Part shown: in pieces, positions 1 through 64,000 of the stretch | Layout of the letters: every line of letters begins with the position of its first letter | How positions within the stretch are numbered: position 1 is the first letter of the stretch | NCBI GenBank assembly: GCA_963737905.1 | Contig: CAVTUQ010000007.1 | Span: 320,001 to 384,000 of the forward strand | Length of the DNA stretch: 64,000 nucleotides | Direction of reading: 5' to 3' | Source of the DNA: an uncultured delta proteobacterium | GTDB lineage: Bacteria > Desulfobacterota > Binatia > UBA9968 | Made by a program: the position numbers and the translations under genes | The notes under the pieces: generated by a model | What the model was told of the DNA's origin: nothing | Seen by the model: the letters and a program-made list of their open reading frames with translations, nothing else | The model's database searches: none

Positions 1-262
1 GGCATTCATGCGATCAAAACGCAGAAGAATTTCGCGGTTAACGTTCTCAAGAAATACATGCGCATCAGCGATCCCGAAATCCTCGAGGAGGGTTATCAAT
101 ATTCCCTGCGTTTTATCCAACCCCGGCCGTTTCCGACCTTGGAAGAAACCAAAGCTAGTTCTAGATGAATTGAAGCGGCCAGAGGCCAAGCCGGAGAACT
201 TCGTCGATCTGAGCTTGATGCAGGAATTAGAGAAGGAGAAGTTCTTCGATAAACTCAAATAA
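1..262 (+). CDS. 3' end of NitT/TauT-type ABC substrate-binding protein (partial, frameshift near 150)
   Basis: Frame 1 reads ...VLKKYMRISDPEILEEGYQYSLRFIQPRPFPTLE, then another frame gives KPENFVDLSLMQELEKEKFFDKLK; resembles C-termini of the SBPs at 5815 and 7961. Confidence 0.75.
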   Translation, partial: AFMRSKRRRISRLTFSRNTCASAIPKSSRRVINIPCVLSNPGRFRPWKKPKLVLDELKRPEAKPENFVDLSLMQELEKEKFFDKLK

Positions 263-384
263 GCAGGATCCCTTTACGTCTCCATTAGGGTATAGGCACC
301 GCACTAACCCGACGGGGACTCGCCTGGCGGATTGGAATCGGCTGGGGTTCAAGCCCGATATTTGCTATTTGCTCGCTAAATTGA

Positions 385-511
385 GAGCCGTCACCGCGCT
401 GGACGGATCGGTGTGGCCGTGGTCGGTGCCGATCACGAGACGATTTTCGCCGGCGTAGCGGACGATTATGTAGGGAACATCATCGTTGGTCTGGCAGGTG
501 ACGTAAATGTT
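385..511 (-). pseudogene. Fragment of an amidohydrolase paralog, diverged duplicate of 1169-1291
   Basis: Encodes NIYVTCQTNDDVPYIIVRYAGENRLVIGTDHGHTDPSSAVTAL, nearly identical to the C-terminus of 1079..2161. Confidence 0.85.
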
Positions 512-551
512 AGCCTGGCCATCTGAAGGCAAACGGGCTATCCTGTGACGG

Positions 552-797
552 GTGCCACAATATAGGTTCACGGAATATTTTGAGCACGAGGTTCTCCGCA
601 AGCGGTCGTATTTGAAGGAAGAAACTGGATGCATTCAGGTTTTGGAGAAGCCAATCAGAAGCGAGCCTCAAGAGGGAAACCGGTATCGGTTTTGGGGCAA
701 AATCGAGGAGTTTGAAGGGCGAATTCTGAGAGTTATCACATTGGAGGATAAGGTTACGATTCACAACGCTTTTCCAGACAGAGGATTCAAGCGATGA
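552..797 (+). CDS. Putative type II toxin (DUF4258/BrnT-like small RNase fold)
   Basis: 81 aa, GRILRVITLEDKVTIHNAFPDR-type C-terminus, 4-bp overlap with DUF2283-like gene. Confidence 0.65.
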   Translation: MPQYRFTEYFEHEVLRKRSYLKEETGCIQVLEKPIRSEPQEGNRYRFWGKIEEFEGRILRVITLEDKVTIHNAFPDRGFKR

Positions 798-1012
798 AGC
801 TCAATTACTATGCCGACACAGACTCGCTGTATATCGACCTTTCTGAGCGGCCGAGCGTCGAAAGTCGAGAGATCACGGAGGGTGTGGTTCTTGACTATGA
901 TGCCGAAGGGAATTTAGTGGGCATTGACATCGATAATGCTAGTCGAAAGGTTGACCTCAAGAAGCTCACTCTCAACAAGCTGCCAGCGATCATCCAGACA
1001 AACCCAGAATAA
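794..1012 (+). CDS. DUF2283 family protein, putative antitoxin
   Basis: MKLNYYADTDSLYI...GVVLDYDAEGNLVGIDI signature. Confidence 0.85.
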   Translation: MKLNYYADTDSLYIDLSERPSVESREITEGVVLDYDAEGNLVGIDIDNASRKVDLKKLTLNKLPAIIQTNPE

Positions 1013-1064
1013 CCATTGGTGAGATCGATGCCCAGGAACGCGCCTCCCACCTAAAAAGTTTGAT
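1007..1064 (+). other. Degenerate attC-like site
   Basis: GAATAAC overlapping the stop codon, imperfect GGTGAGA/TCCCACC pairing, GTTTGAT end; cassette-like GTTAGCC at 509. Confidence 0.4.
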
Positions 1065-1078
1065 TGTCGCCAAAAAAG

Positions 1079-2161
1079 TTAGAGCCCGTACAGCGCCTTG
1101 GCGTTATGGGAGAGGATTTTTTCTTTGATGGCGGCGTCGATCCCTTCCATTCGCTGAAATTCATTTAGCGCGGTGACCGCGCTCGACGGATCGGTGTGGC
1201 CGTAGTCGGTGCCGATCACTAGCCGGTTCTCGCCTGCGTAGCGGACGATGTAGGAAACATCATCGTTGGTCTGGCAGGTGACGAAGACGTTGTATTCCTC
1301 AAACACATTTTCGGGGAACTTCCGTCCCGCCACCCGATAGCGAATGGCCGCTTCCCGGTAAAGCCACGGCACCCATTGAGCCGAGGCTTCGATGAATCCC
1401 CACCGCAATTTGGGAAACATCGCCGGTATTTCGCTCATGAGGAGACCGAAGCAGGCGGTGACCGTCGGCACGCGAAACTGCGCGAAGCGCCCGGCCGGCG
1501 CAAGCCGGTAGAGATCGCAGCTCTCGGGATTGCCGTTGGCGATGTGGACGGCGATGGCCAGATCTAAATCGCTGGCGGTTCGGTAGATCGGATAGAAATC
1601 AGGATCGGTCAAATGCCGCTCTCCCTCCAAAGGGCGCATGCAGACGGCGGCGGCGCCGTTCTCTTTTGCAAACTTGATCTGGGCTACGGCTTCGTCGATA
1701 TTCAGCGCGGGCACCACACAAGAGTAACGTAGGCGGCCGTTGCTTTTCTTATAGACATCGGCGAGCCAGCGGTTCCAACTCCGGCAAAGCGCCGCTTCGA
1801 CCTCGGGGCGCGTCGTGATCTGTTCTATCCAGAACGTGTTGTGCAGGACCTGAATGTCGATGCCCAACTCGTCCATATGCTTCAATCGTACGTCGACGTC
1901 GTCTAGCTGGCGCGCGGCCTGGGGCGTTGCGATGTTTCTGCCGGCTCGGTCCGAAAAATCTCTGAGCTCCTGCTCCGAGAGTGTCGGGAAACGAAAGCCG
2001 CTGATCTTGTCGTCGATCACCCAGTACTGCCGCGTTTCGTCCTCCGGTGTGTAGAAAAGCCGCGGGCGATATTTCTTTTCCGACGGTTCCAGATAGTCCC
2101 AGGTGTGCTCGGTTTCAATGACATGGGCATCGGCATCAATAATGGGAAAAGAGTTAGCCAT
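1079..2161 (-). CDS. Amidohydrolase_2 family protein (decarboxylase/hydratase-like)
   Basis: IDADAH N-terminal motif, GTDYGH C-terminal motif. Confidence 0.9.
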   Translation of the reverse strand: MANSFPIIDADAHVIETEHTWDYLEPSEKKYRPRLFYTPEDETRQYWVIDDKISGFRFPTLSEQELRDFSDRAGRNIATPQAARQLDDVDVRLKHMDELGIDIQVLHNTFWIEQITTRPEVEAALCRSWNRWLADVYKKSNGRLRYSCVVPALNIDEAVAQIKFAKENGAAAVCMRPLEGERHLTDPDFYPIYRTASDLDLAIAVHIANGNPESCDLYRLAPAGRFAQFRVPTVTACFGLLMSEIPAMFPKLRWGFIEASAQWVPWLYREAAIRYRVAGRKFPENVFEEYNVFVTCQTNDDVSYIVRYAGENRLVIGTDYGHTDPSSAVTALNEFQRMEGIDAAIKEKILSHNAKALYGL

Positions 2162-2382
2162 TTTGGTTTCCTCCTCCTTCGCCGTGGTGAGGGCAACGCT
2201 GATTGACGTTAGTTCCGTCGAGTGACACTGTCAAGTCGTGTCCTGATCCGCGTTGACGGCCGAGATCCAAGAAATTTGCCTTGACAGAATTTTTACGACT
2301 TGGGCATATGACAGAAGGTTGGTTTGAAGGCTTCGCCGCAGCGCCATTGCAGGGCCAAAATCGCCTGGTGGAGGTCACTCTT

Positions 2383-3540
2383 ATGAAAAGCGCCTACGGA
2401 CTCAAAATACCCGAGCCTGATTCCGAGCTGACCCGTGTCGGGCCGGGTACGCCCTGCGGCGAGCTGATGCGCCGCTACTGGCAGCCGGTTTGTCCGTCGG
2501 CTGATCTGAAAGATATACCCAAGCGGGTGCGAATTCTCGGTGAAGATCTGGTTGCCTTCCGAGATGGACAGGGCAGGGCGGGTCTGCTCTTTTTTCGCTG
2601 CAGCCATCGTGGCACGTCTCTGGAATACGGCCGGGTTGAAGAGCGGGGGCTCAGGTGTTGCTATCATGGCTGGCTTTACGACGTGGAAGGTAACATCCTA
2701 GAAATGCCGCTGGAGCCTGCTAACAACCCGTTCCTCAAACAGATTCGACATCCCTGCTATCCTGTGAGGGAGTTCGGTGGCTTGGTCTTTGCCTACATGG
2801 GGCCGCTCGACAGGCAGCCAGAGTTTCCCATCTACGATATATGGAAAGAAGAGGGTGGCGTACTCAAGGCCAGAATGGGACCCCGGGTCGGCGGCCCGGT
2901 GAATTGTAATTGGTTGCAAGCCGAGGAGAATCTGATGGACGCGCTGCACACGTTCTGGCTTCACACGCTGCACAGCGGTACTCAGTTTCCCTCCCCGGTC
3001 TATGGCATGGACCCGGACCAGCTGAAATACGAAGAGACCGGGGTCGGAATGCGCTTCGTTCTGACTCGAAAATTACCCAGCGGTAAATGGTGGGATCTTA
3101 TCTGGGAAATGATCATGCCGCTCAACATCCATCTCGTGTACACGGACGAGCCTAAAACGGAGCGCGTGCGCGCGGTGACCTATTGCGTCCCCGTCGACGA
3201 CACGCACCAGCTCGGCGCCAGTATCCGTTGGGTGCCGGATGGCGATCTCGACCAGCCCACCGGGCGCGAACAACTCGCGCCCGGTGGCCGTAAAGACTCC
3301 AGTTACGAATACACCCAGCGTCATCCCGATGACAAAGAAGCGGTGGAAAGCCAGGGCCCCATCGCGCTGCATGGCCTCGAGCATCTCGTCACCTCGGACA
3401 AGGGTGTCATCATGTTCAGACGAATTCTGAGGACTGCAATCCACGCGGTTGCACAAGGCGAAGATCCGAAAGGACTTATCCGCGACGCCTCAACGACAAT
3501 GTTGGTTCAAACTACTGCCGGCAGTCGGGTCAGAGATTAA
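2383..3540 (+). CDS. Rieske non-heme iron oxygenase, phthalate 4,5-dioxygenase-like alpha subunit
   Basis: CSHRG...CCYHGW Rieske motif, ENLMDALHTFWLH iron motif, VGPGTPCGELMRRYW N-terminus; GGAGG before ATG 2383. Confidence 0.9.
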   Translation: MKSAYGLKIPEPDSELTRVGPGTPCGELMRRYWQPVCPSADLKDIPKRVRILGEDLVAFRDGQGRAGLLFFRCSHRGTSLEYGRVEERGLRCCYHGWLYDVEGNILEMPLEPANNPFLKQIRHPCYPVREFGGLVFAYMGPLDRQPEFPIYDIWKEEGGVLKARMGPRVGGPVNCNWLQAEENLMDALHTFWLHTLHSGTQFPSPVYGMDPDQLKYEETGVGMRFVLTRKLPSGKWWDLIWEMIMPLNIHLVYTDEPKTERVRAVTYCVPVDDTHQLGASIRWVPDGDLDQPTGREQLAPGGRKDSSYEYTQRHPDDKEAVESQGPIALHGLEHLVTSDKGVIMFRRILRTAIHAVAQGEDPKGLIRDASTTMLVQTTAGSRVRD

Positions 3541-3665
3541 TCGATTATTAATGTCACGTTATAGTTTTCTATTATTGCCGCCACTGGCCAGACATGCTAG
3601 AGAGGCAGGCATCAACGTCAATACGAGCAACGTTTTTTCAACGTCTTATTCACAAGGAGGGGATC

Positions 3666-4634
3666 ATGATCAGCGCTAACGATCTTCAGGGTGCACTGGC
3701 AATTATGCCGACACCGGCCAGAGAAGGGGCAGACCGCCTCGATGCCACGAATACAGTCGACCTGGACGAGACCGCTCGCCTAGCGGAGACCCTAGTTCGC
3801 GATGGCGCCACCGGTATCATGGCTTTGGGGACGATGGGAGAGTGCGCAACCACTTCCCACAGCGACTATGAGGCCTACGTGGACTGTTTGCTTCAGACCA
3901 TTCGCGGCCGCATCCCGACATTTGTCGGCACCACAGCCCTGGGCGGCCATGAGATCGCCCGGCGTATCCGCTTTGTCAAAGAGCGCGGAGCCACGGGAAC
4001 TCTACTCGGTATCCCCATGTGGCAACCTGCCACTCTCGATATGGCGGTGGAGTTCTACGCTTCTGTTGCCGAGACGTTTCCGGGTTTTCCGATCATGGTC
4101 TACGCCAATCCGCGCGCCTTCCGCTTCGCATTCGGCGTCGATTTCTGGAGACCCATTGTCGAAAAGGCGCCCACGGTCATGTCTGCGAAGTTTTCCAGCA
4201 AAGGTATCCTCCGGGAAGCGGTTGCCGCGACCAAGGGACGGGTGAATTTCGTTCCTCCGGTCGGCCTCGCCTACGAGTTCGCTCAGCTTTCGCCGGAGAC
4301 GGCGACGACCTGTTGGATTCCCGCCGTCGGACCGCAACCGGCCCTGGCGCTCATGAAAGCGCTTGCAGCGCGCGACGGGCAATTAGCCAAGACCGTGGCC
4401 GACGATATCGCCTGGGCTGTCGAGCCTCATCACGCGATTACCGGCTCACAGGACGTTTTCGCTTCGTACAACATCCAGCTGGAGAAGATCCTGATGGGCG
4501 CCTCCGGTTACTGCAAAACCGGTCCCATCAGGCCGCCTTACAACGTCATGCCGGAAGACTTCGCCCGGGCGGCGCGCGAAAGCGGGCAGCGGTTCGCCAA
4601 GCTTCGCGAGAAATACTCGCGGCCACTCGGGTAG
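3666..4634 (+). CDS. DHDPS/NAL-family aldolase, NahE-like hydratase-aldolase
   Basis: AIMPTPA, GTMGECAT, MVYANPRAFRF motifs; AAGGAGG upstream. Confidence 0.8.
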   Translation: MISANDLQGALAIMPTPAREGADRLDATNTVDLDETARLAETLVRDGATGIMALGTMGECATTSHSDYEAYVDCLLQTIRGRIPTFVGTTALGGHEIARRIRFVKERGATGTLLGIPMWQPATLDMAVEFYASVAETFPGFPIMVYANPRAFRFAFGVDFWRPIVEKAPTVMSAKFSSKGILREAVAATKGRVNFVPPVGLAYEFAQLSPETATTCWIPAVGPQPALALMKALAARDGQLAKTVADDIAWAVEPHHAITGSQDVFASYNIQLEKILMGASGYCKTGPIRPPYNVMPEDFARAARESGQRFAKLREKYSRPLG

Positions 4635-4729
4635 GTTTCATTCGCATTGTTTATGTTAGAACTTGACGACACCGCGTTTCGCTGTACGACACTCAGCATT
4701 TTATCATTTCAAAATGTAGGGGGATTTTT

Positions 4730-5786
4730 ATGAGCACAACCCTGGGACCCATCAATCTTTTTGAATTCGAGACCCTTGCCAAGGAGCGTTTGCCCAAAGA
4801 GGAATACGATTATATCGCCGGCGGAGCGACGGATGAGATCAGCGTCGATCGCAACCGCCGCGCTTATGAGTCCTGGGCCTTGCGGCCGCGCGTGCTGCGC
4901 AACGTGAGCACGCTCGACCTTTCCACAACCGTGGTCGGAACCAAGGTGAACCTGCCGGTTCTTATCGCTCCCTGCGGCGGGCACAAGAGAGCTCATCCCG
5001 AGGGAGAAAGCGCCACGTACCGGGCGGCGGCGGCTTGCGGGACCATCTTCGCCGTCAGCGCCAATTCAAATGTTCCATTTGAAGAATTGGCCAAGGCCGC
5101 GGCGGGACATCTTTGGCTCCAGTTGTATCCGTTTAAGGACCGAGAAGTGACCAAGGACTGGCTGCGCTGCGCCAAGGATTCAGGATACGAGGCCATCTGC
5201 GTCACGTTGGATTCCCAGTGGCCGCCCAAACGCGAGCGTAACATCCGAAATAATTATAAGCGAAGCGGCGGGGCCAACCGCGGCCATACAGAGGAAAAGT
5301 CGCGACGGGCAGGGGCGGGCTCGGATCCCGCAGCGACGTGGAAAGATCTGGAATGGATGAAATCGGCTACGGGTCTTCCCGTGGTTGCCAAAGGAATCAT
5401 GACCGGGGAGGATGTCGATGTCATGCGCGGACGCCGGTGCCGATGCCGTGATCGTCTCCAATCACGGCGGCCGCCATCTCGATAACACGCTGGCGACCAT
5501 CGAGGTGCTTTCTGAGGCCGTCAATGCGGCCAAAGGGCGGACGGAAGTTCTCCTCGACGGTGGTATAAGGCGCGGCGCCGATGTCGTGAAGGCCCTGGCC
5601 CTCGGAGCCAAGGCGGTATTCATCGGCCGTCCGCTGTTTTGGGGTCTCGCGCTTGGCGGCGAGCAGGGCGTAATTCGCGTCCTGGACATTCTCCGCGAAG
5701 AGATCGAAATCACCATGGCCAAATGCGGCAGGCCAACGGTCGCAGACATCGATTCTACCGTGGTTGTCAAGGCGCCGAGCCTATAG
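4730..5786 (+). CDS. FMN-dependent alpha-hydroxy acid oxidase/dehydrogenase (frameshift near 5420)
   Basis: YDYIAGGA, LWLQLY, VVAKGI in first ORF; VSNHGGR and DGGIRRG in second ORF. Confidence 0.85.
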
Positions 5787-5814
5787 ACAATCATGAAAAC
5801 GGAAAGCTGAGGGC

Positions 5815-6815
5815 GTGGCTAAGAAAAGTGCTTTCCTGCTGGTGTCGATAATTCTCAGCTGTCTTTTTCCTGGGCAGGCTGCATCGACAACTAAAATCAG
5901 ACTCAGCCAATCCAACGTGGGCCTCACCGCAGCTCCGCTTTGGGTGGCGACCAGCCATGGGTTTTTTTCCAAATATGGGCTTGAGTTGGAGCCCGTCTAT
6001 GTTCGAAACAGCACAATCCAAATAATGGCACTCACCACCGGGGAAGTTCAGCTGAGCCATACTGGAGGGGCGCCGACGCTCAGTGCGGCTGCCCAAGGCC
6101 ACGATCTTAAAATCGTTGCAACCTTTGGCCACGGAGTCTATTGGGATATCGTCGCGCGGCCGGAGATCCGAACTGCCGGCGAGTTGCGTGGCAAAAACCT
6201 TGGGGTTACAAACATTGGCGGGACCACATGGATCGGCGCTATTCTTGGCCTAGAGCACTTCAACTTAAATCCTGATCGCGATCGTATTCAGCTTCAAGGT
6301 ATCGGCGATCAAACAGTTCTGCTACAGGCATTAAGCTCCGGTCGAGTGGATGCCGTCCTGGTCGAACCCTCCTTTACGCGCGAGCTCAAGAAACGAGGCT
6401 TTAGAGTCTTGGCAGAGCTCTCCAGCGCTAGCATTCCGTTTGCCAGTTCGGGACTAGTGGTCCCGCAAGGCTACTTGAAGAAAGAACCTGACGCTGTGGA
6501 GAATGTATTGAAGGGATTGATAGAGGCCACGGCATTTCTTTATAAACCAGCCAACCGGCAGGTCGTGCTCGGGATTTTATCCGATCGCCTCAAGTTGTCG
6601 GACACGATATCGGCCAAAGAGGCGCTTCAGGATTTTGAAAAGCTCGTGGCGAAAAGACCTTATCCCGATGTGGATGGGCTGCGTAATATCCAACGAGTGA
6701 TGAAATACAATCCGAGTGTAGCGCGAATAAAGGTTGAGAATGTAATCGAAGGGCGCATTTACCGAAAACTGGAAGAAAGTCAATTCATCGATCGTGTGTA
6801 CAATATGAGTGAATC
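5815..6815 (+). CDS. NitT/TauT-family ABC substrate-binding protein (stop apparently lost; end approximate)
   Basis: Signal peptide, GFFSKYGL motif, paralog of 7961 gene. Confidence 0.8.
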
Positions 6816-6828
6816 GAAGGAGGCAAGA

Positions 6829-7974
6829 ATGGAAGATGCAAAATTTTTCTCGGCGGATTCTCACGTCAACGAGCCCCCTGAAGCTTGGGAGAGAATACCT
6901 AAACAGTTGCGTGAACACGGGCCCCATTTTGTCCAGGATCCGCCAGGCAAGAAAGGTCTTTACATGGTTTTTGATGGTCATGAGCCCGATCCCGTCGGCA
7001 TGACATTTACCGCCGGTCAAGACAAAGCCGGCGGAGGCATTCGTAAAGTGATCGAAACCTTCAAGTGGGAAGACTGGCGCGGTCCGTGGGATCCAGCGGC
7101 ACGCATCGCCGACATGGATTTGGACGGCGTCAAGATGGAAGTTCTTTATCCGAGCATGGCGCGTAACTTTTACAGCCTCAAAGGCGAAGAGATTCCGCTA
7201 CAGAAAGCCGGCTTGGTTGCCTACAATGACTGGATGCGCGATTACTGCGCCGCCGCGCCTAAGCGGCTTATCGGTTTAGGCTTGCTCTCCGCATTAGATG
7301 TCGATTGGTCGTTGGAAGAGATGAAGCGGTGCGCCAAGCTGGGACTGAAGGGTGTTGTCTTACCATCGCAATTGCCGGACGGCATCAGTTATGCGGATCC
7401 TAGTTTTGATCCGCTGTGGACGGCTGCGCAGGATATGGATTTCCCGCTGCACTTCCATATCAACATCATCCAGGGAAGAGACCGGATGGCGGCACGGCTC
7501 AAAGTGATTACTAAACTTCAACAAGGGCGGAACGCGGTGCGCCGCGGCATCCTAGAGCCTTTGAATCTGCTCACTGATCTGGTGTTCGGTGGGGTGCTCG
7601 AACGTTTTCCGCGACTGCGCTTCGTCCTCGCGGAATATGACGTTTCCTGGCTGCATCCGTTCATCAGTAAAATGGACGGTACGCTACAGAGGGCCCGTTC
7701 CGAATCGCCGGACTCGCCCACCGTTGCCGCGCTCCCCAGCGAGTGTATTCGACGCCAGGTTTATATCACTTTTCAGGAAGATCGAGTCGGGGTGTTGGGA
7801 GCGGAGGTTTTCAACATGATCGATAACTACATGTGGGCGAGCGATTATCCGCACGGCGGCTCGACATGGCCGCGCTCTAAAGACGCCGTTGCGAGGCAAT
7901 TCAAAGGCGTTCCGGAACCGATCGAACGGAAGCTAACGTGGGATAACGCCGCCAAATTTTATGGCGTTCAATAA
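6829..7974 (+). CDS. Amidohydrolase_2 family protein
   Basis: AAGGAGG then ATG 6829; SADSH and WASDYPH motifs. Confidence 0.85.
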   Translation: MEDAKFFSADSHVNEPPEAWERIPKQLREHGPHFVQDPPGKKGLYMVFDGHEPDPVGMTFTAGQDKAGGGIRKVIETFKWEDWRGPWDPAARIADMDLDGVKMEVLYPSMARNFYSLKGEEIPLQKAGLVAYNDWMRDYCAAAPKRLIGLGLLSALDVDWSLEEMKRCAKLGLKGVVLPSQLPDGISYADPSFDPLWTAAQDMDFPLHFHINIIQGRDRMAARLKVITKLQQGRNAVRRGILEPLNLLTDLVFGGVLERFPRLRFVLAEYDVSWLHPFISKMDGTLQRARSESPDSPTVAALPSECIRRQVYITFQEDRVGVLGAEVFNMIDNYMWASDYPHGGSTWPRSKDAVARQFKGVPEPIERKLTWDNAAKFYGVQ

Positions 7975-8999
7975 TTGCTTTTTGGGTCTTCTCCTTATTT
8001 TCCTTGGCCCAGTGCCGCCGCTTTACGCGGTTCAGGTTGTTCAAAAAAGCGCTCCGCCGATTCTCAATAAGATTCGGATAAGCCAGTCCGCGGTGAACAC
8101 CAGATCGGCGGTTCTTTGGATTGCGCAGGGTCAAGGTTTTTTTGCTAAAAACGGCCTCGACGTTGAAACGATTTACTTGCGCAGCAGCAACCTACAAATG
8201 GCGGCGATGGCCACCGGAGATGTTCAGATCGGCAGCAGCGGCGGCGCGCCCGTTCTTTCCGCGGTGTCGGGAGGACAAGATTTAAAAATCGTGGCAACTC
8301 CAGGCAATCGCCTGGCTTACGATATTGTGGTCCGGCCGGAGATCAAGGAACCGAAGGATCTTCGTAATAAGCGGTTCGGGGTGACGAATATCGGTGGCAC
8401 AACCTGGATGGCGGCCTTGCTTGCCTTGGAGCATATGGGCCTAGATCAGCGCCGGGATCAGATCAAGATCAATGCCATTGGCAATCAGACGATTCTTGCC
8501 CAAGCGATCGAGGCCGGGACCATCGATGCGACCCTGCTTGATCCGTTTCTAAGCCGGCGACTGAAGCAGAAGGGGTTGCCAACCCTTGTAGAGCTTTACC
8601 GCGCAGGAGATCCCATTCGTTAATACCAGTGTCGTCGTCAATGGTGCGTTCTTGAAGCAGCGTGCCGACGCCGTCGAGAATGTACTCAAGTCGCTTATCG
8701 AGGCCCAGGCTTTTATCGCTTCGCCCAATAACAAAGCTGCCGTCATTAAGACCGTGATGCAGCATATGCAAATTACGGATCCCGCTATGGCGGAAGAAGG
8801 GTATCAAGATTTGCTCTTCGGTATTGAGAGAAAGCCCTATCCTTCTGCCGATTCCTTGCGCAATGTCCAGCGGATCATGGCATTGCTGAATCCAAAAGTC
8901 GGCAGTGTCAAAGTCGAAGAAATCATCGACAGCCGTTTTATTCGAAAATTGGATGAAACCGGCTTTATCGATGGCGCTTACTCGGGAAGCAAAAGGTAG
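7961..8999 (+). CDS. NitT/TauT-family ABC substrate-binding protein (frameshift near 8610)
   Basis: ORFs 7961..8623 and 8652..8999 together are collinear with the 5815 paralog. Confidence 0.8.
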
Positions 9000-9040
9000 C
9001 GAAAGAGCTCTTGGAGGTCAGGATTGATGGAAGGAAAGAT

Positions 9041-10351
9041 GTGAATCTGTCTTCGAAGCTCGCTGAGTTTACCGTTGGCTTTCAGTTAGACGCGGTCCCT
9101 GCGAAAGCCCTGGAAAACGCAAAGGTCGCAATTCTCGACTGTCTGGGCGTTGCAGTTCTGGCAACGACGCAGGAGATAGGAACGATTCTGTTGAACTTCG
9201 CGCGCAACAACGTCGGCACCGGTCCCTGCACAATCTGGGGCACAGCGCTGAAAACCACGCCGCGCGACGCGGCGCTTATCAACGGAACTCTGGCTCATGG
9301 CCTCGACTACGATGATAGAAATCATTCTTCGACCTATACCCTCGCGGCGTCGTTTGCCGCCGCTGAAGCTCGTGATTTATCCGGAGCAAAATGCTTGAAG
9401 GATTCATCGCGGGCAGAGAAGTCCGCTCGGCCTTGGACGGGCTATTTTCGAAACGTTCCAGCGGCATCGGACCGGGCGCCAGAGGATGGCATTCCAACGG
9501 TATTCTCGGACCCCTCGCCGCTGCGTGTTCGGTGAGCAAAATATTCGACCTGAGTTTGCAGCAGACACGAACAGCCATCGGATTGGCGGCTGGTTCTTGT
9601 GGGGCTTTGACCCGCGACGGCGGCACCATGGCTAAACCTTTTCGCGTCGGCCAAGCCGCCGCTACCGGAATGACCTGTGCGCTTTTGGCGAAAGAAGGTT
9701 TTACCAGCGATGATTCAGCGCTGGAAGGACGATATGGTTTGATTGAAGCCTTGGGCCCGATTCCCGAAGAGATCTTAAACGACCTGGCAAGCAATTTAGG
9801 AAAAAGATTCGACCTCGAGACGGTCGGAGTCAACGTGAAACCCTTCGCTTCGTGCACGGCGACGCACTCGGGATTAGAGGCGATGCTCAGAATGATGGAC
9901 AAGAACTCGATTCTCCCTGCTGATGTTGAATCGATTGAAGCTGACCTGAAGCCTTATCCACTGGTGCGACAAAAGCCAACACGAGGCTTCGAGGGAAGAT
10001 TCAGCATGCCTTTTTGCCTTGCGATGACGCTGATCCATCGGTCCGTTGATCCAGGCGACTTCACCAATGAACGTTTGTTTGAGCCTCTGGTTCAGCAGTT
10101 AATCTCCCGCACCCACCATGTGCCCGACTCACCTGTGCTCACTGTCATTTTGAAGAGACGGTACGAGAATCACTGAACCGATTCAGCCGCATACAAACCT
10201 CAAAGGCTGGGCTGCCGTAAGTGAAAAGTTTCAAAAATCTGTGGCCGGTGGCCTCAACACAGATCAACAACAAAAAATATTGGCATTGGTTTCTCGCTTG
10301 GACGAGCTGCCATCAACAGCAGAGTTGGCACGAAACCTCTGTGCCGCATAG
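9041..10351 (+). CDS. MmgE/PrpD family protein (frameshifts near 9390 and 10155)
   Basis: ILDCLGV, NGTLAHGLDYDD, KPFASC motifs across three frames. Confidence 0.8.
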
Positions 10352-10515
10352 AAGAACGTTGGGACATTGATTACTTCCCGATGGATCATCATGGCCAACT
10401 CCGGCTGGCCCATTCAAGGCCCACAAAGGCGGGCGCGTATTTGACAGGCTGAAACGCGACGTTGACAGCCAAACGTTATGCTTCTAAACTCGATTCGTTA
10501 CTGGAGCGCAAAACC

Positions 10516-10893
10516 ATGGGTTTGACTTTCATCGACGTTATTATTGCGAACCCGGGCAACCCGAGGAGAGCCAAGAAAGTTAGCTTGCTCGTGGACTCCG
10601 GCGCCATTTACTCGGTAGTTTCCAAGGAGGTTCTGCGTCAGCTTGGAGTGAAGCCACACTCGACAAAGACCTTTACTCTCGCGGACGGCTCGGAGATCCG
10701 CCGTAAAATAGGCGATGCAACCTTCAAGCTAAATGGTCATCAAGGAGCTTCGCCAGTCATATTCGGTGAAAAGGGAGACAGTGCGTTGCTGGGGACAGTG
10801 TCGCTTGAAGCTTTGGGTTTGCTGCTTGATCCGATCCGTCGCGAGCTGCGTCCTTTGCCGATGGTACTTGGGTCGCAGAAGCCGCGCTCGTGA
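10516..10893 (+). CDS. Clan AA (retropepsin-like) aspartyl protease
   Basis: LLVDSGA and LLGTVSLEALG motifs. Confidence 0.85.
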   Translation: MGLTFIDVIIANPGNPRRAKKVSLLVDSGAIYSVVSKEVLRQLGVKPHSTKTFTLADGSEIRRKIGDATFKLNGHQGASPVIFGEKGDSALLGTVSLEALGLLLDPIRRELRPLPMVLGSQKPRS

Positions 10894-11023
10894 CAGTTCT
10901 TCTGCTCCTAGTTCGGCCAATACCTGATCTCTGTGTTCTTTTCGTTTTTTTCGGTGCCGTATATCTTCCGTCACTGCCCGCGGGTTTCCTTAGCCAACCA
11001 AGACTAACGACGAAACGCATGAC

Positions 11024-12394
11024 ATGGACAGCATCACACGCAAAATAGCCGAGTACTCTTCTGGCGCAAGGTTAGACGACCTGACCGATGAGAGCGTGCA
11101 TGCCGCGACGCAGCGGCTGATCGATTCTCTTGGCTGTGCGGTCGGGGCTTATGACTGTGAGCCGGCGCAGATCGGCAGGCGATTGGCAGCCGGTCAAGTC
11201 CCGGGCAAGTATCCGGGCTACGTTCTCTGTTTCGGGGACCGGTTGCCGGCGGAGGCTGCAACCTTTATCAATTCGGCGATGATTCGGAATTTCGATTTCA
11301 ACGACCGCTATCCGGGAGGACATCCGAGCGACTGCCTGGGTGCGCTGCTGGCGCTGGCGGGCGCCATGAACGTGGACGGCAAACGCTTTCTTTCGAGCAT
11401 GATCGTCGTATATGAAATTTTTGCCCGGTTGAGCGACGCGACGACGCTTAGCCGGCGCGGATGGGATCAAGGTTACGCGATCGGCATAGCCACAGCGGCG
11501 GGAGTATGTAACCTGTTGAAGCTTTCCATCGATACTACGGCACACGCCGTGGGCATTGCCGCTGCTTCTAATCTTCCGCTCCGCGTCACTCGATCGGGAG
11601 AGCTCACCGCTTGGAAAAATGTCGCTACCGCTTATGCCGCGCGCAATGGATTGTTCGCTGCCTTGCTCGCCGCCGAAGGTATGCCAGGACCGGGCAACGC
11701 TTTTGACGGAAGGAACGGTCTTTGGGAAAAAGTCACCGGCCCATTTGAATTGGCGCCGTTCCCTAACGAGGGCGGTGCGTACCTGACGCGGAGAGTTCAA
11801 CTGAAATATTTGCCCATCGAAACCAATGGACAAGCCGCCGTGTGGGCGGCTCTAGAGCTGCGGTCGAAGGTCAAACCGAGCGAGCTCAAAGAGATTGAAG
11901 TTCTCACTTCCAAGTTTACGTGGTTCGAAATCGGCAGCGAGCCTGAGAAATGGGACCCCCAGACACGCGAGACAGCAGACCACAGCCTTCCCTACATTTT
12001 TGCCAGAGCCCTGGTTGACGGACCGATCCGCATTAGTTCCTTCAATGACGAAGCGGTCCGCGATGCTTCGCTTAGGCCGCTTATGGCAAAAATCAAAGTT
12101 ATTCCGGACGAGCCTATCGAAGCTTTGTTGCCTGAGAAAACCGTGATCAGAGTCATGGCGACTACGATTGATGAAGCGCGCCATTCCGTCGAAATTGTTA
12201 ACCCGCTGGGCCACCCCGAGAATCCGATGCAGGATCGGCATATCGAAGAAAAGTTTATCGCGCTCGTCGAACCGGTCCTCGGGCAAAAGCGCTGCCGGAC
12301 CGCGCTCGACCGCTGGTGGCGAGTCCGAGACGTGGGGGATATGAGCCAACTCATTCAAACCCTCGACCTAGAAACCGTAGAGCGCAATACCTGA
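11024..12394 (+). CDS. MmgE/PrpD family protein
   Basis: DFNDRY-GGHPSD, TADHSLPY, PLGHPENP motifs. Confidence 0.9.
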   Translation: MDSITRKIAEYSSGARLDDLTDESVHAATQRLIDSLGCAVGAYDCEPAQIGRRLAAGQVPGKYPGYVLCFGDRLPAEAATFINSAMIRNFDFNDRYPGGHPSDCLGALLALAGAMNVDGKRFLSSMIVVYEIFARLSDATTLSRRGWDQGYAIGIATAAGVCNLLKLSIDTTAHAVGIAAASNLPLRVTRSGELTAWKNVATAYAARNGLFAALLAAEGMPGPGNAFDGRNGLWEKVTGPFELAPFPNEGGAYLTRRVQLKYLPIETNGQAAVWAALELRSKVKPSELKEIEVLTSKFTWFEIGSEPEKWDPQTRETADHSLPYIFARALVDGPIRISSFNDEAVRDASLRPLMAKIKVIPDEPIEALLPEKTVIRVMATTIDEARHSVEIVNPLGHPENPMQDRHIEEKFIALVEPVLGQKRCRTALDRWWRVRDVGDMSQLIQTLDLETVERNT

Positions 12395-12460
12395 TCCTCA
12401 CGCGCGCACACTTTCAGTCAAAAGCTGATTGGTTTTCGTGAGTCCCAAGAGATCTAGGTC

Positions 12461-13684
12461 GTGAGCCGGCTTTCTTACTCCTATCACGTTCCTCTAGCCG
12501 TACCTTATTGGAACGGGGCAACTTATAGAGGTGTCCTTCGATCGTTCTTATCGGGACGGATTGTTAACGGGCCGGATCTTACCCAGCTGAGAACTGCCGT
12601 GCTCAAAAGACTCGGCGTCGAAGACGCGCTCCTCTGCGGGTCGGGAAGTTTGGCCCTCGAAATTGCTTTGCGGGCATCCGGTGTTGGCAAGGGCGACGAA
12701 GTGGTGATTCCCACCTTTTGTTGCACCAGTGTCGTACCGCCCATTTTAGCCGTTGGCGCGCATCCCGTTCTGGCGGACGTCGGCGAGGAGCTAAACATCA
12801 CCCCTAAGACAGTCGAATTGACACTCACCGAGAAAACCAAAGCCATTATCGTCCCGCACCTTTTTGGCAACCCAGCGGACATCAACGCGATCGTAGAATT
12901 CGTTCGCGGCCGGAACATTCGGGTCATCGACGATGCCGCTCAGGCTTTGGGCGCGACCATCGATGGCCGGCCGGTGGGCGGCTTCGGCGACGCGGGGATT
13001 TTGAGTTTCGGCAGTGAAAAGATTTGTTTTGGTCTTGGTGGGGGCGTGCTCGTTTCTGGAAAGAAGGGATTTCTTAACGGCAGTTCGAATATTGACTTGC
13101 CACCAGCCCGGCCTTTCCCTACGCTGTGGGGTTTTTTTTCGACTGTTACTTGGCGACGTTGGCGGCGCTGGACGCTTCCCGCGCAGGCGTGGTTGTCCCA
13201 TGCGGAGACCATCGGTCCCGAGTCGCCCCCGAATCCATATCGGCAAGAGATTTTATCTAATCTCAACGCCGCAGTGGCCTTGAGTCTCATGCAAACACTG
13301 GACGAGAACATCGCCGCGCGCCGCGCGCGCGTCAGAGCCTATCAGGAGTTGCTCGGTGCCGAGAAACGCTTATCTCTCATATCGCATCGATCGGGATCGG
13401 CGTGCCTGACCCAGGTTATTCGTGTCTTCCCTCAACGCTGCGGCGATGATCTGTCCGGGCATCTCATCGGGACACTCCGCCGCGCGGGTTACGAAGTTCA
13501 AGGAAGCTATGTTCCGATCCATCTTCTCTCTTCCTATGAACCATGGGTGCGCGAACGTCTTCCGCATACGGAACGAGTCTGGAGCGATTTGATCGAGCTC
13601 CCTTGTGAGCCTGGCGTGAGCTTCGCACACGTAGAGCGGATCGCTGCCATCGTTAAGCAGGTTCTCGGGCGCCAGTGCTCGTAG
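12461..13684 (+). CDS. DegT/DnrJ/EryC1/StrS family PLP aminotransferase
   Basis: GDEVVIP, PHLFGNPAD, DDAAQALG, SFGSEK motifs. Confidence 0.85.
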   Translation: MSRLSYSYHVPLAVPYWNGATYRGVLRSFLSGRIVNGPDLTQLRTAVLKRLGVEDALLCGSGSLALEIALRASGVGKGDEVVIPTFCCTSVVPPILAVGAHPVLADVGEELNITPKTVELTLTEKTKAIIVPHLFGNPADINAIVEFVRGRNIRVIDDAAQALGATIDGRPVGGFGDAGILSFGSEKICFGLGGGVLVSGKKGFLNGSSNIDLPPARPFPTLWGFFSTVTWRRWRRWTLPAQAWLSHAETIGPESPPNPYRQEILSNLNAAVALSLMQTLDENIAARRARVRAYQELLGAEKRLSLISHRSGSACLTQVIRVFPQRCGDDLSGHLIGTLRRAGYEVQGSYVPIHLLSSYEPWVRERLPHTERVWSDLIELPCEPGVSFAHVERIAAIVKQVLGRQCS

Positions 13685-13922
13685 ACGGAACCCGCACAGC
13701 TTGACTTCGAAGACTCCTCTTCCGATTTTACGCCCAGCTACCTTCGGTTGGCGAAGTTCGCGGCTTTGGCCTTTTCTATCGTTTTTCCATGTGCTAAAAA
13801 TTCAGAAGATGTGAGCCATTGCCTTTCGACGGATTCGGAATCTATCGTGAGTCCGAATCTCGCCGGAGCATTCATAGTCGACTTCAGTCGCTGTGACATC
13901 TTCGATCACTTGCCTTTGAGTA

Positions 13923-14228
13923 TTGAAACTTCCATTCCAAGCCCGGAAAAAAATCAAGCACAAAGCAGGTCTGTTGATTTTTTGCCTTTGTGTTTTTGGT
14001 TGCGGTAAACAGAGCGCCCACTTGAAATGGGAAGATACCAGCGACACCGAAGCAGGATTTAGAATTTATAGGATTACAGCTAAGGATACGACAAAGATCG
14101 ACGAGGTGGGGCCCAACGTCACTAACTATGTCGATAAAGACGCGCCTCCAGGAGCTTGTTATGCGGTGAGCGCTTTTAATTCCGCTGGAGAGTCTTCTCC
14201 CTCCAATACGGCGTGTCTCGCGGACTAA
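13923..14228 (+). CDS. Small lipoprotein with fibronectin type III-like domain
   Basis: Lipobox VFGC; LKWEDTSDTEAGFRIYR...YAVSAFNSAGES. Confidence 0.7.
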   Translation: MKLPFQARKKIKHKAGLLIFCLCVFGCGKQSAHLKWEDTSDTEAGFRIYRITAKDTTKIDEVGPNVTNYVDKDAPPGACYAVSAFNSAGESSPSNTACLAD

Positions 14229-14339
14229 CACCGGCTGTTATCACGACAGCGGTCAATAGAAAACAATTGTCTTATGTGATAGGGGTACGAGAATCCCACC
14301 GGGGGTTGTTTTGCAGAGTTTCCAGCGGGAGAAAAGCTT

Positions 14340-15080
14340 ATGGGAATTTCAAGCGAGCAGTTCGTTAAAGAGATTCAGCAAATGGTGCGAAGAAAGCACT
14401 CCAAGGACCATCCGATCATCGGCCTGATCGAGGACGGCAAGCTGGACCGGGGACAACTGAAAGGGTTTGTCGGGCAGTTCTATCTTTTTTTTCCGAAACC
14501 GTTTCCCAAGCCCATCGCGGCTATGCTGAGCCGGTGTCCGGATGATCCGGAACTCGAGAAGATGTGGATCGAGAATGTGGTGGAGGAGGGGACAGGGGAG
14601 ATCACGGGCACCGATAGTCACAAAGGACTGTTCATTCGTTTCGCGAACGCCTGCGGATACGGTAAGGAGGAATTGGACCGGGTGGAACCCTTGCCGGAGA
14701 CCGAAGCGTTTTTGGACTGGCGTGAGTTACTCATGTACCAACGCTCCTGGTTGGAGCTCTACGCATGCCAAGGATTTTGTCTCGAGGGTACCGCCAACGA
14801 ACGGATGACGCGCATCGTGAACGGGCTGACGAAATATTACGGATTCGATCGCAACTCGGAAGATATCCGTTATTGGACCTTGCATATGGGAGTGGACGAA
14901 GAGCACATGAAAGTCGGGCCACTGGCGGTGGAGCGATATGCGGTAACGGAGCCGCAACAAGCCCAAGTCCGGGCGTCCGTGCAGAAGACACTGGACCAGT
15001 TTTGGCTGGCATTTGACGGAATCAAGCGCGCGTTTGTCGACAAAGATCCACTCTACGCCAGGTGGCGCAACGGAAACTAA
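14340..15080 (+). CDS. Heme-oxygenase-like diiron protein (PqqC/TenA/CADD superfamily)
   Basis: ENVVEEG...SH, LEG, HMGVDEEH (H-x3-D-x2-H) ligand pattern. Confidence 0.8.
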   Translation: MGISSEQFVKEIQQMVRRKHSKDHPIIGLIEDGKLDRGQLKGFVGQFYLFFPKPFPKPIAAMLSRCPDDPELEKMWIENVVEEGTGEITGTDSHKGLFIRFANACGYGKEELDRVEPLPETEAFLDWRELLMYQRSWLELYACQGFCLEGTANERMTRIVNGLTKYYGFDRNSEDIRYWTLHMGVDEEHMKVGPLAVERYAVTEPQQAQVRASVQKTLDQFWLAFDGIKRAFVDKDPLYARWRNGN

Positions 15081-15093
15081 GGAGGATTTTTCC

Positions 15094-15750
15094 ATGGAAA
15101 TGGTTGATCTCTCGCGGGTGATCTATGACGGAATGCCAAAGATCCCGATTCTTCCTGAAGTTCATGTGCAGAAGTTTTTAAGCTTGGAAAAGGGTCATCC
15201 TTTAAATGTAACCGAGCTTTCTTTGCCTTGCCACGCGGGGACTCACGTCGATGCGCCGATTCACATCGTGCCCAACGGCAAATCCATCGAAGAGCTGCCG
15301 CTCGATGCTTTTGTCGGGACGGGCGCGGTCATCGGCGTGAAAAAGAAGGGCGGGGAAGAGGTCACGGCCAAGGATCTGGAGAGTTCAGGCGTGCCGGTCA
15401 ATCGCGGTGACATTCTGATGCTCTATACCGGTTGGGACGAAAAGTTCGATAGCCCGGACTACAACCTGCATCCCTACCTCTCCGTAGATGCCGCGGAATG
15501 GATGGTCAAAAAAGGGATCAAGATGTTCGGCATCGACTGCATTACGGTTGACCTTCCGACGCCGCTTCGGCCGAAGGGATTTGATTTCCCGGTTCACCGA
15601 ATGTTACTGGGGAACAATGTGCTGATCGCCGAAAACGTAACCAACTTGAGCAGTATAGTCGGCAAGAGGACCAGAATCCTGGCCCTGCCTCTGCGCGTGA
15701 AGGGCAGCGATGCCGGCCATGCCAGGATTGTGGCGGAGGTATTGAACTAA
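15094..15750 (+). CDS. Cyclase family metallo-hydrolase (KynB-like)
   Basis: HAGTHVDAPIH motif; AAGGAGG upstream. Confidence 0.9.
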   Translation: MEMVDLSRVIYDGMPKIPILPEVHVQKFLSLEKGHPLNVTELSLPCHAGTHVDAPIHIVPNGKSIEELPLDAFVGTGAVIGVKKKGGEEVTAKDLESSGVPVNRGDILMLYTGWDEKFDSPDYNLHPYLSVDAAEWMVKKGIKMFGIDCITVDLPTPLRPKGFDFPVHRMLLGNNVLIAENVTNLSSIVGKRTRILALPLRVKGSDAGHARIVAEVLN

Positions 15751-15754
15751 CATC

Positions 15755-16723
15755 ATGGCGCTGACTAAACCCATCAAAGGCATTATCGGAGCTTGCCTTA
15801 CACCGTTCGACGAGAACGATCGGATAAATTACCAGGCGTTGGAGAAAGAAATTGATTTCATCGTTTCTGATTGCGACGCCATCACCATTGCCGCGGTAGA
15901 AGCGGCCGAATATACCATGTTGTCCCGCGATGAGCGGAAGGAAATACTGCGCATTGCCACTGAAATGGTCAACAAGCGCGTGCCGGTCATTCTTGGTTGC
16001 TCGAGCCCGTCTCCTAGAGAGGTCATCGAATTGGCGGAATACTCTGCGAAGGTGGGCGGGGATCTGGTGCAAGTCCTGATGCCGCTTCGGCCCTGGGGAG
16101 GCCAGCCGACGATCGCCGAGTTGATGGAATTCTATACTCAAGTCGCCTCCGCAAGCCCGCTGCCGGTGACCTGTTACCACAACCCGGGACCCGGCGCAGA
16201 TCCGCCGCAGGATGCCTTCGTCAAGATCAGCGAAATCGACAATATTCGTTACTTTAAGGAAAGCTCGCGGGATATTACAAAAATATCCAGATTGATTGAA
16301 CAAATCGATTTAGCCGGACGTGGCTATTATTTTACGACGATGCAACCTCTACTGGTGACTCTGATGCTCGGTGGGTCGGGTGCGACGATGCCGCCGCCGG
16401 GGACCAGAATCGGCGCGCAGATTGTCAGAGCCTTCAGGGCAGGGGATCTCGATACGGCACGCTTCTGGGCGCGCTGCTATGCGCTATTTCCGGGAAAATG
16501 GGCAGCCTACGGTTTACCGCCTGTGATGAAATCGGCGATGAAACATTTTGGTATCGACATCGGAAATCCGTGCCGGCCTTATGCCCCCGTTAGCCCCCGT
16601 GACCATGCACAGATCGGGCAATTTCTCCAACAAGTGGGTCTCATTGGCGAAGCGGGACCGACACCTCAAGCATTGTTGGATGCGGGTGAGAAGCTTCGCC
16701 AGGAAGATACCTTCCTTCGTTAG
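15755..16723 (+). CDS. DHDPS/NAL-family aldolase-like protein
   Basis: LTPFDENDRIN, YHNP, FKESS motifs. Confidence 0.85.
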   Translation: MALTKPIKGIIGACLTPFDENDRINYQALEKEIDFIVSDCDAITIAAVEAAEYTMLSRDERKEILRIATEMVNKRVPVILGCSSPSPREVIELAEYSAKVGGDLVQVLMPLRPWGGQPTIAELMEFYTQVASASPLPVTCYHNPGPGADPPQDAFVKISEIDNIRYFKESSRDITKISRLIEQIDLAGRGYYFTTMQPLLVTLMLGGSGATMPPPGTRIGAQIVRAFRAGDLDTARFWARCYALFPGKWAAYGLPPVMKSAMKHFGIDIGNPCRPYAPVSPRDHAQIGQFLQQVGLIGEAGPTPQALLDAGEKLRQEDTFLR

Positions 16724-16967
16724 CGATTCGCAGCCGTCCTCCCGTTTTCGAAAACTGATTTATGGAATGGATTAAGCATCTTTCGGATAAACTATTAATT
16801 TGGTTTCTGCGCGTAACCTCGGGATTCGGCAAGGAGTTGACTCGCGACGGCAAACGGGAACAGACGGCTCTGGCGCGAACAACGGTTAAGAAACCTCAAA
16901 GGACTCGCGATTCGCTCACGCGAACGGTTCAGGGATAAGAGCACATCAGAGTCATAAATCAGCTGCC

Positions 16968-18125
16968 ATGTCTTTGCCTAACGGAAGGAAACGGATCGTT
17001 ATTCTCGGCGGCGGCTGCGGAGGCGTGGTCGCTGCTACCCATTTGGGCCGGAAACTTGGCGCCGATCACGATGTTATTCTCATCGATCGCCGGGCGGACC
17101 ATATTTTTATGCCGGCGTTCCTCTTCGTCATGCTTGGCGAGCGTCAACCCTGGGATATCAGCCGGAGCCTGAGTCATCTGCAAAAGCGCAATGTCAAAGT
17201 CATACAATCGGAGATACGAGGCATCGATCCAACCAGGCAGGAAGTTTCTCTGGAAAAAGAGAAGGTTAGTTACGATTACCTCATCGTCTCTCTAGGATTG
17301 CAGACGAGGCCGGATCTTGTGCCGGGATTTGCCGAAGCATCAATCCATCCCTGGGAGATGGACTCGGCCGTGCGTCTGCGCGATACATTGACAAGCTTTC
17401 GCGGCGGCCGGATTGTGGTTGGGGTTCCGTTGGGGCCATATCGATGCCCGCCAGCGCCTTACGAAACGCAGTGGATGCTCGACGGATATTTTCGCCAACG
17501 GGGCATTCGTGAGCGAGTCGAGATCGAATATTTCACGCGAGATCCGGAGCCGACCGGCGAGGCCCACGACCCGGTCGTCTGGATGGATACCGAGAGCAAG
17601 CGGCGCAACATAAAGCAAAATTACGAATTCGTGGTCCGAGGCATCGATCCGGAAAAGAAAATCGTAAAGGGTCTCTACAACTATAACCTGTCATACGACC
17701 TGCTGGTCATGGTGCCGCCGCACCGGCCGGCGCAGGTACTCCTCGACAGCGGGCTTGCGGAGACTGAGACCGGCATCCGCGTCGATTACGATACGCTGAA
17801 GACCAAATGGGAAAACGTTTACGCTATCGGTGACTGCGCGGACATGCCGGCTTCAAAGGCCGGCGGTGTGGCACACCAAGAGGCGGATGTACTGGCCCAT
17901 AACCTGGCTGTCGAAATCACCGGAAAAGGCAGGCCCGTCGATCTCTGGCTTCACACCATATGACTGCTCGCTTACGGCGCAGGTCGCGCCGCTGCAAATC
18001 GAACTGTTTATCCCACCGGCTGGCCGCCATTTGGCGTCACTGAACCGCGCACCTGGGGACCCTCGCGGCTTATCTATTGGGCAAAGATTGGTTTCGAGAA
18101 GTGGTGGCTGTGGCGGTATTTTTAA
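16968..18125 (+). CDS. sqr: Sulfide:quinone oxidoreductase-like flavoprotein, probable selenoprotein (UGA at 17961-17963)
   Basis: GGGCGG Rossmann motif, YRCPPAPYE, AIGDC; reading through TGA adds 53 aa ending in WAKIGFEKWWLWRYF. Confidence 0.8.
17975..17991 (+). promoter_or_regulatory. Bacterial SECIS element
   Basis: CGGCGC-AGGTC-GCGCCG hairpin starting 11 nt after the in-frame TGA. Confidence 0.8.
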
Positions 18126-18237
18126 TCATCCCACTTCTTCAGGGACACCAGTTGCGCCCCTTTGATCATCAATTTAAAAAAACCTTGTGGGAGGGGAGAA
18201 AAGTCGCAGGATTTATTAAAAAAGAGCTATTTACAAA

Positions 18238-18265
18238 AGTTGACATAATATATCTTATCAGACGT
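18238..18265 (-). other. Chromosomal dif site (XerC/XerD)
   Basis: Bottom strand ACGTCTGATAA-GATATA-TTATGTCAACT; XerD arm 9/11 to E. coli dif; gene orientation converges on this region. Confidence 0.85.
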
Positions 18266-18511
18266 TACGCTAGCGTAAGCGCCTGGACACAAATTTCGCC
18301 GTTCCAGCCAAACTTGAACGATCACTTCAAAATTTAGGCATCCGCTTTGAAATAGTCGAGCGCGTGAAAAAGCGCGACGACGACATCCCATCCACTCGCG
18401 ATCTACAAATCTTCAAATTAGAGCGCGAAGTCGCCGAGCTTAAAGACAATCGCAAAAACTTAAATTACAATCGGACTCTACCAGGGTCAGCGGGAATCTC
18501 AGACCGAGCTT

Positions 18512-18877
18512 AAAGCCATCGGTCTCGCCGTTGATGCGGGCACAGGTTTTGTACCAGTGGGCGGAGTGGTACGACAGTTTGCAAAAGGTGTTCAACGCGG
18601 AGCAGCAGCCGGCGAAGCCATGGCAGCAGCCAAGACAGCAGCGACGGCGGTCAAAGAAGCGACAGAGAAGAATGCTGACACGTTGATTCAAGATGCCATT
18701 GCGAAGGGGATGAAGACTGAAGGCGTTAAGTTCCCGATGCGGTGGAAAGATATTCCTGTAGATGTAGCAGAAGAGTTTGCGAAAACGGCCATCTATCCTG
18801 CTGGGTTGTCAGCAAGCGGATAAAGCAAAAATCCTTGCGACCCGTAGTAAAGCAGGTCCAGTAGAAAGCATTATTCA
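18512..18877 (+). repeat. Copy 1 of ~360-bp direct repeat (fragment of an Ala/Gly-rich, possibly phage-like gene)
   Basis: Near identical to 26998-27351. Confidence 0.9.
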
Positions 18878-18978
18878 ACAACCGCAAAAACTGACGCCGC
18901 GAGAAGAGTTCACCAGAGCAGGTCGATTCATTACCGATGAGCCGGACTACGAACCGCCTTGCCACTACCCTTTACGTC

Positions 18979-19084
18979 GTAGGATTGAAATATACGACGC
19001 TTCAGCGCAATTTGGGTTCAAACCCCGCGGGGCATTCCAATTGTTTTAAATTCAGACTGAATCACTACCCGCAGTCCCGCTCGT
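18979..19084 (+). repeat. Module copy M0 (palindrome half plus start of leader, truncated)
   Basis: Collinear with 33259-33366. Confidence 0.85.
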
Positions 19085-19152
19085 CGCAAAAGCGCCGGAC
19101 CTCATGGCTGCGCATTCTTCAGGTGCCTAACGTTACTTCACATAAAAGCAGG

Positions 19153-19554
19153 CTACGACGTGCGGCCCCAAGCCTGCGCCTCAATCTTCCAGACGCCATC
19201 GTGATTGGCGAACGTGTACGCAAGGGTACCTGTGCGAACGACGGACTGGCCCTTGATCGTGACAGCGAGAGTCCCTGATATGACTGCATAGGCGGACGAG
19301 CCCTCGACATTCCAGAAGCCCATCTCGTAGGAGAGGTGCTCGTGGGTCACGCCAAGGTCCTCACGCCATTTCGCTACGTCAGCAAGCCAATTGGCCGGAG
19401 CATTTGGGTTCAACCAGCGATAGGGCGCAATGCCGTCGATGATGATCGCGGTGTCCCCGAAAACGCTGAGGAAAAGATCGCTGTCTTGGGTGTTGAAGCC
19501 GTTGATGTGGGCGTCGATTAGAGTCTGGATTCCACCCGGTGGGTTGCTCGTCAT
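19153..19554 (-). CDS. SnoaL/NTF2-like protein
   Basis: GGAGG before MTSNPP; DTAIIIDGIAPYRW, WKIEAQAW. Confidence 0.8.
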   Translation of the reverse strand: MTSNPPGGIQTLIDAHINGFNTQDSDLFLSVFGDTAIIIDGIAPYRWLNPNAPANWLADVAKWREDLGVTHEHLSYEMGFWNVEGSSAYAVISGTLAVTIKGQSVVRTGTLAYTFANHDGVWKIEAQAWGRTS

Positions 19555-19581
19555 GGTAATCCTCCACTGCCGGTAGGCAGC

Positions 19582-19795
19582 TAGTGTCCTGACCCCGAAG
19601 AAAATGAAATAAATAGCACGGTCCACTCGTTTACAGGGAGGCGAGCATGCCACTGGGACGCCCGAAGGTCGCGCTGATTCTGACGGACGACGAGCGCGTA
19701 CGAGTCGACTCGTTGGCTCATCGGTCCCGCACGGCGCCGCGCCTGGCACGTCGGGCGCGGATCATTTCTCGCGTGCGCCGAGGGCTGGGACAGCA
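19582..19795 (+). mobile_element. IS630-family remnant (left end and transposase N-terminus)
   Basis: TA followed by GTGTCCTG; MPLGRPKVALILTDDER...ARRARII. Confidence 0.75.
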
Positions 19796-20034
19796 CATTG
19801 ATTCAAGGACAACTCGAAGCTTCATGCTCCCTCCATCCTGAAACGTTACGCCTCTGGGGCAGAAACAGCAAACTAACCATTGAGTATACTGACCAGTATA
19901 TTACAGAGCCCCAAGTCAGACTGAATCATTATTCAACAGTCCCGCTCGTGGACTCTCAATGTCAGGGAGTAGGTCTACAAGTTTTAAAGGACATTTTGCA
20001 CCTTGAATCATGATTCTTAATCATTTACTTAACA

Positions 20035-20278
20035 ATGAAAATGAAGGCGGAAGAGCTTTACGAATTGCGCAATGCTGCGAGCGTTACACAAGTGGAACTT
20101 GCAGCTCCATCTCGGCGTGGATCGTCGCACCGTGGGACGGTGGGAGAATGGTCAAATCAAAATCCCTTGCGCTTCGGTTATCGCGATTCGAGCGCTCCTA
20201 CTCCCCTGCCCTACTGATGCAGCGTGGCGCTGCTGGCTCTCCGCTGAACTAGCAAAGAAGACCAGAGCTAGGCCGTGA
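20035..20278 (+). pseudogene. XRE-family HTH protein, copy 1 (1-bp insertion near 20107)
   Basis: GCAGCTCCATC versus GCAGCTCATC in intact copy 23006..23248. Confidence 0.8.
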
Positions 20279-20517
20279 GCCACAAGCAAGTCAAGGTAAC
20301 GCGAACAATTTCAGATGATATCATCCTTCAGATTGTGGAGAATGGACAGATTAAAGAACAGACGACACTGTCCTGGTCGGAAGTCATCTATTTGGTTGTG
20401 GACATGCTTGCGCTATGGCGAGCGTTGCCTCTGCTCGTGCCGGTGGGTGACTACCTGGAGCAGATCTGTGATTTTTGGGAAGGAATATGCGAGCCGGTTA
20501 TCCACTACCTGATTTAA
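20275..20517 (+). CDS. Hypothetical 80-aa protein ORF80, copy 1
   Basis: GTGA overlap with HTH gene; same length and frame as copy 2. Confidence 0.7.
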   Translation: MSHKQVKVTRTISDDIILQIVENGQIKEQTTLSWSEVIYLVVDMLALWRALPLLVPVGDYLEQICDFWEGICEPVIHYLI

Positions 20518-20588
20518 CTTCTGTAAACTAGACGGGGGTCGCGGTTTGTTTGGTTGGGATGGCTATTATTATGCTTGCCTGGTCATGC

Positions 20589-21227
20589 CTAGGGTGTTAA
20601 TCCAGGATGCTCCCTAAGCGCACGTAGCTCTGCCAGAGACTCATAGAGTATAGTAAACGCGCTCTTCAAGAATAACGTAGCAATTGCGACTCCAACTATT
20701 ATGTCGGGCCAAGAAGAGGCAAAAAACGTTACACCTCCAGCGGCTACTAGCACCGCTAAATTTGCAATAATATCGTTACGCGAGCATAGCCATGTAGAAC
20801 GCATGTTAAGGTCATCGGCGCGATGGCGAAAAAGCAACAGGAAGCAAATACCATTACCCAGCAAAACTAGCACTCCGATAATGCCCATCGTCTCAGCGTT
20901 CGGTACAACCCCTAGCATCACTTTGTGAATGCCTTGTGCCAGGACTGCTAGTCCGAATGCGGCCATGATGATGCCTTTTACAATTGCAGCAGTCGCCTTC
21001 CACTTCAGGCTACGCCACAGGACATACAGGCTGAATCCGTACACAAGTGCATCGCCGAGCATATCGAGTGAGTCGGCGAGGAGCGCCGTCGAATGTGCGA
21101 TCAATCCAGCGGCCGCCTCCACGATGAACAGGACTGCATTGATGGCCAAGACGATAATGAGAATCTTCTTGTGTTCATTGCGCAACGCGCTCAATTCTTC
21201 TGCTTTTGTCTCGCAACAGGAGTCCAT
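20589..21227 (-). CDS. Cation diffusion facilitator (Co/Zn/Cd efflux) membrane domain protein
   Basis: STALLADSLDMLGD and DLNMRSTWLCSRND motifs. Confidence 0.9.
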   Translation of the reverse strand: MDSCCETKAEELSALRNEHKKILIIVLAINAVLFIVEAAAGLIAHSTALLADSLDMLGDALVYGFSLYVLWRSLKWKATAAIVKGIIMAAFGLAVLAQGIHKVMLGVVPNAETMGIIGVLVLLGNGICFLLLFRHRADDLNMRSTWLCSRNDIIANLAVLVAAGGVTFFASSWPDIIVGVAIATLFLKSAFTILYESLAELRALREHPGLTP

Positions 21228-21443
21228 TTCATTTCTAATGTTACCAATTCAATACTATTGTTGCCAGAATATGCGCGAGTGCAGTGACATGACTGCTACC
21301 GAGCGACAGGACATCGAATTGGAGATGTCCGCTGAGAGTTCCGTCTCAAAAATCGTTCGGCGAGACTTCTCAAATAAAACGAAGCAGGACGAAGTTGATC
21401 GACAACGCAAACTTGTAACCGTTCAAAACGCTCAATAAGGAGA

Positions 21444-22886
21444 ATGATCATGGCCCAACCAAAAACAAGGCAGAAAGCGGATCGTCACGGTTGGATCGGC
21501 ACCGAGAAGGTGAAGACCCGGTTCGGCACCTTCGAATTTAAAAACGGTTACCCCACGCTGGCAGCGGCGAACGCGCTGCTTGACCAGTTAAAATTCAACC
21601 GCGCAATCGAGGTCTATCTCACCCAAATCCCGGCTGTGGGCCTCTTCGAGTCGCGGCGTGGCGCTCGGGAGTTCGGGGCGACACGCTCCAACCAGGTCAT
21701 CATCTGGGAAACGCTCATGGACGCGAAAACACTCGTGCTCACAGCGAACACCGAGACGGTGTACGGGATGGGCTTCCTCGATGTGAAGAGCGATGGCCCA
21801 ACTGTCTTCGAAGCCCCGCCAAAAATGCTCGGGGCGGCAATGGACATTCTACAACGCTTCCTGGTAGACATCGGCCCGCTCGGACCAGACAAAGGCCAGG
21901 GCGGGAAATATCTTTTTCTGCCGCCGGACTATAAGGGCGATGCGCCGGGGGGCTATTTCGTCGTAAAGTCATCGACCTACTGTGTCAACTATTTCATCCG
22001 TGGTTTCAAAGTGGACGGGAAGACGGATCAGGCCGTGGCGCTCATGAAACAGACAAAAATCTACCCCCTGACCAAAGCAGGAGAGCCGCCGAAGATGGAG
22101 TTCCTGAACGGCTCGGGCCAGGCCATCGACACGATCCACTCAGATACCATTTCGTTCTTCGAGCAGCTTTCCGCGCTTGTGAACGAGGAACCTGCGGAAG
22201 TCTTCACGCCGCTTGAGCGGTTTTACATGCAGTCCATCGGCATCGAGAAGGGAAAGAAGTTCAACCCGGATGCGAAAACGAAGGCATTGCTCTCGGCCGC
22301 GGCGAAGGTAGCGGCTGCGATGGCGCGTGCCAACAGCTTCGCCTCTCAGGATTCGGACACGTTCTACTATAAGGATCGCCAGTGGCAGGGCGTCGGCGAT
22401 GTTCCCTATACCTTCATGAAGGACGGTGTGCTAGCGGTGGACCGCCGGGCATTCGTTTATTACATGGCACTCGGCAACTCGCCAGCTATGATGGCCAAGA
22501 ACGTCGGCGTCGGCTCGCAGTACCTCTGAACCTACAAGGATGCCAAAGGCAATTTCCTCGACGGTACGAAGAACTACAAACTGCACGTCCCACCCAAGAT
22601 TCCGATCAACAATTTCTGGTCGGTGCTGGTGTACGATTCGCTCAGCCGATCAGAGCTACAGAACGGCCAACCATTCCCCTCGGTCAGTCAGTACACCGAT
22701 CCGAAGATCAACGCCGACGGCTCGGTGGACATATATTTCGGCCCCCAGATGCCAAAAGGTCAGGAGAAGAACTGGATCAGGACCGTTCCCAAGAAAGGAT
22801 GGTTCCCGATCTTTCGCTTCTACGGCCCACTGGAACCCTTCTTCGACAAGAGCTGGAAGCTGAACGATGTCGAGCAGGTGAAATGA
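21444..22886 (+). pseudogene. DUF1254/DUF1214 protein with in-frame stop at 22527-22529
   Basis: LTANTETVY, GPDKGQGGKYL; frame continues TYKDAKGNFLDG...FWSVLVYD...FRFYGP. Confidence 0.85.
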
Positions 22887-23005
22887 ACTCCTCCGGCTAT
22901 CGTCGGTTGGAGTCACTAGCCACAGTCCATGTCGTGGAGTAGGTCTATAAGTTTTGACGGGACATTTTGCACCTTGAATCATGATTCTTAATCATTTACT
23001 TAACA

Positions 23006-23248
23006 ATGAAAATGAAGGCGGAAGAGCTTTACGAATTGCGCATCGCTGGGAGCGTTCCGCAAGAGGAGCTTGCAGCTCATCTCGGCGTGGATCGTCGCAC
23101 CGTGGGAAGATGGGAGAATGGTCAAATCAAAATCCCTTGCGCTTCGGTTATCGCGATTCGAGCGCTCCTACTCCCCTGCCCTACTGATGAAGCGTGGCGC
23201 TGCTGGCTCTCCGCTGAACCAGCAAAGAAAATCAGAGCTAGGCCGTGA
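23006..23248 (+). CDS. XRE-family HTH protein, copy 2 (intact)
   Basis: QEELAAHLGVDRRTVGRWENG signature. Confidence 0.85.
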   Translation: MKMKAEELYELRIAGSVPQEELAAHLGVDRRTVGRWENGQIKIPCASVIAIRALLLPCPTDEAWRCWLSAEPAKKIRARP

Positions 23249-23487
23249 GCCACAAGCAAGTCAAGGTAACGCGAACAATTTCAGACGACATCGTTCTTCA
23301 GATTGTGGAGAATGGAGAAGTCAAAGAACAGACGATACTCTCCGGGTCGGAAGTCATCTATTTGATTGCGGATATGCTTGCGCTGTGGCGAGCGTTGCCT
23401 CTGCTGGTGCCCGTGGGTGACTACCTGGAGGAGATTTGCGATGTTTGGGAAGGGATCTGCGAACCGGTCATCCATTACCTGATTTAA
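23245..23487 (+). CDS. Hypothetical 80-aa protein ORF80, copy 2
   Basis: Paralog of 20275..20517. Confidence 0.7.
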   Translation: MSHKQVKVTRTISDDIVLQIVENGEVKEQTILSGSEVIYLIADMLALWRALPLLVPVGDYLEEICDVWEGICEPVIHYLI

Positions 23488-23506
23488 AAAAAAGGGAAAA
23501 TCCAAC

Positions 23507-23560
23507 GAAGCCAAGCCCCAAGCACTGTCGTGATTAGCAGTTCTTGGGGCTTGTTGCTTC
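23507..23560. terminator. Hairpin between convergent genes
   Basis: CAAGCCCCAAG (23512) / CTTGGGGCTTG (23543) inverted repeat. Confidence 0.5.
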
Positions 23561-23636
23561 ACGTACGCGGACAAAAGACAGAGACGGCCAGCCGCTACGT
23601 GGATCGTTTGACGATACGAGCCTCTAGCCAGACTCG

Positions 23637-25202
23637 CTAGTTCCCCGTGGGCAGCCCGATGTTGAACCCGTCCTTCGCAAGTTGTTCTCTCAGATACTGG
23701 AGTCTCTGGTACTGCGTGACCGTGATTGGGCCCGAATAGCCTTCGCTCTGCAGTTTCCGCGGAGGGTGCTTCAGATAAGTTTGCATCAGCTCCTTGATCG
23801 CCGCGTTAATCGTCACGAGTGTCCAAGTGTGTTCCGTGTAATTGTTCATGAAGATGTCGTAGCGTTCCTGCGGATCCTGCCAGAGGTCGAAAATCTGGGG
23901 AACGGTCGCGACGTACGACTGCGCACCTTTCCAGCCAAGGTTGGAGTCGACTGCGAGGCCTCCCGTGTTCGCGCCGTCGTCACCACGCAGGTTGAAAACG
24001 GCCTTATAGTGGCCCACCCGCGCTGCGCCCGGCGTCAGCTCGTTCTCGGTAAAGTAGAACCAGGCCTTGCGCTCGGACTTGCCAGTGCCAAACAGCACCG
24101 GCGACATGTCGTAGCTATCGAAGATGATGGGCTTGCCGTCGCGATCGTTCTCCGGCAACTTCACGCCGGCGAGCGCGGCAAAGGTCGCCATGTAGTCGAG
24201 GCCGCCGACGAGATCAGCGGTCCGTGATAGAGCCCTGATGCCCGGGCCCCAAGCGATCGAAGGAACGCGGTTCCCGCCCTCGCGCACGGTGCCCTTGGTG
24301 CCTCGGAACGGCGTGTAGCCGGCGTCAGGGTAGACGTCCTGCCAGGCGCCATTGTCCGTCGTCCAGAATACGTAGGTATCCTTGTCGAGGCCGAGCGAAC
24401 GGATCTTGTCCATGATACGGCCGATCCGCGTGTCGTTCTCTACGATCGAATCCGCGTACTTCGATTTCGAGAGCGACTTGTGCTTGAAATCCGGGTGCGG
24501 CATGTTCGGCTGATGCACCTTCATGAAGTTGACGTGCATGAAAAATGGCGCCTCCGACTTCGCGTTGCTATCGAGGAACTCGAGTGCATCTTTCTCGACG
24601 TATTCATCGTAAAAGGGAATGCCCACCAGCCCCTTCTCAGGCGTGTTGACGTACTGGCCGTTGACCTTGAAGTCCTCTTTCGCCTTCTCGCCCGCCTTGC
24701 CCGACAGCGCGCCCTGAGTCACGCGCTCGAACATCGCGCGCAGTTCCGGATCCATATCTGGGAACCATTCCGGGTCGGCATAAGTGTACGCATTGAGGTG
24801 ATACAGGCCGCAGTGCCGCATTTCATCAAAGCCGTGCGCATTGGGAAGCGCATAGTCGGACTCGCCGAGGTGCCACTTGCCGGTGAAGAATGTCTTGTAA
24901 TCGGCGGTCTTGAGGACGGAGGCGAGGGTCCATTCGGCCGCCGGCAGCCCGCCGCCCTGACCCTGGAAGGCCACGGTCGTCATGCCGCTGCGATTCGGGA
25001 TGCGTCCGGTGATCATCGCCGCGCGGCCAGCCGTGCAACTCGGTTGCGCGTAGAAGGACATGAACTGCATGCCCTCGGCCGCCATCCGGTCGAGATTTGG
25101 AGTCGGCATTCCGCGATTCTCGCCGCCTCCATACACGCCCGCATCCCCATAACCGAAGTCGTCCGAGACGATGAGAACGATGTTTGACTTCTTTGGCGGC
25201 AT
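23637..25202 (-). CDS. Arylsulfatase (Cys-type)
   Basis: SDDFG, CTAGRAAMITG, GKWHLG motifs. Confidence 0.95.
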   Translation of the reverse strand: MPPKKSNIVLIVSDDFGYGDAGVYGGGENRGMPTPNLDRMAAEGMQFMSFYAQPSCTAGRAAMITGRIPNRSGMTTVAFQGQGGGLPAAEWTLASVLKTADYKTFFTGKWHLGESDYALPNAHGFDEMRHCGLYHLNAYTYADPEWFPDMDPELRAMFERVTQGALSGKAGEKAKEDFKVNGQYVNTPEKGLVGIPFYDEYVEKDALEFLDSNAKSEAPFFMHVNFMKVHQPNMPHPDFKHKSLSKSKYADSIVENDTRIGRIMDKIRSLGLDKDTYVFWTTDNGAWQDVYPDAGYTPFRGTKGTVREGGNRVPSIAWGPGIRALSRTADLVGGLDYMATFAALAGVKLPENDRDGKPIIFDSYDMSPVLFGTGKSERKAWFYFTENELTPGAARVGHYKAVFNLRGDDGANTGGLAVDSNLGWKGAQSYVATVPQIFDLWQDPQERYDIFMNNYTEHTWTLVTINAAIKELMQTYLKHPPRKLQSEGYSGPITVTQYQRLQYLREQLAKDGFNIGLPTGN

Positions 25203-25362
25203 TTTTGATTCCCCTTCTTAGAATGATAGATTTGCTTTTTGGATCTCGACGCGAATAAACTGAAACCCGGCTCCGTCAGCCGTTTGCGAGCCAACTATCA
25301 ACAGCTCGATAGCGAGTGCGACAAAGAAACACAGCCTGCATTCGCCAGTTTGGTTCGAAGAT

Positions 25363-25390
25363 TTATTCGATAGAGAATCTTATACCAAGT
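25363..25390 (-). other. dif-like site with good XerC arm and degenerate XerD arm
   Basis: Bottom strand ACTTGGTATAA-GATTCT-CTATCGAATAA; first 3 central bases same as dif. Confidence 0.45.
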
Positions 25391-25417
25391 CTACCGCCTT
25401 TAGTCAGCCGGTCAAGC

Positions 25418-25677
25418 CATTCGAATTTTTTAATTCAGACTGGATCATTATCCACACTCCCCCTTGTGGACCACTCAATATCAGGGCAGTAAGTCTGCAA
25501 GTTTTAATGGGACATTTTGCGCCTTGAATTGTGATCAACTTATTAGGTACTTGATAGTGAAAATGAAGGCGCAGGAGCTTTACGAATTGTGCATCGGTGC
25601 GAGGGTAACTACCTGGAGAAGATCTGCGGTTTTGGGAAGGGATCTGCGAACCGGTCATCCACTACCTGATTTAAGTT
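25418..25677 (+). repeat. Module copy M3 (leader plus internally deleted HTH/ORF80)
   Basis: HTH 5' end joined directly to GGGTAACTACC end sequence. Confidence 0.85.
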
Positions 25678-26098
25678 TTAGTAGCAGAGCAGTCACAAGG
25701 TCTTCACTGACTTCCTTCCACAGTACTGAGACACCCCTAATGTTGCGAGACTTATGACGAAGTTCCCGCGACTGCTTTCTAAGCCTTTGAGCGTCATCAA
25801 TGATCATCCTACTCGTGAGTTGTTGTCGTGGCATCAGCATAACCACTTCTGTAGTCTGCCCGTTGCAGTTGATCGCAGTTGCTAGATACTTTCCTCCCGG
25901 TATTTTCCTTAGTAGTCGGTCACCTACCATACACCACTCTGTCAAACTCAATCTGTTCAGCGGATGAGACTGTCACCCAAAACAGCGTCACTACCTGAGT
26001 CACGCGGCTTCACACACGATAATTGGCCCAAATTGGCATGAAGCAGCAAGGGTTATGACAGAGACAGAGATGGAGCAGGCATGGATTGATCAAAATCT

Positions 26099-26320
26099 CT
26101 AACTTTCTTGTCCGTGCACTTGCTCAGGTGCCACCCGATAGCGCCAGTCGGTTCTGTGCAGCTGGAGCAATATCGTTTCCAGTAAAAGGGGCTCGGAATT
26201 CGAGATTTTTCCGTGGGTGGTGACCAACCCGGAGTTTTGGTTGCGAACACCTGAGAGCAGTGAGATCAATACGAAAACGACAAAAAGACTTTCCACAAGA
26301 AGGCCCATAATACCCTTCAT
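26099..26320 (-). CDS. Small hypothetical membrane protein
   Basis: AAGGAG before ATG, hydrophobic N-terminus. Confidence 0.45.
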   Translation of the reverse strand: MKGIMGLLVESLFVVFVLISLLSGVRNQNSGLVTTHGKISNSEPLLLETILLQLHRTDWRYRVAPEQVHGQES

Positions 26321-26997
26321 AAAAACTCCTTATGTCCCTGTTGCGGAGAACCCTAGAATTCGTCGGACGATAAACTGACCGGGGACGGATTGCTGTCTAA
26401 TATTGGACAAAGTTGAAAAAAATTATGGTCCCTGAAAACGAGTTACTGCAGAACACGAGATAGGTCCCGCTTTCTTCACCAGTCGGCTTGTCTTTTTCGA
26501 CCTGTCCCTTTCCATCTAAGAGCATGAAAAGTTGGGGCTTTTGTACGTGGAGAAAGGAAGAAAGTAGGACAGCGCCGATGGGGTATGCTCGGCCCCTCGG
26601 CCAAACCGTTTCAGTCCATCATAAGACCTTGCCGACACGCACGGTGTTTGCGGTTCTCTAGCGCTCATACAAATCGGGATCCTCGGCGAAGGCTTTTTGC
26701 TGTGCCACCAACCGATTCGGCTGGCTTAGTGAGATCCAATTTCTCGCGGTAGGCGACCATCTCGATAAGAAGCGGTTTCTTGATTGCCATTTATTTTTTG
26801 AAAGTTGTCTAATATTAGACGGAAATTCCTAGCGGTCAGCATAAAGGTAAATTCACGGGCTAGCACACCATTCGTTCCAACACCGGCATGGCCGAATGAT
26901 TCAGACGGTAGCCGCGCCGTTTACCGCGGTTGGGGAGGTATCCGCCAATGTTGCAGAACAAAATGTCCCTTAGTGCTGGGCCTCTCCTGGTCTTGCC

Positions 26998-27351
26998 AAA
27001 GCCATCGGTCTCGCCGTTGATGCGGGCACAGGTTTTGTACCAGTGGGCGGAGTGGTACGACAGTTTGCAAAAGGTGTTCAACACGGAGCAGCAGCCGGCG
27101 AAGCCATGGCAGCAGCGACGGCGGTCAAAGAAGCGACAGAGAAGAATGCTGACACGTTGATTCAAGATGCCATTGCGAAGGGGATGAAGACTGAAGGCGT
27201 TGAGTTCCCGATGCGGTGGAAAGATATTCCTGTAGATGTAGCTGAAGAGTTTGCGAAAACGGCCATCTATCCTGCTGGGTTGTCAGCAAGCGGATAAAGC
27301 AAAAATCCTTGCGACCCGTAGTAAAGCAGGTCCAGTAGAAAGCATTATTCA
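26998..27351 (+). repeat. Copy 2 of ~360-bp direct repeat
   Basis: Matches 18512-18877 except a 12-bp deletion and a few substitutions. Confidence 0.9.
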
Positions 27352-27431
27352 GGGTGACTACCTGGAGGAGATCTGCGATTTTTGGGAAGGGATCTGCGAG
27401 CCGGTCATCCACTACCTCATTTAGGGTTATG
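27352..27431 (+). repeat. Module copy M4 (end sequence only)
   Basis: GGGTGACTACCTGGAGGAGATCTGCG...CCACTACCTCATTTAGGGTTATG. Confidence 0.9.
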
Positions 27432-27630
27432 GTACAAATCGTAGGAGAATTCAGTTCAATTAGAGCTTAACGGACCGACTTCAGCGGCCGGTTATCCCGC
27501 CTCTCGTGAGGCCGAGAATATATGTTCTCCCCTCGGTTGAAAGCCGCAGGCTCCGGATTAAGCGGGTTCGGGTCCGCCCGTCATGTTCCCCTTGCCCTTC
27601 CGCGGGACGCACCCTTCGAAGATTGCAGCC

Positions 27631-28116
27631 TCAACCGCGGCGCGCCGCCTCGATTGCAGCGATGTCGATCTTTTTCATCTGCATCATCGCATCGAACGCG
27701 CGCTTGGCGGCAGCGGGATCGGGATCGGTGATCGCTTTCGTCAGGGCGATCGGCGTAATCTGCCAGGACAATCCCCATTTGTCCTTGCACCAGCCGCACG
27801 CGCTCTCCTGGCCGCCGTTGCCGACGATCGCGTTCCAGTAGCGATCCGTTTCGGCCTGGTCAGCGGTTGCGACCTGAAACGAGAACGCTTCGTTGTGCTT
27901 GAACGCAGGTCCGCCATTGAGCCCGAGGCAGGGAATGCCCATCACGGTAAACTCGACCGTCAACACATCCCCTTTCTTCCCGGACGGAAAGTCTCCCGGT
28001 GCGCGGTGCACCGCGCCGACGGACGAATCGGGAAAGGTCTTGGCGTAAAACCGCGCCGCGTCCTCGGCGTCGCCATCGTACCAAAGGCAAATCGTGTTCT
28101 TTGCTGGCTTCACCAT
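27631..28116 (-). CDS. VOC/PhnB-like (3-demethylubiquinone-9 3-methyltransferase family) protein
   Basis: CLWYDGDAEDAARFY, LNGGP, CGWCKDKWGLSWQI. Confidence 0.9.
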   Translation of the reverse strand: MVKPAKNTICLWYDGDAEDAARFYAKTFPDSSVGAVHRAPGDFPSGKKGDVLTVEFTVMGIPCLGLNGGPAFKHNEAFSFQVATADQAETDRYWNAIVGNGGQESACGWCKDKWGLSWQITPIALTKAITDPDPAAAKRAFDAMMQMKKIDIAAIEAARRG

Positions 28117-28265
28117 GTCACTTCTCCATCGTAATGAGCCGCCCGACGCCGCGAGTAAACGATGCGCTCGCAGTCGAAGGGCATTGGCTCGGCCGACTTT
28201 CAACGGTCAATCTGCGGAAAATTCCGTACCATTCCGGCCCTGCTTCACTGTGCTTCGCATAGGCG

Positions 28266-28358
28266 GGATAAAGACCCAAGCTCAGCGACCCGGCCCACGG
28301 GACGCACCGATTGCAACCGCGACACTCACGCCGGCTTCGCTGCAGCGCATTGATAGGC
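28266..28358 (-). other. Degenerate attC site downstream of YciI-like gene
   Basis: Bottom strand GCCTATC-AATGC-GCTGCAGC...GCTGAGC-TTGGGTC-TTTATCC; L boxes intact, R boxes mutated. Confidence 0.7.
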
Positions 28359-28445
28359 TTCATTTGCGGTATCCAATCACTCTGAAATAATGCTCCGACT
28401 CCTCGTAAGGAACACCGACAGGCAAATGTATTTCATGGCCGCCTC

Positions 28446-28823
28446 CTATTGCTTGATCGCGAAATCGGCCGCGTCGAAAATCTGGCGGATTTCAATCACG
28501 TCGCCCGGGTCCGCGGGGCAGCGTTGCGCCCATTTCACGAGCTCTTCTTTCGAATTGGCCTCGACCATCCAATAGCCGCCGAGCACTTCCTTGGCTTCAA
28601 TGAAGGGGCCGTCGGTCACGGTCGGTTTGCCTTTGCCGAACGCGACGCGCGCGCCGGTGGCCAACGGATGCAGGCCGTTCAGTGAAATGATTTTAACGGC
28701 CTTTCCCAATTCCTCATTGAACTTGGTCATTTCTTCCATTTTTTTCGGATCGGGTACAAACCCCGGGTCCACTTTTTTACCACCCTGATAAACGGCGGGG
28801 ATCATCAGCATCATGAATTGCAT
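28446..28823 (-). CDS. YciI/DGPF domain protein
   Basis: VTDGPFIEAKEVLGGYW. Confidence 0.9.
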   Translation of the reverse strand: MQFMMLMIPAVYQGGKKVDPGFVPDPKKMEEMTKFNEELGKAVKIISLNGLHPLATGARVAFGKGKPTVTDGPFIEAKEVLGGYWMVEANSKEELVKWAQRCPADPGDVIEIRQIFDAADFAIKQ

Positions 28824-28943
28824 GGTATTTCTCCGTTGGTTTTATTTGTCCTGCACCCTTAGTCGTTTGGCATCCCCTAAATTCGACAGCTCGGCCAATC
28901 TTTTTTTAAAAATCTTTTTCCGGCTCTTGTTGGCTCATACTTA

Positions 28944-30219
28944 GTTCTCGCTGAAAAAGTACGGTTAAAAGATTTGGATATTAGCCGTGTTTACGAGTCT
29001 CGAAAGTTGTCATCGGCATTGAGTTGGGTTTTCATCACATGTTAGGTTTGTTGCCACAGATTGAAAGCAAAGATCGCAAAGCCGGTCCATACGGCGGTAG
29101 CCGGCGAGCCCTTGGCCAGCACTCGGCCCAGAGAGAACCGGCGCTTGAGCAGACTAATGCCCGCTTCGATGCCGCAGCGAAACCGTTGCAGCTTTTTGAA
29201 CCATTTGGCGTGTTGATGTCTTTTCTCAGCTCTACTCAACCGACCAATCTTCGGAATGCCAACCCTACGGACTCCCAGCCGACTAAGCTTTTTCACATTG
29301 TCGGCGCTGTAATAACCGCGGTCGGTGGCCAATTCTCGGGGCGCTTGTTTGAGAATTTTTTTGGCCTGGCGGACCAAAGAAATAAGCTTGGTCTTGTCGC
29401 TAGGATTGCCCCTCTCAATCTCGTAGTGAACGATCACTCCCGAGTCGTCCTGGAGCAACTGCAGGGTGCGACCAAACTCCACCGGCTTGTCGAGTTTGCC
29501 CTTGACGATGGCCCGGGCCTCAGGATCAAAGAACGAAACGATGCGCTCGGGGATCGTACGCTTTCCCGCCAGTTTGTCCTGGGTTTGCCCAACCAGGCTT
29601 TCTTGGTGGCTCTCACATGACTGACAATCTTCTGACCCAACGAACTCGCCGTGCGGGTAAGGGTGCGCACTGCTTGATGGAGGATGCTGATGTCGGTGGG
29701 GTAAGCGATATGGGCTTCCAGAGTCGTCGAGTCGATGCGAATCCGGCGCGGTTTGATCGCTCGGTGCTTGACCAAATGGCCGACCAACTGCTTGTTCAGA
29801 TTGACAATCCGCTCCTCGCCAAATCTCTGGTTGAGCTTGATCAACGTGGTGGCGTCGGGAACCGTATCCATCAAAGACAGATGGCAGAAATAGCGCCAAG
29901 GCAATCTCTCTTTAACCTCCGTCTCCACTTCTTCGTAGCTCAGTCCCCAGCGAAACTTGAGATACATCATCCGCAGGTAAATCCCCGCTGGGGTGCCGGG
30001 CCGGCCCAGGCTATCATCGAAGAGTGCTTCGAAGGGCTTGAGCACCTCGCCCTGGCTCAGAAGCTCATCCACTTTCTTGAGCTCCTCATCCAACCGGTAC
30101 AAACTGGGATCGATGAAGCCATCGCCAAAACTCATCTGCTCAGATATTGCTTTGCGCATGACTTCTTTTACATCAATCCAATATTTACACCAACAACTTT
30201 CTGATTTTTCAGTGAAAAC
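28944..30219 (-). mobile_element. IS5-like element
   Basis: 15-bp imperfect TIRs GTTCTCGCTGAAAAA / GTTTTCACTGAAAAA flanked by TA. Confidence 0.8.
29042..30159 (-). pseudogene. IS5-like DDE transposase, frameshifted and probably internally deleted
   Basis: GRP, VPDATTL, RIDST in one frame; KGKLDKPVEFG, TDRGY, RCGIEAGIS in another. Confidence 0.85.
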
Positions 30220-30290
30220 TAGTAATGCTTTTTGATTAGGCTGCCCGCGCCTCCGGCATCTCGCTCTAAACCTTCGCTGCTGGGATCTCT

Positions 30291-30348
30291 CGCCAACGGT
30301 GGAGTTCAGCCCCCGCCGAAGGCGGTCGGCTGGAGCGATTGGTTCGGC
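30291..30348 (-). other. attC site downstream of EthD-like gene
   Basis: Bottom strand GCCGAAC-CAATC-GCTCCAGC-CGACCGCCTTCGGCGGGG-GCTGAAC-TCCACC-GTTGGCG: canonical R''-L''-L'-R' layout. Confidence 0.85.
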
Positions 30349-30455
30349 GCTTTCACAGCTCGGCAACGACTCCCGGCTCCTTCGATTTTCCTCCGATTTC
30401 TATAACCGCTTTCTGTCGCCGGCGGGGCGCCGTCGGCTCGCGTGGCGTTCCTTCC

Positions 30456-30806
30456 TCACCCCTTCAGCGGGACTTCCTCGGTCACCATAAAGACACAGTT
30501 GGGCAGGTCGAGAAACTTCTCCTCGTCGGGCCGGATCACCTCCAGGTAGCGCGGTTCGGCGAGGGCGCGTCTCACGTCATCGAGGCTCTCGCCCCATATC
30601 TCCGCTATTCCGTCGAACTGGGAGGCCGCGCCGGGCGTGCCCGAAAACGCCTCCGCGACCGCATGACACTGGACGTACCTGCGGACGTAGCGCATGACCT
30701 CCGGCACTCCCAGTATCAGGGGCCCATGCACGTCCTTCCAGTAGCGATGAAACTCCGCGGGACTCATCCCCGGCTTGCGCTTAAGCAACACTGAGACCTT
30801 GATCAT
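30456..30806 (-). CDS. EthD domain protein
   Basis: LKRKPGMSPAEFHRYWKDVHGPL, FDGIAEIW; GGAGG upstream. Confidence 0.9.
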   Translation of the reverse strand: MIKVSVLLKRKPGMSPAEFHRYWKDVHGPLILGVPEVMRYVRRYVQCHAVAEAFSGTPGAASQFDGIAEIWGESLDDVRRALAEPRYLEVIRPDEEKFLDLPNCVFMVTEEVPLKG

Positions 30807-31206
30807 TGCACTACCTCCGTTGATCGCTCTTCGTACCCGGCACCAGCCTGTCGCCCCACTCTCGCCCCAGGCGTCGAACCAGTGAGTATACTGACCTTCT
30901 CGTATGTGTCCTTTCCATCTCTCACGTCCGTTTCTGCAATATAAGTCGAAGTTAATTCTGTAAGTGCAACCACTTAATACAGAAACCTTTGTCCGAGGAG
31001 GTATACGTCTCGGGCACGTCGAAATCGAGAGATCCGCAATTTTGGTCATTGCCGATCACTTCGCATTGAAAAGCTGCCCGGTTGCTACGCTGGCTTCGTA
31101 CCGAAGGCGAATAAAGCGCGATTCAGTTTGTGAAATCCATCGGGCTTCTTGAACGTTTGAAATTTTTGAAACAGTTCGCTCTTGGCTTGTTCGAGCAAAT
31201 CCGGAG

Positions 31207-31776
31207 TCATCTTTTCGAGTTGGCGCCGGGCGGGATCGGGAACGGCGCCTGATTTTTGACCGGCGGAATACTTCGCAGGTACGCCCACATTGCCTTCAAG
31301 TCGGCCTCACTCAAGTCCTTCATGTTAAACCACGGCATCGGCGGCAAAACATCGCGACCGTCGGGTTGACCTTGGTGTTTGCCGGTTCTTGCCATCTGGA
31401 TAAACGTTGCTTCGCTCCACTCTCCGATGCCAGTTTCCTTGTCAGGCGTTAAGTTAATGCCAAAGCTTACGCCCCAGGGACCCGCCCAGGCGGTCAACAT
31501 ATCGTTCGTTGTGGCGAGCACGTTCCGTTTGGCGTCTTCCGGGGTCCACACGGGAGGCGGCGCATTCTCCGGATGGCCGGAAAGCAAACGTTTTGCGTCA
31601 GGCTCTGGCGCGCCGCCGGGTCTCGGCACCTTCGGTGTGTGACAATCGTTGCATCCACCAAGGGTTACCAAGTATTTGCCGCGCTCGACGGAAGCCTCGT
31701 TTAGTGGCGCTTCTCGTCCGCACCCAAATACCGCTACCAATAGCATCGCTGAGACGATGATCACCAATAGATTCAT
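31207..31776 (-). CDS. c-type cytochrome lipoprotein
   Basis: Lipobox VFGC, GCNDCHTP, NLTPDKETGIG, PPMPW. Confidence 0.9.
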   Translation of the reverse strand: MNLLVIIVSAMLLVAVFGCGREAPLNEASVERGKYLVTLGGCNDCHTPKVPRPGGAPEPDAKRLLSGHPENAPPPVWTPEDAKRNVLATTNDMLTAWAGPWGVSFGINLTPDKETGIGEWSEATFIQMARTGKHQGQPDGRDVLPPMPWFNMKDLSEADLKAMWAYLRSIPPVKNQAPFPIPPGANSKR

Positions 31777-32059
31777 GATACATTTTCGACTTGAATAGCC
31801 TCTCCCGCGCGGTAAAACGCGTGGCGCCGGGCTGGAGCGGTACATCGTAAGGAGCCTCTCCGTCCTTGGCGCAGAGTTACGCCATTTCAAGCGGCTCATA
31901 GTTGTCCGTGAGCATAACTTCTTTGCGCTTTTCGACTCAGTTAGGAAGTACGAGGACATGGCCACGCAAATGTAATGTAAGCTGCCGACAGGAGGATCGC
32001 CAATCCCCTGCTCGCGTCCCAAAATCGATCATGTTTCATCAGGGACGCGCAATTTACCA

Positions 32060-32137
32060 CAGGATCGAACTGAACGCATCGGGCAAATCGTACAAATCGC
32101 ACAGGATTTGATCGTCGGAGAAATCAGTTCAATCCTG
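32060..32137. repeat. REP/MITE-like palindromic element (family C, most complete copy)
   Basis: 14-bp TIR CAGGAT(C/T)GAACTGA...TCAGTTCAATCCTG; relatives at 18979, 27433, 33259, 34326, 34666, 37733, 41931, 42055. Confidence 0.8.
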
Positions 32138-32162
32138 GCAGCGCAGCCTTAGTTTTCTGCCA

Positions 32163-33149
32163 TCACTTGATCACCTTATCCGCTCGGTACAGCACCGACT
32201 GCGGAATTGTCACGCCGATCTGCTTGGCGGTTTTCAGATTAATCACCAGTTCAAATTTCATGGGTAGTTCGATTGGCAAGTCGGCGGGTTTCCTTCCCTT
32301 GAGGAGCTTATCGACGTAAATCGCCGCGCGCTGATAAAGGTCAGCAAAGTTAATACCGTAAGCCATCAATCCGCCGTCTTCGACGAACTGGCGCGTCTGA
32401 TACATTGACGGTAGTCGAAGTTTGACCGCGAGCTCGGCGATCCGCCGTGAATTTCGCGTCATGATTGGCCCTCCGGTTATCAGCAGTGCATTGCGGTTAC
32501 GCGTTTTTAAATCATCAAAGGCGCGATCGATATCCCCGGCGCTCATGATCTCGTAAGTGTGGAGTTGCAGCCCAAGAGAATTGGCCCCCGTTTTCGCCTC
32601 TTCAAGTACAAAACCTCCGATCGTGCGAGCTTCGGGGTTCCACAGTAATGTCACGACACTGATCTTGGGGACGGCCTCTTTGAATAGCGCCAACCGCTTG
32701 CCCTCCATACCGGGGCCGGCGCTGCTTGAGAGACCGGTCAGGTTGCCCCCTGGCTGTGCCAGACTTTTGGCTAGACCCTGACGAACCAGGTCGCCGGCAC
32801 CAACGGATACAATAGGAGTTGTGCTGGTCACGTGGAGAACGGCGCGGTTAGCTGAAACGGTCGTCGTCAGAATAACGTCAAGATTGAGCGCAACGAGCTC
32901 TGCTGCCAGCGTTGGCAACGCGTCGTTCTTACCTTCCGCGTAGCGATAATCAATGACGATATTTTTGCCCTCGACGTAGCCCAGATCACGCAGTCCCTGG
33001 CGAAATGAGTCCAGGTGGGGTTGATCTTTAGAGCCGATGAAGAGAAAACCGATCCGCGGGATTTTCTTCGGCTGTTGCGCCTGGGCCATCACTCCAACAG
33101 CAAGCAGTACCGCTGCAACCAACATGGATGACCAACCAGTTGTTTTCAT
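32163..33149 (-). CDS. ABC transporter substrate-binding protein (ABC_sub_bind type)
   Basis: AQQPKKIPRIGFL, SLAQPGGNLTG, KPADLPIELPMKFELVINLKTAK. Confidence 0.95.
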   Translation of the reverse strand: MKTTGWSSMLVAAVLLAVGVMAQAQQPKKIPRIGFLFIGSKDQPHLDSFRQGLRDLGYVEGKNIVIDYRYAEGKNDALPTLAAELVALNLDVILTTTVSANRAVLHVTSTTPIVSVGAGDLVRQGLAKSLAQPGGNLTGLSSSAGPGMEGKRLALFKEAVPKISVVTLLWNPEARTIGGFVLEEAKTGANSLGLQLHTYEIMSAGDIDRAFDDLKTRNRNALLITGGPIMTRNSRRIAELAVKLRLPSMYQTRQFVEDGGLMAYGINFADLYQRAAIYVDKLLKGRKPADLPIELPMKFELVINLKTAKQIGVTIPQSVLYRADKVIK

Positions 33150-33258
33150 TGCGCACTTCACTGTTACGCTATTTATCACGAACATGGAAGCTGAGAAAAC
33201 TGTTGTTTACCGCGGAAGGCAAACCGGATTCGTCGAGGGCAAAAGTCCAAAATTCGAC

Positions 33259-33560
33259 GTAGGATTGAACTGAACGACGCTTCAGCGCAATTTGGGTTCA
33301 AACTCTGCGAGGGGCATTCCAATTTGTTTAAAGTCAGACTGAATCACTACCCACAGTCCCGCTCGTGGACCTCTCAATTTCAGGGGAGTAAGTCTACAAG
33401 TTTTAACGGGACATTTTGCACCTTGAATCAAGATTCTTAATCAACTAATTAGTTTAAAGGAGCTTTACGAATTGCGCATCGGTGTGAGGGTGACTACCTG
33501 GAGGAGATGTGCGATTTTTGGGAAGGGATCTGCGAGCCGGTCATCCACTACCTGATTTAA
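33259..33560 (+). repeat. Module copy M5 (palindrome half, full leader, internally deleted HTH/ORF80)
   Basis: Matches M0, M1 and M3. Confidence 0.9.
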
Positions 33561-33632
33561 ACGAGACGTTCGTCTTCACCAAAACGGCGGTTCTCGATTC
33601 AACTGAAAGCCCATGGCCATCCGCTCAGTTGC

Positions 33633-34055
33633 TCATCGCTTGCCTAGGCGGGAAGAGGAGGTTGAAGGCGTCCCAAAGCCGTACACGCTGAAATAGACGA
33701 TTGTGTAGAGGACAACCGTAGCATCCATAATGGCGCCGAGCCAAAAGCCCTCAGCATATGGGCGGCTGCCATTGGCTACCACGAGATAGACCATGAAGGC
33801 TTTCTCACAAGCGCTATAGATCAGAATCGGTTTCCGCCAGTCCGCCTGAAAGGCTGCGACGATCATGAAGATGCCCATCAGTCCCACCATGATGCCCCAG
33901 TGCTGCAGGATGATCGTGTACTCTTGGATGAACGCGATCTTCCCGATCGCCTCCACTGCCCACCGCGGCCAGAAGGCATAGAGGCTGGCCAACGCAGTTC
34001 CAGCCCCGGTGAGAACGAAGAAGGGGCGGAAAGTAAGATCGAAAAAGCGCTTCAT
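33633..34055 (-). CDS. Hypothetical membrane protein
   Basis: 140 aa, four hydrophobic segments. Confidence 0.7.
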   Translation of the reverse strand: MKRFFDLTFRPFFVLTGAGTALASLYAFWPRWAVEAIGKIAFIQEYTIILQHWGIMVGLMGIFMIVAAFQADWRKPILIYSACEKAFMVYLVVANGSRPYAEGFWLGAIMDATVVLYTIVYFSVYGFGTPSTSSSRLGKR

Positions 34056-34687
34056 ATCCTATGGTCGTCGCATGTGTCTCGATGGTCGGCATTCCGTCTT
34101 ATGGCCCGCGCGCCTATCGTCTCTCTAGTAAATAGCGGGAAACGTGTCTATTGGACTTTAGTCCAATATGCGGATAACTGGGCCTCGAATAGAAATTTTG
34201 ATCAAAATGAAGGCAAGGAGACGGTTCGAGAACGGAACTCTGAGGTGGCTACGCTCGCCGATTCCCGCGCGGTGCAGCAGCTGGAATTCCCACGTTAGCA
34301 GCCCAGCGCCTCTGACAAATTTATAAGGATTTGAACTGAACAACGCGTCTGGTGAATCTTACAGGATTTGGTCGATGGAGATCTCTAAACGGAACGACCG
34401 TGTCAACCCTGCGGCGATGAAAGTTTGTAAATTTTGTGCTTGCCAGTCAGAAAAAAACCTCCGCATTTCCTTTTAAACGCACGATCTCACTCAGACATGA
34501 CCTATGATATCCCCCTTTTTACCGAGCACCACCAGACTATTCGATCAACTTCGGGTAGCAACCCACACATCTCTTCGCGCCTCATTGAGCGCATGATCAC
34601 TCCTCCGGCGGTTTCTCCCTTACGACAAAACCGCCCATGAATGCCATTCCGTTTATGAGATCAATTCAGTTCAATCACAGGGGTAAC

Positions 34688-34773
34688 GGTTAACGTCCTG
34701 GTGAACCGGGGGCCAGCGACGAAGGTTGATGAAGCATAGCGCTTGTGGCCCGTTCATTCCACTGGAGTTAGTG
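34688..34773 (-). other. Degenerate attC-like site following a 3' gene remnant (34768-34910)
   Basis: Bottom strand CACTAAC...GGGCCACAAGCG...CGCTGGCCC...GTTAACC; stop of remnant ...LSPDGHAH* overlaps TAAC. Confidence 0.55.
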
Positions 34774-35163
34774 CGCGTGCCCATCAGGGCTCAACTTTCC
34801 AGAAATGATGTCAATCACGCGCTGCACCTCCTGGAATTCGGACTGCCCCATGTCGAAGATCACTTCGATTCTGTTGTTCCGATCTCTCGCAATTTCAAGA
34901 AGGAGGCGAGATGAACTGAACTCAATCGAACGTAAGTGAAAGTGCCCGATATGTCCCCATGTGATTCAAAGGTTGTACTCTCGCCGGCACTGACAATCCT
35001 CCAGGGCCACTAACGGCGCCCTGACCACTTTCACTTTTTGGAATAAGCAAGCGCAACTGTTCACCAACTCTTTCAACTAGCCCTGCTACGCTTTTACTCG
35101 AGGTAAGCACTGAGCTGCTTGGCGTCGTTGTACGCCTGCATCGCTTTAGCTGTTCGTGATCGA

Positions 35164-36315
35164 TCACGCGCCCAGCGCAGATCCGATCAACTTTGCAGAA
35201 GTGCGGATACCTGCCGTGAAGGCAAAAAAGGAGCCGAAGTCTTGGGTCGCGCACATGCTCGTAAAGAACAATCCTGGTAGGTTGCTCTGGAAATGCTCAT
35301 CTAGCACAGGGAAGCCGTTCCGGGTTTCGAGGCGCGCTAGGATGTTGCCTTTTGTCAGCAATGGAATTTGTTCCACATTCACCTTATAGCCTGTCGCTAA
35401 AATGATCTGGTCGGCCACGAATGCCGAGCCGTCTAAACTCACTTGAAGCTCACGATTGGGCAATTCCTTGCATCCGGTCACGTGCGACTGCGGAAATAGT
35501 TTAATAGCATCTGTACTGATTCGTGCTGCCAGCCATGGCTCCAATTTCAATCGTCCTTCTGCCCATAGCCGTTGATTGACCTGCTCCTTCTCCTCCACAG
35601 TCAAACGACGAAACCAGCTCGGATCTTCAACCATTGCATCCATAATCGGATTCACCCATGACCACTCCGATTGTTGGAAAACTGGAGTCGAGTGGCGATA
35701 AGACAGACTGACTGTGTCAGCGCCTTGTTCATTCAGTAGGGCCGCCCACTCAAATGCGCTTTGACGCCCGCCGATAACAAGCACGCGTTTGCCCTTCAAA
35801 AGCGCCAAATCCACCAAATCACACGTATGGGCGAAACGTCCAGGGGGAAATAAGGACGAATAAAATTCGGGCACATTCTTGAAGTAGCGGAAGCCCAGCG
35901 CGAGAACCACATTCCTGGCCGTCAAGATTTTCCCGTCCTGCAAGACAGCTTCGAAGAACGGGGGCGTGTCATGGACATAGTTGAGCTGTTGCACCCACGC
36001 GGGCAGGATCTCAATCCCTTTTTGCTTCACAAACCACTCGACGTAGCTCAGATAAAAGTCGAGCGCCAGCGGCTCAACCTCGACCGGTTTGAGGTTCCTG
36101 GTTTCGAGATAGCGTTCAAACGTATCCTCGTTGAATGGATCATAGTGCCAGTCGCAGGCGGAACGGAGGTACATGCCCTTCGGCATATTGGATTTCCAAA
36201 AATCCATCGTCTTGCCGAGGGCCATGTACTCGATGTGTTTGTGACGGGCATACGTCGCCATTGCCAGGCCATAAGGGCCAGCGCCGATGATAAGCAAGGG
36301 GAGGGGTCTTGCCAT
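35164..36315 (-). CDS. FAD/NAD(P)-binding oxidoreductase (flavin monooxygenase-like)
   Basis: IIGAGPYG, VIGGRQSA, ILATGY. Confidence 0.85.
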   Translation of the reverse strand: MARPLPLLIIGAGPYGLAMATYARHKHIEYMALGKTMDFWKSNMPKGMYLRSACDWHYDPFNEDTFERYLETRNLKPVEVEPLALDFYLSYVEWFVKQKGIEILPAWVQQLNYVHDTPPFFEAVLQDGKILTARNVVLALGFRYFKNVPEFYSSLFPPGRFAHTCDLVDLALLKGKRVLVIGGRQSAFEWAALLNEQGADTVSLSYRHSTPVFQQSEWSWVNPIMDAMVEDPSWFRRLTVEEKEQVNQRLWAEGRLKLEPWLAARISTDAIKLFPQSHVTGCKELPNRELQVSLDGSAFVADQIILATGYKVNVEQIPLLTKGNILARLETRNGFPVLDEHFQSNLPGLFFTSMCATQDFGSFFAFTAGIRTSAKLIGSALGA

Positions 36316-36331
36316 GGTTGTTTTCTCTTTT

Positions 36332-37531
36332 TCAGGTCTCGATGGCGATGGCGACGGCCTCACCGCCGCCCAAACAAAGCGCGGCTAGGCCACGCCGCAA
36401 ATAACGCTCGCGGAGTGCATGCACTAAAGTGACTAGCAGACGCGCGCCCGTGGCGCCGAGTGGATGGCCGAGCGCAATCGCACCGCCCTTGATATTGACC
36501 TTATCCCAATTCCAACCACTGTCCGCCAAAGCGTACCCATTCGCCAATATTTGTGCGGCAAATGCTTCGTTCAATTCGATCAAATCGACCTCATCGAGTG
36601 TCCAGCCAACCCGGGTCAGCAAACGCGGAATCGCTTTGGCCGGGGCATCGAAAATATATTTCGGTTCCACTGCCACCTGAGTATAACCAACAATGCGGGC
36701 CAGTGGTTGCGCGCCTGTGGCCTTGGCTTTCGCTTCGCTACCGATGACGAGCGCGCTGGCGGCATCGTTCAACCCTGGCGCATTGCCAGCCGTGACTCGA
36801 CCATCCGATCTGAAGGCCGGTGGAAGTTTAGCCAGTGCTTCTAGCGAGGTGTCGCGGCGCGGCCCTTCGTCCTGCTCCACTATGAAGGTTTCGCCTTTGC
36901 GTCCATTAATATGAACAGGAACGATTTCATCTTTGAATTTCCCACTCTCGATCGCGGTGATCGCTTTGCGATGACTCGACAGGGCATACTCATCCATTGC
37001 TTCGCGCGTCACTCCGTATTCGTCGGCAATAAATTCGGCTGCGTTGCCCATTGCCCAATCCTCGAAAGCGCACCATAACCCGTCCACGACCAACGCATCT
37101 TTGAGTTGGGCATGGCCGTAACGCAATTGGTTCAGATGCCTTTCGAGCAGATACGGCGCATTACTCATGCTTTCCACTCCGCCAACGACAAATACCTTGC
37201 CATCCCCAGCCCGGATTGCCTGGGTCGCGAGCATGGCGGCTTTGAGGCTCGCACCACAGACCTTATTCACAGTTGTCGCGCCGACACTGCTGGGCAGACC
37301 GCCTCGGATGGCGCACTGGCGTGCGATATTTTGACCCAAGCCGGCGGAGACGACATTGCCCATTAATAATTCGTCAATATCTTCGAGGTTGGGCACACCC
37401 GCTTGGGATACAGCGGCGCGCACAACCGCTGCACCCAACTGCACGGCGGACACTGAGGATAAAGCGCCTTGCAATCGCCCGATGGGGGTGCGGACTGCGC
37501 TCAAGATGAATGCTTGCGTTATCCCGTTCAT
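36332..37531 (-). CDS. Acetyl-CoA C-acetyltransferase (thiolase)
   Basis: NKVCGAS, NEAFA, GHPLGATG, LCLGGG. Confidence 0.95.
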   Translation of the reverse strand: MNGITQAFILSAVRTPIGRLQGALSSVSAVQLGAAVVRAAVSQAGVPNLEDIDELLMGNVVSAGLGQNIARQCAIRGGLPSSVGATTVNKVCGASLKAAMLATQAIRAGDGKVFVVGGVESMSNAPYLLERHLNQLRYGHAQLKDALVVDGLWCAFEDWAMGNAAEFIADEYGVTREAMDEYALSSHRKAITAIESGKFKDEIVPVHINGRKGETFIVEQDEGPRRDTSLEALAKLPPAFRSDGRVTAGNAPGLNDAASALVIGSEAKAKATGAQPLARIVGYTQVAVEPKYIFDAPAKAIPRLLTRVGWTLDEVDLIELNEAFAAQILANGYALADSGWNWDKVNIKGGAIALGHPLGATGARLLVTLVHALRERYLRRGLAALCLGGGEAVAIAIET

Positions 37532-37732
37532 ACTCACTCCGTTTTCATATCTCAGGCGTGTTGATCACTAACCCACTACTATTCGCGGCAGGCAATGCAC
37601 TTACAGTCGCTGGCTATATTCTAAAGCCAACGAGTAATGCTCCCGTACAGATTAAACCATAGATCCAGATCTCTGGCGATTGCCGCGAAACCGCTCAACC
37701 AATGAATACCTGCAAGGCACAACTGTACTCCA

Positions 37733-37799
37733 CAGGATTGAACTAACCGAGCCTCAGACAAATCTCACAGGATTTAGCCGATGGAGAAATCAGTTCAAT
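37733..37799. repeat. Family C palindromic element
   Basis: CAGGATTGAACT...AAATCTCACAGGATTT...TCAGTTCAAT. Confidence 0.8.
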
Positions 37800-37809
37800 T
37801 AGAAGCTTA

Positions 37810-37837
37810 ACGTCCGATATGAGGGATTAGTGCCACT
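37810..37837 (+). other. dif-like site, inverted relative to 18238
   Basis: ACGTCCGATAT-GAGGGA-TTAGTGCCACT: 9/11 to local XerC arm, 7/11 to local XerD arm. Confidence 0.55.
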
Positions 37838-37853
37838 CTTGGACGCCATGCCC

Positions 37854-39452
37854 TTAGCGCGAAGAACTAGACGGCCCAGAGCTGAGAGCTACAGCTATAC
37901 AGCCAATACCAGAAAGGCTACGAAGGATCTCGCCAGAGCCGCGAATGGGCAACCAAACCTCCATACCCTCGAATACACATGTGAGCCGGTAAGTTCTCTT
38001 CAGGGCTCCCCACATCCTGTCGTCCCACTTCCGAAGACCACGGTAGCGGTTACCCTCGTGGTCCTCGGCCTCTCCATTCCGAATGACAATGAGATCGTAC
38101 ATGCCCGCGTCTATTTGAGTTACAACAGGCCCGGAGTTCCATCGGCCTCGGAGTTCGAGAACCGAATTCAAATATGGGTCGGGAATCTCCGGGGTCATGC
38201 TGTGAACTGTCACGTCTGGAAGAGTCGACAGCAACCTTCGCCCGGACACCGTGGACACGAAAGACTCCCACTTCGTCTTGCGAACTTGATAGTCGCTAAC
38301 ATTCGCATAACTACTCCTCAGATACTCAACTTCTTGCCGCAGCATCGGCATAAACGCCTGCAGGAGCAATACAAAGAGCATCGCTATGACCAGTATCGGA
38401 GTGCGATTTGCCTTCCGTTGAAGTTCGCACAGTCCCGGCCCAGCCAGGACTGCCGAGGCCACTAATGGTTCCCAGAAGTAGTTTATGTTGCCTCCCACTT
38501 GCGGAATAGTGAGACTCGCCACGAGCCACGCGACAATACAGTAAATGAGAAAGAGGAGCCGTTCAGGAGCACGTTTCCACAGAGCTAAGAAACCACCTAT
38601 AGCAGCGAGAGGCACCACTGGTTGAGACGCGGCGTTCCAAAGTATGGATAACGCCCCCGAGAATTCAAGGACCGGGTGCCGAAGAGCCGCGATGTGTTTC
38701 AGCATCAGAGGCTCACGCCACCACACAATTGCATATCCACCGGCAACGGTCAGCGCAACACCTGTAGCCCAGAGGATAGCCTCCTTGTATCGCCGCTGGT
38801 AGAGAAGCCAGCTAACAATAGCGATCGGCACGGAGAAGAATGTCGGCTTAACGAGAAGTGCAATCCCGGCGCAGATTGCGGCACCGATCGCCTGCGGGCG
38901 CGCATTCGTGAGGAGGAACCAGTAAACACTCAAAAGCGACAATGCAAGTGCTAGGAAATCGCCTCGAATCTGAGTTGTCCAGAAAGCTAGCGGATGCGCA
39001 GACACGGCGAATAGGGCGCAAAGCCACGCGATGGGGCGCGAGCTGTACAGTCGTCTGCTGATCAGGAATATGAGTAAAACGCACAGGCACAGCGCGCACA
39101 CTATAACGAGTCGCACCAGCACCTGAGGAGTGATGCCAGCGGCTTGCGCCAGCCTATAAGGAACTGTAAGGAGGACATAAGTCAATGGCCCGTAAATAGT
39201 AACTAAATACGGAGGGCGATCACTGTCGGGATAGATATGACCAGAACGGATGACTTGCTCAATTCTAAGCAGAGTGGCGCTGTCCGGATAATCCACGTCT
39301 CTAAAGTTCGCCAGCCCGAGAGCCGTGCCAACTGCTGTACACAAGGCACCTGCCAGCAAGAGGGCAACCACCGATCCACTCAATAGCGACTTGCACCGCA
39401 GTGCTTTAATCACGCGCCCAGCAGTCCCACGCTTTATGCCGCATGTCGCCAC
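37854..39452 (-). CDS. Integral membrane GT-C (ArnT/PMT-like) glycosyltransferase-like protein
   Basis: Multiple TM segments, TIYGPL, IRGDFLA, LLVKPT. Confidence 0.7.
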   Translation of the reverse strand: MATCGIKRGTAGRVIKALRCKSLLSGSVVALLLAGALCTAVGTALGLANFRDVDYPDSATLLRIEQVIRSGHIYPDSDRPPYLVTIYGPLTYVLLTVPYRLAQAAGITPQVLVRLVIVCALCLCVLLIFLISRRLYSSRPIAWLCALFAVSAHPLAFWTTQIRGDFLALALSLLSVYWFLLTNARPQAIGAAICAGIALLVKPTFFSVPIAIVSWLLYQRRYKEAILWATGVALTVAGGYAIVWWREPLMLKHIAALRHPVLEFSGALSILWNAASQPVVPLAAIGGFLALWKRAPERLLFLIYCIVAWLVASLTIPQVGGNINYFWEPLVASAVLAGPGLCELQRKANRTPILVIAMLFVLLLQAFMPMLRQEVEYLRSSYANVSDYQVRKTKWESFVSTVSGRRLLSTLPDVTVHSMTPEIPDPYLNSVLELRGRWNSGPVVTQIDAGMYDLIVIRNGEAEDHEGNRYRGLRKWDDRMWGALKRTYRLTCVFEGMEVWLPIRGSGEILRSLSGIGCIAVALSSGPSSSSR

Positions 39453-39581
39453 ACTCCCAACAATTGACTCCTCCCGGTTGATACCCGAGGACCGAAGTGA
39501 GTTGTCGTGAAATCAGAAGTTTTTTTCATCGCCACTTAAACCTAAACGCGCGTAAATCGGAAGATGTACTTTGCATGGCCA

Positions 39582-40328
39582 CTATAATAGCCTGCTAGCT
39601 GCCGATTCTGGGCCATTTGGAATCGTCGTAAGTCGCCAGACAGCAATGATCGTTTTGCCAACGGAATATAGGAACAGCCTGTCAAAAACTCGCGAAATTG
39701 GGACGACCCAGCGATCCCAGAATCGAAGTTGAGATCTGGTCGGCATGGATTGCCGGAGCAATAGCCTGTTGGCGGCCGACAAGATCAAGCCGGCGCAATC
39801 CAGATATTGCATTCGTTCGAGTCGGAGCCTTGCAGGCGAAATCGCTCGCAGCATCGGGCGATTGTAACGCCGAAAGTGCCCGATGGCAGCATCAAACGGA
39901 GAAAAGAGGCGCTGGTGCGCGGGCGATAGGACGATGAGGTGACCGCCAGGCTGAAGGTGCGATGCCGCTTGATTCAGTTCTTCACGGTCGTTGTCGATGT
40001 GCTCCAAGACGTCAATGTAGATGATCGTATCGAACTTCTGGTCGGCCAGCGATTCTAATGTTCCGCAGACAGTTTCGTACGTGCGCCGTGGTTCCGTTTC
40101 TGCTAAATTCTTGCCTAACTGGACGATGAGTTCAGGATCGGGCTCCAGGCAAACCCACCGACCAGGGCCGGCGGGATCGAGAAATCTGGTGTTCGATCCA
40201 ATTCCGGCGCCCACTTCGAGAATATCGCCCACGAGAAACGGTCGTATCTGCCGGGACCAGTATGCCTTCCAGTTCCATACGGCAGCGAACAGGTGCAATT
40301 CTGAGCCAACATCCTTGAATTCACTCAT
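39582..40328 (-). CDS. Class I SAM-dependent methyltransferase
   Basis: ILEVGAGIG, DVLEHI, GHFRRY. Confidence 0.9.
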   Translation of the reverse strand: MSEFKDVGSELHLFAAVWNWKAYWSRQIRPFLVGDILEVGAGIGSNTRFLDPAGPGRWVCLEPDPELIVQLGKNLAETEPRRTYETVCGTLESLADQKFDTIIYIDVLEHIDNDREELNQAASHLQPGGHLIVLSPAHQRLFSPFDAAIGHFRRYNRPMLRAISPARLRLERMQYLDCAGLILSAANRLLLRQSMPTRSQLRFWDRWVVPISRVFDRLFLYSVGKTIIAVWRLTTIPNGPESAASRLL

Positions 40329-41301
40329 GAGAATAGATGTCTATGGCCCCTTCCACAAAAAATGAGTAATCCCGGAGAGGCACAAAGCCCAGGCTCGCCC
40401 TGTTGGAAAGCAGAAAGAATGCAAAGCTCGTCGCAATCGTGACCAACTGAATCACGACAATGGCGAGGATGCCGGTTGTATAGGTAGCCCACCCAGGTAT
40501 TGCCGGGTTGGTAAAGAGCCGGATCATGGTGATGAGAACCATTCCAAAGCCAGCCAGGAAGGAACCGGCTAAAGAACCGATCAGAAGACGCACGCCGACA
40601 ATGTCTCCGAACACCGAGAAGGCGCTGAGACCGTGGCAAACCAAAGCGACGAAGTTCATCCCGGAAGTTCCCGCGATCCGGGTTCCCCTGGCAATTGGGA
40701 TCATCGTAAAGGGAAGTTTACTTCTATATACAGCAGCAGCGTAATGATTCCACAGTTCGCTCATCACGACGAGCGTATTCAGGTACCGGAAGGGCAGAAT
40801 ACTGAAGTTTCCTACTTTTACACCGATGCCCGTCAGGCATCGATGCAGGAATTTGTAGAGATAATAAAAACATCGAAACACAAGAGACTCCGACCGGCGG
40901 CTCCGTTCCGCAAAAATGGCCTTTCCACCGTGGGTGTCCGAATAGGCGCGTAGAAGCTGTGCCACGCCCTCTGGTGTATCCTCTCCATCGGCATCCATCA
41001 CAATCACGGCGTCGCAGCTGGTGGTTTGCTGAACGTGGACAAGCCCAATTGCGATTGCCCGCTGGTGGCCAAGATTGCGGCGTAGACGCAGAGTCCGGAT
41101 GGCTCGCACAATTGAGAAGCCAATTTGGAAGTCGTTGCGATCGCACTTCTGCACCGAGCCATCATCGACCAGGAGAATCTCCATCGTGCACGTATCGGAA
41201 GAAATGGCTTTGTCAAGCCGCCGGATTAGTTCCGCGGCAGAGGGCCAGTCGTCTCGGAGCGGCATTAGCACTATCAGGCGCAACGGTGGATGTTGAGTCA
41301 T
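40321..41301 (-). CDS. GT2 glycosyltransferase (polyprenol-phosphate type, GtrB/ArnC-like)
   Basis: VDDGS, NLGHQRAI, MDADGED, two C-terminal TM helices. Confidence 0.9.
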   Translation of the reverse strand: MTQHPPLRLIVLMPLRDDWPSAAELIRRLDKAISSDTCTMEILLVDDGSVQKCDRNDFQIGFSIVRAIRTLRLRRNLGHQRAIAIGLVHVQQTTSCDAVIVMDADGEDTPEGVAQLLRAYSDTHGGKAIFAERSRRSESLVFRCFYYLYKFLHRCLTGIGVKVGNFSILPFRYLNTLVVMSELWNHYAAAVYRSKLPFTMIPIARGTRIAGTSGMNFVALVCHGLSAFSVFGDIVGVRLLIGSLAGSFLAGFGMVLITMIRLFTNPAIPGWATYTTGILAIVVIQLVTIATSFAFFLLSNRASLGFVPLRDYSFFVEGAIDIYSHE

Positions 41302-41719
41302 GTTGTACTTTCCAGGCGGCGGGGTTGAGAAATGCGATGTGCCGCCATTAAATCAGCCCTGGCGCAGTTAGGTCAAATCGCAATGCTCGTCGAGCGAAAT
41401 ATCAACCTACCCTTCGGTCGTAGAGATTCGGGCCAAGCCTTAAAGGACAAAGCAAATGTGTGGCCGCATCACAGCAACCTTCGAGTTTAGTGACATCCGG
41501 GGTTCGCTGGAACCTCGACCGCGACCTGCCGAAGTACACGCCGCGCTTTAAAGTCGCCCGAGACTTCGCCCAAAATTCCCGTCATTGTCCGGCGCAAGGG
41601 CAGCAGGGAGTGCAGGCTTATGCACTGGGGTTGATTTCGCATTGGGCCGCAGATCCTCAATCATATGATAAACTCCCGGCTCTTTTAGACCCTGCTGCAA
41701 TGCCTCAAGCCGGAGAGCT

Positions 41720-41852
41720 CGGGAAGAAGCAGGGGGTAAGCGTTAAAAAAACTATTCGAGGAATCTCTTTTTGCTGCTGCGCCTCGGCTATCACTCCAAC
41801 AGCAAGCAACGCCACTGCAACAAGGATTGACGGCACCGCAGCCTTCTTCATT
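41720..41852 (-). pseudogene. 5' stub of an ABC SBP paralog of 32163..33149
   Basis: MKKAAVPSILVAVALLAVGVIAEAQQQK then frameshift into IPRIVFL. Confidence 0.75.
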
Positions 41853-42155
41853 ACACACCCCGTTCCGAGTGTTATTTATCACGCGGAACGAAGCGGTTTG
41901 TCAAATGAAGTTCTAGGACAAACGGAGATCAACGCCTCGGCCTAAACTCACAGGATTTGTGTGATGGAGAGAACGCAAATTGCCGATCTAAATATCCGTT
42001 TTTCACGACAATCAAACCACTCTCACTTAGCTCTGAGAATCGAAAAAATTCGGCGTAGCATTGAATTGTACGACGCCTCAGACAAAAATTTCACAAGATT
42101 TCTTCGTTGGAGAAGTCAGTTCCATTTAACACTACTCTGGATTAGATCCACCTAT

Positions 42156-42350
42156 TTACTGCTCCACAAAACCTTCACGCTCCATCGCCATTAGATGCTG
42201 ATTTAGCCTCTGTCTGTGTTGATCGAGCTCGTGGAGAATGACGGCGCACTCATGATCGAACCGCATATGGTCAAAAAGCATTCCGGAGAGAACCCCCACG
42301 CTGAAGAGATATACACCCACAATAACAGCGGTGAATCGACGGTTTTCCAT
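42156..42350 (-). CDS. Small membrane-anchored hypothetical protein
   Basis: 64 aa, one TM segment, purine-rich RBS. Confidence 0.55.
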   Translation of the reverse strand: MENRRFTAVIVGVYLFSVGVLSGMLFDHMRFDHECAVILHELDQHRQRLNQHLMAMEREGFVEQ

Positions 42351-42964
42351 TATGCTGCCACCCCTTTGAATATTTTAGCTGCATGTCTCTGTTTGAAGGA
42401 TCACAAGTTTTTGACTATTGCCTGTCTCGAGCGCAACGTACATGCCACGAATAGAAGCCCATAAAAATCACAACTTATGAGTGAAGGGTATTGTCAAGAA
42501 CCGTCGCAAACTTGCTACAGTCGGAGTATCAGATTTTGAGGCACTTCACGTCGAGAACGCGACGGGGACTTAGTTGAGTAGGAAGGCCAGAATCAGCCTG
42601 AGATTGGATTGGGCTGCGACATCGGTTGCACTCTGAGCGTCTGTTGATTCCTCTCTCCTCTTTGGTTCTTCCGCACTTCCGACCGTCCCGGCCGTATCGT
42701 GTCAATTCTTGTCGCAGGAGTGCGTACGCTCTTTGGGAGACGAGCTCGTTAAGAATCAAGCGGAACCGCATGAACTGGGCGGCTGGCACACAGCCTGCTC
42801 CATTCCAGATACGCGAGGTAATGCGGCGGCAGCCGCAGGCGATTGGGGGCACCCGGCTAGTGAAAGAGCTCGCCTCCCAGCACCGGCGGCGCGACGCTTG
42901 CGGTGGGAGAAGATGGACGCGCACATTTCAGGTAGGAATACTAACTTTCTGAAAGGAGCATAGT

Positions 42965-43393
42965 ATGTTGTATCTCACAAAACTCATTCGGTCACATGTA
43001 ATGACTCTTGCGGCGTGTGGTGCAGTCTTGGCTACCATGCCCGTTGAGGCTGCTTTTGCAAAAGCCACTGATCCGAGTACGTATCAAGATTCTTGTCAAG
43101 CCCTTGATGTTGCCGGAGCAACCCTGACGGCAGTGTGTCGGAGAAAAGATGGCTCATTAAACGCGAGAACCGCAATTCGGATTCGCGGCATCGACAATGT
43201 GAACGGCAAGTTGGCCTATTCTCGTAATCCCGCTGCCATTAGTACGTATCAAGATTCTTGCGAGAACACTGGCGTTATTGGAGCGACCCTGACAGCAAAG
43301 TGTCGGAAAAAAGATGGCTCATTTAACGAAAAAACCACAATTCTGATTCGCGGCATCGATAATTTGAATGGAAAGTTGACCTATTCGAAGTAG
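42965..43393 (+). CDS. Secreted cyanovirin-N homolog (CVNH)-like lectin
   Basis: AAGGAG RBS, signal peptide, two tandem STYQDSC...GATLTAxCRxKDGS...IRGIDNxNGKL repeats. Confidence 0.8.
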   Translation: MLYLTKLIRSHVMTLAACGAVLATMPVEAAFAKATDPSTYQDSCQALDVAGATLTAVCRRKDGSLNARTAIRIRGIDNVNGKLAYSRNPAAISTYQDSCENTGVIGATLTAKCRKKDGSFNEKTTILIRGIDNLNGKLTYSK

Positions 43394-43608
43394 CAACTCG
43401 AGTGCGTTCGAGGTAGTTGTTTGCGTCCATGAGGGTGGAATGAATCTTGGTCGTTACCCCCTCCCGGCGTGGTGAGATGAGGGCATTTCCCTCGCTTTTG
43501 GAGCCATTGGAATGATCCGCCGGGAGGGGGGAACGCGATGGTCTGACATCATGTTTCTACCAGTGTGTCCTGTGAGCTGTCTCTCACATGGAAGGAACCG
43601 CGTGAGCG

Positions 43609-43721
43609 ACGAATTGCGCATCGGTGCGAGGGTGATTACCTGGAAGAGATCTGCGATTTTTGGGAAGGGGTCTGCGAGCCGGTTCATCCACTACCTGATT
43701 TCAAGTTATGTAAACTTAGAC
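43609..43721 (+). repeat. Module copy M6 (deleted form) ending in XerD arm TTATGTAAACT (43706-43716)
   Basis: Matches M3/M5 junction and M1 3' end. Confidence 0.9.
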
Positions 43722-43727
43722 AAAGCG

Positions 43728-43761
43728 CCTATGACTGGCACCGATTATCAGACGTTACGCT
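43728..43761 (-). other. attR-like site: intact XerC arm, degenerate XerD arm
   Basis: TTATCAGACGTTACGCT identical to 18255-18271. Confidence 0.7.
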
Positions 43762-43767
43762 TACGTC

Positions 43768-44463
43768 TCACTTTCCGACCGGCTGGGCGGCGAGCTTCGA
43801 TTCCAGCTCGCCTATTTGAAACCTGACATAGTTTGCGGACGGCGATTCGGCTTGGTCTTTTAGCAGCTGTCGATAAGCCGCGATGCCTCCCGTGACATCT
43901 CCCATTTGAACGGCACAACGCGCCTCGCCAAGAATGGCCCTGTCGCTGAACGCGCCTTTTATCTTTGCGGCTTCTTCGTAGTTTTTAATCGCTTCTTTAC
44001 ACTGCGATTGCCGCTCTTCGATGTCGGCTAACGTCAATAGGCCGATCTGGCGCATCAAGGAGTTTTGATCCGTGCCGGTTATAAATCGCTGTGCCGCAGT
44101 CGCTGCCTTGGTGAGATCGTTCAGGGCAAGGTAGCTATTCGCCTCGTAGAGATGAGCCAGATTAGCGTACCGCGACCATCGCTGGGCTTGAACCTTTTCC
44201 AGGCCCGCAATAGCTTCGCGATATTTTTCCGCATGATACTGAGCCATGGCCTGGCCGAACTCCTGCGCGGCGATTGAGTCCTGGCGCCCTTTGAAAACTG
44301 CCCAGCCCCAGATCCCGAGAAGTATCAAGATGGCGGCCGCGATCCCCAGGTAAACCGCGACACGCCGCCTCTGGTAGAACTCCAGGGCGTCTTCGGTAAC
44401 GGTTTGAAACCAATCCGGTTGCCGGAGCTCCTTGCGAGTAATTCGCCTACTAGTGGTCGCCAT
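43768..44463 (-). CDS. Membrane-anchored TPR protein (YfgM-like)
   Basis: TRKELRQPD N-terminus, one TM, TPR helices. Confidence 0.8.
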   Translation of the reverse strand: MATTSRRITRKELRQPDWFQTVTEDALEFYQRRRVAVYLGIAAAILILLGIWGWAVFKGRQDSIAAQEFGQAMAQYHAEKYREAIAGLEKVQAQRWSRYANLAHLYEANSYLALNDLTKAATAAQRFITGTDQNSLMRQIGLLTLADIEERQSQCKEAIKNYEEAAKIKGAFSDRAILGEARCAVQMGDVTGGIAAYRQLLKDQAESPSANYVRFQIGELESKLAAQPVGK

Positions 44464-44532
44464 TACGTTTTGAGAGACCGCGAAATGTGCCGAACCTGGA
44501 AACAGCCGGAGAAATATTCGCGCGGTGAGAAA

Positions 44533-45060
44533 CTATTGCTTATACTTGAAGTCTTCCGGGGCCATCTTTTCAAGAATCTCGGCCCATTTTTCCTTGGAAA
44601 CGTTGGAGACATTCTCCACGGCGGCTTCTTTGGCCTCTTCGCTTTGCTGCAAGACGCTAGAGGCCTCCAACACCGCCTTGGCAACATAGATCGGGGCCTT
44701 GGTCCGCAAAGCCAGCGCGATGGCATCGCTGGGGCGCGAATCGACGACCAGCTCTCGTCCTCCGATGTTGATGTGAACCAGAGCGTAATAGGTGTTTTCC
44801 TTTAGTTCCGTAATCTCCACCGACTCAACGGCACAGCCTACTTCGCCAAGAATATTCTTGAGCAAGTCGTGAGTCATCGGTCGGGCCATCTTGATGCCTT
44901 CAATTTCGGTCGCCATGGCTGTGGCTTCCAGAAGGCCGATCCAGATCGGCAGGTTAAGCTTATTGTCTGTGTCCTTGAGGATGACGATCGGTGTCTTGGT
45001 TACCGGGTCGAGGGTTAAGCCTCCGACGGCCATCTGAATCGTATCTTCCCGTTTGGTCAT
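44533..45060 (-). CDS. Bifunctional nuclease family protein (DUF151)
   Basis: LPIWIG, RPMTHDL, DSRPSDAIALA. Confidence 0.95.
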   Translation of the reverse strand: MTKREDTIQMAVGGLTLDPVTKTPIVILKDTDNKLNLPIWIGLLEATAMATEIEGIKMARPMTHDLLKNILGEVGCAVESVEITELKENTYYALVHINIGGRELVVDSRPSDAIALALRTKAPIYVAKAVLEASSVLQQSEEAKEAAVENVSNVSKEKWAEILEKMAPEDFKYKQ

Positions 45061-46421
45061 GCCATTTCTCCTTCTGACCGGAAGTCAGAAATATTTTCTG
45101 TTGTCAGCTCTTCCCCGATTAGCGAATTGGCAGTCGCCCCAATAATCCGAACGGGTATCAAAGATCCCACCAGAGTCTCGTCTCCCGCTAAATTTACAAT
45201 TCGATTGGCCCGCGTACGGCCCATCATCTGTCCGTTCTTGAGCCTCGATTTTCCGTCCACCAAAATTTTCTCCACGTTGCCAATGCTCTCGCGGTTCTTC
45301 TTCAAGGATATTTCCTTTTGCAAACTTTGCACTTGCTGCAGCCGTGCTTTCTTGATTTCGTCACCAATATCGTCGTCATAAATTTTTGCCGACACCGTTT
45401 GCAGTCGCGGCGAATACACGAACGAGTAAATTTCATCATACTCCACTTGTCTGAGCATTTCTAGAGTATCGGCAAATTCCGCGTCGGTTTCGCCGGGAAA
45501 ACCGACAATAATATCCGTGCTAAGCGCAACGTCTGGACAGCGCTGCCGCAGGCGATCAATCCGGGCGAGATATTCGTTGCGCGTGTAACCGCGGCGCATT
45601 CGAAACAAGACCGAATCCGCGCCCGACTGTACCGGCAAATGGAGATGTTCGCAGAGTTTGTCCAGAGTGGCGAACGCTTCGATCAGTTCCGGCGAAAGAT
45701 CCTGGGGATGCGACGTCGTGAAACGGATCCGCTGCAGGCCGTCAATCCCGTTGACTCGGCTGAGAAGCTCGGCAAAACTGATTTCGCCGGGCGATGTCTT
45801 GCCGTAGGAATTGACATTTTGCCCCAACAGCATGACTTCCTTTACTCCTTGGCGGATCAATGATTCAATCTCGTCAACGATCTTCCCGCTTGGCCGGCTT
45901 ACTTCGCGGCCACGAACGTAGGGCACGATGCAGAAGCTACAGACTTTATTGCATCCCTGCATGATCGTGACGAAGGCTTTGGCGCCCCGCACGTCTGGTC
46001 GGTTCTGCGGATCTTCCATGTAGGACGGCTCGCGATAGAAAGCGGTTTCCACCGGGCGGGTGCGCGACACTTGAACCTGTTCGACCATCTGCGGGAGTTT
46101 GTGAATGTTGTGGGTGCCGAAAACAAGATCCAGGTGGGGCAAGCGTTTTAGCAGCTTCGCACCCTCTTGCTGCGCAACGCAACCACCCACGCCGATAACG
46201 ACGCCTTCCCGCTGTTCTTTTAGTTCCTTCCATCTCCCCAGCGCGCTGTAGACTTTTTGTTCCGCTCTATCGCGTACGCTGCAGGTGTTAAGAATAACCA
46301 AATCCGCCGTCTCGATGCGATCTGTCCGCTCGTAATCCATAGGGCCCATGACCTGCGCGATGCGCTCGGAGTCGTACTGGTTCATCTGACAACCGTGGGT
46401 CTGCAGATAAAGCTTCTTCAT
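45057..46421 (-). CDS. miaB: tRNA-i6A37 methylthiotransferase
   Basis: THGCQMN, CNKVCSFC radical SAM motif, TRAM domain. Confidence 0.95.
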   Translation of the reverse strand: MKKLYLQTHGCQMNQYDSERIAQVMGPMDYERTDRIETADLVILNTCSVRDRAEQKVYSALGRWKELKEQREGVVIGVGGCVAQQEGAKLLKRLPHLDLVFGTHNIHKLPQMVEQVQVSRTRPVETAFYREPSYMEDPQNRPDVRGAKAFVTIMQGCNKVCSFCIVPYVRGREVSRPSGKIVDEIESLIRQGVKEVMLLGQNVNSYGKTSPGEISFAELLSRVNGIDGLQRIRFTTSHPQDLSPELIEAFATLDKLCEHLHLPVQSGADSVLFRMRRGYTRNEYLARIDRLRQRCPDVALSTDIIVGFPGETDAEFADTLEMLRQVEYDEIYSFVYSPRLQTVSAKIYDDDIGDEIKKARLQQVQSLQKEISLKKNRESIGNVEKILVDGKSRLKNGQMMGRTRANRIVNLAGDETLVGSLIPVRIIGATANSLIGEELTTENISDFRSEGEMA

Positions 46422-47824
46422 GGCGCGATCAGATCGACGACTTTATAAAGCTGATTGATGTTACGACATTCCTCGGCGACATCACAATAAGGCGAGTACC
46501 GCGGCATTTCGCTGTCTCCCACGCCCCATGTCATGCGGCTCTCGGGGTTCAGCCAAATCAGTTGTTTCGCCTTCTGCTGTATCTCCCGCAACACCCACTC
46601 GTTGGGACGGTTGTAGTTGTTTCGGCCATCACCGATGATCAGTACGGTGGTCCTGCTCGTGACGGCGGCGAAATGGTTTTTAAAAAACAACTCGAATGCG
46701 CGACCGAAATTGGAATGCGAAAAGACATCGATGACTTCGCCTTTGAGTGCCGTCTCCACGGCGCGATGGATCTCGTACTCCTCGAAGAGTTTGGTGACCT
46801 CGCCGATATCGCTGACAAAAACAAAACTCCGAACTTTGGTGTACAAGTCCTGCACCGAATAGACGAACTGCAGCATAAAGCGAGAGGCGTTCAACACCGA
46901 GTCCGAGATGTCGCACAGGATCATCACTTGCGGTTTGGTCTTCTTGCGCCGGTCCAGCTCGATGTGAAACGGCACCCCGCCGTATTGCATGTTGGTGCGA
47001 AGGGTTGCTTTAACGTTGAAGCGCCCGCGGGCGGCCTTTTTACGGCGCACGGACAGCCGATTTTTTAGCCGCTGCGCCAGGCGCGCCACGGCTTCGTTCA
47101 TCCGCCTTATGTCATCCTCGGTGTAAAAGGAAAAACTCTTGTCGGCGAACGAGCTGCGCTGGCTGTAATCGGTTGGCTCGACGCCGCGTTTTCTTTGCTC
47201 CTGTTGAATAACTTCCCTCAGCAGACGGTTGAGGTCGCGCATCCGTTCATCCAGGTAGCGCATTACGTTTTGTAAATTTTCGCCGCCCTCGGCCAGCATT
47301 TGAAGCATGGCCTTGAAGCCTTCCACCTCGGTGCGCACGCGATCGAGTTGCAGCCGGCCGGCCATCCTTGTGTAGGGCGTCAGGCGAAAACTGTCGAGGG
47401 AGGCGGCTTCGGCTTCCTGGCTCGCGGCCTCTCGCAGCAGACGTTCCAATTCGCCCCGGTTTCCGGTGAGCAGCGCTCGAGTGAGCGGAGACAGCTCCCC
47501 TTCCATCTCCTTCAAGAGTCGCTGAATCTGTTCAAGCATTTGCTGGAACTGCTGTGGAGTGAGCCCCAGCTCTTCCATGATCCGTCTGTCCAGGGCATCG
47601 ATGGCTTCCCCGATGCCGAGGAAGAAAAAGTTAAACAGCTCTTCGAAAGGCTTAATATCGCTCGCCCGCTTAACCAGAGTCGACCGCAGAGCGTTGCGAA
47701 ACAAGTGCGGGTCTCCGATACCGACAAGGCCGAGAGCCCGGAAAGCATCCATGTTCTCAGACAGCGATACACGGACGCCGTTGCGGCGCAGGACGTTCGC
47801 GAATTCGACAATGCGATCTTTCAT
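46418..47824 (-). CDS. CoxE-like VWA domain protein
   Basis: CDISDS MIDAS-like, GDGRNN, WLNPE. Confidence 0.85.
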   Translation of the reverse strand: MKDRIVEFANVLRRNGVRVSLSENMDAFRALGLVGIGDPHLFRNALRSTLVKRASDIKPFEELFNFFFLGIGEAIDALDRRIMEELGLTPQQFQQMLEQIQRLLKEMEGELSPLTRALLTGNRGELERLLREAASQEAEAASLDSFRLTPYTRMAGRLQLDRVRTEVEGFKAMLQMLAEGGENLQNVMRYLDERMRDLNRLLREVIQQEQRKRGVEPTDYSQRSSFADKSFSFYTEDDIRRMNEAVARLAQRLKNRLSVRRKKAARGRFNVKATLRTNMQYGGVPFHIELDRRKKTKPQVMILCDISDSVLNASRFMLQFVYSVQDLYTKVRSFVFVSDIGEVTKLFEEYEIHRAVETALKGEVIDVFSHSNFGRAFELFFKNHFAAVTSRTTVLIIGDGRNNYNRPNEWVLREIQQKAKQLIWLNPESRMTWGVGDSEMPRYSPYCDVAEECRNINQLYKVVDLIAP

Positions 47825-47848
47825 CTGTGAAACCGCGGTCTCGGAGTC

Positions 47849-48811
47849 TTAGTGCAAGTGATCTTTGTCACTGTCGCCCGCGCTCGGTCCCTGGCGGGCT
47901 TTCCGCTCGGCAAGATAGGCTTTGAGTTCCTGGTGGGCTTTGCGAATATCGGCTTCGTACTTCATGAGCGTCGAAAGAGTTTGCTCAACGAGCTCGTTAT
48001 CCAACTGTTTGATATTGAGCAAAGTCAGGGCCTTTACCCAGTCGAGGGTTTCACTGATACTGGGTGTTTTCTTCAAGTCAAGTTTGCGCACTCGGTGCAG
48101 AAGCTGAACGACTTCCCGGGCGATTTGATCCCCGACGTCTGGCACCTTCAACTTGATGATTTCCATTTCTCTCTCGGAGTCCGGAAAATCCAAATAGAGA
48201 TGAAGGCAACGCCGCTTCAATGCATCGGACATTTCGCGGCTGTTGTTGCTGGTCAACACGACCAGTGGGATGTGCTTCGCCTTCAACGTGCCAATTTCAG
48301 GAACGGTGATCTGAAAGTCGCTGAGGACTTCCAACAAAAAGGCTTCGAACTCGGCGTCGGACTTGTCCACTTCGTCAATCAATAGAACCGACGGCTGGTC
48401 CGCAAGGAGCGCCTTTAACAGAGGTCGCGGCAATAAGAACCTATCGGAAAAAAAAACCCCATCCTGGTTGGCTATGCACTCGATCGCTTCTTGCAAGGTT
48501 TGGGTGCCCTGAAGAACTTCGCCGATTTTATCCTTGAGGATCTGCGTGTAAAGCAGTTGCTTGGCGTACTCCCACTCGTAGAGCGACTTGGCTTCGTCGA
48601 GCCCTTCGTAGCATTGGAGCCTGATCAAATCCATCCCCAGGGCGCCCGCCAACACCTTGCCCAGTTCGGTCTTACCGACGCCGGCCGGTCCCTCAACCAG
48701 AATCGGCTTTTGCAGTTGGGTTCCGAGGTAGACCACCGTGGCGACATTTTTGTTGCAAATGTAACTTTGGCTCCCCAGGCCCGTGACAACATCATCCACT
48801 GACTGAAACAT
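47849..48811 (-). CDS. MoxR/CoxD-like AAA+ ATPase
   Basis: GPAGVGKT, RLQCYEG, LIDEVDK. Confidence 0.9.
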   Translation of the reverse strand: MFQSVDDVVTGLGSQSYICNKNVATVVYLGTQLQKPILVEGPAGVGKTELGKVLAGALGMDLIRLQCYEGLDEAKSLYEWEYAKQLLYTQILKDKIGEVLQGTQTLQEAIECIANQDGVFFSDRFLLPRPLLKALLADQPSVLLIDEVDKSDAEFEAFLLEVLSDFQITVPEIGTLKAKHIPLVVLTSNNSREMSDALKRRCLHLYLDFPDSEREMEIIKLKVPDVGDQIAREVVQLLHRVRKLDLKKTPSISETLDWVKALTLLNIKQLDNELVEQTLSTLMKYEADIRKAHQELKAYLAERKARQGPSAGDSDKDHLH

Positions 48812-48917
48812 GGTCGCCCTTTCCAAGAATTTGAAACTAACATAAACAACCATCGACGACAATCAGCAGTTGGAAAGCATGTTTGCAGAACCTCTGAGCT
48901 TTCGGTAAACGATAGAT

Positions 48918-49682
48918 GTGTGCACGTTAGCGCTTTACTTTCGCATGGTTGACCGCTACCCGGTGATCGTCGCCGCGAACCGCGATGAGCATTATGACCG
49001 CCCTTCTGCGCCGCCCGCCCTATGGTCTACGGAACCCGAGATTCTTGCCGGGAAGGATCTCCTGGCGGGCGGTACCTGGCTTGGAGTCAATGAGCATGGG
49101 CTACTGGTGGGTATTCTCAATCGCCGGTCGAACGGCGAGCCGGATTCACACACCCAGACGCGTTCTCGTGGTCTTCTCTGTCTGGATCTCTTGAGACTCA
49201 AATCCGCCGCGGACGCCCATGCGTTCATGAACCGGCACGAACAAGCCTATCAACCGTTTACCGTTGTTTTTGTCGATCCGAAGGAGGCATGGATCGCGTA
49301 TAACATACGGCGACAGATCAAGACCCATAAGCTCGAAAAAGGATTGCACGTCTACAGCAGCGCGGCCGATCTCTCTGTGCGATCTGAAAAAGTCGATCGG
49401 GCCCACATGCAGTTCTCTCGAGTATTCGATGAGTTGGGATCGACGTGCAGCGACAAATCGGTGTGGGTGCGTTCTTTGCGCACGATCCTCGGCGATCACG
49501 CCTTGGGTAACGGTTCCAAAGAGCCGAGGGACGCTATTTGTGTTCATGGAGACGTTGCCGGCACCGTCTCTTCCACGATTATCTTTCACGATCAATCCGA
49601 ACGGTGCCTTTACACTTTTAACTGCCCCGGGCCTCCTTGCCAGGAATGCTTCGCCGAAGCCCTCAAGCTCAATGTCCGATGA
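48918..49682 (+). CDS. NRDE/TANGO2 family protein
   Basis: CTL...AANRDE, GGTWLG. Confidence 0.9.
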   Translation: MCTLALYFRMVDRYPVIVAANRDEHYDRPSAPPALWSTEPEILAGKDLLAGGTWLGVNEHGLLVGILNRRSNGEPDSHTQTRSRGLLCLDLLRLKSAADAHAFMNRHEQAYQPFTVVFVDPKEAWIAYNIRRQIKTHKLEKGLHVYSSAADLSVRSEKVDRAHMQFSRVFDELGSTCSDKSVWVRSLRTILGDHALGNGSKEPRDAICVHGDVAGTVSSTIIFHDQSERCLYTFNCPGPPCQECFAEALKLNVR

Positions 49683-50425
49683 GTGGACCGCAGAAATCGA
49701 GACAGGCAGCCACCGTCATTCTGCTCCGCCCCGCCGAGGCGAATGGTTTTGAAGTATTTCTCACCCGCCGCCCGGACGCAATGGCGTTTCTCGGCGGGAT
49801 GTACTGCTTCCCGGGTGGCGCCATGCAAAAAGACGATTGCTCTCCGGAGATGCTGCGGCTTTGCCATGGTTTGTCACCCGTCGATGCGCGGAAAATCGTT
49901 GGCGCTCAATTTTCGCCGCCAGAAGCACTGGGGCTCTGGATTGCCGGTATTCGAGAGCTCTTCGAGGAGGTGGGAATTTTGCTGGCCGTCAACAAGCTGG
50001 GCCAACCTGTAGACCAGGATCGTAGAAACAGTCTAGCTGAGAAGCATGCCGCTTTGCTTGAAAATACCATTCGCTTCCGATCTCTGCTTGAAAGCGAAGA
50101 CCTGCTGTGTAACGCACTAGGTCTCGCTTATTTCTCTCACTGGCAAACTCCGGAAGAAGTTTCGACTCGTTTCGATACGCGGTTCTTTCTTGCCGCCTTA
50201 CCAAAAGATCAGACTCCCCTGGCAACCTCGCCTGAAGTTGTCCATAGCCTTTGGCTTACACCCGATCGCGCCCTGGAGCTTTTCGCCCAGGATAAACTGC
50301 CGATGATTTTTCCAACCTTTGCCTCGCTTCGAACTCTGGCTGACTTCGAGTCGCTGGAGAGCCTATGGAGAGAATACGGGCGAAATTTGACCGCGGCATC
50401 AAAGAAGGCCTCAAAGGGTCGCTGA
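49679..50425 (+). CDS. NUDIX hydrolase
   Basis: FPGG, RELFEEVG, RFDTRFF. Confidence 0.9.
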   Translation: MSGPQKSRQAATVILLRPAEANGFEVFLTRRPDAMAFLGGMYCFPGGAMQKDDCSPEMLRLCHGLSPVDARKIVGAQFSPPEALGLWIAGIRELFEEVGILLAVNKLGQPVDQDRRNSLAEKHAALLENTIRFRSLLESEDLLCNALGLAYFSHWQTPEEVSTRFDTRFFLAALPKDQTPLATSPEVVHSLWLTPDRALELFAQDKLPMIFPTFASLRTLADFESLESLWREYGRNLTAASKKASKGR

Positions 50426-50437
50426 CAGGCCGTGTCC

Positions 50438-51115
50438 TTAGCCCTTCTGGTCGAGCGCTTTGCGCAACATTTCCATTTGGTTGTTCAAATGACGGACCAT
50501 CGTGCTCTCGGCGAGCTGTGGATTTTTTTTGAGGAAGGCGTCCATGATCTGATCATGCTCGCGCATGGAATAGTCGAGCCGTTGCGGTAAATGGAGCGAG
50601 AGAATTCGCGTCTTTTGAATCTCTTGGCGCAACTGATCGACGAGCCGGTAAAGGCGTTCGTTGCGGGCTATTTCAGCAATGAAGCGATGAAAGCTGCTGT
50701 TGGCGTCAAAATAGCGCCTCAGGTCCCGTTTTTGACAGGCTTCTTTGAGAAGCTGGTGCAGTTCTCGCAAATGGGCGATCTCTTCCGGTTGCGCGTTCTC
50801 GACCGCTAGCCGCGCCGCCAGTCCTTCGAGCACGCTGGCGATGGTGTAGTAGTCTTGAACGTCCTCGCGGGTGGGCTTGCTGACCGCCACTTCATTATTG
50901 GGCAGAAATGTCACGTAGCCCTCCGTCTCAAGCAGCCGCAGAGCTTCCCGCAGCGCTACTCGGCCGACATGCAGCGAGGCGCTCAAGGTTTCCTCCGAGA
51001 GTCTTTCTCCCGGAGCGAATTTGCCGCCGACGATCGCCTCCCGGAGCTTTTCGGTCAGGAGCTTGGTCAGGGACTTGAATTTTTTTTCCGCTCGACTTGC
51101 GCCGCCACCGATCAT
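50438..51115 (-). CDS. GntR/FadR family regulator
   Basis: PGERL...REALRLLETEG, FCD domain. Confidence 0.9.
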   Translation of the reverse strand: MIGGGASRAEKKFKSLTKLLTEKLREAIVGGKFAPGERLSEETLSASLHVGRVALREALRLLETEGYVTFLPNNEVAVSKPTREDVQDYYTIASVLEGLAARLAVENAQPEEIAHLRELHQLLKEACQKRDLRRYFDANSSFHRFIAEIARNERLYRLVDQLRQEIQKTRILSLHLPQRLDYSMREHDQIMDAFLKKNPQLAESTMVRHLNNQMEMLRKALDQKG

Positions 51116-52630
51116 AGCTTTTTCTCCACTGGACTCTCTTCGTTAGAGGAGGATGCGGTTCCGCGCCGCAGGAGTCTTTTCAATGATTCCTGCACCTTCT
51201 GAAGCTGGCTCTTGACGGTGAATAGATAAACGTCGTCCATCCGCCTGAGATAAACCTCCCGGCCGATTTTTAGCTGTACGTTGTCCTCTCCCTGTGCCAT
51301 AAGCAAGCGGCCGTTGCTGTCTCGTATCAATGCCAGGGCCACAGGCGGAAGAAAGCCGTCCGGTGTCACGTAGAGAATCGTGAACGTCTCGATTTCACCT
51401 TCATCGCGCATAGCTGCCGGCGAAGCCGCCTTTTTCGGAGCGATCCCAGGTGCTGGGGCTGATAAAGGCTGTATCGTACTTTGAACGCGCGCGTGAGTCT
51501 GTGCTTTCCAGGATGGTGACAAAATTATTGGTTCCCAGACCGCCGGTGCTCTGGGCAAGGCCGCGCTTAAACTCGCGCTTGGCTCGTGTTTGCCCTCGGA
51601 GCCGTTTTGTTACTTCTACGACTTGGGCCAATCCGCTTGCGCCAACCGGATGCCCGCGAGCTTTCAAGCCACCCGAAGGGTTAATCGGCAATCTCCCTTC
51701 GAGAGCGGTTTTTCCTTCCACCGCCGCCTCACCTCCCTTGCCCGGGGGAAAGAATCCCAAATCTTCGGTAGTGATAATTTCGAAAGGAGTGAAGGCATCG
51801 TGGACTTCGGCAAAGTCGATGCCCTGGGGTGAGGTCTCCGCCATCTGATAGGCCCGGGCTGCAGCGATCCGTGTGGCCGGAAAAGAGGTAAAAATGTCTC
51901 TTTCCCGCAAGCTCAAGGGTCCTGTTCCCTGCCCTATTCCTGCCAACCGCACGTCGGTTTTTTCGCTCGTGAGGACCAGGGCTGCAGCCCCATCCGTGAT
52001 CGGCGCGCAATCGTAGAGGCGCAGCGGCGTGGCGATAAATTTGCTCTCCAGGTAAGCCTCTCGCGTAATCGCTTTTTGGAACTGGGCCAAAGAATTGCGT
52101 GAACCGTTGAGATGATTCTTCAATGCCACGCTGCAAAGCATATTTTCCAAACGGGACTGAGAGAGGCGAAATTTTTGCCGGTACTTCTCGGTAATCATCG
52201 CTGCCAGCGCCGGCATGGTCGCGCCGCACTGGCGTTCCTGCTTGTCGATGACCTCTGCCAGGATGCGCGTGGTGGCGCTGGTGCTGAGATGGGTCATCTT
52301 CTCTCCGCCCAGGACCAAGACCCGGCGATAGTATCCGGAAGCAACGGCCTGAAAGCCGGCTTGAAGAGCGGCGGCCCCGGCCGAGGAGGCGGTCTCGATT
52401 CGCAGGGCCGGAATGCCGGTTAAACCCAGCGCCTCGGCAATCTGGGAGGCGATGTTACTTTCGCCGGTAAACTCCTCGGGGTTCATGGATCCGATATAGA
52501 TAGCCTCCACCGGCTTTCCCTCGGAGGCGGCAAGTGCCTCTTGACCCGCCTGGCAAAAGATCTCGACGATGGGCCTAGGATCTTTGCCGAACTTGGTCAT
52601 ACCGATGCCGTCCACGTATACCGACTGCAT
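51112..52630 (-). CDS. Thiolase-like protein with probable C-terminal OB-fold (DUF35-like) region, split by frameshift
   Basis: EVHDAF, GHPVGASG; downstream frame GEIETFTILYVTPDGF...LKIGREV. Confidence 0.7.
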
Positions 52631-52896
52631 AGCAGTTCAATTTTATACCGCTGGACGCGTTAATTCCATGATGTAGCTGCTCGAAATTCTAGACGAAGGA
52701 TGACCGACTTGCCGCCCTCGATATCAGACTAAAAGATTCTGGGCATCTTTTCCGATACGAAGAGATTAAGTTTATGTTAACTACGTGTCGCCGGCATTTG
52801 GGAACCCCCGAGAAAAATGTGTCTGTGAATATTGACTTCGCATTCGCCTTTGCATAGGTAAGCAGTGTCAGACTATTTTATTAGCGGAGGATTAGT

Positions 52897-53565
52897 ATGG
52901 GACAGATGGTGAGTTTCAAGCGGCCCGACGGCAAAGATTGTAATAGCTATCTCGCCAGTCCTGCGGGCAGTGACAAGGCCCCGGGTGTGGTCGTCATCCA
53001 GGAATGGTGGGGTCTAAACGATCAGATTAAAGGTGTGGCAGAACGGCTCGCCGCCCTTGGCTACCGCGCACTGGTTCCCGACCTCTACAAGGGCAAGGTT
53101 ACCCTCGACGCCGCCGAGGCCAAGCATATGATGACCAATCTCAACTTCGGCGATGCGGCGACACAGGATGTTCGCGGCGGGGCCCAGTATCTCAAGCAAT
53201 CCAGCACCAAAGTTGGCGTTGTAGGTTTTTGCATGGGTGGCGCTCTAACCGTGCTCGCGGCGCTCTATGTCAAGGAAGCCAATGCTTGCTCTTCCTGGTA
53301 TGGTTTTCCACCCGAACAAGCCGGCGATGTCAAAACCATCACCGTACCGCTGCAGCTTCATCTCGCGGAGAAAGACGCCTCCTTTAGTCCCGACGGAGCG
53401 CGAGCCCTCGAAGCCAAGCTGAAAGAAGGCAAAGTGCCATTTGAGTCCTATTGGTATGACGCCGGCCATGCCTTCGGCAATGAGACGGGTGCGAACTATA
53501 ATGCGCAATGCGAAAAGCTCGCCTGGGACCGCACCACGGAGTTCTTCGCGAAGCACCTGAAATAA
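52897..53565 (+). CDS. Dienelactone hydrolase family protein
   Basis: IQEWWG, GFCMGG, AGHAF. Confidence 0.95.
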   Translation: MGQMVSFKRPDGKDCNSYLASPAGSDKAPGVVVIQEWWGLNDQIKGVAERLAALGYRALVPDLYKGKVTLDAAEAKHMMTNLNFGDAATQDVRGGAQYLKQSSTKVGVVGFCMGGALTVLAALYVKEANACSSWYGFPPEQAGDVKTITVPLQLHLAEKDASFSPDGARALEAKLKEGKVPFESYWYDAGHAFGNETGANYNAQCEKLAWDRTTEFFAKHLK

Positions 53566-53667
53566 AAACCACCTTCGCAATACCCGGCACGGACGGCCTA
53601 TCCTATGCCTTAGGCGGCCAGCAACAGCGCAGCCTAAACGGCTCACTGAATAGTTCTCCGTCCTAAC

Positions 53668-53955
53668 CTACTTTTTGCTCTTCAAAATCCCTTCCAGCTT
53701 TCTGCGGTCGTCTTCGCCGATTCTTTCTTGAGCACTTTTGTCGGACGGTTTGGTTGACCTATCTATTTGCTTGCTCGCTTTCGTCGTTGGCATCCTATCC
53801 TCTCGGTCAACACGGCCAGTGATATCGTACCAGTAGAACCAGAGCAGAAAGGCGAGAAACCATATGAGGAGCGGGGTGAAGAGGAATGTGCAGATGTAGA
53901 GAAGCAGGTTTCTGAGCCAACTTCTCTTGCTTGTTTTTTTCTTAGCCACTGCCAA
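53668..53955 (-). CDS. Hypothetical membrane-anchored protein
   Basis: 95 aa, one TM segment. Confidence 0.6.
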   Translation of the reverse strand: MAVAKKKTSKRSWLRNLLLYICTFLFTPLLIWFLAFLLWFYWYDITGRVDREDRMPTTKASKQIDRSTKPSDKSAQERIGEDDRRKLEGILKSKK

Positions 53956-53959
53956 GGCG

Positions 53960-54024
53960 GTTCAAAGTTCAAGGTTCAATGTTTTAGACCCGGAGGCTGG
54001 ACTTTGAACGCTGAACCTCGAACG
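53960..54024. repeat. Intergenic heptamer-repeat palindrome
   Basis: (GTTCAAN)n followed by (NNNGAAC)n. Confidence 0.8.
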
Positions 54025-54029
54025 TTACG

Positions 54030-54980
54030 TCAGTAGTTGGGTTTATGTTCGAAGTAGTGGGTGGCGTTGATGATGCGAATGGTGCGGGTACTCGAGCGCA
54101 TCACCACCGACTGGGTCGTCGCGCCGCCGGGAAAAAAATGTACGCCCTGCAGGTAGTCGCCGTCGGTGACTCCCGTTGCCGCAAACATCACATCGCCCGC
54201 CGCCAGCTCTTCGATGGAAAACTTTTTGTTGATATCTTTGATTCCCATCTTCGTGGCCCGCTCGATTTCGTCGTCGTTTCTCGGTTTAAGACGGCCCTGC
54301 ATGTCCCCTCCGACACAGCGCAGCGCGGCGGCGGCCAGGACTCCTTCGGGAGCGCCGCCGATCCCCATCAAGAGATCAATACCGGTCTCCGGCTTGGTCG
54401 TCGCGATGGCCGCAGAGACGTCGCCGTCGCCGATCAAGCGAATGCGCGCGCCGGCTTGGCGGACTTCTTTGATAAGCGCTTCGTGGCGCGGACGGTAGAG
54501 AATAATCACCGTCAGGTCTTCGACCTTGCACTTCTTCGATTCGGCGAGCGCGTTGAGATTTTGTGTCGGGGTTTTGTCGAGATCGACGACGCCTTTTCCG
54601 GCTGGGCCGACGGCGATCTTATCCATGTAGGTGTCCGGACTATGGAGAAAGTTTCCATGCTCGGCCATGGCGATAACGGCCAGCGCGTTGGGGGCGCCGT
54701 TGGCGCAGATCGTCGTCCCTTCCAACGGATCCAAAGCGATGTCGACCTTCGGTCCCCCAGCTCCGACCTTTTCACCGATGTAGAGCATCGGCGCCTCGTC
54801 CCGCTCGCCTTCGCCGATGACGATGGTCCCATCGATGGTGAGGGCATTAAAAGCCCGGCGCATCGCATCGACTGCCGCCTGGTCCGCGGCCGTTTCGTCG
54901 CCACGCCCTGTTAGCCGGGCACAGCTCAGTGCCGCCGCTTCAGTAACGCGAACAGCTTCTAAGGCTAAGTTTCGGTCCAC
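54030..54980 (-). CDS. glpX: Class II fructose-1,6-bisphosphatase
   Basis: IGEGERDEAPMLYIGE, DPLEGT. Confidence 0.95.
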   Translation of the reverse strand: MDRNLALEAVRVTEAAALSCARLTGRGDETAADQAAVDAMRRAFNALTIDGTIVIGEGERDEAPMLYIGEKVGAGGPKVDIALDPLEGTTICANGAPNALAVIAMAEHGNFLHSPDTYMDKIAVGPAGKGVVDLDKTPTQNLNALAESKKCKVEDLTVIILYRPRHEALIKEVRQAGARIRLIGDGDVSAAIATTKPETGIDLLMGIGGAPEGVLAAAALRCVGGDMQGRLKPRNDDEIERATKMGIKDINKKFSIEELAAGDVMFAATGVTDGDYLQGVHFFPGGATTQSVVMRSSTRTIRIINATHYFEHKPNY

Positions 54981-56185
54981 GTTGACCTCCCTTCGATCAG
55001 CGCCTCCATTAATTTGAAGGCTTGTTTTGCGACTATGCCGGTTTTAGCGGCATCCATTTCGTTGTAGCCCACAGTGCCGTTATTGCGAGGTTCTGCCGCG
55101 GAATAGAGAACAAAGGGCACCGGATCGGAGACATGGGTTTTCAGCGCGATCGCAGTGGGATGATCGGGCATCAAAAGAACACGCCAATCTTTTCTATGGG
55201 CCATTCTCGCGAGCACGGTACCAACGACTTTTTCGTCGAAGTCTTCGATGGCCTGAATCTTTTTCTCAACATCGCCCATATGACCGGCCTCGTCAATGGC
55301 TTCGACATGGATGAAGACAAAATCATTTTTCTCCAAAGAGTTGACGCCGTACTCGCCCTTGCCTCTGTAGTTGGTGTCTAAGAAACCGGTGATGCCCGGC
55401 ACAAAGATGCGTTCGAGGCCGGCGTATACGCCCAGCCCGTGTATGATATCCACCGCCGAAATCACTCCGCCGCGAATGCCGAATCTTTCGGTCAAAGAAG
55501 GCAGCGCCGGCGCCCTCCCCTGCCCCCAAAGCCAGATGGAAGTGGCGGTCCGGCGACCTTCTACCGCTCGTTTTTTGTTGACAGGATGATCAGCAAGGAT
55601 CGGCTTCGAAGCCTCCATGAGTTCGCGCAGCACTTCGGCACCGTCGCCGTTCGGCATATAGGATGCGATCTTCTGGTCCGTGATGTCGTGCGGCGGGGTT
55701 GTTTCCATTTTTTCTTTGCCATCCCGCCAGACCATCAGATGGCGATAGCTCACACCCGGGAAGAATTCGATCCCATTTCCACCCAGTTCTTTTGCGATGT
55801 CATGGATGATCGCGCTCGCTTCTTCGGTAGATATGTGCCCGGAAGTGAAATCCTCCATGAACGTATCACTACCGCTCCCGCCCAGAGTCACCAGGTTGCA
55901 GCGAAAAGCGATGTCCTTGGGTCCCAGTGCCACACCCATGCTGGCCGCTTCGAGGGGCGAGCGACCGGTGTGATAGACCGCCGGATCGTAGCCCATGATG
56001 CTCATGTTGCCCACATCGCTGCCAGGTGGAAATCCCTTGGGTATCACGTGAGCCAGGCCAAATACGCCGCGCGTAGCGAGCCAATCCATGTGGGGCGTCT
56101 TGGCGGCCTCCAGCGGGGTTTTTCCTCCTAAAACATCTAACGGATAATCGGCCATGCCGTCGCCCTGAAGGATGATGTACTTCAC
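54965..56185 (-). CDS. apgM: Cofactor-independent phosphoglycerate mutase (ApgM type)
   Basis: GDGMAD, PGSDVGN, DEAGH, PDH. Confidence 0.9.
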   Translation of the reverse strand: MKYIILQGDGMADYPLDVLGGKTPLEAAKTPHMDWLATRGVFGLAHVIPKGFPPGSDVGNMSIMGYDPAVYHTGRSPLEAASMGVALGPKDIAFRCNLVTLGGSGSDTFMEDFTSGHISTEEASAIIHDIAKELGGNGIEFFPGVSYRHLMVWRDGKEKMETTPPHDITDQKIASYMPNGDGAEVLRELMEASKPILADHPVNKKRAVEGRRTATSIWLWGQGRAPALPSLTERFGIRGGVISAVDIIHGLGVYAGLERIFVPGITGFLDTNYRGKGEYGVNSLEKNDFVFIHVEAIDEAGHMGDVEKKIQAIEDFDEKVVGTVLARMAHRKDWRVLLMPDHPTAIALKTHVSDPVPFVLYSAAEPRNNGTVGYNEMDAAKTGIVAKQAFKLMEALIEGRSTWTET

Positions 56186-56225
56186 TGGTGTAAACCCACC
56201 CTGAAAGTTTTTCTTGTTCGCTCTC

Positions 56226-56282
56226 GGTTCGAGTTTCCAGGTTCGAAGATCAACGTTGAACCCGAAACTTGGAATTCTGAAC
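56226..56282. repeat. Intergenic heptamer-repeat palindrome
   Basis: GGTTCGAGTTTCCAGGTTCG...CCCGAAACTTGGAATT. Confidence 0.7.
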
Positions 56283-56309
56283 AGCGCGAGGGCGCCGCGC
56301 GCCTTCGCC

Positions 56310-57708
56310 TCACTTCGTTCCCCACATCGGAAACCAAACGGGATCGACAAGGATATAATCCCGATCGCGAATAGAATCCAGAGCCTCACGCATCTGCCGC
56401 AGAGTCGCGCGTTCCAGAGTGATCACAAAGGGCAAAATCGCTCTCGGGTTTTCTTTCAGATTATAGCTCTCCGTCAAGGCTCGCAACTCTTCTTCGTTGT
56501 GTCGAAGCTGCCAGATCTCGGAAATATTTACCGCCAAACGGCCGAAGGTCTGGCCGATGTCGCCGACGATGCCGGCACGATCTTTGACAATGAAGCGGAC
56601 ATAGAAAGAGCCTTCGATCTCTTCTGCCGGTTGAATTTCAAGCGACCCTTCCGGCACCAGACTCGGGAGACCAGCGAATCGGCCGTTTCCCCGCGCGAGT
56701 TCACAAACGTCGCCGAGCACGGCGACGGCCGTGGGGCCGCCGCCCGCACCCGGACCGACCAGAACATAATCGCAATCTCGATCGGCTTGCGCCCCGCCAC
56801 TTTTCTTACCCTTGAAGCAAATGGCATTGGTGGCGCCGTCAATTCCGGAGAGAAAATGTGCCGCGCGGCAGTAATACGGGAGAGACAAAAACTTCGACGG
56901 CCTGACCCTTCCGTTTAGCCACGGCGAGGTGCTTGATGGTGCTCGCACCGGTCCTTCCCGCGTAGCGGAAGTCGACGGCATGAATGTCCTCGATGCCTTT
57001 ACGCCAGGTTGTGCCGGGTTGGAGCTGAAGGCCGAAAACCACGGCGTTCAAAAGCAATAATTTGGCTTCCGCGTCGCTGCCGCTAACATCTGCCGTCGGA
57101 TTGGTTTCGGCGTAGCCTTTCTGTTGCGCCTCTTTTAAAGCATCGGCATACGGTTTAGCGCTTTTCTCCATCTGCGAGAGGATGTAGTTGCACGTTCCGT
57201 TGACAATACCAAAGACTGTTTCAGGTTCCTCAACGGCGAAGCTTTCCGTCAGCGAGCGTATGATCGGAATGCCGCCGCCGACGCACGCCTCGAATCGCAG
57301 TTGCCGGCCATGTTTTTCAGCCGCTGCCCATAGCTCTTTGCCGAATCGAGCCAGCACCGCCTTGTCGGAGGTAACAACCGATTTTCCCTTCCCGAGCGCT
57401 CGCAGGATGTAGTCTCGAAATATGGGAAGCTGCGCTTCGTGCTGAAAGCCGAGGACCTCGACAACGATCTCCACGCCTGGATCGTCAATGACGTCCTCCG
57501 CTTTTGTTGCAAAGAGGGACGAGCGGTTGGGGAACCACTTCTTTTCTTTCGGTGTGCGTGTGTAGATCTTGCGGATCTCCAACTCCAGGTCGCTCCCCAC
57601 TTGACCCTTAAGATCAAAGACAATGTCCTGAATTGCCTCGCCCACCACACCGGAGCCGAGCAAACCGAGACCAACCTTATGCCGTGTCTTAACGGATGCC
57701 ATTATCAA
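56310..57708 (-). CDS. hom: Homoserine dehydrogenase with ACT domain (frameshift near 56860)
   Basis: GSGVVG, FEACVGGGIP, NGTCNYIL, GYAE; GPGAGG and DRAGIVG in second frame. Confidence 0.9.
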
Positions 57709-57773
57709 ACCTCATCTCGAGTATTCGCAGCGGAGTGACTGTGGTGTGAGCCTCTCCAGTCGCGGGCAAACTC

Positions 57774-57840
57774 AGTTTCGAGTTCCGAGTTTAAAGTTCC
57801 GGGTTCTGACTCGAAACGCAGAACTCGAAACCCGAAACTT
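57774..57840. repeat. Intergenic heptamer-repeat palindrome
   Basis: AGTTTCGAGTTCCGAGTTT...AACTCGAAACCCGAAACT. Confidence 0.75.
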
Positions 57841-57842
57841 GT

Positions 57843-59021
57843 TTAGTCGAGCAACTTGCCCAACGCTCGCCGGATGTTGCGTACTGCCTGCTTGGTGCGA
57901 TGTTCGTTTTCGATCAAGGCAAAGCGGACGTGATCGTCGCCGTACTGGCCGAAACCGATGCCGGGTGACACCGCGACCTTAGCTTCCTGAAGCAAGAATT
58001 TGGAAAACTCCACGGAACCCATCTTCTTCGCCGGCTCCGGGATCTCCGCCCAGACAAACATCGTGCCCTTTGGTTTCGCTATTTTCCAACCTGCCCGGTC
58101 AAGGCTATCAACCAATGAGTCCCTGCGCTTTTGATACATCAGCCGGATCCCTTCGACGCAGTCTTGAGGGCCCTTCAAGGCGTGAATCGCAGCGATCTGG
58201 ATCGGCTGAAAAATCCCGTAGTCGAGGTAACTCTTGATTCGCGCCAGGGCATGGATAATATCCCGATTACCGACCGCAAACCCCACCCGCCACCCGGGCA
58301 TGTTGTAACTTTTCGACAGCGAAAAAAATTCGACGCCGATTTCTTTGGCGCCCGGAACCTGAAGAAAGCTCGGCGCCTGGTAGCCGTCGAAGGTCAAATC
58401 CGCATACGCCAAGTCGTGAATGACGATCAGCTCATTTTCCTGCGCGAACTTAACAATGCGCTCGAAGAAATCCAGCTCCACCACTTCCGTCGTTGGATTA
58501 TGAGGAAAACTGATGATAAGCAGTTTGGGCTTCGGCCACGTCTGCTTCACTGCTTCTTCGAGGTGGCCCAAAAACCCCTCGCTACTAATAAGCGGAATAC
58601 AACGAAGATCGCCGCCCGCCAAGATCATGGCAAATTGATGGATCGGATACGTCGGGCTGGGACACAGGACAACGTCTCCGGGGTCCACAATCGCCCACGC
58701 CAAATGCGACAACCCTTCCTTGGCGCCGATAGTGACGATCGCCTCGCTGTCGGGATCAAGGCCCACCTGATAGCGCCGCTTGTACCAATCGCAGATAGCA
58801 ACACGGAGCTTGTAAATGCCCCGGGACACGGAGTACCGATGATTTTGCGGTTTGCTCGCCGCTTCGACCAGCTTGGCGACAACGTGCGGCGGCGTTGGTA
58901 AATCCGGGTTACCCATGCCGAAGTCGACGATATCTTCGCCCCGACGACGCGCCTCCATTTTCATGCCGTCGATGATGCTGAAGACATAGGGGGGAAGCCG
59001 TTTGATTCGTTGAAATTCCAC
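57843..59021 (-). CDS. alaC: Class I/II aminotransferase, alanine transaminase AlaC-like
   Basis: [34 protein letters not shown]. Confidence 0.8.
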
Positions 59022-59108
59022 TAAGCTCTACCTCATGCGCTTAAGTAGTGCATTCTAAACTACTTTTATAGGCGATGGTAGCGAAGGGTGCAACTTGGGA
59101 AAATCTGG

Positions 59109-59187
59109 AGTTCAAGGTTTAAAGTTCAATGTTCAAAGTCGCGCGAACGAGTTGAAACGTTGAACCTGGAACATTGAACCTTGAACG
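59109..59187. repeat. Intergenic heptamer-repeat palindrome
   Basis: GTTCAAG GTTTAAA GTTCAAT GTTCAAA...GTTGAAC CTGGAAC ATTGAAC CTTGAAC. Confidence 0.8.
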
Positions 59188-59203
59188 GGGCCTTCATCGT
59201 GCA

Positions 59204-61411
59204 CTAGCCAACCGCGCCCAGCTGCAGCCGTTGCCCCCAACGATGCAGCAAGACTTCTCGAAGCTCTGAAGATTCCGAGCGGCTTAGCTCGGGGTCCTTT
59301 TCAAGCCAGGCTTGGGCTTCTTTGCGCGCTTCCATCAAGATCTTGGCGTCGCGGACGAGATTGGCCAAGCGGAAATCTCCTAAACCGGATTGGCGCGTGC
59401 CTAAGAACTCACCCGGACCCCGCATGGCAAGATCGGCTTCAGCGATCTTGAAACCGTCGCGTTCCCGCTCCATGACACGCAGCCTCTTTTCCGCCAGTGG
59501 ATTACGCGGCGCGCGATTGATCAGCAAGCAGTATCCTGCCGCACTCCCTCGACCTACCCGGCCCCGAAGCTGATGCAACTGGGAAAGTCCAAAGCGCTCC
59601 GCATGCTCGATGACCATGACCGTGGCACTAGGAATATCGATGCCGACCTCGATGACAGTGGTGGCGACGAGCACGCCGATGGCGCCGTCTCTGAAGGAGC
59701 GCATGACGTCGTCCCGCTCCGCCGTGGACATTTTGCCATGCACAAGACCGACCCCGAAGTCTTTAAACACTCCCTGCCGCATCTTTTCCGCCATTTGCGT
59801 CGCGTCTCGGACCCGTACGAGCTCTTCAGAGGCCTCAACCAAAGGATAGACGATAAAGGCTTGACGCCCCGCGCGAAGCTCTTTGATGACCAATTGGTAA
59901 ACCGACCGGCGGCATTGCTCGTAATAAACTTTAGTTTGAGTCGGCAAACGTCCTGGTGGCATTTCATCTAAAAAGGATACCTCCATGTCGCCATAAAGAA
60001 CCATGGCCAAACTGCGTGGAATCGGCGTCGCGCTCATGAGCAGCATGTGCGGCTGCTTCCCTATGGGAGCGGTGCCCGACTCGGTGGATAACAAACGCTG
60101 GAGTGATAGCCGTTGCATCACGCCGAACCGGTGCTGTTCATCGATGACTCCCAGTCCCAATTTCGGAACCGAGACTCCCTCCTGAATGAGAGCATGGGTG
60201 CCAACGACAAACTGAATTGCGCCACCACCGATACCTTCTAGCGTAGCCTTCCTATCTTTGGCCGCTTGGGATCCGGTTAGAAGTGTGGCTTTAACGCCCA
60301 ATGCGTCAGCGTAAGGACTCAAGTTGCGGAAATGCTGCTCAGCTAGCAGTTCAGTCGGCGCCATCCAGACCGCCTGGTAGCCGTTCTCAATGACCCGCAA
60401 GGACGCCAACCACGCCACCATCGTTTTGCCTGAACCGACATCGCCCTGGACGAGCCGCTGCATCGCCTGCCCTGAGCTCATGTTCTGATCGATCTCGCGC
60501 AGCACTCGCTCCTGTGCCCTGGTTAATTTAAACGGCAATAACTCGCTCATTCTCACCGTCAGCCGTTGCCGCGCAGGTTTGAAAGGTACGCCCGCTTCCC
60601 GCCTGCGTCCCTGCTTCCTCAGGCCCAAACCGAGTTGCAGATAGAAAAGCTCGTCGAAGACCACCGAGCGATGCGCAGAAGAAAAAAAACCGTTCAACGC
60701 GGTGAGGTCTGCCGTCGCACCGGGCTCGTGCAGTTGCGCCAATGCGTCGGCCAGAGTCATAAGACCTTGGCGTTGTTTGGTCGGCGCTGGTAAGTAACTC
60801 GGCAAAAAACGTGCGTACTGGCAGAGCGCTTGATGTACCCAATTTCGAAGCAAAGATAACGATACTGCGGCGGGGTGAACATAGACCGGCAATATTTTCT
60901 GCAACGACTCGTTGTCATCGGCTTCCAGCACCTCGAACTCCGGGTGAATGATCCGCTTTTGTCCGTTGAGCCCCGGTTCCACTTTACCGTGCACAAGAAG
61001 TCGTTGCCCCCGCGTTAAGCTATCGCTCAGGTACGCCGGCGCGCGATACCAGAGCAAGCCCAAGTTCCCGGTATCGTCTATGAGAGAACCGACCAGAAGC
61101 TGCGCCCGGCGGCGGGGATTGTATTTTTTTTGAAGCCCACGGATCTCTCCGACGAAAGTCTCCTCTCGTCCGATCATGGCATCAGAAATTTTTTTGATTT
61201 GCCTCCGGTCTTCGTAACGGAACGGCAGATGATAGAGCAGATCTTCGACTGATTTCAGGCCAAATTTTTCTAGTTCCTCGGCACGCTTGGGCCCGATCCC
61301 CTTGAGGAATCGGAGCGGCGTTTGCAAAACGCCAAGGGATTCTCTGATGGAAGGTCTTTTGCTTGGGTTCGGTACGGGTCGATTCGGCAAACTCTGATCC
61401 GACGGATTCAT
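59204..61411 (-). CDS. recG: ATP-dependent DNA helicase RecG
   Basis: QGDVGSGKT, DEQH, SATPIPR, QLRGRVGR. Confidence 0.97.
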   Translation of the reverse strand: MNPSDQSLPNRPVPNPSKRPSIRESLGVLQTPLRFLKGIGPKRAEELEKFGLKSVEDLLYHLPFRYEDRRQIKKISDAMIGREETFVGEIRGLQKKYNPRRRAQLLVGSLIDDTGNLGLLWYRAPAYLSDSLTRGQRLLVHGKVEPGLNGQKRIIHPEFEVLEADDNESLQKILPVYVHPAAVSLSLLRNWVHQALCQYARFLPSYLPAPTKQRQGLMTLADALAQLHEPGATADLTALNGFFSSAHRSVVFDELFYLQLGLGLRKQGRRREAGVPFKPARQRLTVRMSELLPFKLTRAQERVLREIDQNMSSGQAMQRLVQGDVGSGKTMVAWLASLRVIENGYQAVWMAPTELLAEQHFRNLSPYADALGVKATLLTGSQAAKDRKATLEGIGGGAIQFVVGTHALIQEGVSVPKLGLGVIDEQHRFGVMQRLSLQRLLSTESGTAPIGKQPHMLLMSATPIPRSLAMVLYGDMEVSFLDEMPPGRLPTQTKVYYEQCRRSVYQLVIKELRAGRQAFIVYPLVEASEELVRVRDATQMAEKMRQGVFKDFGVGLVHGKMSTAERDDVMRSFRDGAIGVLVATTVIEVGIDIPSATVMVIEHAERFGLSQLHQLRGRVGRGSAAGYCLLINRAPRNPLAEKRLRVMERERDGFKIAEADLAMRGPGEFLGTRQSGLGDFRLANLVRDAKILMEARKEAQAWLEKDPELSRSESSELREVLLHRWGQRLQLGAVG

Positions 61412-61419
61412 GAAATCCG

Positions 61420-63999
61420 CTACGGCAGGGTTAAAGCGCCATAGTCCTGAAGGGCTCGCACTTCGAATTCATTCTGTCTCAGAAAGTCGATCCCTTCGGC
61501 AGCCGCCTCCGCGCCGGCGACAGTCGTGAAATAAGGCACCTGATAATCCAAGGCGCAGCGACGGAGGTAATAGGAATCCGCTTGTGAATAAGCATCCGTG
61601 GGAGTGTTGATTACCATGGCAATCTCGCCGTTCTTGATCTGATCCGCGATGTGCGGGCTGCCTTCTTGGACTTTGTTGACGATGTCCGCGGGAATTCCCC
61701 GCGCGATAAAATGGGCGGCCGTTCCTCGGGTCGCTACGATTTGAAAGCCGGCCCGGTGAAGTTTCTCGGCCGCTGCGGTTACAGCCTTCTTATCTTCGTC
61801 CCGCACGCTGATAAAAACCTTGCCGCTGTTAGGCAGACGCATACCGCCGCCCAACTGCGCTTTTGCGAAGGCCAAACCAAAGGAGACATCGATGCCCATG
61901 ACTTCCCCCGTCGATTTCATCTCCGGGCCCAACAGGGTATCGACGCCGGGGAATTTGTTGAATGGGAAAACCGCTTCTTTAACCGAAACATGTTTCGGAA
62001 GGACTTCAGTCCTGAAGCCGAGATCTCTGAGTTTTTTGCCGACCATGATGCGAGCGGCCAGTTTGGCTAGCGGGACGCCAATCGCTTTGCTGACAAAAGG
62101 CACCGTGCGCGATGCTCGCGGGTTGACTTCAAGAACAAAGACGTTGGTTCCCTGCACGGCAAACTGAATATTCATCAGGCCGCAAACATTCAAGGCTTTC
62201 GCCAGCGATATCGTATGCCGGCGAATTTCGTCCTGGACTTCCCGGCTAATGGATTTGGGCGGCAGGCTGCAGGCGCTGTCGCCAGAATGAACGCCAGCGC
62301 GTTCGATATGCTCCATGATGCCGCCGATCACGACCTCTTCGCCATCACCCAGAGCGTCCACGTCCAGCTCTATGGCGTCGTCAAGGAATTTGTCGATCAA
62401 AACCGGATGCTCCGGCGAAGCGGAAACGGCGTGAGTCATGTAATGCCTGAGCGCATCGCGGTCGTAGACGATCTCCATGGCTCGGCCGCCAAGCACATAG
62501 GACGGCCGAACCAGAATGGGATAGCCCAAACGCTCGGCGATCTTGAACGCCTCCTCATAGGAACGAGCGACACCATTCTCCGGCTGTTTGATGCCGAGTC
62601 GGGTCAGCAGTTTCGCAAACCTTTCTCGATCTTCGGCCAAATCGATGCTGTCCGGCGAGGTGCCGATAATTTTTACTCCAGCCCGCTCCAAAGGGAGGGC
62701 CAGCTTCAAAGGTGTTTGGCCCCCAAACTGAACGATCACCCCGTCAGGATTTTCCCGTTCCACGATGTTCAAGACCTCTTCCAGGGTGAGAGGCTCGAAA
62801 TAAAGCTTGTCCGAAGTGTCGTAATCCGTGCTGACGGTTTCTGGATTGCAGTTGACCATGATGGTTTCATAACCCTCTTCTTTGAGGGCGAAGGCTGCGT
62901 GCACACAGCAGTAATCAAACTCAATGCCTTGACCGATGCGATTGGGACCGCCGCCGAGAATCATGATTTTTTTTCGCTGGGTCGGCTTGGATTCATCCTC
63001 CCCTTCGTAGGTTGAATAAAGATACGGTGTGAAGGCGGCAAACTCAGCGCCGCAGGTATCCACGGAACAGAACACCGCTTCGATATCCTTTTCCTTGCGG
63101 AGTTTTCGGATCTCCGCTTCGGTGCTGTCCGTGAGCGTAGCAAGGCGGCCATCCGCGAAGCCCATCTGCTTCCAGGACTGTAAATTTTCGCGGCCCACCT
63201 CCGGTGCCTTGCCACGGCAAGCTTGAATCTGGTTCTCTGTCGCGATGATCTCTCCGATCTTATCGAGAAACCAAGGGTCGATGCCGGAGAGCTGATAAAT
63301 CTCTGCGGTGGTCATTCCCAATCGAAAGGCGTCACCGATATACCAAAGGCGCTGAGCATTGGGGTTCTGTAATTTCCCGCGGATGATGGGCAAGGTTTCG
63401 TCTGGACCGTCCGCCGAAGCGTTCAACTTCGACTCGAAACCATAGGAGCCGATCTCGAGGGACCGCATCGCCTTTTGCAATGATTCTTTGAACGTTCGGC
63501 CGATGGCCATGGCCTCTCCCACGGATTTCATCTGAGGAGTCAAGAGATCCTTGGCTTGGGGGAACTTTTCGAAGGTAAAGCGCGGCACCTTGACGACCAC
63601 GTAATCGATGGTCGGCTCAAAACAGGCCGGCGTCTCGCGGGTAATGTCATTGGGGATTTCATCCAGTGTGTATCCCACGGCGAGCTTCGCAGCGATCTTG
63701 GCGATGGGAAAGCCGGTGGCTTTGCTTGCCAGTGCCGAGCTGCGGGAGACACGAGGGTTCATCTCGATCACCACCATGCGCCCGTCCTTCGGGTTGACCG
63801 CAAACTGGATGTTCGACCCACCGGTATCGACCCCGATTTCGCGGATCACCCGGAGGGCGGCATCGCGCATGATTTGATACTCTTTGTCCGTTAACGTTTG
63901 CGCCGGTGCAACGGTGATCGAGTCGCCGGTGTGAACGCCCATCGGATCAAAATTCTCGATGGAACAGATGATCACCACGTTGTCCTTATGATCGCGCAT
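61420..63999 (-). CDS. carB: Carbamoyl-phosphate synthase large subunit (5' partial)
   Basis: [34 protein letters not shown] domain. Confidence 0.98.
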
Positions 64000-64000
64000 T

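What the first reader, a model, noticed from the sequence alone, without database searches (positions are those of the whole stretch)
16968..18125. Probable selenocysteine-containing sulfide:quinone oxidoreductase
Seen: the ORF stops at HTI-TGA (17961), but the same frame continues LLAYGAGRAA...PSRLIYWAKIGFEKWWLWRYF-TAA (18125), the typical SQR C-terminal helix. A hairpin CGGCGC-AGGTC-GCGCCG starts 11 nt after the UGA. Known: the E. coli fdhF SECIS has this spacing and a GCAGGTC apex, and SQRs use a Cys pair (CPxAPYE plus a C-terminal Cys in a C-F/L-x-E-x-G-x-G context). Inference: Sec replaces the second catalytic Cys, giving a Cys/Sec redox pair. I do not recall SQR among classical bacterial selenoprotein families, but could not search.
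Basis: partly seen in the sequence, partly recalled or inferred. Interest (0 to 1): 0.85.

Follow-up and report, generated by a model that had tools for sequence, protein, structure and literature searches.

The report
Selenocysteine sulfide:quinone reductase-like gene, Binatia
This soil bacterium's sulfide:quinone-reductase-like flavoenzyme almost certainly carries selenocysteine in place of one of its two catalytic cysteines, a kind of selenoprotein predicted in 2025 in another bacterial group but, in this separate lineage, still annotated in the database entries seen here as a truncated protein.

Summary
The ORF 16968-17963 stops at TGA, and the same frame stays open to TAA at 18123-18125. 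A 6-bp GC hairpin starts 11 nt after the TGA.

The TGA is very probably a selenocysteine codon:
- It aligns with the second redox Cys of solved SQRs.
- It is kept in all 53 relative-genome matches that span it (68-100% identity).
- A 73%-identical Cys-form ortholog exists.
- The three synonymous sites in the hairpin stem are the three most constrained of 102 in the gene.
- selA, selB and a Sec-containing selD are in the genome. tRNA-Sec is missing from this 87%-complete assembly but present in 5 of 5 relatives checked.

The kind is not new. [quoted passage not shown]

The window protein scores 261 bits against that model's 525-bit cut-off, is about 35% identical to its members, and has a different SECIS. 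It is therefore a separate lineage, found in Binatia-titled MAGs. 119 of the 120 best database hits are entries cut at about 331 aa.

Verdict: a real selenoprotein gene and a new member of a known kind. Selenium incorporation and enzyme activity are untested.

The parts
16968..17960 (+). First part of the coding sequence (residues 1-331). It holds the FAD-binding GGGCGG motif (residues 14-19) and the first redox cysteine, Cys160, in YRCPPAPYE (17445-17447).
   Evidence: Pyr_redox_2 7.9e-20; FCSD_central 5.2e-8. Cys160 aligns with the Cys of VKCAGAPQ in human SQOR. G14, G19 and C160 are invariant in 61 family members.
17958..17960 (+). Ile331 codon ATA directly 5' of the UGA, fixed at the nucleotide level.
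   Evidence: ATA in 54 of 54 orthologs with Ile here, against 24 of 525 ATA in the ten other conserved Ile columns. ATA in 60 of 61 distinct sequences.
17961..17963 (+). In-frame TGA, proposed selenocysteine codon (Sec332). It replaces the second redox cysteine.
17975..17991 (+). Proposed bacterial SECIS core: a 6-bp stem CGGCGC/GCGCCG with the 5-nt apical loop AGGUC. 17 nt lie between the UGA and the loop.
   Evidence: fold; 99.5% of 366 cells paired, no compensatory change; stem synonymous sites frozen, loop sites free; published bSECIS criteria, all four met.
17964..18122 (+). Second part of the coding sequence (residues 333-385), ending in the aromatic and basic tail PSRLIYWAKIGFEKWWLWRYF.
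   Evidence: 53 open codons follow the Sec TGA in the 28 of 30 loci that script extracted correctly (all 30 have the TGA); this part aligns with the C-terminal parts of Aquifex and Acidithiobacillus SQRs (family-profile positions up to 383 of 384).
18123..18125 (+). True stop codon, TAA.

Best explanation
The gene at 16968-18125 encodes one 385-residue FAD flavoprotein of the sulfide:quinone oxidoreductase (SQR) family, in an uncultured soil bacterium whose relatives' records are mostly titled Candidatus Binatia. UGA332 is decoded as selenocysteine. Inferred mechanism of decoding: SelB carrying Sec-tRNASec binds the GC hairpin 11 nt downstream (stem CGGCGC/GCGCCG, loop N-G-G-N-C) and delivers Sec to the ribosome in competition with release factor 2. 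The fixed AUA before the UGA and the C after it probably tune that competition. In the folded enzyme, Sec332 takes the place of the C-terminal redox cysteine and pairs with Cys160 (YRCPPAPYE) beside the flavin, so the redox centre would be a Cys/Sec pair (a selenenylsulfide or a sulfur-bridged form). Sulfide would be oxidised to sulfane sulfur on this pair, and electrons would pass through FAD to a membrane quinone. Shown here: the conserved UGA, the Cys homology, the RNA-level constraint on the hairpin, and the presence of selA, selB and selD. Inferred: actual Se insertion, the chemistry of the Cys/Sec pair, sulfide as the substrate, and membrane binding through the aromatic C-terminal tail.
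For: 1. Conservation of the TGA. All 53 matches in relatives' genomes that span residue 332 carry exactly one TGA, at 68-100% identity, in 3 families and about 25 genera. Of 85 loci that cover the site, 84 have TGA there; the 85th (L109, 30-36% identical) has Cys. These give 61 distinct 81-nt sequences, because the two collections overlap. 53 sense codons with conserved protein sequence follow, and 8 of the 28 correctly extracted orthologs end in TGA as the true stop, so TGA is a normal stop in this clade. 2. Cys homology. U332 aligns with the Cys of YTSCPLVTG in human SQOR, E 6e-34. The column is Cys in 111 of 126 filled rows of the 152-row family alignment. P0010, 385 aa and 73% identical, reads LHTICLLAFEPGKAA, with Cys at the site and the hairpin codons changed. 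3. RNA constraint. Of 102 conserved four-fold degenerate sites in 55 distinct orthologs, the three with the lowest third-position entropy (0.13-0.23 bits; median 1.60; next lowest 0.58) are exactly Gly337, Arg340 and Ala341, the stem codons. The Gly and Ala codons in the loop and flanks use all four bases. All stem changes are C-to-U or G·U-compatible. A Rubrobacteraceae-titled MAG homolog, 46-51% identical, keeps the TGA and a hairpin at the same place with slid pairs. 4. All four published bSECIS criteria are met: loop 5 nt, stem 6 bp, G at loop position 2, 17-nt spacing, -11.8 kcal/mol (criteria from the Fig. 2 legend of PMC13188914; measurements). 5. Machinery. selB scores 410 bits, selA 607 bits and selD 381 bits, clustered on contig C29. 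selD itself has Sec in AAGUAAK. selB is over its cut-off in 54 of 61 relatives. tRNA-Sec scores 73-78 bits in 5 of 5 relatives tested. 6. SQR family. Pyr_redox_2 and FCSD_central match. The family profile matches human, Acidianus, Aquifex and Acidithiobacillus SQRs over almost full length, E 1e-55 to 1e-78. 7. Precedent. NF049943 members carry Sec at the homologous position.
Against: No tRNA-Sec was found in the window's own assembly. The best RF01852 hit scores 46.6 bits and is a tRNA-Leu. ARAGORN finds none at default settings. blastn with the relatives' tRNA-Sec finds nothing. The assembly is 87.5% complete. There is no compensatory (two-sided) base-pair change in the stem: 0 of 6 pairs, and the covariation score equals that of the shuffles. 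Single-sequence folding energy is not better than shuffles. Six relatives (66-96% complete) have a match to the gene but no selB hit; in one of them, G034, the match is cut before residue 332 and shows no TGA. Expression is barely shown: two soil RNA-library contigs of about 200 nt lie inside the gene but do not reach the TGA, and DNA carry-over is not excluded. No neighbouring gene points to sulfur metabolism. Nothing here shows selenium in the protein or sulfide:quinone activity. The C-terminal tail was not among the top amphipathic windows.
Confidence: 0.88

Rival explanations
1. It is a genuine selenoprotein of the SQR fold, but its physiological reaction is not sulfide:quinone oxidation. 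It could, for example, be a persulfide/polysulfide or CoA-persulfide-type reductase, an NDH-2-like quinone reductase, or an enzyme acting on selenide.
For: The clade is only about 30-39% identical to any other family member and to solved SQRs. It lacks the Glu of the family's C-F-x-E-x-G motif. No sulfur-oxidation genes lie next to it; the neighbours are of the Haem_oxygenas_2, cyclase and DHDPS families, and downstream genes in related loci look housekeeping, read from translations only. The family profile also hits NDH-2 and CoA-persulfide reductases, though more weakly. A bioRxiv abstract in the search listing reports that SQOR can oxidise hydrogen selenide.
Against: The best solved matches over the full length are all SQRs or flavocytochrome c sulfide dehydrogenases. 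Both redox positions typical of SQRs are kept. FCSD_central is matched.
Confidence: 0.2
2. The TGA is a true stop. The cell makes a 331-residue truncated flavoprotein, and the downstream 53 codons are a decaying remnant or a separate small gene.
For: Public gene callers annotate it so: 119 of the 120 best database hits are 328-334 aa. No tRNA-Sec is in this assembly.
Against: The 53 downstream codons stay open and conserved in protein sequence from 100% down to 46-51% identity. No start codon follows the TGA. The truncated product would lack a catalytic Cys that is invariant in the 61 aligned family members, as well as the C-terminal part that aligns with solved SQRs. The fused Cys form exists.
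Confidence: 0.03
3. The TGA is read through as another amino acid (Trp, Cys or Gly, by near-cognate suppression or an altered genetic code) rather than as Sec.
For: Read-through alone would also keep the downstream frame under selection. Two of 126 family rows have Trp in this column.
Against: TGA serves as the terminal stop in 8 of the 28 correctly extracted orthologs. selA, selB and selD are present, and selD itself uses TGA at its known Sec/Cys site. The hairpin fits the SelB-type SECIS criteria and is under synonymous constraint. The homologous residue is a redox Cys.
Confidence: 0.03
4. Assembly or sequencing artefact, or a recent pseudogene in this one MAG.
For: The genome is a draft MAG (46 contigs, 6.7% contamination).
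Against: The same TGA is in 84 loci from independent assemblies. It is also in contigs of two soil studies that bridge the site with no difference at 17961-17963.
Confidence: 0.01

Closest known systems
[quoted passage not shown] Listed with motif HxxU in the table of PMC13188914 (passage read).
   Same: It is the same superfamily and has about the same length. Sec sits at the homologous column: a truncated member, P0175, ends at query residue 331, and true members L126-L129 read DGHAT-U. Cys-form relatives exist in both clades. Both have a SECIS hairpin inside the coding sequence just downstream of the UGA.
   Different: The window protein scores 261 bits against the 525-bit cut-off. Its Cys ortholog scores 248 and L104 scores 207, whereas the true member L126 scores 663.7. 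Identity is about 35%. The flanking motif is LHTI-U-LLAYGAGRAA, not DGHAT-U-MVVTGYEKGSLL. The SECIS is different: CGGCGC-NGGNC-GCGCCG at +11, against CGAGAAGG-GGUC-CCUUCUCG about 20 nt after the UGA. On a rough FastTree tree the two clades are separated by starred branches with Cys forms between them.
Solved sulfide:quinone oxidoreductases: human SQOR (8dhk, 6oi5 and others), Acidianus ambivalens (3h8i), Aquifex aeolicus (3hyv) and Acidithiobacillus ferrooxidans (3sz0 and others).
   Same: The alignment covers nearly the full length. Both redox positions are kept: Cys160 aligns with the Cys of VKCAGAPQ, and residue 332 with the Cys of YTSCPLVTG. From memory, not from a call: these are human Cys201 and Cys379, which hold the catalytic trisulfide.
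   Different: Sec replaces the second Cys. Identity is only about 25-30%. No third cysteine of the type I enzymes was looked for. The Glu of the family motif after the Cys is absent.
E. coli fdhF-type bacterial SECIS, and the bSECIS consensus (Fig. 2 legend of PMC13188914, section read).
   Same: It is a stem-loop inside the ORF directly after the UGA. It has a small apical loop with G-G at positions 2-3, 17-nt spacing (allowed range 16-37), a 6-bp stem and an energy below -7.5 kcal/mol.
   Different: The stem is short, purely G-C, and shows no bulge. Loop positions 1 and 4 vary freely among orthologs.

Membership tests
Bacterial selenoprotein gene (Sec-UGA plus bSECIS) | An in-frame UGA conserved among orthologs, with conserved coding sequence downstream. 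| tested here: met
   53 of 53 spanning matches carry one TGA. 84 of 85 loci covering the site have TGA. 53 open, conserved codons follow.
Bacterial selenoprotein gene (Sec-UGA plus bSECIS) | Homologs with Cys aligned to the UGA. | tested here: met
   P0010 (73% identical) has Cys. The column is Cys in 111 of 126 filled rows. Human SQOR has Cys there.
Bacterial selenoprotein gene (Sec-UGA plus bSECIS) | A SECIS stem-loop meeting the bSECIS consensus: loop 3-9 nt, stem 4-16 bp, G in the first two loop positions, 16-37 nt from the UGA, energy at or below -7.5 kcal/mol. | tested here: met
   Criteria. Measured here: loop 5 nt (AGGUC), stem 6 bp, 17-nt spacing, -11.8 kcal/mol. Synonymous-site constraint supports it. 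Covariation gives no support: 0 compensatory pairs.
Bacterial selenoprotein gene (Sec-UGA plus bSECIS) | Sec machinery in the same genome: selA, selB, selD and tRNA-Sec. | tested here: inconclusive
   selA, selB and selD are over their cut-offs. tRNA-Sec was not found in the 87.5%-complete assembly. It is present in 5 of 5 relatives.
Bacterial selenoprotein gene (Sec-UGA plus bSECIS) | Selenium demonstrated in the polypeptide. | not testable with these tools
   This needs 75Se labelling or mass spectrometry.
Sulfide:quinone oxidoreductase (SQR/FCSD flavoprotein family) | A two-dinucleotide-binding-domain FAD fold with an N-terminal GxGxxG motif, and full-length similarity to solved SQRs. | tested here: met
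   Pyr_redox_2 and FCSD_central match. Human SQOR matches at 6e-34. The family profile matches four solved SQR types at 1e-55 to 1e-78. No 3-D model was made because the tool was off.
Sulfide:quinone oxidoreductase (SQR/FCSD flavoprotein family) | The redox-active cysteine pair (CxxAPxE Cys plus the C-terminal Cys). | tested here: met
   C160 and position 332 are invariant columns in 61 full-length members. Here the second position is Sec.
Sulfide:quinone oxidoreductase (SQR/FCSD flavoprotein family) | C-terminal amphipathic helices for monotopic membrane binding. | tested here: inconclusive
   The tail aligns with the C-termini of solved SQRs and is rich in Trp, Tyr, Phe, Lys and Arg. It was not among the six highest hydrophobic-moment windows.
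Sulfide:quinone oxidoreductase (SQR/FCSD flavoprotein family) | Sulfide-dependent quinone reduction. | not testable with these tools
   This needs an enzyme assay.
NCBIfam NF049943 (type III SQR, selenoprotein subtype) | A score at or above the curated 525-bit cut-off. | tested here: not met
   261 bits and 254.7 bits on the genome. The positive control L126 scores 663.7 bits.
NCBIfam NF049943 (type III SQR, selenoprotein subtype) | Sec at the HxxU position, homologous to the C-terminal redox Cys. | tested here: met
   HTIU here against HATU in L126-L129. P0175 ends at query residue 331. The motif HxxU is given in the review table.

The most novel reading that the evidence does not exclude
Selenocysteine has replaced the same catalytic cysteine of SQR-like flavoproteins independently in several lineages. 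At least two are verified here: the Binatia-type clade, and NF049943 with its different SECIS. Up to five are suggested by family representatives whose predicted proteins end exactly one residue before that Cys. In the Binatia order the Sec form is the ancestral, near-universal, vertically inherited state, with occasional reversion to Cys (P0010). That would make the SQR C-terminal Cys a recurrent hot spot for Cys-to-Sec exchange. It would also give soil Binatia a selenium-dependent sulfide-oxidising (or selenide-handling) enzyme that current annotation misses.
Probability: 0.55. Interest if true: 0.55.

Novelty: new member of a known kind. Interest (0 to 1): 0.45.

Why it matters
It corrects a systematic mis-annotation. 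119 of the 120 best database hits to this protein are entries cut at about 331 aa, so they lack a catalytic residue and the C-terminal part. NCBI's existing selenoprotein-SQR model does not reach this clade (261 against 525 bits), so pipelines that rely on it will keep truncating the gene.

The result adds a second, well-supported lineage of Sec-containing SQR-like enzymes. It has its own SECIS and is present in 55 of 61 sampled genomes of an uncultured, soil-abundant order. This implies a selenium requirement for these organisms.

It also offers a natural Cys/Sec pair (P0010 against the window protein) for asking what Sec does to the SQR persulfide or trisulfide chemistry.

Tried and rejected
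Rfam scan of 15000-20000 at E up to 1 found nothing. Bacterial SECIS elements of this kind are evidently not matched by any model there.

Promoter and terminator scan of 16600-18500: one promoter-like site downstream of the gene and no terminator, both within shuffle expectation.

Covariation test of the hairpin: 0 pairs with two-sided change, and every measure equals the shuffles. The stem is too invariant for this test, so I used synonymous-site entropy instead.

Single-sequence folding z-scores are not significant.

Hydrophobic-moment scan: the C-terminal tail is not among the top six 18-residue windows. Those lie at residues 57-81 and 220-238. An amphipathic anchor is therefore not supported by this crude measure.

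Neighbourhood: no sulfur-metabolism genes are nearby. ORF clustering of the flanks of 50 related loci was muddied by spurious GC-rich ORFs. It showed only that the upstream genes (one cluster in 36 of 50 loci resembles the Haem_oxygenas_2-type neighbour; two mixed clusters in 45 of 50) keep their place, and that the downstream genes look housekeeping. These readings come from the translations alone, with no Pfam scan of those clusters.

Expression: two RNA-library contigs (201 and 213 nt, one study) lie inside the gene but do not reach the TGA. This is not evidence of transcription through the site.

Relaxed ARAGORN thresholds gave only low-scoring 'tRNA-SeC' calls among 222-1210 spurious tRNAs. 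I rejected these as noise.

Literature: searches 'selenoprotein' + 'sulfide quinone' (32 papers), 'selenocysteine' + 'Binat' (13 papers) and 'selenocysteine' + 'SQR' + 'sulfide' (30 papers) gave no paper on a Sec-SQR in Binatia. I read listings and abstract starts only, except for PMC13188914 (passages and sections 5 and 13) and PMC12013277 (passages). Supplements of deep-Sep (its Table S2) were not seen and may list further organisms.

The SQR 'type' (I-VI) of this clade was not determined.

Full report
OBSERVATION. The window holds an ORF from ATG 16968 to TGA 17961-17963 (331 aa). Read with TGA as a residue, the same frame continues for 53 more codons to TAA at 18123-18125, giving a 385-residue product. 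Eleven nucleotides after the TGA lies CGGCGC-AGGTC-GCGCCG (17975-17991). RNA folding recovers it as a 6-bp hairpin with a 5-nt loop. By itself the fold is unremarkable for this GC-rich sequence: 188 of 200 and 177 of 200 shuffles fold at least as well.

WHAT THE PROTEIN IS. Pfam gives Pyr_redox_2 (7.9e-20) and FCSD_central (5.2e-8). The best solved relatives are human SQOR (6.4e-34), Acidianus SQR, flavocytochrome c sulfide dehydrogenases and Aquifex SQR. The Aquifex match covers residues 8-383. A profile of 61 family members matches all four solved SQR types at 1e-55 to 1e-78 over profile positions 3-383. The part after the TGA is therefore homologous to the C-terminal part of SQRs.

In the alignment with human SQOR, Cys160 (YRCPPAPYE) pairs with the Cys of VKCAGAPQ, and residue 332 pairs with the Cys of YTSCPLVTG. 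From memory, not from a call, these are the two cysteines that hold the catalytic trisulfide.

In a 152-row alignment of the query, P0010 and the 150 best 50%-identity cluster representatives, the column of residue 332 is Cys in 111 of the 126 rows that have a residue there. One of these is the query's own placeholder C. The other 15 rows have A, F, W, L, S, T, I or Q. In 61 chosen full-length members, C160 and position 332 are two of only eight invariant columns.

IS THE TGA A SEC CODON? Five lines of evidence bear on this.

(a) Conservation. 55 of 61 genomes of the window's order have a match. All 53 matches that span residue 332 carry exactly one TGA, at 68-100% protein identity. The non-spanning matches are contig-end fragments, one piece with a TAA in a split match, and one 29%-identical paralog without stops.

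I examined 89 loci in all (L025-L113; the two collections overlap). 80 show H-T-[IL]-TGA-L-L, and 4 more (L095, L097, L099, L104) have TGA at the site by tblastn. 4 do not cover the site. One distant homolog (L109, 30-36% identical) has Cys. The 80 give 61 distinct 81-nt sequences. 53 open codons follow the Sec TGA in the 28 of 30 loci extracted correctly, and 8 of these end with TGA as the true stop. TGA is therefore an ordinary stop in this clade.

(b) A Cys-form ortholog. Of the 120 best database hits, 119 are 328-334 aa, that is, called up to the TGA. One, P0010, is 385 aa and 73% identical. It reads LHTICLLAFEPGKAA, with Cys at the site and different residues at the codons that form the hairpin (G-A-G-R becomes E-P-G-K).

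(c) Constraint at the RNA level. In the 61 distinct sequences the hairpin pairs in 99.5% of 366 cells. The stem hardly varies, so there is no compensatory change and no covariation signal. The codon data are informative instead:
- Gly337 in the stem is GGC 60, GGT 1, while Gly339 in the loop is GGA 29, GGG 18, GGC 8, GGT 6.
- Arg340 in the stem is CGC 59, CGT 1, AGC 1, while Arg345 uses five different codons.
- Ala341 in the stem is GCC 59, GCT 2, while the Ala codons at 335, 338, 342 and 343 use all four bases.
Across the whole gene in 55 distinct orthologs, the three lowest third-position entropies among 102 conserved four-fold sites are exactly these three stem sites (0.13, 0.13 and 0.23 bits; next lowest 0.58; median 1.60). 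By my own arithmetic, if any three of the 102 sites were equally likely to rank lowest, the chance of this would be 1 in 171,700. Related sequences are not independent, so this is indicative only. Every stem change seen keeps a G·U pair.

A homolog in a Rubrobacteraceae-titled MAG (L104, 46-51% identical) also has TGA, followed by Y-G-A-G-R-A-A. Its codons are GGG, GCC, GGT, CGG and GCC, which fold into a 7-bp hairpin with the loop GGUCG, slid by one position.

(d) The hairpin meets all four published bSECIS criteria: loop 3-9 nt, stem 4-16 bp, G in the first two loop positions, 16-37 nt between the UGA and the loop, and energy at or below -7.5 kcal/mol. The criteria come from the Fig. 2 legend of PMC13188914. 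Measured here: 5 nt, 6 bp, A-G-G-U-C, 17 nt and -11.8 kcal/mol.

(e) Machinery. selB (409.8 bits), selA (606.9 bits) and selD (381.4 bits) lie together on contig C29. selD itself has an in-frame TGA in AAG-U-AAK. selB is over its cut-off in 54 of 61 relatives. Crossing searches gives gene plus selB in 49 genomes, gene only in 6 (66-96% complete), selB only in 5, and neither in 1 (G009, 100% complete).

The weak point is tRNA-Sec. None is in the window's own assembly by Rfam (the best hit, 46.6 bits, is a tRNA-Leu), by ARAGORN, or by blastn with the relatives' genes. The assembly is 87.5% complete in 46 contigs. Five of five good relatives have a clear tRNA-Sec (73-78 bits, anticodon TCA).

AN EXTRA FEATURE. 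The Ile codon just before the UGA is ATA in 54 of 54 orthologs, against 24 of 525 ATA at the ten other conserved Ile columns. The base after the UGA is C in 59 of 61. I read this as context selection at the recoding site, on the P-site codon and the +4 base. From memory, UGA-C is a weak termination context in E. coli. This reading is an inference.

COMPARISON WITH WHAT IS KNOWN. [quoted passage not shown] A 2026 review table lists it with motif HxxU and cites deep-Sep (reference list). [quoted passage not shown]

The window protein is not a member of that model. It scores 261 bits against a cut-off of 525. True members were identified here:
- P0175, a 330-aa truncated entry, scores 525.3 bits on profile positions 1-330 of 406.
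- Cys forms P0191, P0264 and P0159 score 583-627 bits.
- The read-through product of L126 scores 663.7 bits.
In a 301-genome sample of the phylum, 8 matches from other families (f17, f48) carry one TGA and 14 carry none, all at 32-41% identity to the window protein. None of the 8 sampled genomes from other orders of the class had a match at E 1e-50. In the four loci I inspected (L126-L129), the TGA sits at the homologous position (DGHAT-U-MVVTGYEKGSLL) and is followed by a different hairpin, CGAGAAGG-GGUC-CCUUCUCG.

On a rough FastTree tree of 130 representatives, the window protein, P0010 and P0123 (58% identical, also ending at residue 331) form a 100%-supported clade on a long branch. This clade is separate from the NF049943 clade, with Cys forms between them. 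Starred branches force at least 5 changes for the 6 rows labelled as probable Sec forms. For three of those rows (P0168, P0188, P0234) 'Sec' is inferred only from the protein ending one residue before the Cys. I had no DNA for them.

ORGANISM AND HABITAT. Related loci come from MAGs titled mostly Candidatus Binatia, Deltaproteobacteria or Thermodesulfobacteriota. A few carry other labels (Acidobacteriota, Verrucomicrobiia, Udaeobacter), which may be binning or naming noise. Near-identical DNA is held by soil metagenome runs of several studies. Contigs of two studies bridge the TGA without change.

MECHANISM. The best reading is a SelB- and SECIS-directed insertion of Sec332 into an SQR-type flavoprotein, giving a Cys160/Sec332 redox pair next to FAD. 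The conserved recoding signal, the Cys homology and the presence of the Sec genes are shown. Actual Se insertion, sulfide as the substrate, quinone as the acceptor and membrane binding are inferred. The gene neighbourhood gives no functional hint. A reaction other than sulfide:quinone oxidation keeps about 0.2 probability.

NOVELTY AND VERDICT. This is a real feature and a correct interpretation. It is a new member (a second, distinct lineage) of a kind already described computationally in 2025. Its value lies in three things:
- correcting a widespread truncated annotation;
- showing repeated use of Sec at the same SQR catalytic position, with unrelated SECIS elements;
- showing that the Sec form is near-universal in an uncultured soil order.
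Interest is 0.45.

Noticed in passing
window 17958-17964: The codon before the Sec-UGA is ATA in 54 of 54 orthologs, against 4.6% ATA at the other conserved Ile columns. The base after the UGA is C in 59 of 61. This looks like selected sequence context at the recoding site, beyond the hairpin.
   Followed up: partly
G000 contig C29:71024-75669 (loci L001, L009, L011): selD, selB and selA are clustered. selD is itself a selenoprotein, with TGA in AAG-U-AAK near the N-terminus. No tRNA-Sec lies next to them or anywhere else in the assembly.
   Followed up: yes
L126-L129 (genomes G111, G304, G148, G332; family f17): These are true NF049943 selenoprotein SQRs, with DGHAT-TGA-MVVTGYEKGSLL and an 8-bp hairpin with loop GGUC. 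L130 (G214) is the Cys form, DGHATCYVVTGYEKG.
   Followed up: yes
L104:3931-3990 (Rubrobacteraceae-titled MAG): A 46-51% identical homolog outside the Binatia order also has TGA at the site. The hairpin is kept with different synonymous codons, and the stem is slid by one position.
   Followed up: partly
proteins P0168, P0188, P0234 (family representatives): These three further SQR-like representatives, from other branches of the tree, end exactly one residue before the catalytic Cys column. They are possibly further unrecognised Sec forms. No DNA was available to check.
   Followed up: no
genome G009 (same family, 100% complete): It is the only sampled relative that lacks both selB and this gene. 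This could be loss of the whole Sec trait together with its client gene.
   Followed up: no
window 14340-16723: Three upstream same-strand genes (Haem_oxygenas_2/TENA-like, putative cyclase, DHDPS family) appear to keep their place next to the gene in most of the 50 related loci: one cluster in 36 of 50, and mixed clusters in 45 of 50. Their function and any link to the SQR-like gene are unknown.
   Followed up: partly
L095 and L097: Two orthologous loci have local assembly problems: a frame shift near residue 320 in L095, and a masked run of N in L097. Both still show the TGA and the hairpin.
   Followed up: yes

What the first reader, a model, noticed from the sequence alone, without database searches (positions are those of the whole stretch)
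18255..43761. Candidate new system: integrase-less, dif-anchored gene-accumulation array built from iterated mini-modules
Seen: 25.5 kb bounded by an exact 17-bp repeat containing the XerC arm. Seven co-oriented copies of one backbone occur inside (18979, 19913, 22910, 25418, 27352, 33259, 43609). They are separated by unrelated cargo: NTF2-like, CDF metal efflux, DUF1254, sulfatase, VOC, YciI, EthD, cytochrome c, SBP, oxidoreductase + thiolase, GT trio and lectin. Nearly all cargo is on the - strand, and no tyrosine/serine recombinase, rep or phage structural gene is recognisable. Known: IMEXs (CTX, TLC, GGI) use host XerCD to integrate at dif, regenerate dif and can form tandem arrays. Inference: repeated Xer-mediated integration of a small non-autonomous element carrying variable cargo, functionally like an integron but run by host Xer.
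Basis: partly seen in the sequence, partly recalled or inferred. Interest (0 to 1): 0.9.

Follow-up and report, generated by a model that had tools for sequence, protein, structure and literature searches.

The report
Gene island docked beside chromosomal dif
A 25.5-kb stretch of foreign genes sits right beside the site where this soil bacterium untangles its chromosome, and it carries seven copies or remnants of one small orphan element, so it looks like an unusual relative of the mobile elements that borrow the host's own recombination machinery.

Summary
Window 18236-18266 is the chromosome's single dif site. It has one strong PWM hit in the genome, lies at the GC-skew maximum of a 488-kb contig, and occurs once per genome in 47 of 61 family genomes. 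An exact 17-bp repeat (XerC arm plus 5 nt) bounds a 25.5-kb insert that is missing from relatives, where sqr, dif and the TPR gene lie within 3 kb in 20 of 30 loci. Seven co-oriented copies or relics of one backbone (XRE-type HTH gene plus an orphan 80-aa ORF) occur only here in the genome. No recombinase gene lies inside. Host XerC and XerD genes exist elsewhere.

The same backbone lies next to dif, with different cargo, on 2 of 8 metagenome contigs.

- No internal junction keeps a Xer arm.
- The right junction is not a canonical hybrid site (central region 1 of 6 identical; the XerD-arm motif is inverted and 26 nt away).
- The repeat resembles a 17-bp target duplication.
- Some repeats are in-situ duplications.
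- The element's ends match halves of a dispersed 75-bp inverted-repeat element.

Best reading: a decaying composite island of an IMEX-like, non-autonomous element family. Xer catalysis is plausible but unproven. It is a new variant of a known kind.

The parts
16968..18125 (+). Left flank: sulfide:quinone oxidoreductase-like gene with a conserved in-frame TGA at 17961-17963
   Evidence: Pfam Pyr_redox_2 and FCSD_central. Orthologues lie next to dif in relatives. The TGA and the in-frame tail are conserved in all 6 sequences printed.
18236..18266 (+). Chromosomal dif: XerD arm 18236-18248, central region 18249-18254, XerC arm 18255-18266
   Evidence: The PWM built from family sites scores 58.9 of 59.4 bits here; the next best site in the genome scores 8.4. 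It lies at the cumulative GC-skew maximum of contig C7. The pattern occurs once in 47 of 61 family genomes, and the reversed control gives 0.
18255..18271 (+). Left copy of the exact 17-bp repeat (XerC arm plus 5 nt)
18272..18385 (+). LE: left-end segment of the island, conserved next to dif on metagenome contig L072
18512..18877 (+). R1: 5'-truncated, frameshifted copy of a 160-aa orphan gene
18975..19084 (+). Backbone copy A (leader segments a1-a2 only); its first ~40 nt match the left half of element B
19153..19749 (-). Cargo: SnoaL-like ORF (weak match)
19913..20535 (+). Backbone copy B, full length; HTH gene frameshifted, ORF2 open; weakened XerD-arm motif at 20519
20589..21227 (-). Cargo: cation diffusion facilitator
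21444..22886 (+). Cargo: DUF1254/DUF1214 gene with an in-frame TGA at 22527-22529
22905..23487 (+). Backbone copy C, full length: HTH_3 gene 23006-23248 and orphan ORF2 23245-23487
23637..25202 (-). Cargo: sulfatase
25405..25674 (+). Backbone copy D (mini form: HTH 5' end fused to the last 73 nt of ORF2)
26998..27351 (+). R2: second copy of R, with the same truncation and frameshift, fused directly to copy F
27351..27460 (+). Backbone copy F (last 73 nt only) followed by the right half of element B
27631..32022 (-). Cargo block: glyoxalase-fold protein, YCII, IS (DDE_Tnp_1 plus DUF772, frameshifted, about 28942-30236), EthD, cytochrome c
   Evidence: Contigs from other runs join 28941 to 30237, which is the empty site of the IS.
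32058..32141 (+). Element B copy (75-bp inverted-repeat element)
32163..33185 (-). Cargo: ABC_sub_bind substrate-binding protein (family with 135 tblastn HSPs in this genome)
33255..33559 (+). Backbone copy E (mini form, same deletion junction as D and G)
34326..34677 (+). Element B copy interrupted by about 280 bp
34922..37537 (-). Cargo: 110-aa ORF, FAD oxidoreductase, thiolase
37731..37839 (+). Element B copy followed by an inverted pseudo-dif (XerC-arm-like, 14.6 bits, minus strand, 37809-37820)
37854..41301 (-). Cargo: PMT_2 glycosyltransferase, methyltransferase, GT2
41929..42131 (+). Two adjacent element B copies
42965..43393 (+). Cargo: CVNH lectin with an internal tandem duplication
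43602..43744 (+). Backbone copy G (mini form) and right end RE; near-consensus XerD-arm motif on the minus strand at 43706-43718
   Evidence: The XerD-arm PWM scores 21.6 of 25 bits, tied second best in the genome.
43745..43761 (+). Right copy of the exact 17-bp repeat
43768..44463 (-). Right flank: TPR_21 protein gene, which lies next to dif in relatives

Best explanation
The interval is a composite, decaying genomic island inserted on the XerC-arm side of the chromosome's only dif site. It is built around a lineage-specific, recombinase-less element family. The element carries a 160-aa orphan gene R, an XRE-type HTH gene and an 80-aa orphan ORF2. Its 3' end carries a conserved XerD-arm motif, and its termini match the two halves of a dispersed 75-bp inverted-repeat element, B.

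Shown:
- The site is dif.
- The island is an insertion bounded by a 17-bp duplication that starts exactly at the XerC-arm/central-region boundary.
- The backbone occurs only here in this genome, and next to dif in two other organisms with different cargo.
- No recombinase lies inside, and the host has XerC and XerD.

Inferred:
- The element family uses dif-bound XerCD for targeting and probably for at least one strand cleavage. That makes it IMEX-like, closest in logic to the TLC type with its degenerate XerD arm.
- The array then grew in one orientation by further insertions. These were either re-integration at the regenerated dif or RecA-type recombination of incoming circles with a resident backbone copy, plus in-situ duplication.
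- It is now eroding through a frameshift, a nonsense codon, shared internal deletions and an IS insertion.

I do not read it as a dedicated cassette-capture machine.
For: dif identity:
- One PWM site of 58.9 bits against 8.4 for the next best.
- Position at the GC-skew maximum of a 488-kb contig.
- One copy in 47 of 61 family genomes, two in 2, none in 12, and 0 for the reversed control.

Insertion:
- sqr, dif and the TPR gene lie within 3 kb in 20 of 30 dif loci, including same-genus G002.

Boundaries:
- The exact 17-mer occurs twice only.

No recombinase inside; host Xer present:
- No recombinase gene in the island.
- XerD at 357 bits and XerC at 336.5 bits, both above their cut-offs.

Backbone and dif:
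- The backbone occurs only in the island.
- ORF2 was found in 1 of 61 related genomes, the window's own. It has 31 metagenome homologues at 70-89% identity, mostly on short contigs.
- 2 of 8 metagenome loci carry sqr-dif-backbone in the same orientation. The L072 cargo is an ECF sigma/anti-sigma pair, unlike any cargo here.

XerD-arm motif after ORF2:
- 21.6 of 25 bits in copy G.
- Present at up to 1 mismatch in 6 of 8 metagenome loci.

Mini form:
- The same deletion junction is seen in D, E, G and metagenome locus L070. Conserved ends with a deleted middle suggest cis-acting ends.

Tandem units:
- In L072 the right end RE abuts a 26-nt LE-like sequence with 23 of 26 matches.

In-situ duplication:
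- R1 and R2 are 96% identical and share the same truncation and frameshift.
- The 73-nt segment is 96% identical between E and F.
Against: - The right junction is not a canonical Xer hybrid. The six bases in the central-region position match dif at 1 of 6. The 13 bases in the XerD-arm position match at 2 of 13. The good XerD-arm motif is inverted and 26 nt away.
- The duplication runs 5 nt beyond the family-conserved arm (one search gives the conservation profile). That fits a staggered-cut target duplication better than a crossover.
- No XerC arm of 9 bits or more lies beside copies A-F. The only internal hit of note is inverted.
- Foreign DNA starts 5 nt after the arm here, but at least 14 nt after it in L073.
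- The gap between the XerC arm and the TPR stop codon is only about 11 nt. Any tolerated insertion between the two would therefore look dif-adjacent.
- No free or circular form was found: none in viral contigs and no circle junction in Logan contigs.
- The tree of copies is a star and cannot separate independent arrivals from old duplication.
Confidence: 0.5

Rival explanations
1. One reading: a dedicated, integron-like platform. Small non-autonomous modules, each with the same backbone and different cargo, are integrated one after another into the regenerated dif by host XerCD.
For: - Seven co-oriented backbone copies are separated by unrelated cargo.
- Full-length copies lie nearest dif. Mini forms, including the most diverged copy G, lie farthest from it, as expected if new arrivals enter at dif.
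- The same backbone carries different cargo next to dif in L072.
- RE abuts an LE-like sequence in L072.
Against: - Each event should leave a XerC arm. None is found at internal junctions, although the 73-nt segment next to them is still 83-96% conserved.
- The backbone's 5' ends are ragged, so there is no fixed module boundary.
- Cargo units of 3-4 kb with three genes, IS fragments and B elements do not look like unit cassettes.
- The R1/R2 and E/F pairs are local duplications.
- The right junction lacks central-region homology.
Confidence: 0.2
2. A transposition-like insertion, not a Xer crossover. A trans-mobilised element with B-type inverted-repeat ends, or an unknown integrase making 17-bp staggered cuts, inserted next to dif. 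It might use XerC-bound dif as a landmark, as the ISAjo2/IS1202 'dif hunters' are proposed to do. The array reflects repeated hits and B-mediated rearrangement.
For: - The exact 17-bp repeat loses similarity abruptly on both sides and includes 5 host-flank bases.
- The left-junction offset differs between hosts.
- The backbone termini equal the two halves of element B, which has 12-bp terminal inverted repeats.
- B gives 18 nhmmer hits in the genome at E<0.01, and copies occur in 3 of 20 relatives.
- IS that insert 5 bp from the XerC site of dif are described, and the IS1202 family has a subgroup with duplications over 15 bp (abstract of PMC10132070).
Against: - There is no transposase in the backbone.
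- LE and RE are direct repeats, not inverted, and lack the TGT...ACA ends given in that abstract.
- One edge of the duplication coincides exactly with the XerC cleavage position.
- The conserved XerD-arm motif is left unexplained.
- A target duplication around B copies was not established.
Confidence: 0.15
3. No dedicated mobility: a terminus-proximal junkyard. The short gap between dif and the TPR gene tolerates insertions, and the repeats arose by local duplication and recombination.
For: - Other genera have other genes in the same slot. An AAA_15/AAA_21 ATPase gene lies there in both g4 genomes, with no arm duplication. A different gene set lies there in G010.
- The R1/R2 and E/F pairs are local duplicates.
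- Many genes in the island are broken.
Against: - The same backbone lies next to dif in three different hosts.
- The mini form with an identical junction recurs in another metagenome.
- The XerD-arm motif is conserved.
- The XerC arm is exactly duplicated.
Confidence: 0.1
4. An integron-type cassette cluster without its integrase (CALIN). B elements act as attC sites and are served in trans by the genome's IntI.
For: - A full integron integrase gene lies 112 kb away on the same contig (TIGR02249, 456 bits against a cut-off of 265).
- B elements are about 75-bp imperfect inverted repeats ending in ...AAC / GTT..., placed at the 3' ends of co-oriented genes, both here and in arrays of SBP paralogues on C33 and C2.
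Against: - B does not fold like attC. It forms a 9-13-bp outer stem and then an open interior; z-scores range from -2.5 to +0.6.
- Crude scans for R''/R' hairpins find no arrays, here or next to intI.
- Candidate sites starting at the GCTTAAC motifs do not fold better than shuffled sequence.
- No B copy lies near intI.
- This model does not explain the dif junctions.
Confidence: 0.05

Closest known systems
TLC-type IMEXs (TLC satellite phage of Vibrio cholerae; the review groups the gonococcal genetic island GGI with them)
   Same: - Integrated at chromosomal dif with no recombinase of its own.
- One flank is a functional dif. The other keeps a good XerC arm and has no real XerD arm (review PMC4246890, passages read; for this locus).
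- A small element-encoded HTH-type protein sits in the backbone. In TLC, the factor XafT activates XerD (titles and abstracts of PMC6744903 and PMC9226527). That XafT is an HTH protein is my recollection; a text search of PMC9226527 for 'HTH' found nothing.
   Different: - In TLC the central region of attP is almost identical to dif1. Here it matches at 1 of 6.
- There is no replication module and no phage gene.
- The HTH protein matches HTH_3, and no match to a XafT family was seen.
- The duplication runs beyond the arm.
- The XerD-arm motif is inverted and 26 nt away.
CTX/RS1/TLC tandem arrays at dif1 of Vibrio cholerae
   Same: Several related elements stacked in one orientation at dif, including satellites and defective copies.
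   Different: Those units are phage genomes with Rep and structural genes, and they keep dif-like sites between units. Here the internal junctions have no arms and the cargo is metabolic.
Acinetobacter dif modules (pdif modules) on plasmids and chromosomes
   Same: Integrase-less accumulation of unrelated accessory genes, attributed to host XerC/XerD (abstracts of PMC6449649, PMC12907356 and PMC13141974 in the listing).
   Different: Those modules are each bounded by pdif sites, and I recall that the sites alternate in orientation. Here only one full dif, one half site and one weak inverted pseudo-site exist in 25.5 kb. This island is chromosomal, lies at the true dif and has a repeated backbone, which dif modules lack.
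ISAjo2/IS1202-family 'dif hunters'
   Same: Insertion a few bp outside the XerC-binding arm of dif, in a fixed orientation. The family includes members with long target duplications (abstract of PMC10132070).
   Different: Those are 1.5-kb IS with a 441-457-aa TnsB-like transposase, inverted ends and 5-bp duplications at dif. Nothing of that kind is in this island.

Membership tests
IMEX (integrative mobile element exploiting Xer) | Integrated at the chromosomal dif site | tested here: met
   The site is dif. The island starts 5 nt after the XerC arm, and relatives have an empty site.
IMEX (integrative mobile element exploiting Xer) | No recombinase of its own; host XerC/XerD present | tested here: met
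   No PF00589, TIGR02249 or PF00239 match in C7:338255-363761. XerD and XerC score above their cut-offs elsewhere in the genome.
IMEX (integrative mobile element exploiting Xer) | Flanked by dif and a dif/attP hybrid site whose structure fits a Xer strand exchange | tested here: inconclusive
   The XerC arm is duplicated exactly and the repeat starts at the XerC cleavage position. However, the central region matches at 1 of 6, no XerD arm is in place, and the repeat extends 5 nt beyond the arm.
IMEX (integrative mobile element exploiting Xer) | Xer-dependent integration or excision; a free circular form | not testable with these tools
   No circle junction in Logan contigs of 4 runs and no relative in viral contigs. 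Neither result is evidence of absence.
Acinetobacter-type dif modules | Each module bounded by a pair of XerC/XerD-type sites | tested here: not met
   The PWM scan of the island finds one dif, one extra XerC arm and one weak inverted arm. None lies beside backbone copies A-F.
Integron / CALIN | attC sites (R''/R' cores, bulged hairpin) after each cassette; intI adjacent for a complete integron | tested here: not met
   The crude scans and folds are negative. intI is 112 kb away. The standard attC covariance model was not available, so this rests on crude tests.
Filamentous-phage or satellite IMEX (CTX, VGJ, RS1) | Rolling-circle Rep and phage morphogenesis genes | tested here: not met
   Pfam and PHROGs find none. 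Only the HTH protein hits phage repressor families, and weakly. ORF2 has no match in phage or plasmid records.
MITE / non-autonomous IS | Terminal inverted repeats, target duplication, dispersed copies | tested here: inconclusive
   Element B has 12-bp terminal inverted repeats and 18 dispersed hits, and the backbone ends match its halves. No target duplication and no partner transposase were identified.

The most novel reading that the evidence does not exclude
A new kind of dif-docked accretion system. A 1-1.5-kb recombinase-less 'adapter' (R-HTH-ORF2, ending in a XerD-arm motif and bounded by halves of a 75-bp inverted-repeat element) uses dif-bound XerCD in a non-canonical way. This would be a single XerC cleavage at the arm/central boundary plus a second cut 17 nt away. 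By this route the adapter inserts itself and whatever DNA it has captured next to dif. Repeated rounds would then build a one-way, integron-like store of accessory genes at the replication terminus.
Probability: 0.2. Interest if true: 0.85.

Novelty: new variant of a known kind. Interest (0 to 1): 0.6.

Why it matters
Elements that borrow XerCD are well studied in only a few Proteobacteria, where they carry cholera toxin, gonococcal secretion genes or, in Acinetobacter, resistance modules. This locus gives a well-defined dif site for a whole family of uncultivated soil bacteria. It also shows a recombinase-less element family that sits beside that site in three hosts, with a junction that fits none of the three described Xer integration pathways.

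If Xer is involved, this widens both the host range and the mechanistic range of Xer exploitation. It would also show that ordinary metabolic genes can pile up at the terminus by this route. If Xer is not involved, the exact 17-bp duplication that starts at the XerC cleavage point points to an unknown dif-targeting insertion mechanism.

Either way, the conserved XerD-arm motif, the mini forms and the link to a dispersed inverted-repeat element are concrete handles for experiments.

Tried and rejected
- attC / integron reading. Two crude scans for R''/R' hairpins found no arrays, either in the island or beside intI. Folds of B copies and of candidate sites were no better than shuffles, except B32 (z -2.5).
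- Rfam on 16500-45000 at E up to 1: 0 matches.
- ORF2 function.
  - The AlphaFold model has pLDDT 74, with three strands and two helices.
  - Foldseek against the PDB gave no match at E<=0.001; the best was 0.049.
  - The ESM Atlas gave no usable hit.
  - There is no match in phage or plasmid records.
  - The profile search of 1.84 billion representatives found 9 proteins. Six are 30-71 aa and match only part of the profile; the ninth is a 502-aa protein with a weak match.
- XerD-ORF2 complex prediction: no verdict (score 0.00).
- Viral contigs: none. Genome contigs: one 23-residue partial match only.
- Sequencing runs. Only Logan contigs were available, and the best holder had 0.21 of the words. 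Laying 4 runs on 17500-37400 showed no circular or excision junction. The joints seen were the empty site of the IS and intact B elements from other loci or organisms.
- Tree of 11 backbone copies. All 8 inner branches are weak. B and C are sisters at 76/83 support, so the tree does not decide between independent arrivals and duplication.
- Two dif copies in G012 (unpublished genome) proved to be near-identical variants of one region (98% over 277 bp), not an insertion. G067's two hits lie at contig ends with the same flanks.
- The search for the L072-type flank as an empty site found 0 of 61 family genomes, so the origin of those 9 nt stays open.
- The IS630-like fragment in cargo 1 was translated in the wrong frame and found no other copy. 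The inverted-repeat pair search there was too noisy to use.
- R protein: no longer relatives. Six near-length relatives exist, all unnamed apart from one automatic label.

Full report
**Where the window lies.** The window is C7:320001-384000 of a 6.7-Mb, 46-contig assembly that is 87% complete with 6.7% contamination. The closest public holders of the sequence are soil metagenomes.

**The site is dif.**
- The 31-nt sequence at 18236-18266 reads, on the + strand, as a 13-nt arm, a 6-nt centre (TATATC) and a 12-nt arm.
- The same sequence lies in otherwise unconserved spacers between an sqr-like gene and a TPR_21 gene in relatives.
- A degenerate 26-nt pattern of it was searched in 61 genomes of the family. 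49 have it: 47 once, 2 twice, and 12 (mostly incomplete) not at all. The reversed control gave 0 in every genome.
- A PWM built from the 30 fetched sites scores 58.9 of 59.4 bits here. The next best site in the whole genome scores 8.4.
- Cumulative GC skew rises for 330-340 kb along contig C7 and then falls. The turning point is in the 10-kb bin that holds the site.
- Genes converge on the site: + strand on the left, - strand on the right.
- The genome encodes XerD (357.2 bits, cut-off 329.6) and XerC (336.5 bits, cut-off 335.15).
- I assign the sqr-side arm to XerD and the TPR-side arm to XerC. This rests on my recollection that the XerD arm is the better conserved one across bacteria. No call tested it.
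- Three genomes in these counts (G006, G012, G065) are unpublished. Without them the figures are 46 of 58 with a match, 45 of them single.

**The island is an insertion at that site.**
- In 20 of the 30 fetched dif loci, sqr, dif and the TPR gene all lie within the 3-kb locus. That becomes 19 of 28 without the unpublished G065 and G012.
- Same-genus G002 has the empty arrangement, with about 290 bp between the two genes.
- Same-genus G001 has a contig break at dif. The two contig ends overlap by about 65 nt at roughly 88% identity, judged by eye from the printed ends. This fits an empty site with strain variation but does not prove it.
- In the window, the XerC arm plus the next 5 nt (17 nt in all) recurs exactly at 43745-43761, 6 nt before the TPR stop codon. 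There is no third copy at up to 3 mismatches on that strand.
- The bases after the right copy align with the chromosomal flank of G001.

**The repeats inside.**
- A full copy has about 250 nt of leader (a1-a4), an 80-aa HTH_3/XRE gene, an overlapping 80-aa ORF2 with no Pfam, PHROGs, PDB, phage or plasmid match, and a short tail a7.
- Copy C has both ORFs open. Copy B has a 1-nt insertion in the HTH gene.
- D, E and G share one deletion that fuses the first ~13 HTH codons, out of frame, to the last 73 nt of ORF2. The same junction occurs in metagenome locus L070.
- F is the last 73 nt alone.
- The 5' ends are ragged, starting at the beginning of a1, mid a1, the beginning of a2 or mid a2. The 3' end is constant.
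- BLAST against the whole assembly finds the backbone nowhere else.
- A second repeat, R, occurs at 18512-18877 and 26998-27351 at 96% identity. It is a fragment of a 160-aa orphan gene that is intact in metagenomes. Both window copies share the same 5' truncation and the same 1-nt frameshift, so one was copied from the other after decay.

**Cargo.**
- In addition there is a frameshifted DDE IS. Contigs from two other runs show its empty site.
- There is an in-frame TGA in the DUF1254/1214 gene.
- By my count, seventeen cargo ORFs are on the - strand and three on the + strand. The - strand is the leading strand on that side of dif, so the bias needs no special mechanism.

**The backbone elsewhere.**
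- ORF2 was found in none of 60 relatives, in no viral contig, and only as a 23-residue fragment in 185,579 species genomes.
- It has 31 metagenome homologues at 70-89% identity. Most lie on contigs under 5 kb, as expected for a repeat that breaks assemblies.
- A profile search of 1.84 billion representatives found nothing more distant.
- Of 8 metagenome loci fetched, two reach the chromosome.
  - L072 reads sqr, dif, LE, partial backbone, 6 kb of other genes, then a full backbone.
  - L073 reads sqr, dif, 700 bp, then a full backbone.
  - Both have the orientation seen in the window.
- The L072 cargo includes an ECF sigma/anti-sigma pair and shares no DNA with the window's cargo.
- So dif association holds in 3 of 3 informative cases. 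The other 6 loci are too short to tell.
- The first 114 nt of the island (LE) are conserved in L072. At L072's second copy the right end RE is followed, after 3 nt, by a 26-mer that matches LE at 23 of 26. No XerC arm lies between them.

**Xer-like signals in the element.**
- Just after ORF2 there is a 12-13-nt sequence that matches the XerD arm on the opposite strand. It scores 21.6 of 25 bits in copy G, tied second best in the genome. It is present at up to 1 mismatch in 6 of 8 metagenome loci and is weakened in copy B.
- In copy G it lies 26 nt before the right-hand XerC arm.
- The only other internal Xer-like site is an inverted pseudo-dif at 37809-37839. Its XerC-like arm scores 14.6 bits and the full-site score is 2.2, fourth best in the genome.

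**Why I do not accept the simple Xer model.**
- In a Xer crossover, the right junction should read element XerD arm, element centre, host XerC arm.
- The six bases in the centre position match dif at 1 of 6, and the arm position matches at 2 of 13.
- The review read says CTX needs homology next to the XerC side, and that the TLC centre is almost identical to dif1.
- The repeat also runs 5 nt past the arm, into bases that vary among family members. That is what a 17-nt staggered cut would give.
- Against a plain transposition reading, the other edge of the repeat is exactly the XerC cleavage position. The ends LE and RE are also direct repeats rather than inverted ones.
- Foreign DNA begins 5 nt after the arm here but at least 14 nt after it in L073.
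- Nine bases of unknown origin separate the arm from LE in L072. A search for them as an empty site found 0 of 61 genomes.
- No internal junction keeps an arm.

**Element B.**
- B is a 75-bp element with 12-bp terminal inverted repeats. It occurs 5 times in the island and gives 18 nhmmer hits at E<0.01 in the genome. The model was seeded with four island copies, so the enrichment is partly circular.
- Outside the island, B clusters beside paralogues of the ABC_sub_bind gene, a family with 135 tblastn HSPs in this genome.
- It is present in 3 of 20 relatives searched.
- The first ~40 nt of the backbone match B's left half. The sequence after a7 in copy F and in L073, L074 and L076 matches B's right half.
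- Contigs from other runs join those two halves through 20-26 nt, which is an intact B.
- So the backbone is either inserted into a B or is B's long form.
- B does not behave like attC. An integron integrase gene does exist 112 kb away.

**How the array grew.**
- The tree of 11 copies is unresolved.
- B and C are 92% identical over 493 columns. Over the 243-nt ORF2 alone, pairs that include a metagenome copy range from 84 to 94%.
- E, F and G form a close group in the 73-nt segment at 91-96%.
- R1/R2 and E/F show recent copying inside the array.
- Full copies lie near dif and mini copies lie far from it, which weakly fits entry at dif.
- I therefore favour a mixed history: one or more dif-targeted insertions, further accretion in the same orientation, local duplication, then decay.

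**Comparison with known systems.**
- The locus works most like an IMEX. It meets the location and no-recombinase criteria, but it fails or leaves open the hybrid-site criterion.
- It is not a set of Acinetobacter-type dif modules, because it has no paired sites.
- It is not an integron.
- It is not a phage array.
- The idea of Xer-run gene accumulation without an integrase is already in print for Acinetobacter (listing and abstracts).

**Verdict.** It is a new variant of a known kind, and its mechanism is unresolved.

Noticed in passing
window 16968-18125: The sqr-like gene has an in-frame TGA at 17961-17963, followed by 53 in-frame codons up to a TAA. The TGA and the tail are conserved in all 6 sequences printed (window, G001, G002, G004, G008, G018). 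A GC hairpin starts 12 nt downstream, though it is no more stable than shuffled sequence. The genome encodes SelA (606.9 bits). The gene is probably a selenocysteine-containing SQR.
   Followed up: partly
G000:C7:226498-227442 (outside the window): A full-length integron integrase gene (TIGR02249, 456 bits against a cut-off of 265) with no obvious attC array beside it in crude scans.
   Followed up: partly
L061:189-2201 and L060:17822-19831: Both genomes of genus g4 carry a 670-aa AAA_15/AAA_21 ATPase gene (abortive-infection-like) between dif and the TPR gene, with no duplication of the XerC arm. The same slot is therefore used by other DNA in other genera.
   Followed up: partly
window 32058-32141, 37731-37807, 42054-42131; G000:C33:6972-11593; G000:C2:249172-250534: A 75-bp element with 12-bp terminal inverted repeats flanks co-oriented ABC_sub_bind genes and gene fragments in several arrays in this genome. 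It also occurs in 3 of 20 relatives. Its nature is unknown; it could be REP-like, MITE-like or a recombination site.
   Followed up: partly
window 28942-30236: A frameshifted IS (DDE_Tnp_1 plus DUF772). Contigs from two other sequencing runs join 28941 to about 30237-30243, which shows the uninterrupted YCII-EthD arrangement.
   Followed up: partly
window 21444-22886: The DUF1254/DUF1214 gene reads through only if the TGA at 22527-22529 is decoded. This is either a nonsense mutation or, since the organism has SelA, conceivably another Sec codon.
   Followed up: no
window 42965-43393: The CVNH lectin gene contains a 146-nt internal tandem duplication at 81% identity.
   Followed up: no
window 26389-26428 and 26787-26826: A 40-nt inverted-repeat pair with an operator-like core brackets about 360 bp that hold only very small ORFs. 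It may be a small regulated gene or an antitoxin-like locus.
   Followed up: no

Follow-up and report, generated by a model that had tools for sequence, protein, structure and literature searches.

A repeated pair of genes, XRE-HTH and ORF80, in an island inserted at the dif site of an uncultured Binatia bacterium

The island at dif and its repeated module

The window, that is, the whole stretch of 64,000 nucleotides that was analysed, contains the chromosomal dif site at 18238..18265 on the minus strand. This 28-bp site consists of the XerC arm ACGTCTGATAA, the centre GATATA and the XerD arm TTATGTCAACT, and it matches the generic ATAA-N6-TTATGT core exactly. The 28-mer is single-copy in the genome. 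With up to three mismatches allowed, 67 of 90 genomes from the family have it, usually once, while the reversed control gave no match. The GC skew of the 488-kb contig switches at dif (positive from 0 to 340 kb, negative from 340 kb on), and the island described here is located at the replication terminus. The host genome encodes XerD (357 bits, above the cut-off) and has a XerC-like gene.

On the XerC-arm side of dif there is an island of 25.5 kb (18266..43744), in which unrelated cargo genes are found between module copies, remnants and junction repeats. It is bounded by the exact 16-mer TTATCAGACGTTACGC, found at 18255-18270 and 43745-43760, which comprises the XerC arm and 5-6 flanking nucleotides. 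The dif-like site at the far end (43728..43755, minus strand) has an exact XerC arm (43745-43755, no mismatches), an unrelated centre and a degenerate XerD arm, in which 7 of 11 positions are mismatched at a spacing of 5 and about 8 at a spacing of 6, by hand count. The two boundary sites are in direct orientation, and the chromosomal right flank begins directly after the second one. An empty site, with the left-flank gene and the right-flank genes immediately next to dif, was seen in 13 of the 19 dif loci of relatives (these include L030 and L032, from genomes flagged as unpublished), and in two genomes of the same genus (G040, G041) the right flank is joined directly to dif. The island shows three features by which IMEXs (integrative mobile elements exploiting Xer) of the TLC/GGI type are recognised: insertion at dif with an empty site in relatives, a dif-like second site in direct orientation and the lack of an integrase of its own. 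A split IS transposase (29042-30366) was the sole recombinase among the 24 island ORFs scanned against Pfam, a set that left out smaller ORFs, and there was no sign of a transfer apparatus or of phage genes among them. Since the centre of the left site is the family's GATATA and that of the right site differs, we infer that the crossover took place on the XerC side; the dependence of integration and excision of the island on XerC/XerD is putative, as judged from these sites. The source is a soil-type bacterium and the inserted block is foreign DNA.

Other attachment sites were considered and rejected. A scan for both arms gave 6 matches within the island compared with 6.0 in shuffles, and only the two boundary sites were convincing. 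A 'forward dif-like site' at 37810-37837 is now taken for part of an attC-like remnant, namely its AAC box and the beginning of its stem; the fold of this remnant was not above shuffles. The tRNA-like 3′ end of a junction repeat (about 19010-19045) had suggested attachment at a tRNA gene; ARAGORN reported no tRNAs and Rfam no families in the window, and no matching tRNA end was found in the genome.

The module itself is of ~0.6 kb and has two long copies on the plus strand, B (19913..20517) and C (22895..23487), which are 92-93% identical. Copy C has a promoter-like site (22954-22982) that overlaps the palindrome GAATCATGATTC (22976-22987), followed by an intact HTH gene (23006-23248) and by ORF80 (23245-23487). 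Copy B has a leader with the palindrome at 20005-20016, an HTH gene (20035-20278) broken by a 1-nt insertion, and an intact ORF80 (20275-20517). The insertion, an extra C near 20107 in the assembled sequence, splits the frame into 20035-20217 and 20072-20278 and is missing from copy C as well as from the six metagenome copies that cover this column; because of it the genome has one intact HTH gene for two ORF80 genes. An earlier note on this DNA had reported the two palindromes, which we confirmed, and two full copies of a gene pair coupled by a GTGA overlap. Both copies exist and in both the HTH stop does overlap the GTG start of ORF80 as GTGA, but the HTH gene of copy B is frameshifted and relatives lack the overlap: in L007, L009 and L010 the HTH protein is 71 aa long and its stop lies ~27 nt before the ORF80 start. 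Nor is the module limited to two copies, since four deleted remnants were found besides B and C. In short form D (25427..25673) the leader and about 15 codons from the start of the HTH gene are joined, in a different frame, to the final 73 nt of ORF80. Remnant E (27351..27423) retains these final 73 nt, joined to a copy of the 18512-18877 repeat. Short form F (33327-33559) forms with a junction repeat the segment 33255..33559, and the 5′-truncated G (43600..43701, start approximate) is the last module before the right end of the island. D, F and G have a deletion junction (GGTGCGAG joined to GGTGAC) in common with a short copy in the metagenome locus L007. The two long copies and the remnants all lie on the plus strand and within one 25-kb stretch of the genome. 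The persistence of short forms without both genes suggests that neither gene is needed in cis.

Two kinds of recombination-like features adjoin the modules. Five nucleotides after remnant G there is an 11-mer, TTATGTAAACT (43706..43716, plus strand), which is the family's consensus XerD arm, inverted with respect to dif, and has no other copy in the 6.7-Mb genome. Its counterpart in copy B is TTCTGTAAACT at 20519-20529, and a XerD-arm motif with at most one mismatch follows the module in 7 of the 16 right ends examined; the motif after ORF80 is found without a proper adjoining XerC arm. The second kind are hairpins, compared here with attC sites, which have paired AAC...GTT boxes and a long imperfect stem. 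Thirteen nucleotides after ORF80 of copy C lies one of 60 nt (23500..23559; -14.4 kcal/mol) with AAC...GTT ends (ATCCAAC...GTTGCTT), which may be attC-like or a terminator, as it includes a terminator-like site on the minus strand; beside ORF80 of copy B there is no attC-like candidate. Another, read by eye, follows remnant E (27465..27563, plus strand; GCTTAAC ... ATTAAGC, with ATT instead of the expected GTT), and its ends pair in the fold, the energy of which is not above shuffles (z -1.1). Among the metagenome loci, attC-like folds after ORF80 were obtained in L011, L013 and L006 (z -3.1 to -4.4) and, weaker, in L010 (z -1.5 to -1.7), and in L009 such a hairpin was seen by eye only. Crude pattern scans of our own, used in place of a dedicated attC model, showed no enrichment of attC-like sites in the island (the loose scan gave 34 matches, mostly in flanks and ORFs, and the strict scan 4, of which one is intergenic in the island), and none was found beside intI. 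The junction repeats, considered as attC hairpins, turned out to be unstructured in ten folds on both strands (z -1.2 to +1.3). In an integron array the integrase and attI are adjacent; here the genome's only IntI (TIGR02249, 456 bits, cut-off 265) is encoded at contig positions 226498-227442, ~110 kb from the island.

Conservation of the pair and its linkage to dif

ORF80 is open for 80 codons in both long copies, and it keeps its length and frame with mostly conservative changes, as the earlier note had it: a comparison of copy B with copy C gave 9 nonsynonymous and 17 synonymous changes (dN 0.05, dS 0.39). Across nine sequences (36 pairs) its dN/dS was 0.16, as against 1.08 and 2.28 in the off-frames. 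It was open in all ten full-length DNA copies, and 27 protein clusters were 79-80 aa long. The HTH gene was intact in four of nine judgeable copies, with a dN/dS of 0.23 among these four, and was frameshifted, truncated or absent in the other five. Judging by these substitution patterns, ORF80 is a genuine gene, and both it and the HTH gene are under purifying selection.

The HTH protein matches Pfam HTH_3 with 32.6 bits (cut-off 23). Its C-terminal tail is not conserved, as the frame differs between the window and the metagenome loci. Allowing for up to two mismatches, the palindrome has 9 matches in the window where 3.5 are expected, a number reached in none of 100 shuffles. The 33-nt leader that holds it is identical in five of the six long copies despite a dS of about 0.4 in the adjacent genes; it is, on this comparison, better conserved than synonymous sites, and this makes it plausible that the HTH protein acts as a repressor.

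The ORF80 protein is very acidic, with a pI of 4.38 and a net charge of -8 (-6 to -11 in the family). Its structure model (pLDDT 72) has strands at residues 4-10, 16-22 and 25-32 and helices at 34-54, 57-67 and 72-79. No family was found in Pfam, NCBIfam, PHROGs or PADLOC, where the sole PADLOC match had an E of 0.019 and 12 bits; the fold had no clear match with Foldseek (best E 0.16), and a search of the ESM Atlas gave no usable match. When the PC4, PUR and Whirly-like single-strand-binding fold was compared with ORF80, the matches were weak: PC4 obtained a VIA-align Z of 5.2 (51 residues, 2.6 A) and PUR-alpha a Z of 5.2, below the tool's typical background of 7-8, and the net charge of ORF80 counts against nucleic-acid binding. 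A co-fold of the genome's XerD with ORF80 gave no answer, speaking neither for nor against binding.

Searches of 50,697 phage and 72,556 plasmid records gave no homologue of the module. The two metagenome contigs that are long enough to show its surroundings, L009 and L010, both have dif at a distance of 0.1-0.7 kb from a module, in the same relative orientation. In L007 a module is followed after 125 nt by a dif-like site, the central region of which is exact. The linkage to dif is based on three loci (one genome and two contigs), possibly close kin. The earlier note had placed the pair in a dif/Xer context and named as counter-evidence homologues that are ordinary prophage genes unlinked to dif; because there were no phage or plasmid matches and the module is dif-linked in the window, L009 and L010, the context is supported. 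Cargo differs between all loci, and the module recurs. Elsewhere ORF80 was not confirmed in the GTDB species collection, nor in any of 122 other genomes of the order or 400 sampled from the phylum, many of the genomes searched being incomplete MAGs with poorly assembled repeats. Of the words sampled, five sequencing runs contained no more than 5-8%, and RNA was not among the runs listed.

Comparison with Xer-dependent elements

The island resembles TLC-phi of Vibrio cholerae in its integration at dif, the absence of an integrase of its own, a good XerC arm combined with a strongly degenerate XerD arm, and an adjoining XRE-type HTH gene. One study describes both TLC-phi and the gonococcal island as bounded by dif on one side and, on the other, by a site whose XerD arm is degenerate (PMC6744903), and another gives eight deviating positions for the TLC attachment site (PMC9226527). 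Unlike TLC-phi, the present element is found in an uncultured lineage and not in a gamma- or beta-proteobacterium, and the pattern of its central regions suggests exchange on the XerC side rather than on the XerD side. The gonococcal island (GGI) has a type IV secretion system, whereas the island here is a mosaic of unrelated metabolic genes between small repeated modules. The XerC-first route is used by known IMEXs without any activation factor (PMC9226527); the apparent XerC-side crossover fits this route, and this observation speaks against ORF80 as a Xer factor.

As to XafT, the activation factor with which the HTH gene had been connected in the earlier note, the family is defined by DUF3653, by binding to XerD and activation of XerD catalysis, and by being encoded in an element next to dif; membership of this family was not borne out. 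The HTH protein obtained 18.3 bits with the VC1465/XafT model NF040522 (cut-off 70), at profile positions 12-42 only. No DUF3653 was found in it in Pfam at E up to 0.01, and ORF80 had no match to NF040522. Unlike in TLC-phi, the HTH protein is a bare domain of 71-80 aa, there are no phage genes, and the effector role would fall to a second protein, acidic and unrelated. In XafT the activity is carried by DUF3653 and not by the HTH, and the authors suggest that activation factors of other superfamilies may exist (PMC6744903).

A possible role of the pair and competing explanations

The explanation that we favour, tentatively, is that HTH-ORF80 is the self-regulated core of small mobile cassettes piled in one orientation at dif, with ORF80 aiding their insertion or persistence. 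The XRE-HTH gene and ORF80 would form the two-gene core of a family of such cassettes, which would accumulate in one orientation in an island inserted at dif. The HTH protein would be an autorepressor of the Cro or controller type, binding GAATCATGATTC over its own promoter and thereby setting the level of ORF80. ORF80 would be the selected payload, acting in trans by binding protein rather than DNA, and it would benefit the element and not the host; selection at the level of the element is suggested because the two long copies of this genome show a dS of 0.39 to each other and a dN of only 0.05, and because the module recurs amid differing cargo. ORF80 would most likely help insertion or persistence at dif through site-specific recombination, by the host XerCD and/or the genome's integron integrase, as a functional analogue of XafT and not a relative. 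The roles of 'directionality factor' and 'Xer accessory' that the earlier note gave to the pair are conjectural, as is the part of ORF80 in recombination, addiction or another process, and no result of the analysis contained a physical or functional link of ORF80 or the HTH protein to XerC, XerD or IntI. Also counting against the favoured explanation are the lack of a family or clear fold match for ORF80, the short forms that persist without both genes, and the XerD-arm motif after ORF80, which is inverted with respect to dif, has no proper XerC arm and is kept at 7 of 16 right ends. Given the attC-like hairpins after the module in several metagenome copies, the module could also be ordinary integron cargo, with no mobility function needed.

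Toxin-antitoxin (TA) pairs occur as cassettes in sedentary chromosomal integrons, and cassettes of the Vibrio cholerae superintegron type are two-gene units with their own promoter and several copies per array. An addiction cassette, with ORF80 as toxin, the HTH protein as autoregulating antitoxin and repeated copies that guard the island against deletion, seems to us rather unlikely. The module does resemble the TA cassettes of sedentary chromosomal integrons: its two small genes have a putative promoter/operator of their own and overlap in the window copies, the pair is repeated within one array, attC-like hairpins follow it in L006, L010, L011 and L013 (z -1.5 to -4.4) and by eye in L009, and the genome has an integron integrase gene (456 bits against a cut-off of 265). 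The HTH protein gave sub-threshold matches to MqsA and HipB-type antitoxin HTH models, and the joint loss of both genes in the short forms is as expected of TA decay. However, the toxins of type II systems tend to be basic and their antitoxins acidic, and ORF80 is strongly acidic (pI 4.4); searches of Pfam, NCBIfam, PHROGs and PADLOC placed it in no toxin family. It is the regulator that is often lost (lost or broken in five of nine judgeable copies) and ORF80 that is kept (open in ten of ten), which is not the retention expected of an antitoxin; the C-terminal tail, which an antitoxin would need for binding its toxin, is not conserved, and the genome has one intact HTH gene for two ORF80 genes. 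The distance of 110 kb to the integrase and the lack of enrichment of attC-like sites in the island also differ from such cassettes. On these comparisons the TA alternative, which the earlier note had allowed for, appears weakened.

Unlikely, too, is a switch of the controller type, by which a small acidic effector directed at the host or at competitors (for example anti-restriction, DNA mimic or anti-repressor) would be expressed briefly on entry into a new cell and have nothing to do with recombination. The closest solved relative of the HTH protein is the restriction-modification controller C.AhdI (E 0.004), and PADLOC's Control_protein matched it with an E of 1e-4. As with C proteins, a small XRE HTH gene lies just upstream of a gene that it may time, with putative co-transcription and a palindrome at its own putative promoter, and here the putative operator overlaps the promoter-like site; ORF80 is small and very acidic, and its best viral fold matches were uncharacterised small phage proteins, all weak (E at least 0.026). 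Unlike in C protein systems, the downstream gene encodes an 80-aa protein and not a nuclease, and the module has no methyltransferase. ORF80 had no similarity to known anti-defence families in PADLOC, a transfer apparatus or phage genes were not seen in the island, and such a switch would leave the association with dif without a reason.

A long shot is that dif serves as the docking site of the cassette array, in the part of attI, with XerCD or IntI capturing circular cassettes and ORF80 as an accessory unrelated to DUF3653. The integron integrase is a close relative of Xer, and circular cassettes of small size, each with an attC-like hairpin and a XerD arm of the consensus sequence, might be captured next to dif, with ORF80 switching on or steering their recombination. 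The pdif modules are plasmid-borne units with full XerC/XerD sites in alternating orientation, some with small TA-like pairs. The island is like them in having cargo units delimited by Xer-type sites and unlike them in that dif is the only full site found, the second site is half-degenerate and the other XerD arms stand alone; the pdif modules of Acinetobacter plasmids are treated as a related arrangement on the strength of the part available (PMC7399989). If dif docking were true, the array would represent a living stage midway between integrons and elements that exploit Xer, and such an origin of integrons is a speculation of Escudero et al. (PMC4792948).

Genuine membership of the HTH protein in the XafT family (VC1465, HTH + DUF3653) can practically be set aside. 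In its favour are the resemblance to TLC-phi, where an XRE HTH gene likewise accompanies a degenerate XerD arm in a dif-linked element, and the weak NF040522 match (E 0.0018); they are outweighed by the score far below the cut-off, the missing DUF3653, in which the activity resides, and a length that leaves no room for a second domain. Equally hard to credit are decaying functionless repeats with chance frames, as which several deleted or frameshifted copies might be read, in view of the dN/dS of ORF80, its off-frame values and its ten open copies.

Elements that hijack dimer resolution have been well studied only in a few proteobacterial pathogens, and to our knowledge XafT/DUF3653 is the only family of activation factors. 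We found no paper that joins Binatia with integrons and no description of a cassette array at dif in those parts of the literature that were available. The analysis defines the dif of a large uncultured lineage and reveals a clean insertion at it, with empty sites in relatives. Returning to the mobile cassettes that we favour, the pair looks, from its sequence context, like the unit around which a new family of insertion elements is built, and ORF80, as a constrained orphan protein and the sole recurring gene of the inserted elements, is a concrete candidate. Should ORF80 prove to serve addiction alone or to be mere cargo, the orphan family and the dif island would both still be new. An array that combines dif with isolated XerD arms and attC-like hairpins bears on the origin of integrons from Xer-type systems.

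Copies of the module and their layout

The two long copies of the module lie on the plus strand at 19913-20517 (copy B) and 22895-23487 (copy C), each about 0.6 kb long, and share 92-93% identity. The region 19913-23487 contains both of them with two unrelated genes in between, a cation-efflux gene (20589-21227, minus strand) and a DUF1254 gene (21444-22529). Open frames in other phases follow the latter (22382-22942 and 22623-22886), and a frameshift in its C-terminal part is possible. The four remnants D, E, F and G, all with deletions, are on the same strand as B and C, between window positions ~19000 and 43700, and outside this stretch no further module DNA was detected in the 6.7-Mb assembly.

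The module is composed, in this order, of a leader, an 80-codon XRE-type HTH gene and the 80-codon ORF80. The perfect palindrome GAATCATGATTC, noticed previously in the leader, is indeed present at 20005-20016 and 22976-22987, and in copy C it is overlapped by a promoter-like site (TTGACG-17-AATCAT, 22954-22982). A leader stretch of 33 nt with the palindrome is identical in five of the six long copies, and judging by these copies it is more conserved than synonymous sites. The earlier note described two full copies with a GTGA overlap, of which a part stands: the GTG start of ORF80 and the stop of the HTH gene share GTGA in both copies, but the HTH gene of copy B is split by an extra C near 20107, a base missing from copy C and from six metagenome copies. 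The overlap is also confined to the window copies; in the metagenome loci a 1-nt difference results in an HTH protein of 71 aa, with its stop ~27 nt before ORF80. The earlier view of the pair as the only recurring coding content of the module is supported, as the cargo between modules is different at every locus.

Coding status and families of the two genes

In public metagenomes we found 25 further full-length ORF80 protein clusters (79-80 aa, 79-89% identity), all on short contigs. No more distant relatives were found among 1.84 billion cluster representatives, a search that yielded 10 matches at E ≤0.001, one alone reaching 1e-30 and the rest being fragments or weak. Nine metagenome loci with the module were fetched. 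The selection analysis included nine full-length ORF80 DNA copies, leaving out one locus with an in-frame 3-nt deletion (L011) and one cut by the contig end (L014). Over the 36 pairs, dN was 0.065, dS 0.41 and dN/dS 0.16 in frame, and dN/dS of the same region was 1.08 in frame +1 and 2.28 in frame +2. The low in-frame value indicates that ORF80 is a constrained protein-coding gene. It is open in all ten full-length copies. Copies B and C of ORF80 differ by a dN of 0.05 and a dS of 0.39, and by this comparison they are old and each separately constrained. For the HTH gene, the first 57 codons of the four intact copies gave a dN/dS of 0.23. These four, out of nine judgeable copies, are window copy C, L007, L009 and L010; the gene is frameshifted in window copy B and L013, has an altered N-terminus in L011 and L014, and is absent upstream of ORF80 in L006.

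With a pI of 9.0 the HTH protein is basic; it matches Pfam HTH_3 (32.6 bits), resembles controller/Cro-type regulators (C.AhdI, E 0.004; PADLOC Control_protein, E 1e-4) and has sub-threshold matches to MqsA-, HipB- and RstR-type HTH models. ORF80 is a very acidic protein, with a pI of 4.38 and a net charge between -6 and -11 across the family, and no match to it was found in Pfam, NCBIfam or PHROGs, nor in phage or plasmid records. Its AlphaFold model, built with 27 sequences (pLDDT 72), has three strands followed by three helices. Foldseek searches with this model retrieved nothing clear from PDB (best E 0.16) or BFVD (best E 0.026), and the best VIA-align score, Z 5.2 to PC4 and PUR-alpha units, is rated by the tool as background level.

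The island at dif

Along the entire 488-kb contig, GC skew is positive for the first ~340 kb and negative after that, switching at window positions ~20000-25000. At 18238-18265, on the minus strand, the sequence ACGTCTGATAA-GATATA-TTATGTCAACT fits the generic dif core exactly. With up to three mismatches, this 28-mer was found in 67 of 90 family genomes and in 26 of the 31 high-quality ones, nearly always in one copy; the reversed sequence, searched as a control, gave none, and four of those genomes are flagged unpublished. We regard this 28-mer as the lineage's dif site. Two dif-like matches each were observed in G054, G073, G084 and G122 (the first two flagged unpublished), and in seven cases among the relatives dif lies within ~500 nt of a contig end (G040, G042, G073 twice, G101, G105 and G122). 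There are hints that repeats or islands beside dif break assemblies in this family.

The XerC arm of dif together with five bases of its flank makes a 16-mer with exactly two occurrences in the window, 18255-18270 and 43745-43760; the second of these adjoins a central region and XerD arm unrelated to those of dif. Of 19 dif loci from relatives (L030 and L032 among them being from unpublished genomes), 13 have dif directly between the gene sets that the island separates in the window, an oxidoreductase gene on the left (16968-17963) and genes of a TPR_21 protein and a bifunctional nuclease on the right (43768-45060); in the same-genus G040 and G041 the right flank begins directly after the XerC arm. 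The 16-mer repeat and these empty sites therefore identify 18266-43744 (25.5 kb) as an insertion at dif, on its XerC-arm side. The central region is that of the family at the left site and foreign at the right, from which we infer that the exchange occurred on the XerC side. The layout at dif is like that described for TLC-phi and the gonococcal island (PMC6744903, PMC9226527). Among 24 scanned island ORFs there was no integrase, the only recombinase being a split IS-type transposase with DDE_Tnp_1 and DUF772 domains, probably frameshifted (two overlapping frames, 29042-30366); the genome encodes XerD (357 bits), an XerC-like gene and an integron integrase. In L016 and L017 (dif loci of G037 and G038) the XerC side of dif is without the usual TPR_21 flank, and the genus of these genomes may have other insertions at dif.

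Linkage of the module to dif was readable in two of the nine metagenome loci, L009 and L010, the ones long enough to show it. In these two, dif is 0.1 and 0.7 kb from a module and oriented relative to it as in the window; here homologues do map near dif, a point raised in the earlier note. L009 is collinear with the left flank of the window through dif and 100 nt past it. In L007 a dif-like site follows a short module by 125 nt; its central region is exact, its XerC arm deviates at three positions and its XerD arm is degenerate. The family consensus XerD arm, TTATGTAAACT, is found with at most one mismatch at seven of 16 module right ends, 2-5 nt after the ORF80 stop, inverted relative to dif and lacking a proper XerC arm next to it. 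In the genome it has a single copy, at 43706. The arm TTATGTCAACT occurs six times in the whole genome, compared with 0-1 for reversed controls, and extra XerD-binding sites in the genome are a possibility.

In L006, L010, L011 and L013 an imperfect hairpin of 63-87 nt is found ~35-65 nt after the module, ending in AAC...GTT boxes (e.g., GTTTAAC...GTTAGGT), with fold z of -1.5 to -1.7 in L010 and -3.1 to -4.4 in the other three; a similar hairpin after the module of L009 was judged by eye. These hairpins look like integron attC sites. The evidence is weak for two attC-like candidates in the window, one of 60 nt after copy C (23500-23559) and one after remnant E, with ATT in place of the expected GTT. 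Crude scans detected no attC-like enrichment in the window and no obvious attC array beside the full-length integron integrase, which is encoded ~110 kb from the island (L035, contig positions 226498-227442; TIGR02249, 456 bits, cut-off 265). Junction repeats of ~40-130 nt (..GGAGAAATCAGTTCAAT..) separate cargo genes at 18975-19084, 27419-27460, 32092-32133, 33255-33366, 37758-37799 and 42084-42125, and are present also on five other contigs and at ~480 kb of this contig. They directly precede attC-like sites in some loci, and fold no better than shuffles. The island is thus mosaic, combining Xer-type with integron-type features.

Another repeat pair (18512-18877 and 26998-27351; 98-99% identity, 12-nt indel) has its second copy fused directly to the 3'-terminal 73 nt of ORF80, and its first copy includes an 88-codon ORF (18557-18823) with no family match. 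Inverted repeats of 40 nt, 78% complementary (26389-26428 and 26787-26826), surround 358 nt without a long ORF and may mark a miniature transposable element. A CVNH-domain gene (42965-43393), located at the island's right end, has an internal tandem duplication (43076-43221 and 43241-43386, 81% identity).

Possible functions of the pair

Ranked first, tentatively, is the reading that ORF80 helps the element to insert or persist at dif. The operon would most likely be repressed by the HTH protein at the palindrome, and ORF80, being small and acidic, would most likely work by binding a protein. That the pair is an addiction cassette is a doubtful second reading. It is followed by a controller-timed effector without a link to recombination, which we consider unlikely. 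[quoted passage not shown] If ORF80 has the favoured role at dif, it would be analogous to XafT in function without being homologous to it. ORF80 is strictly conserved in every copy, is independently constrained in two old copies of one genome and is the only gene common to the elements sitting at dif, and these observations point to a function that would be selected for the element rather than for the host.
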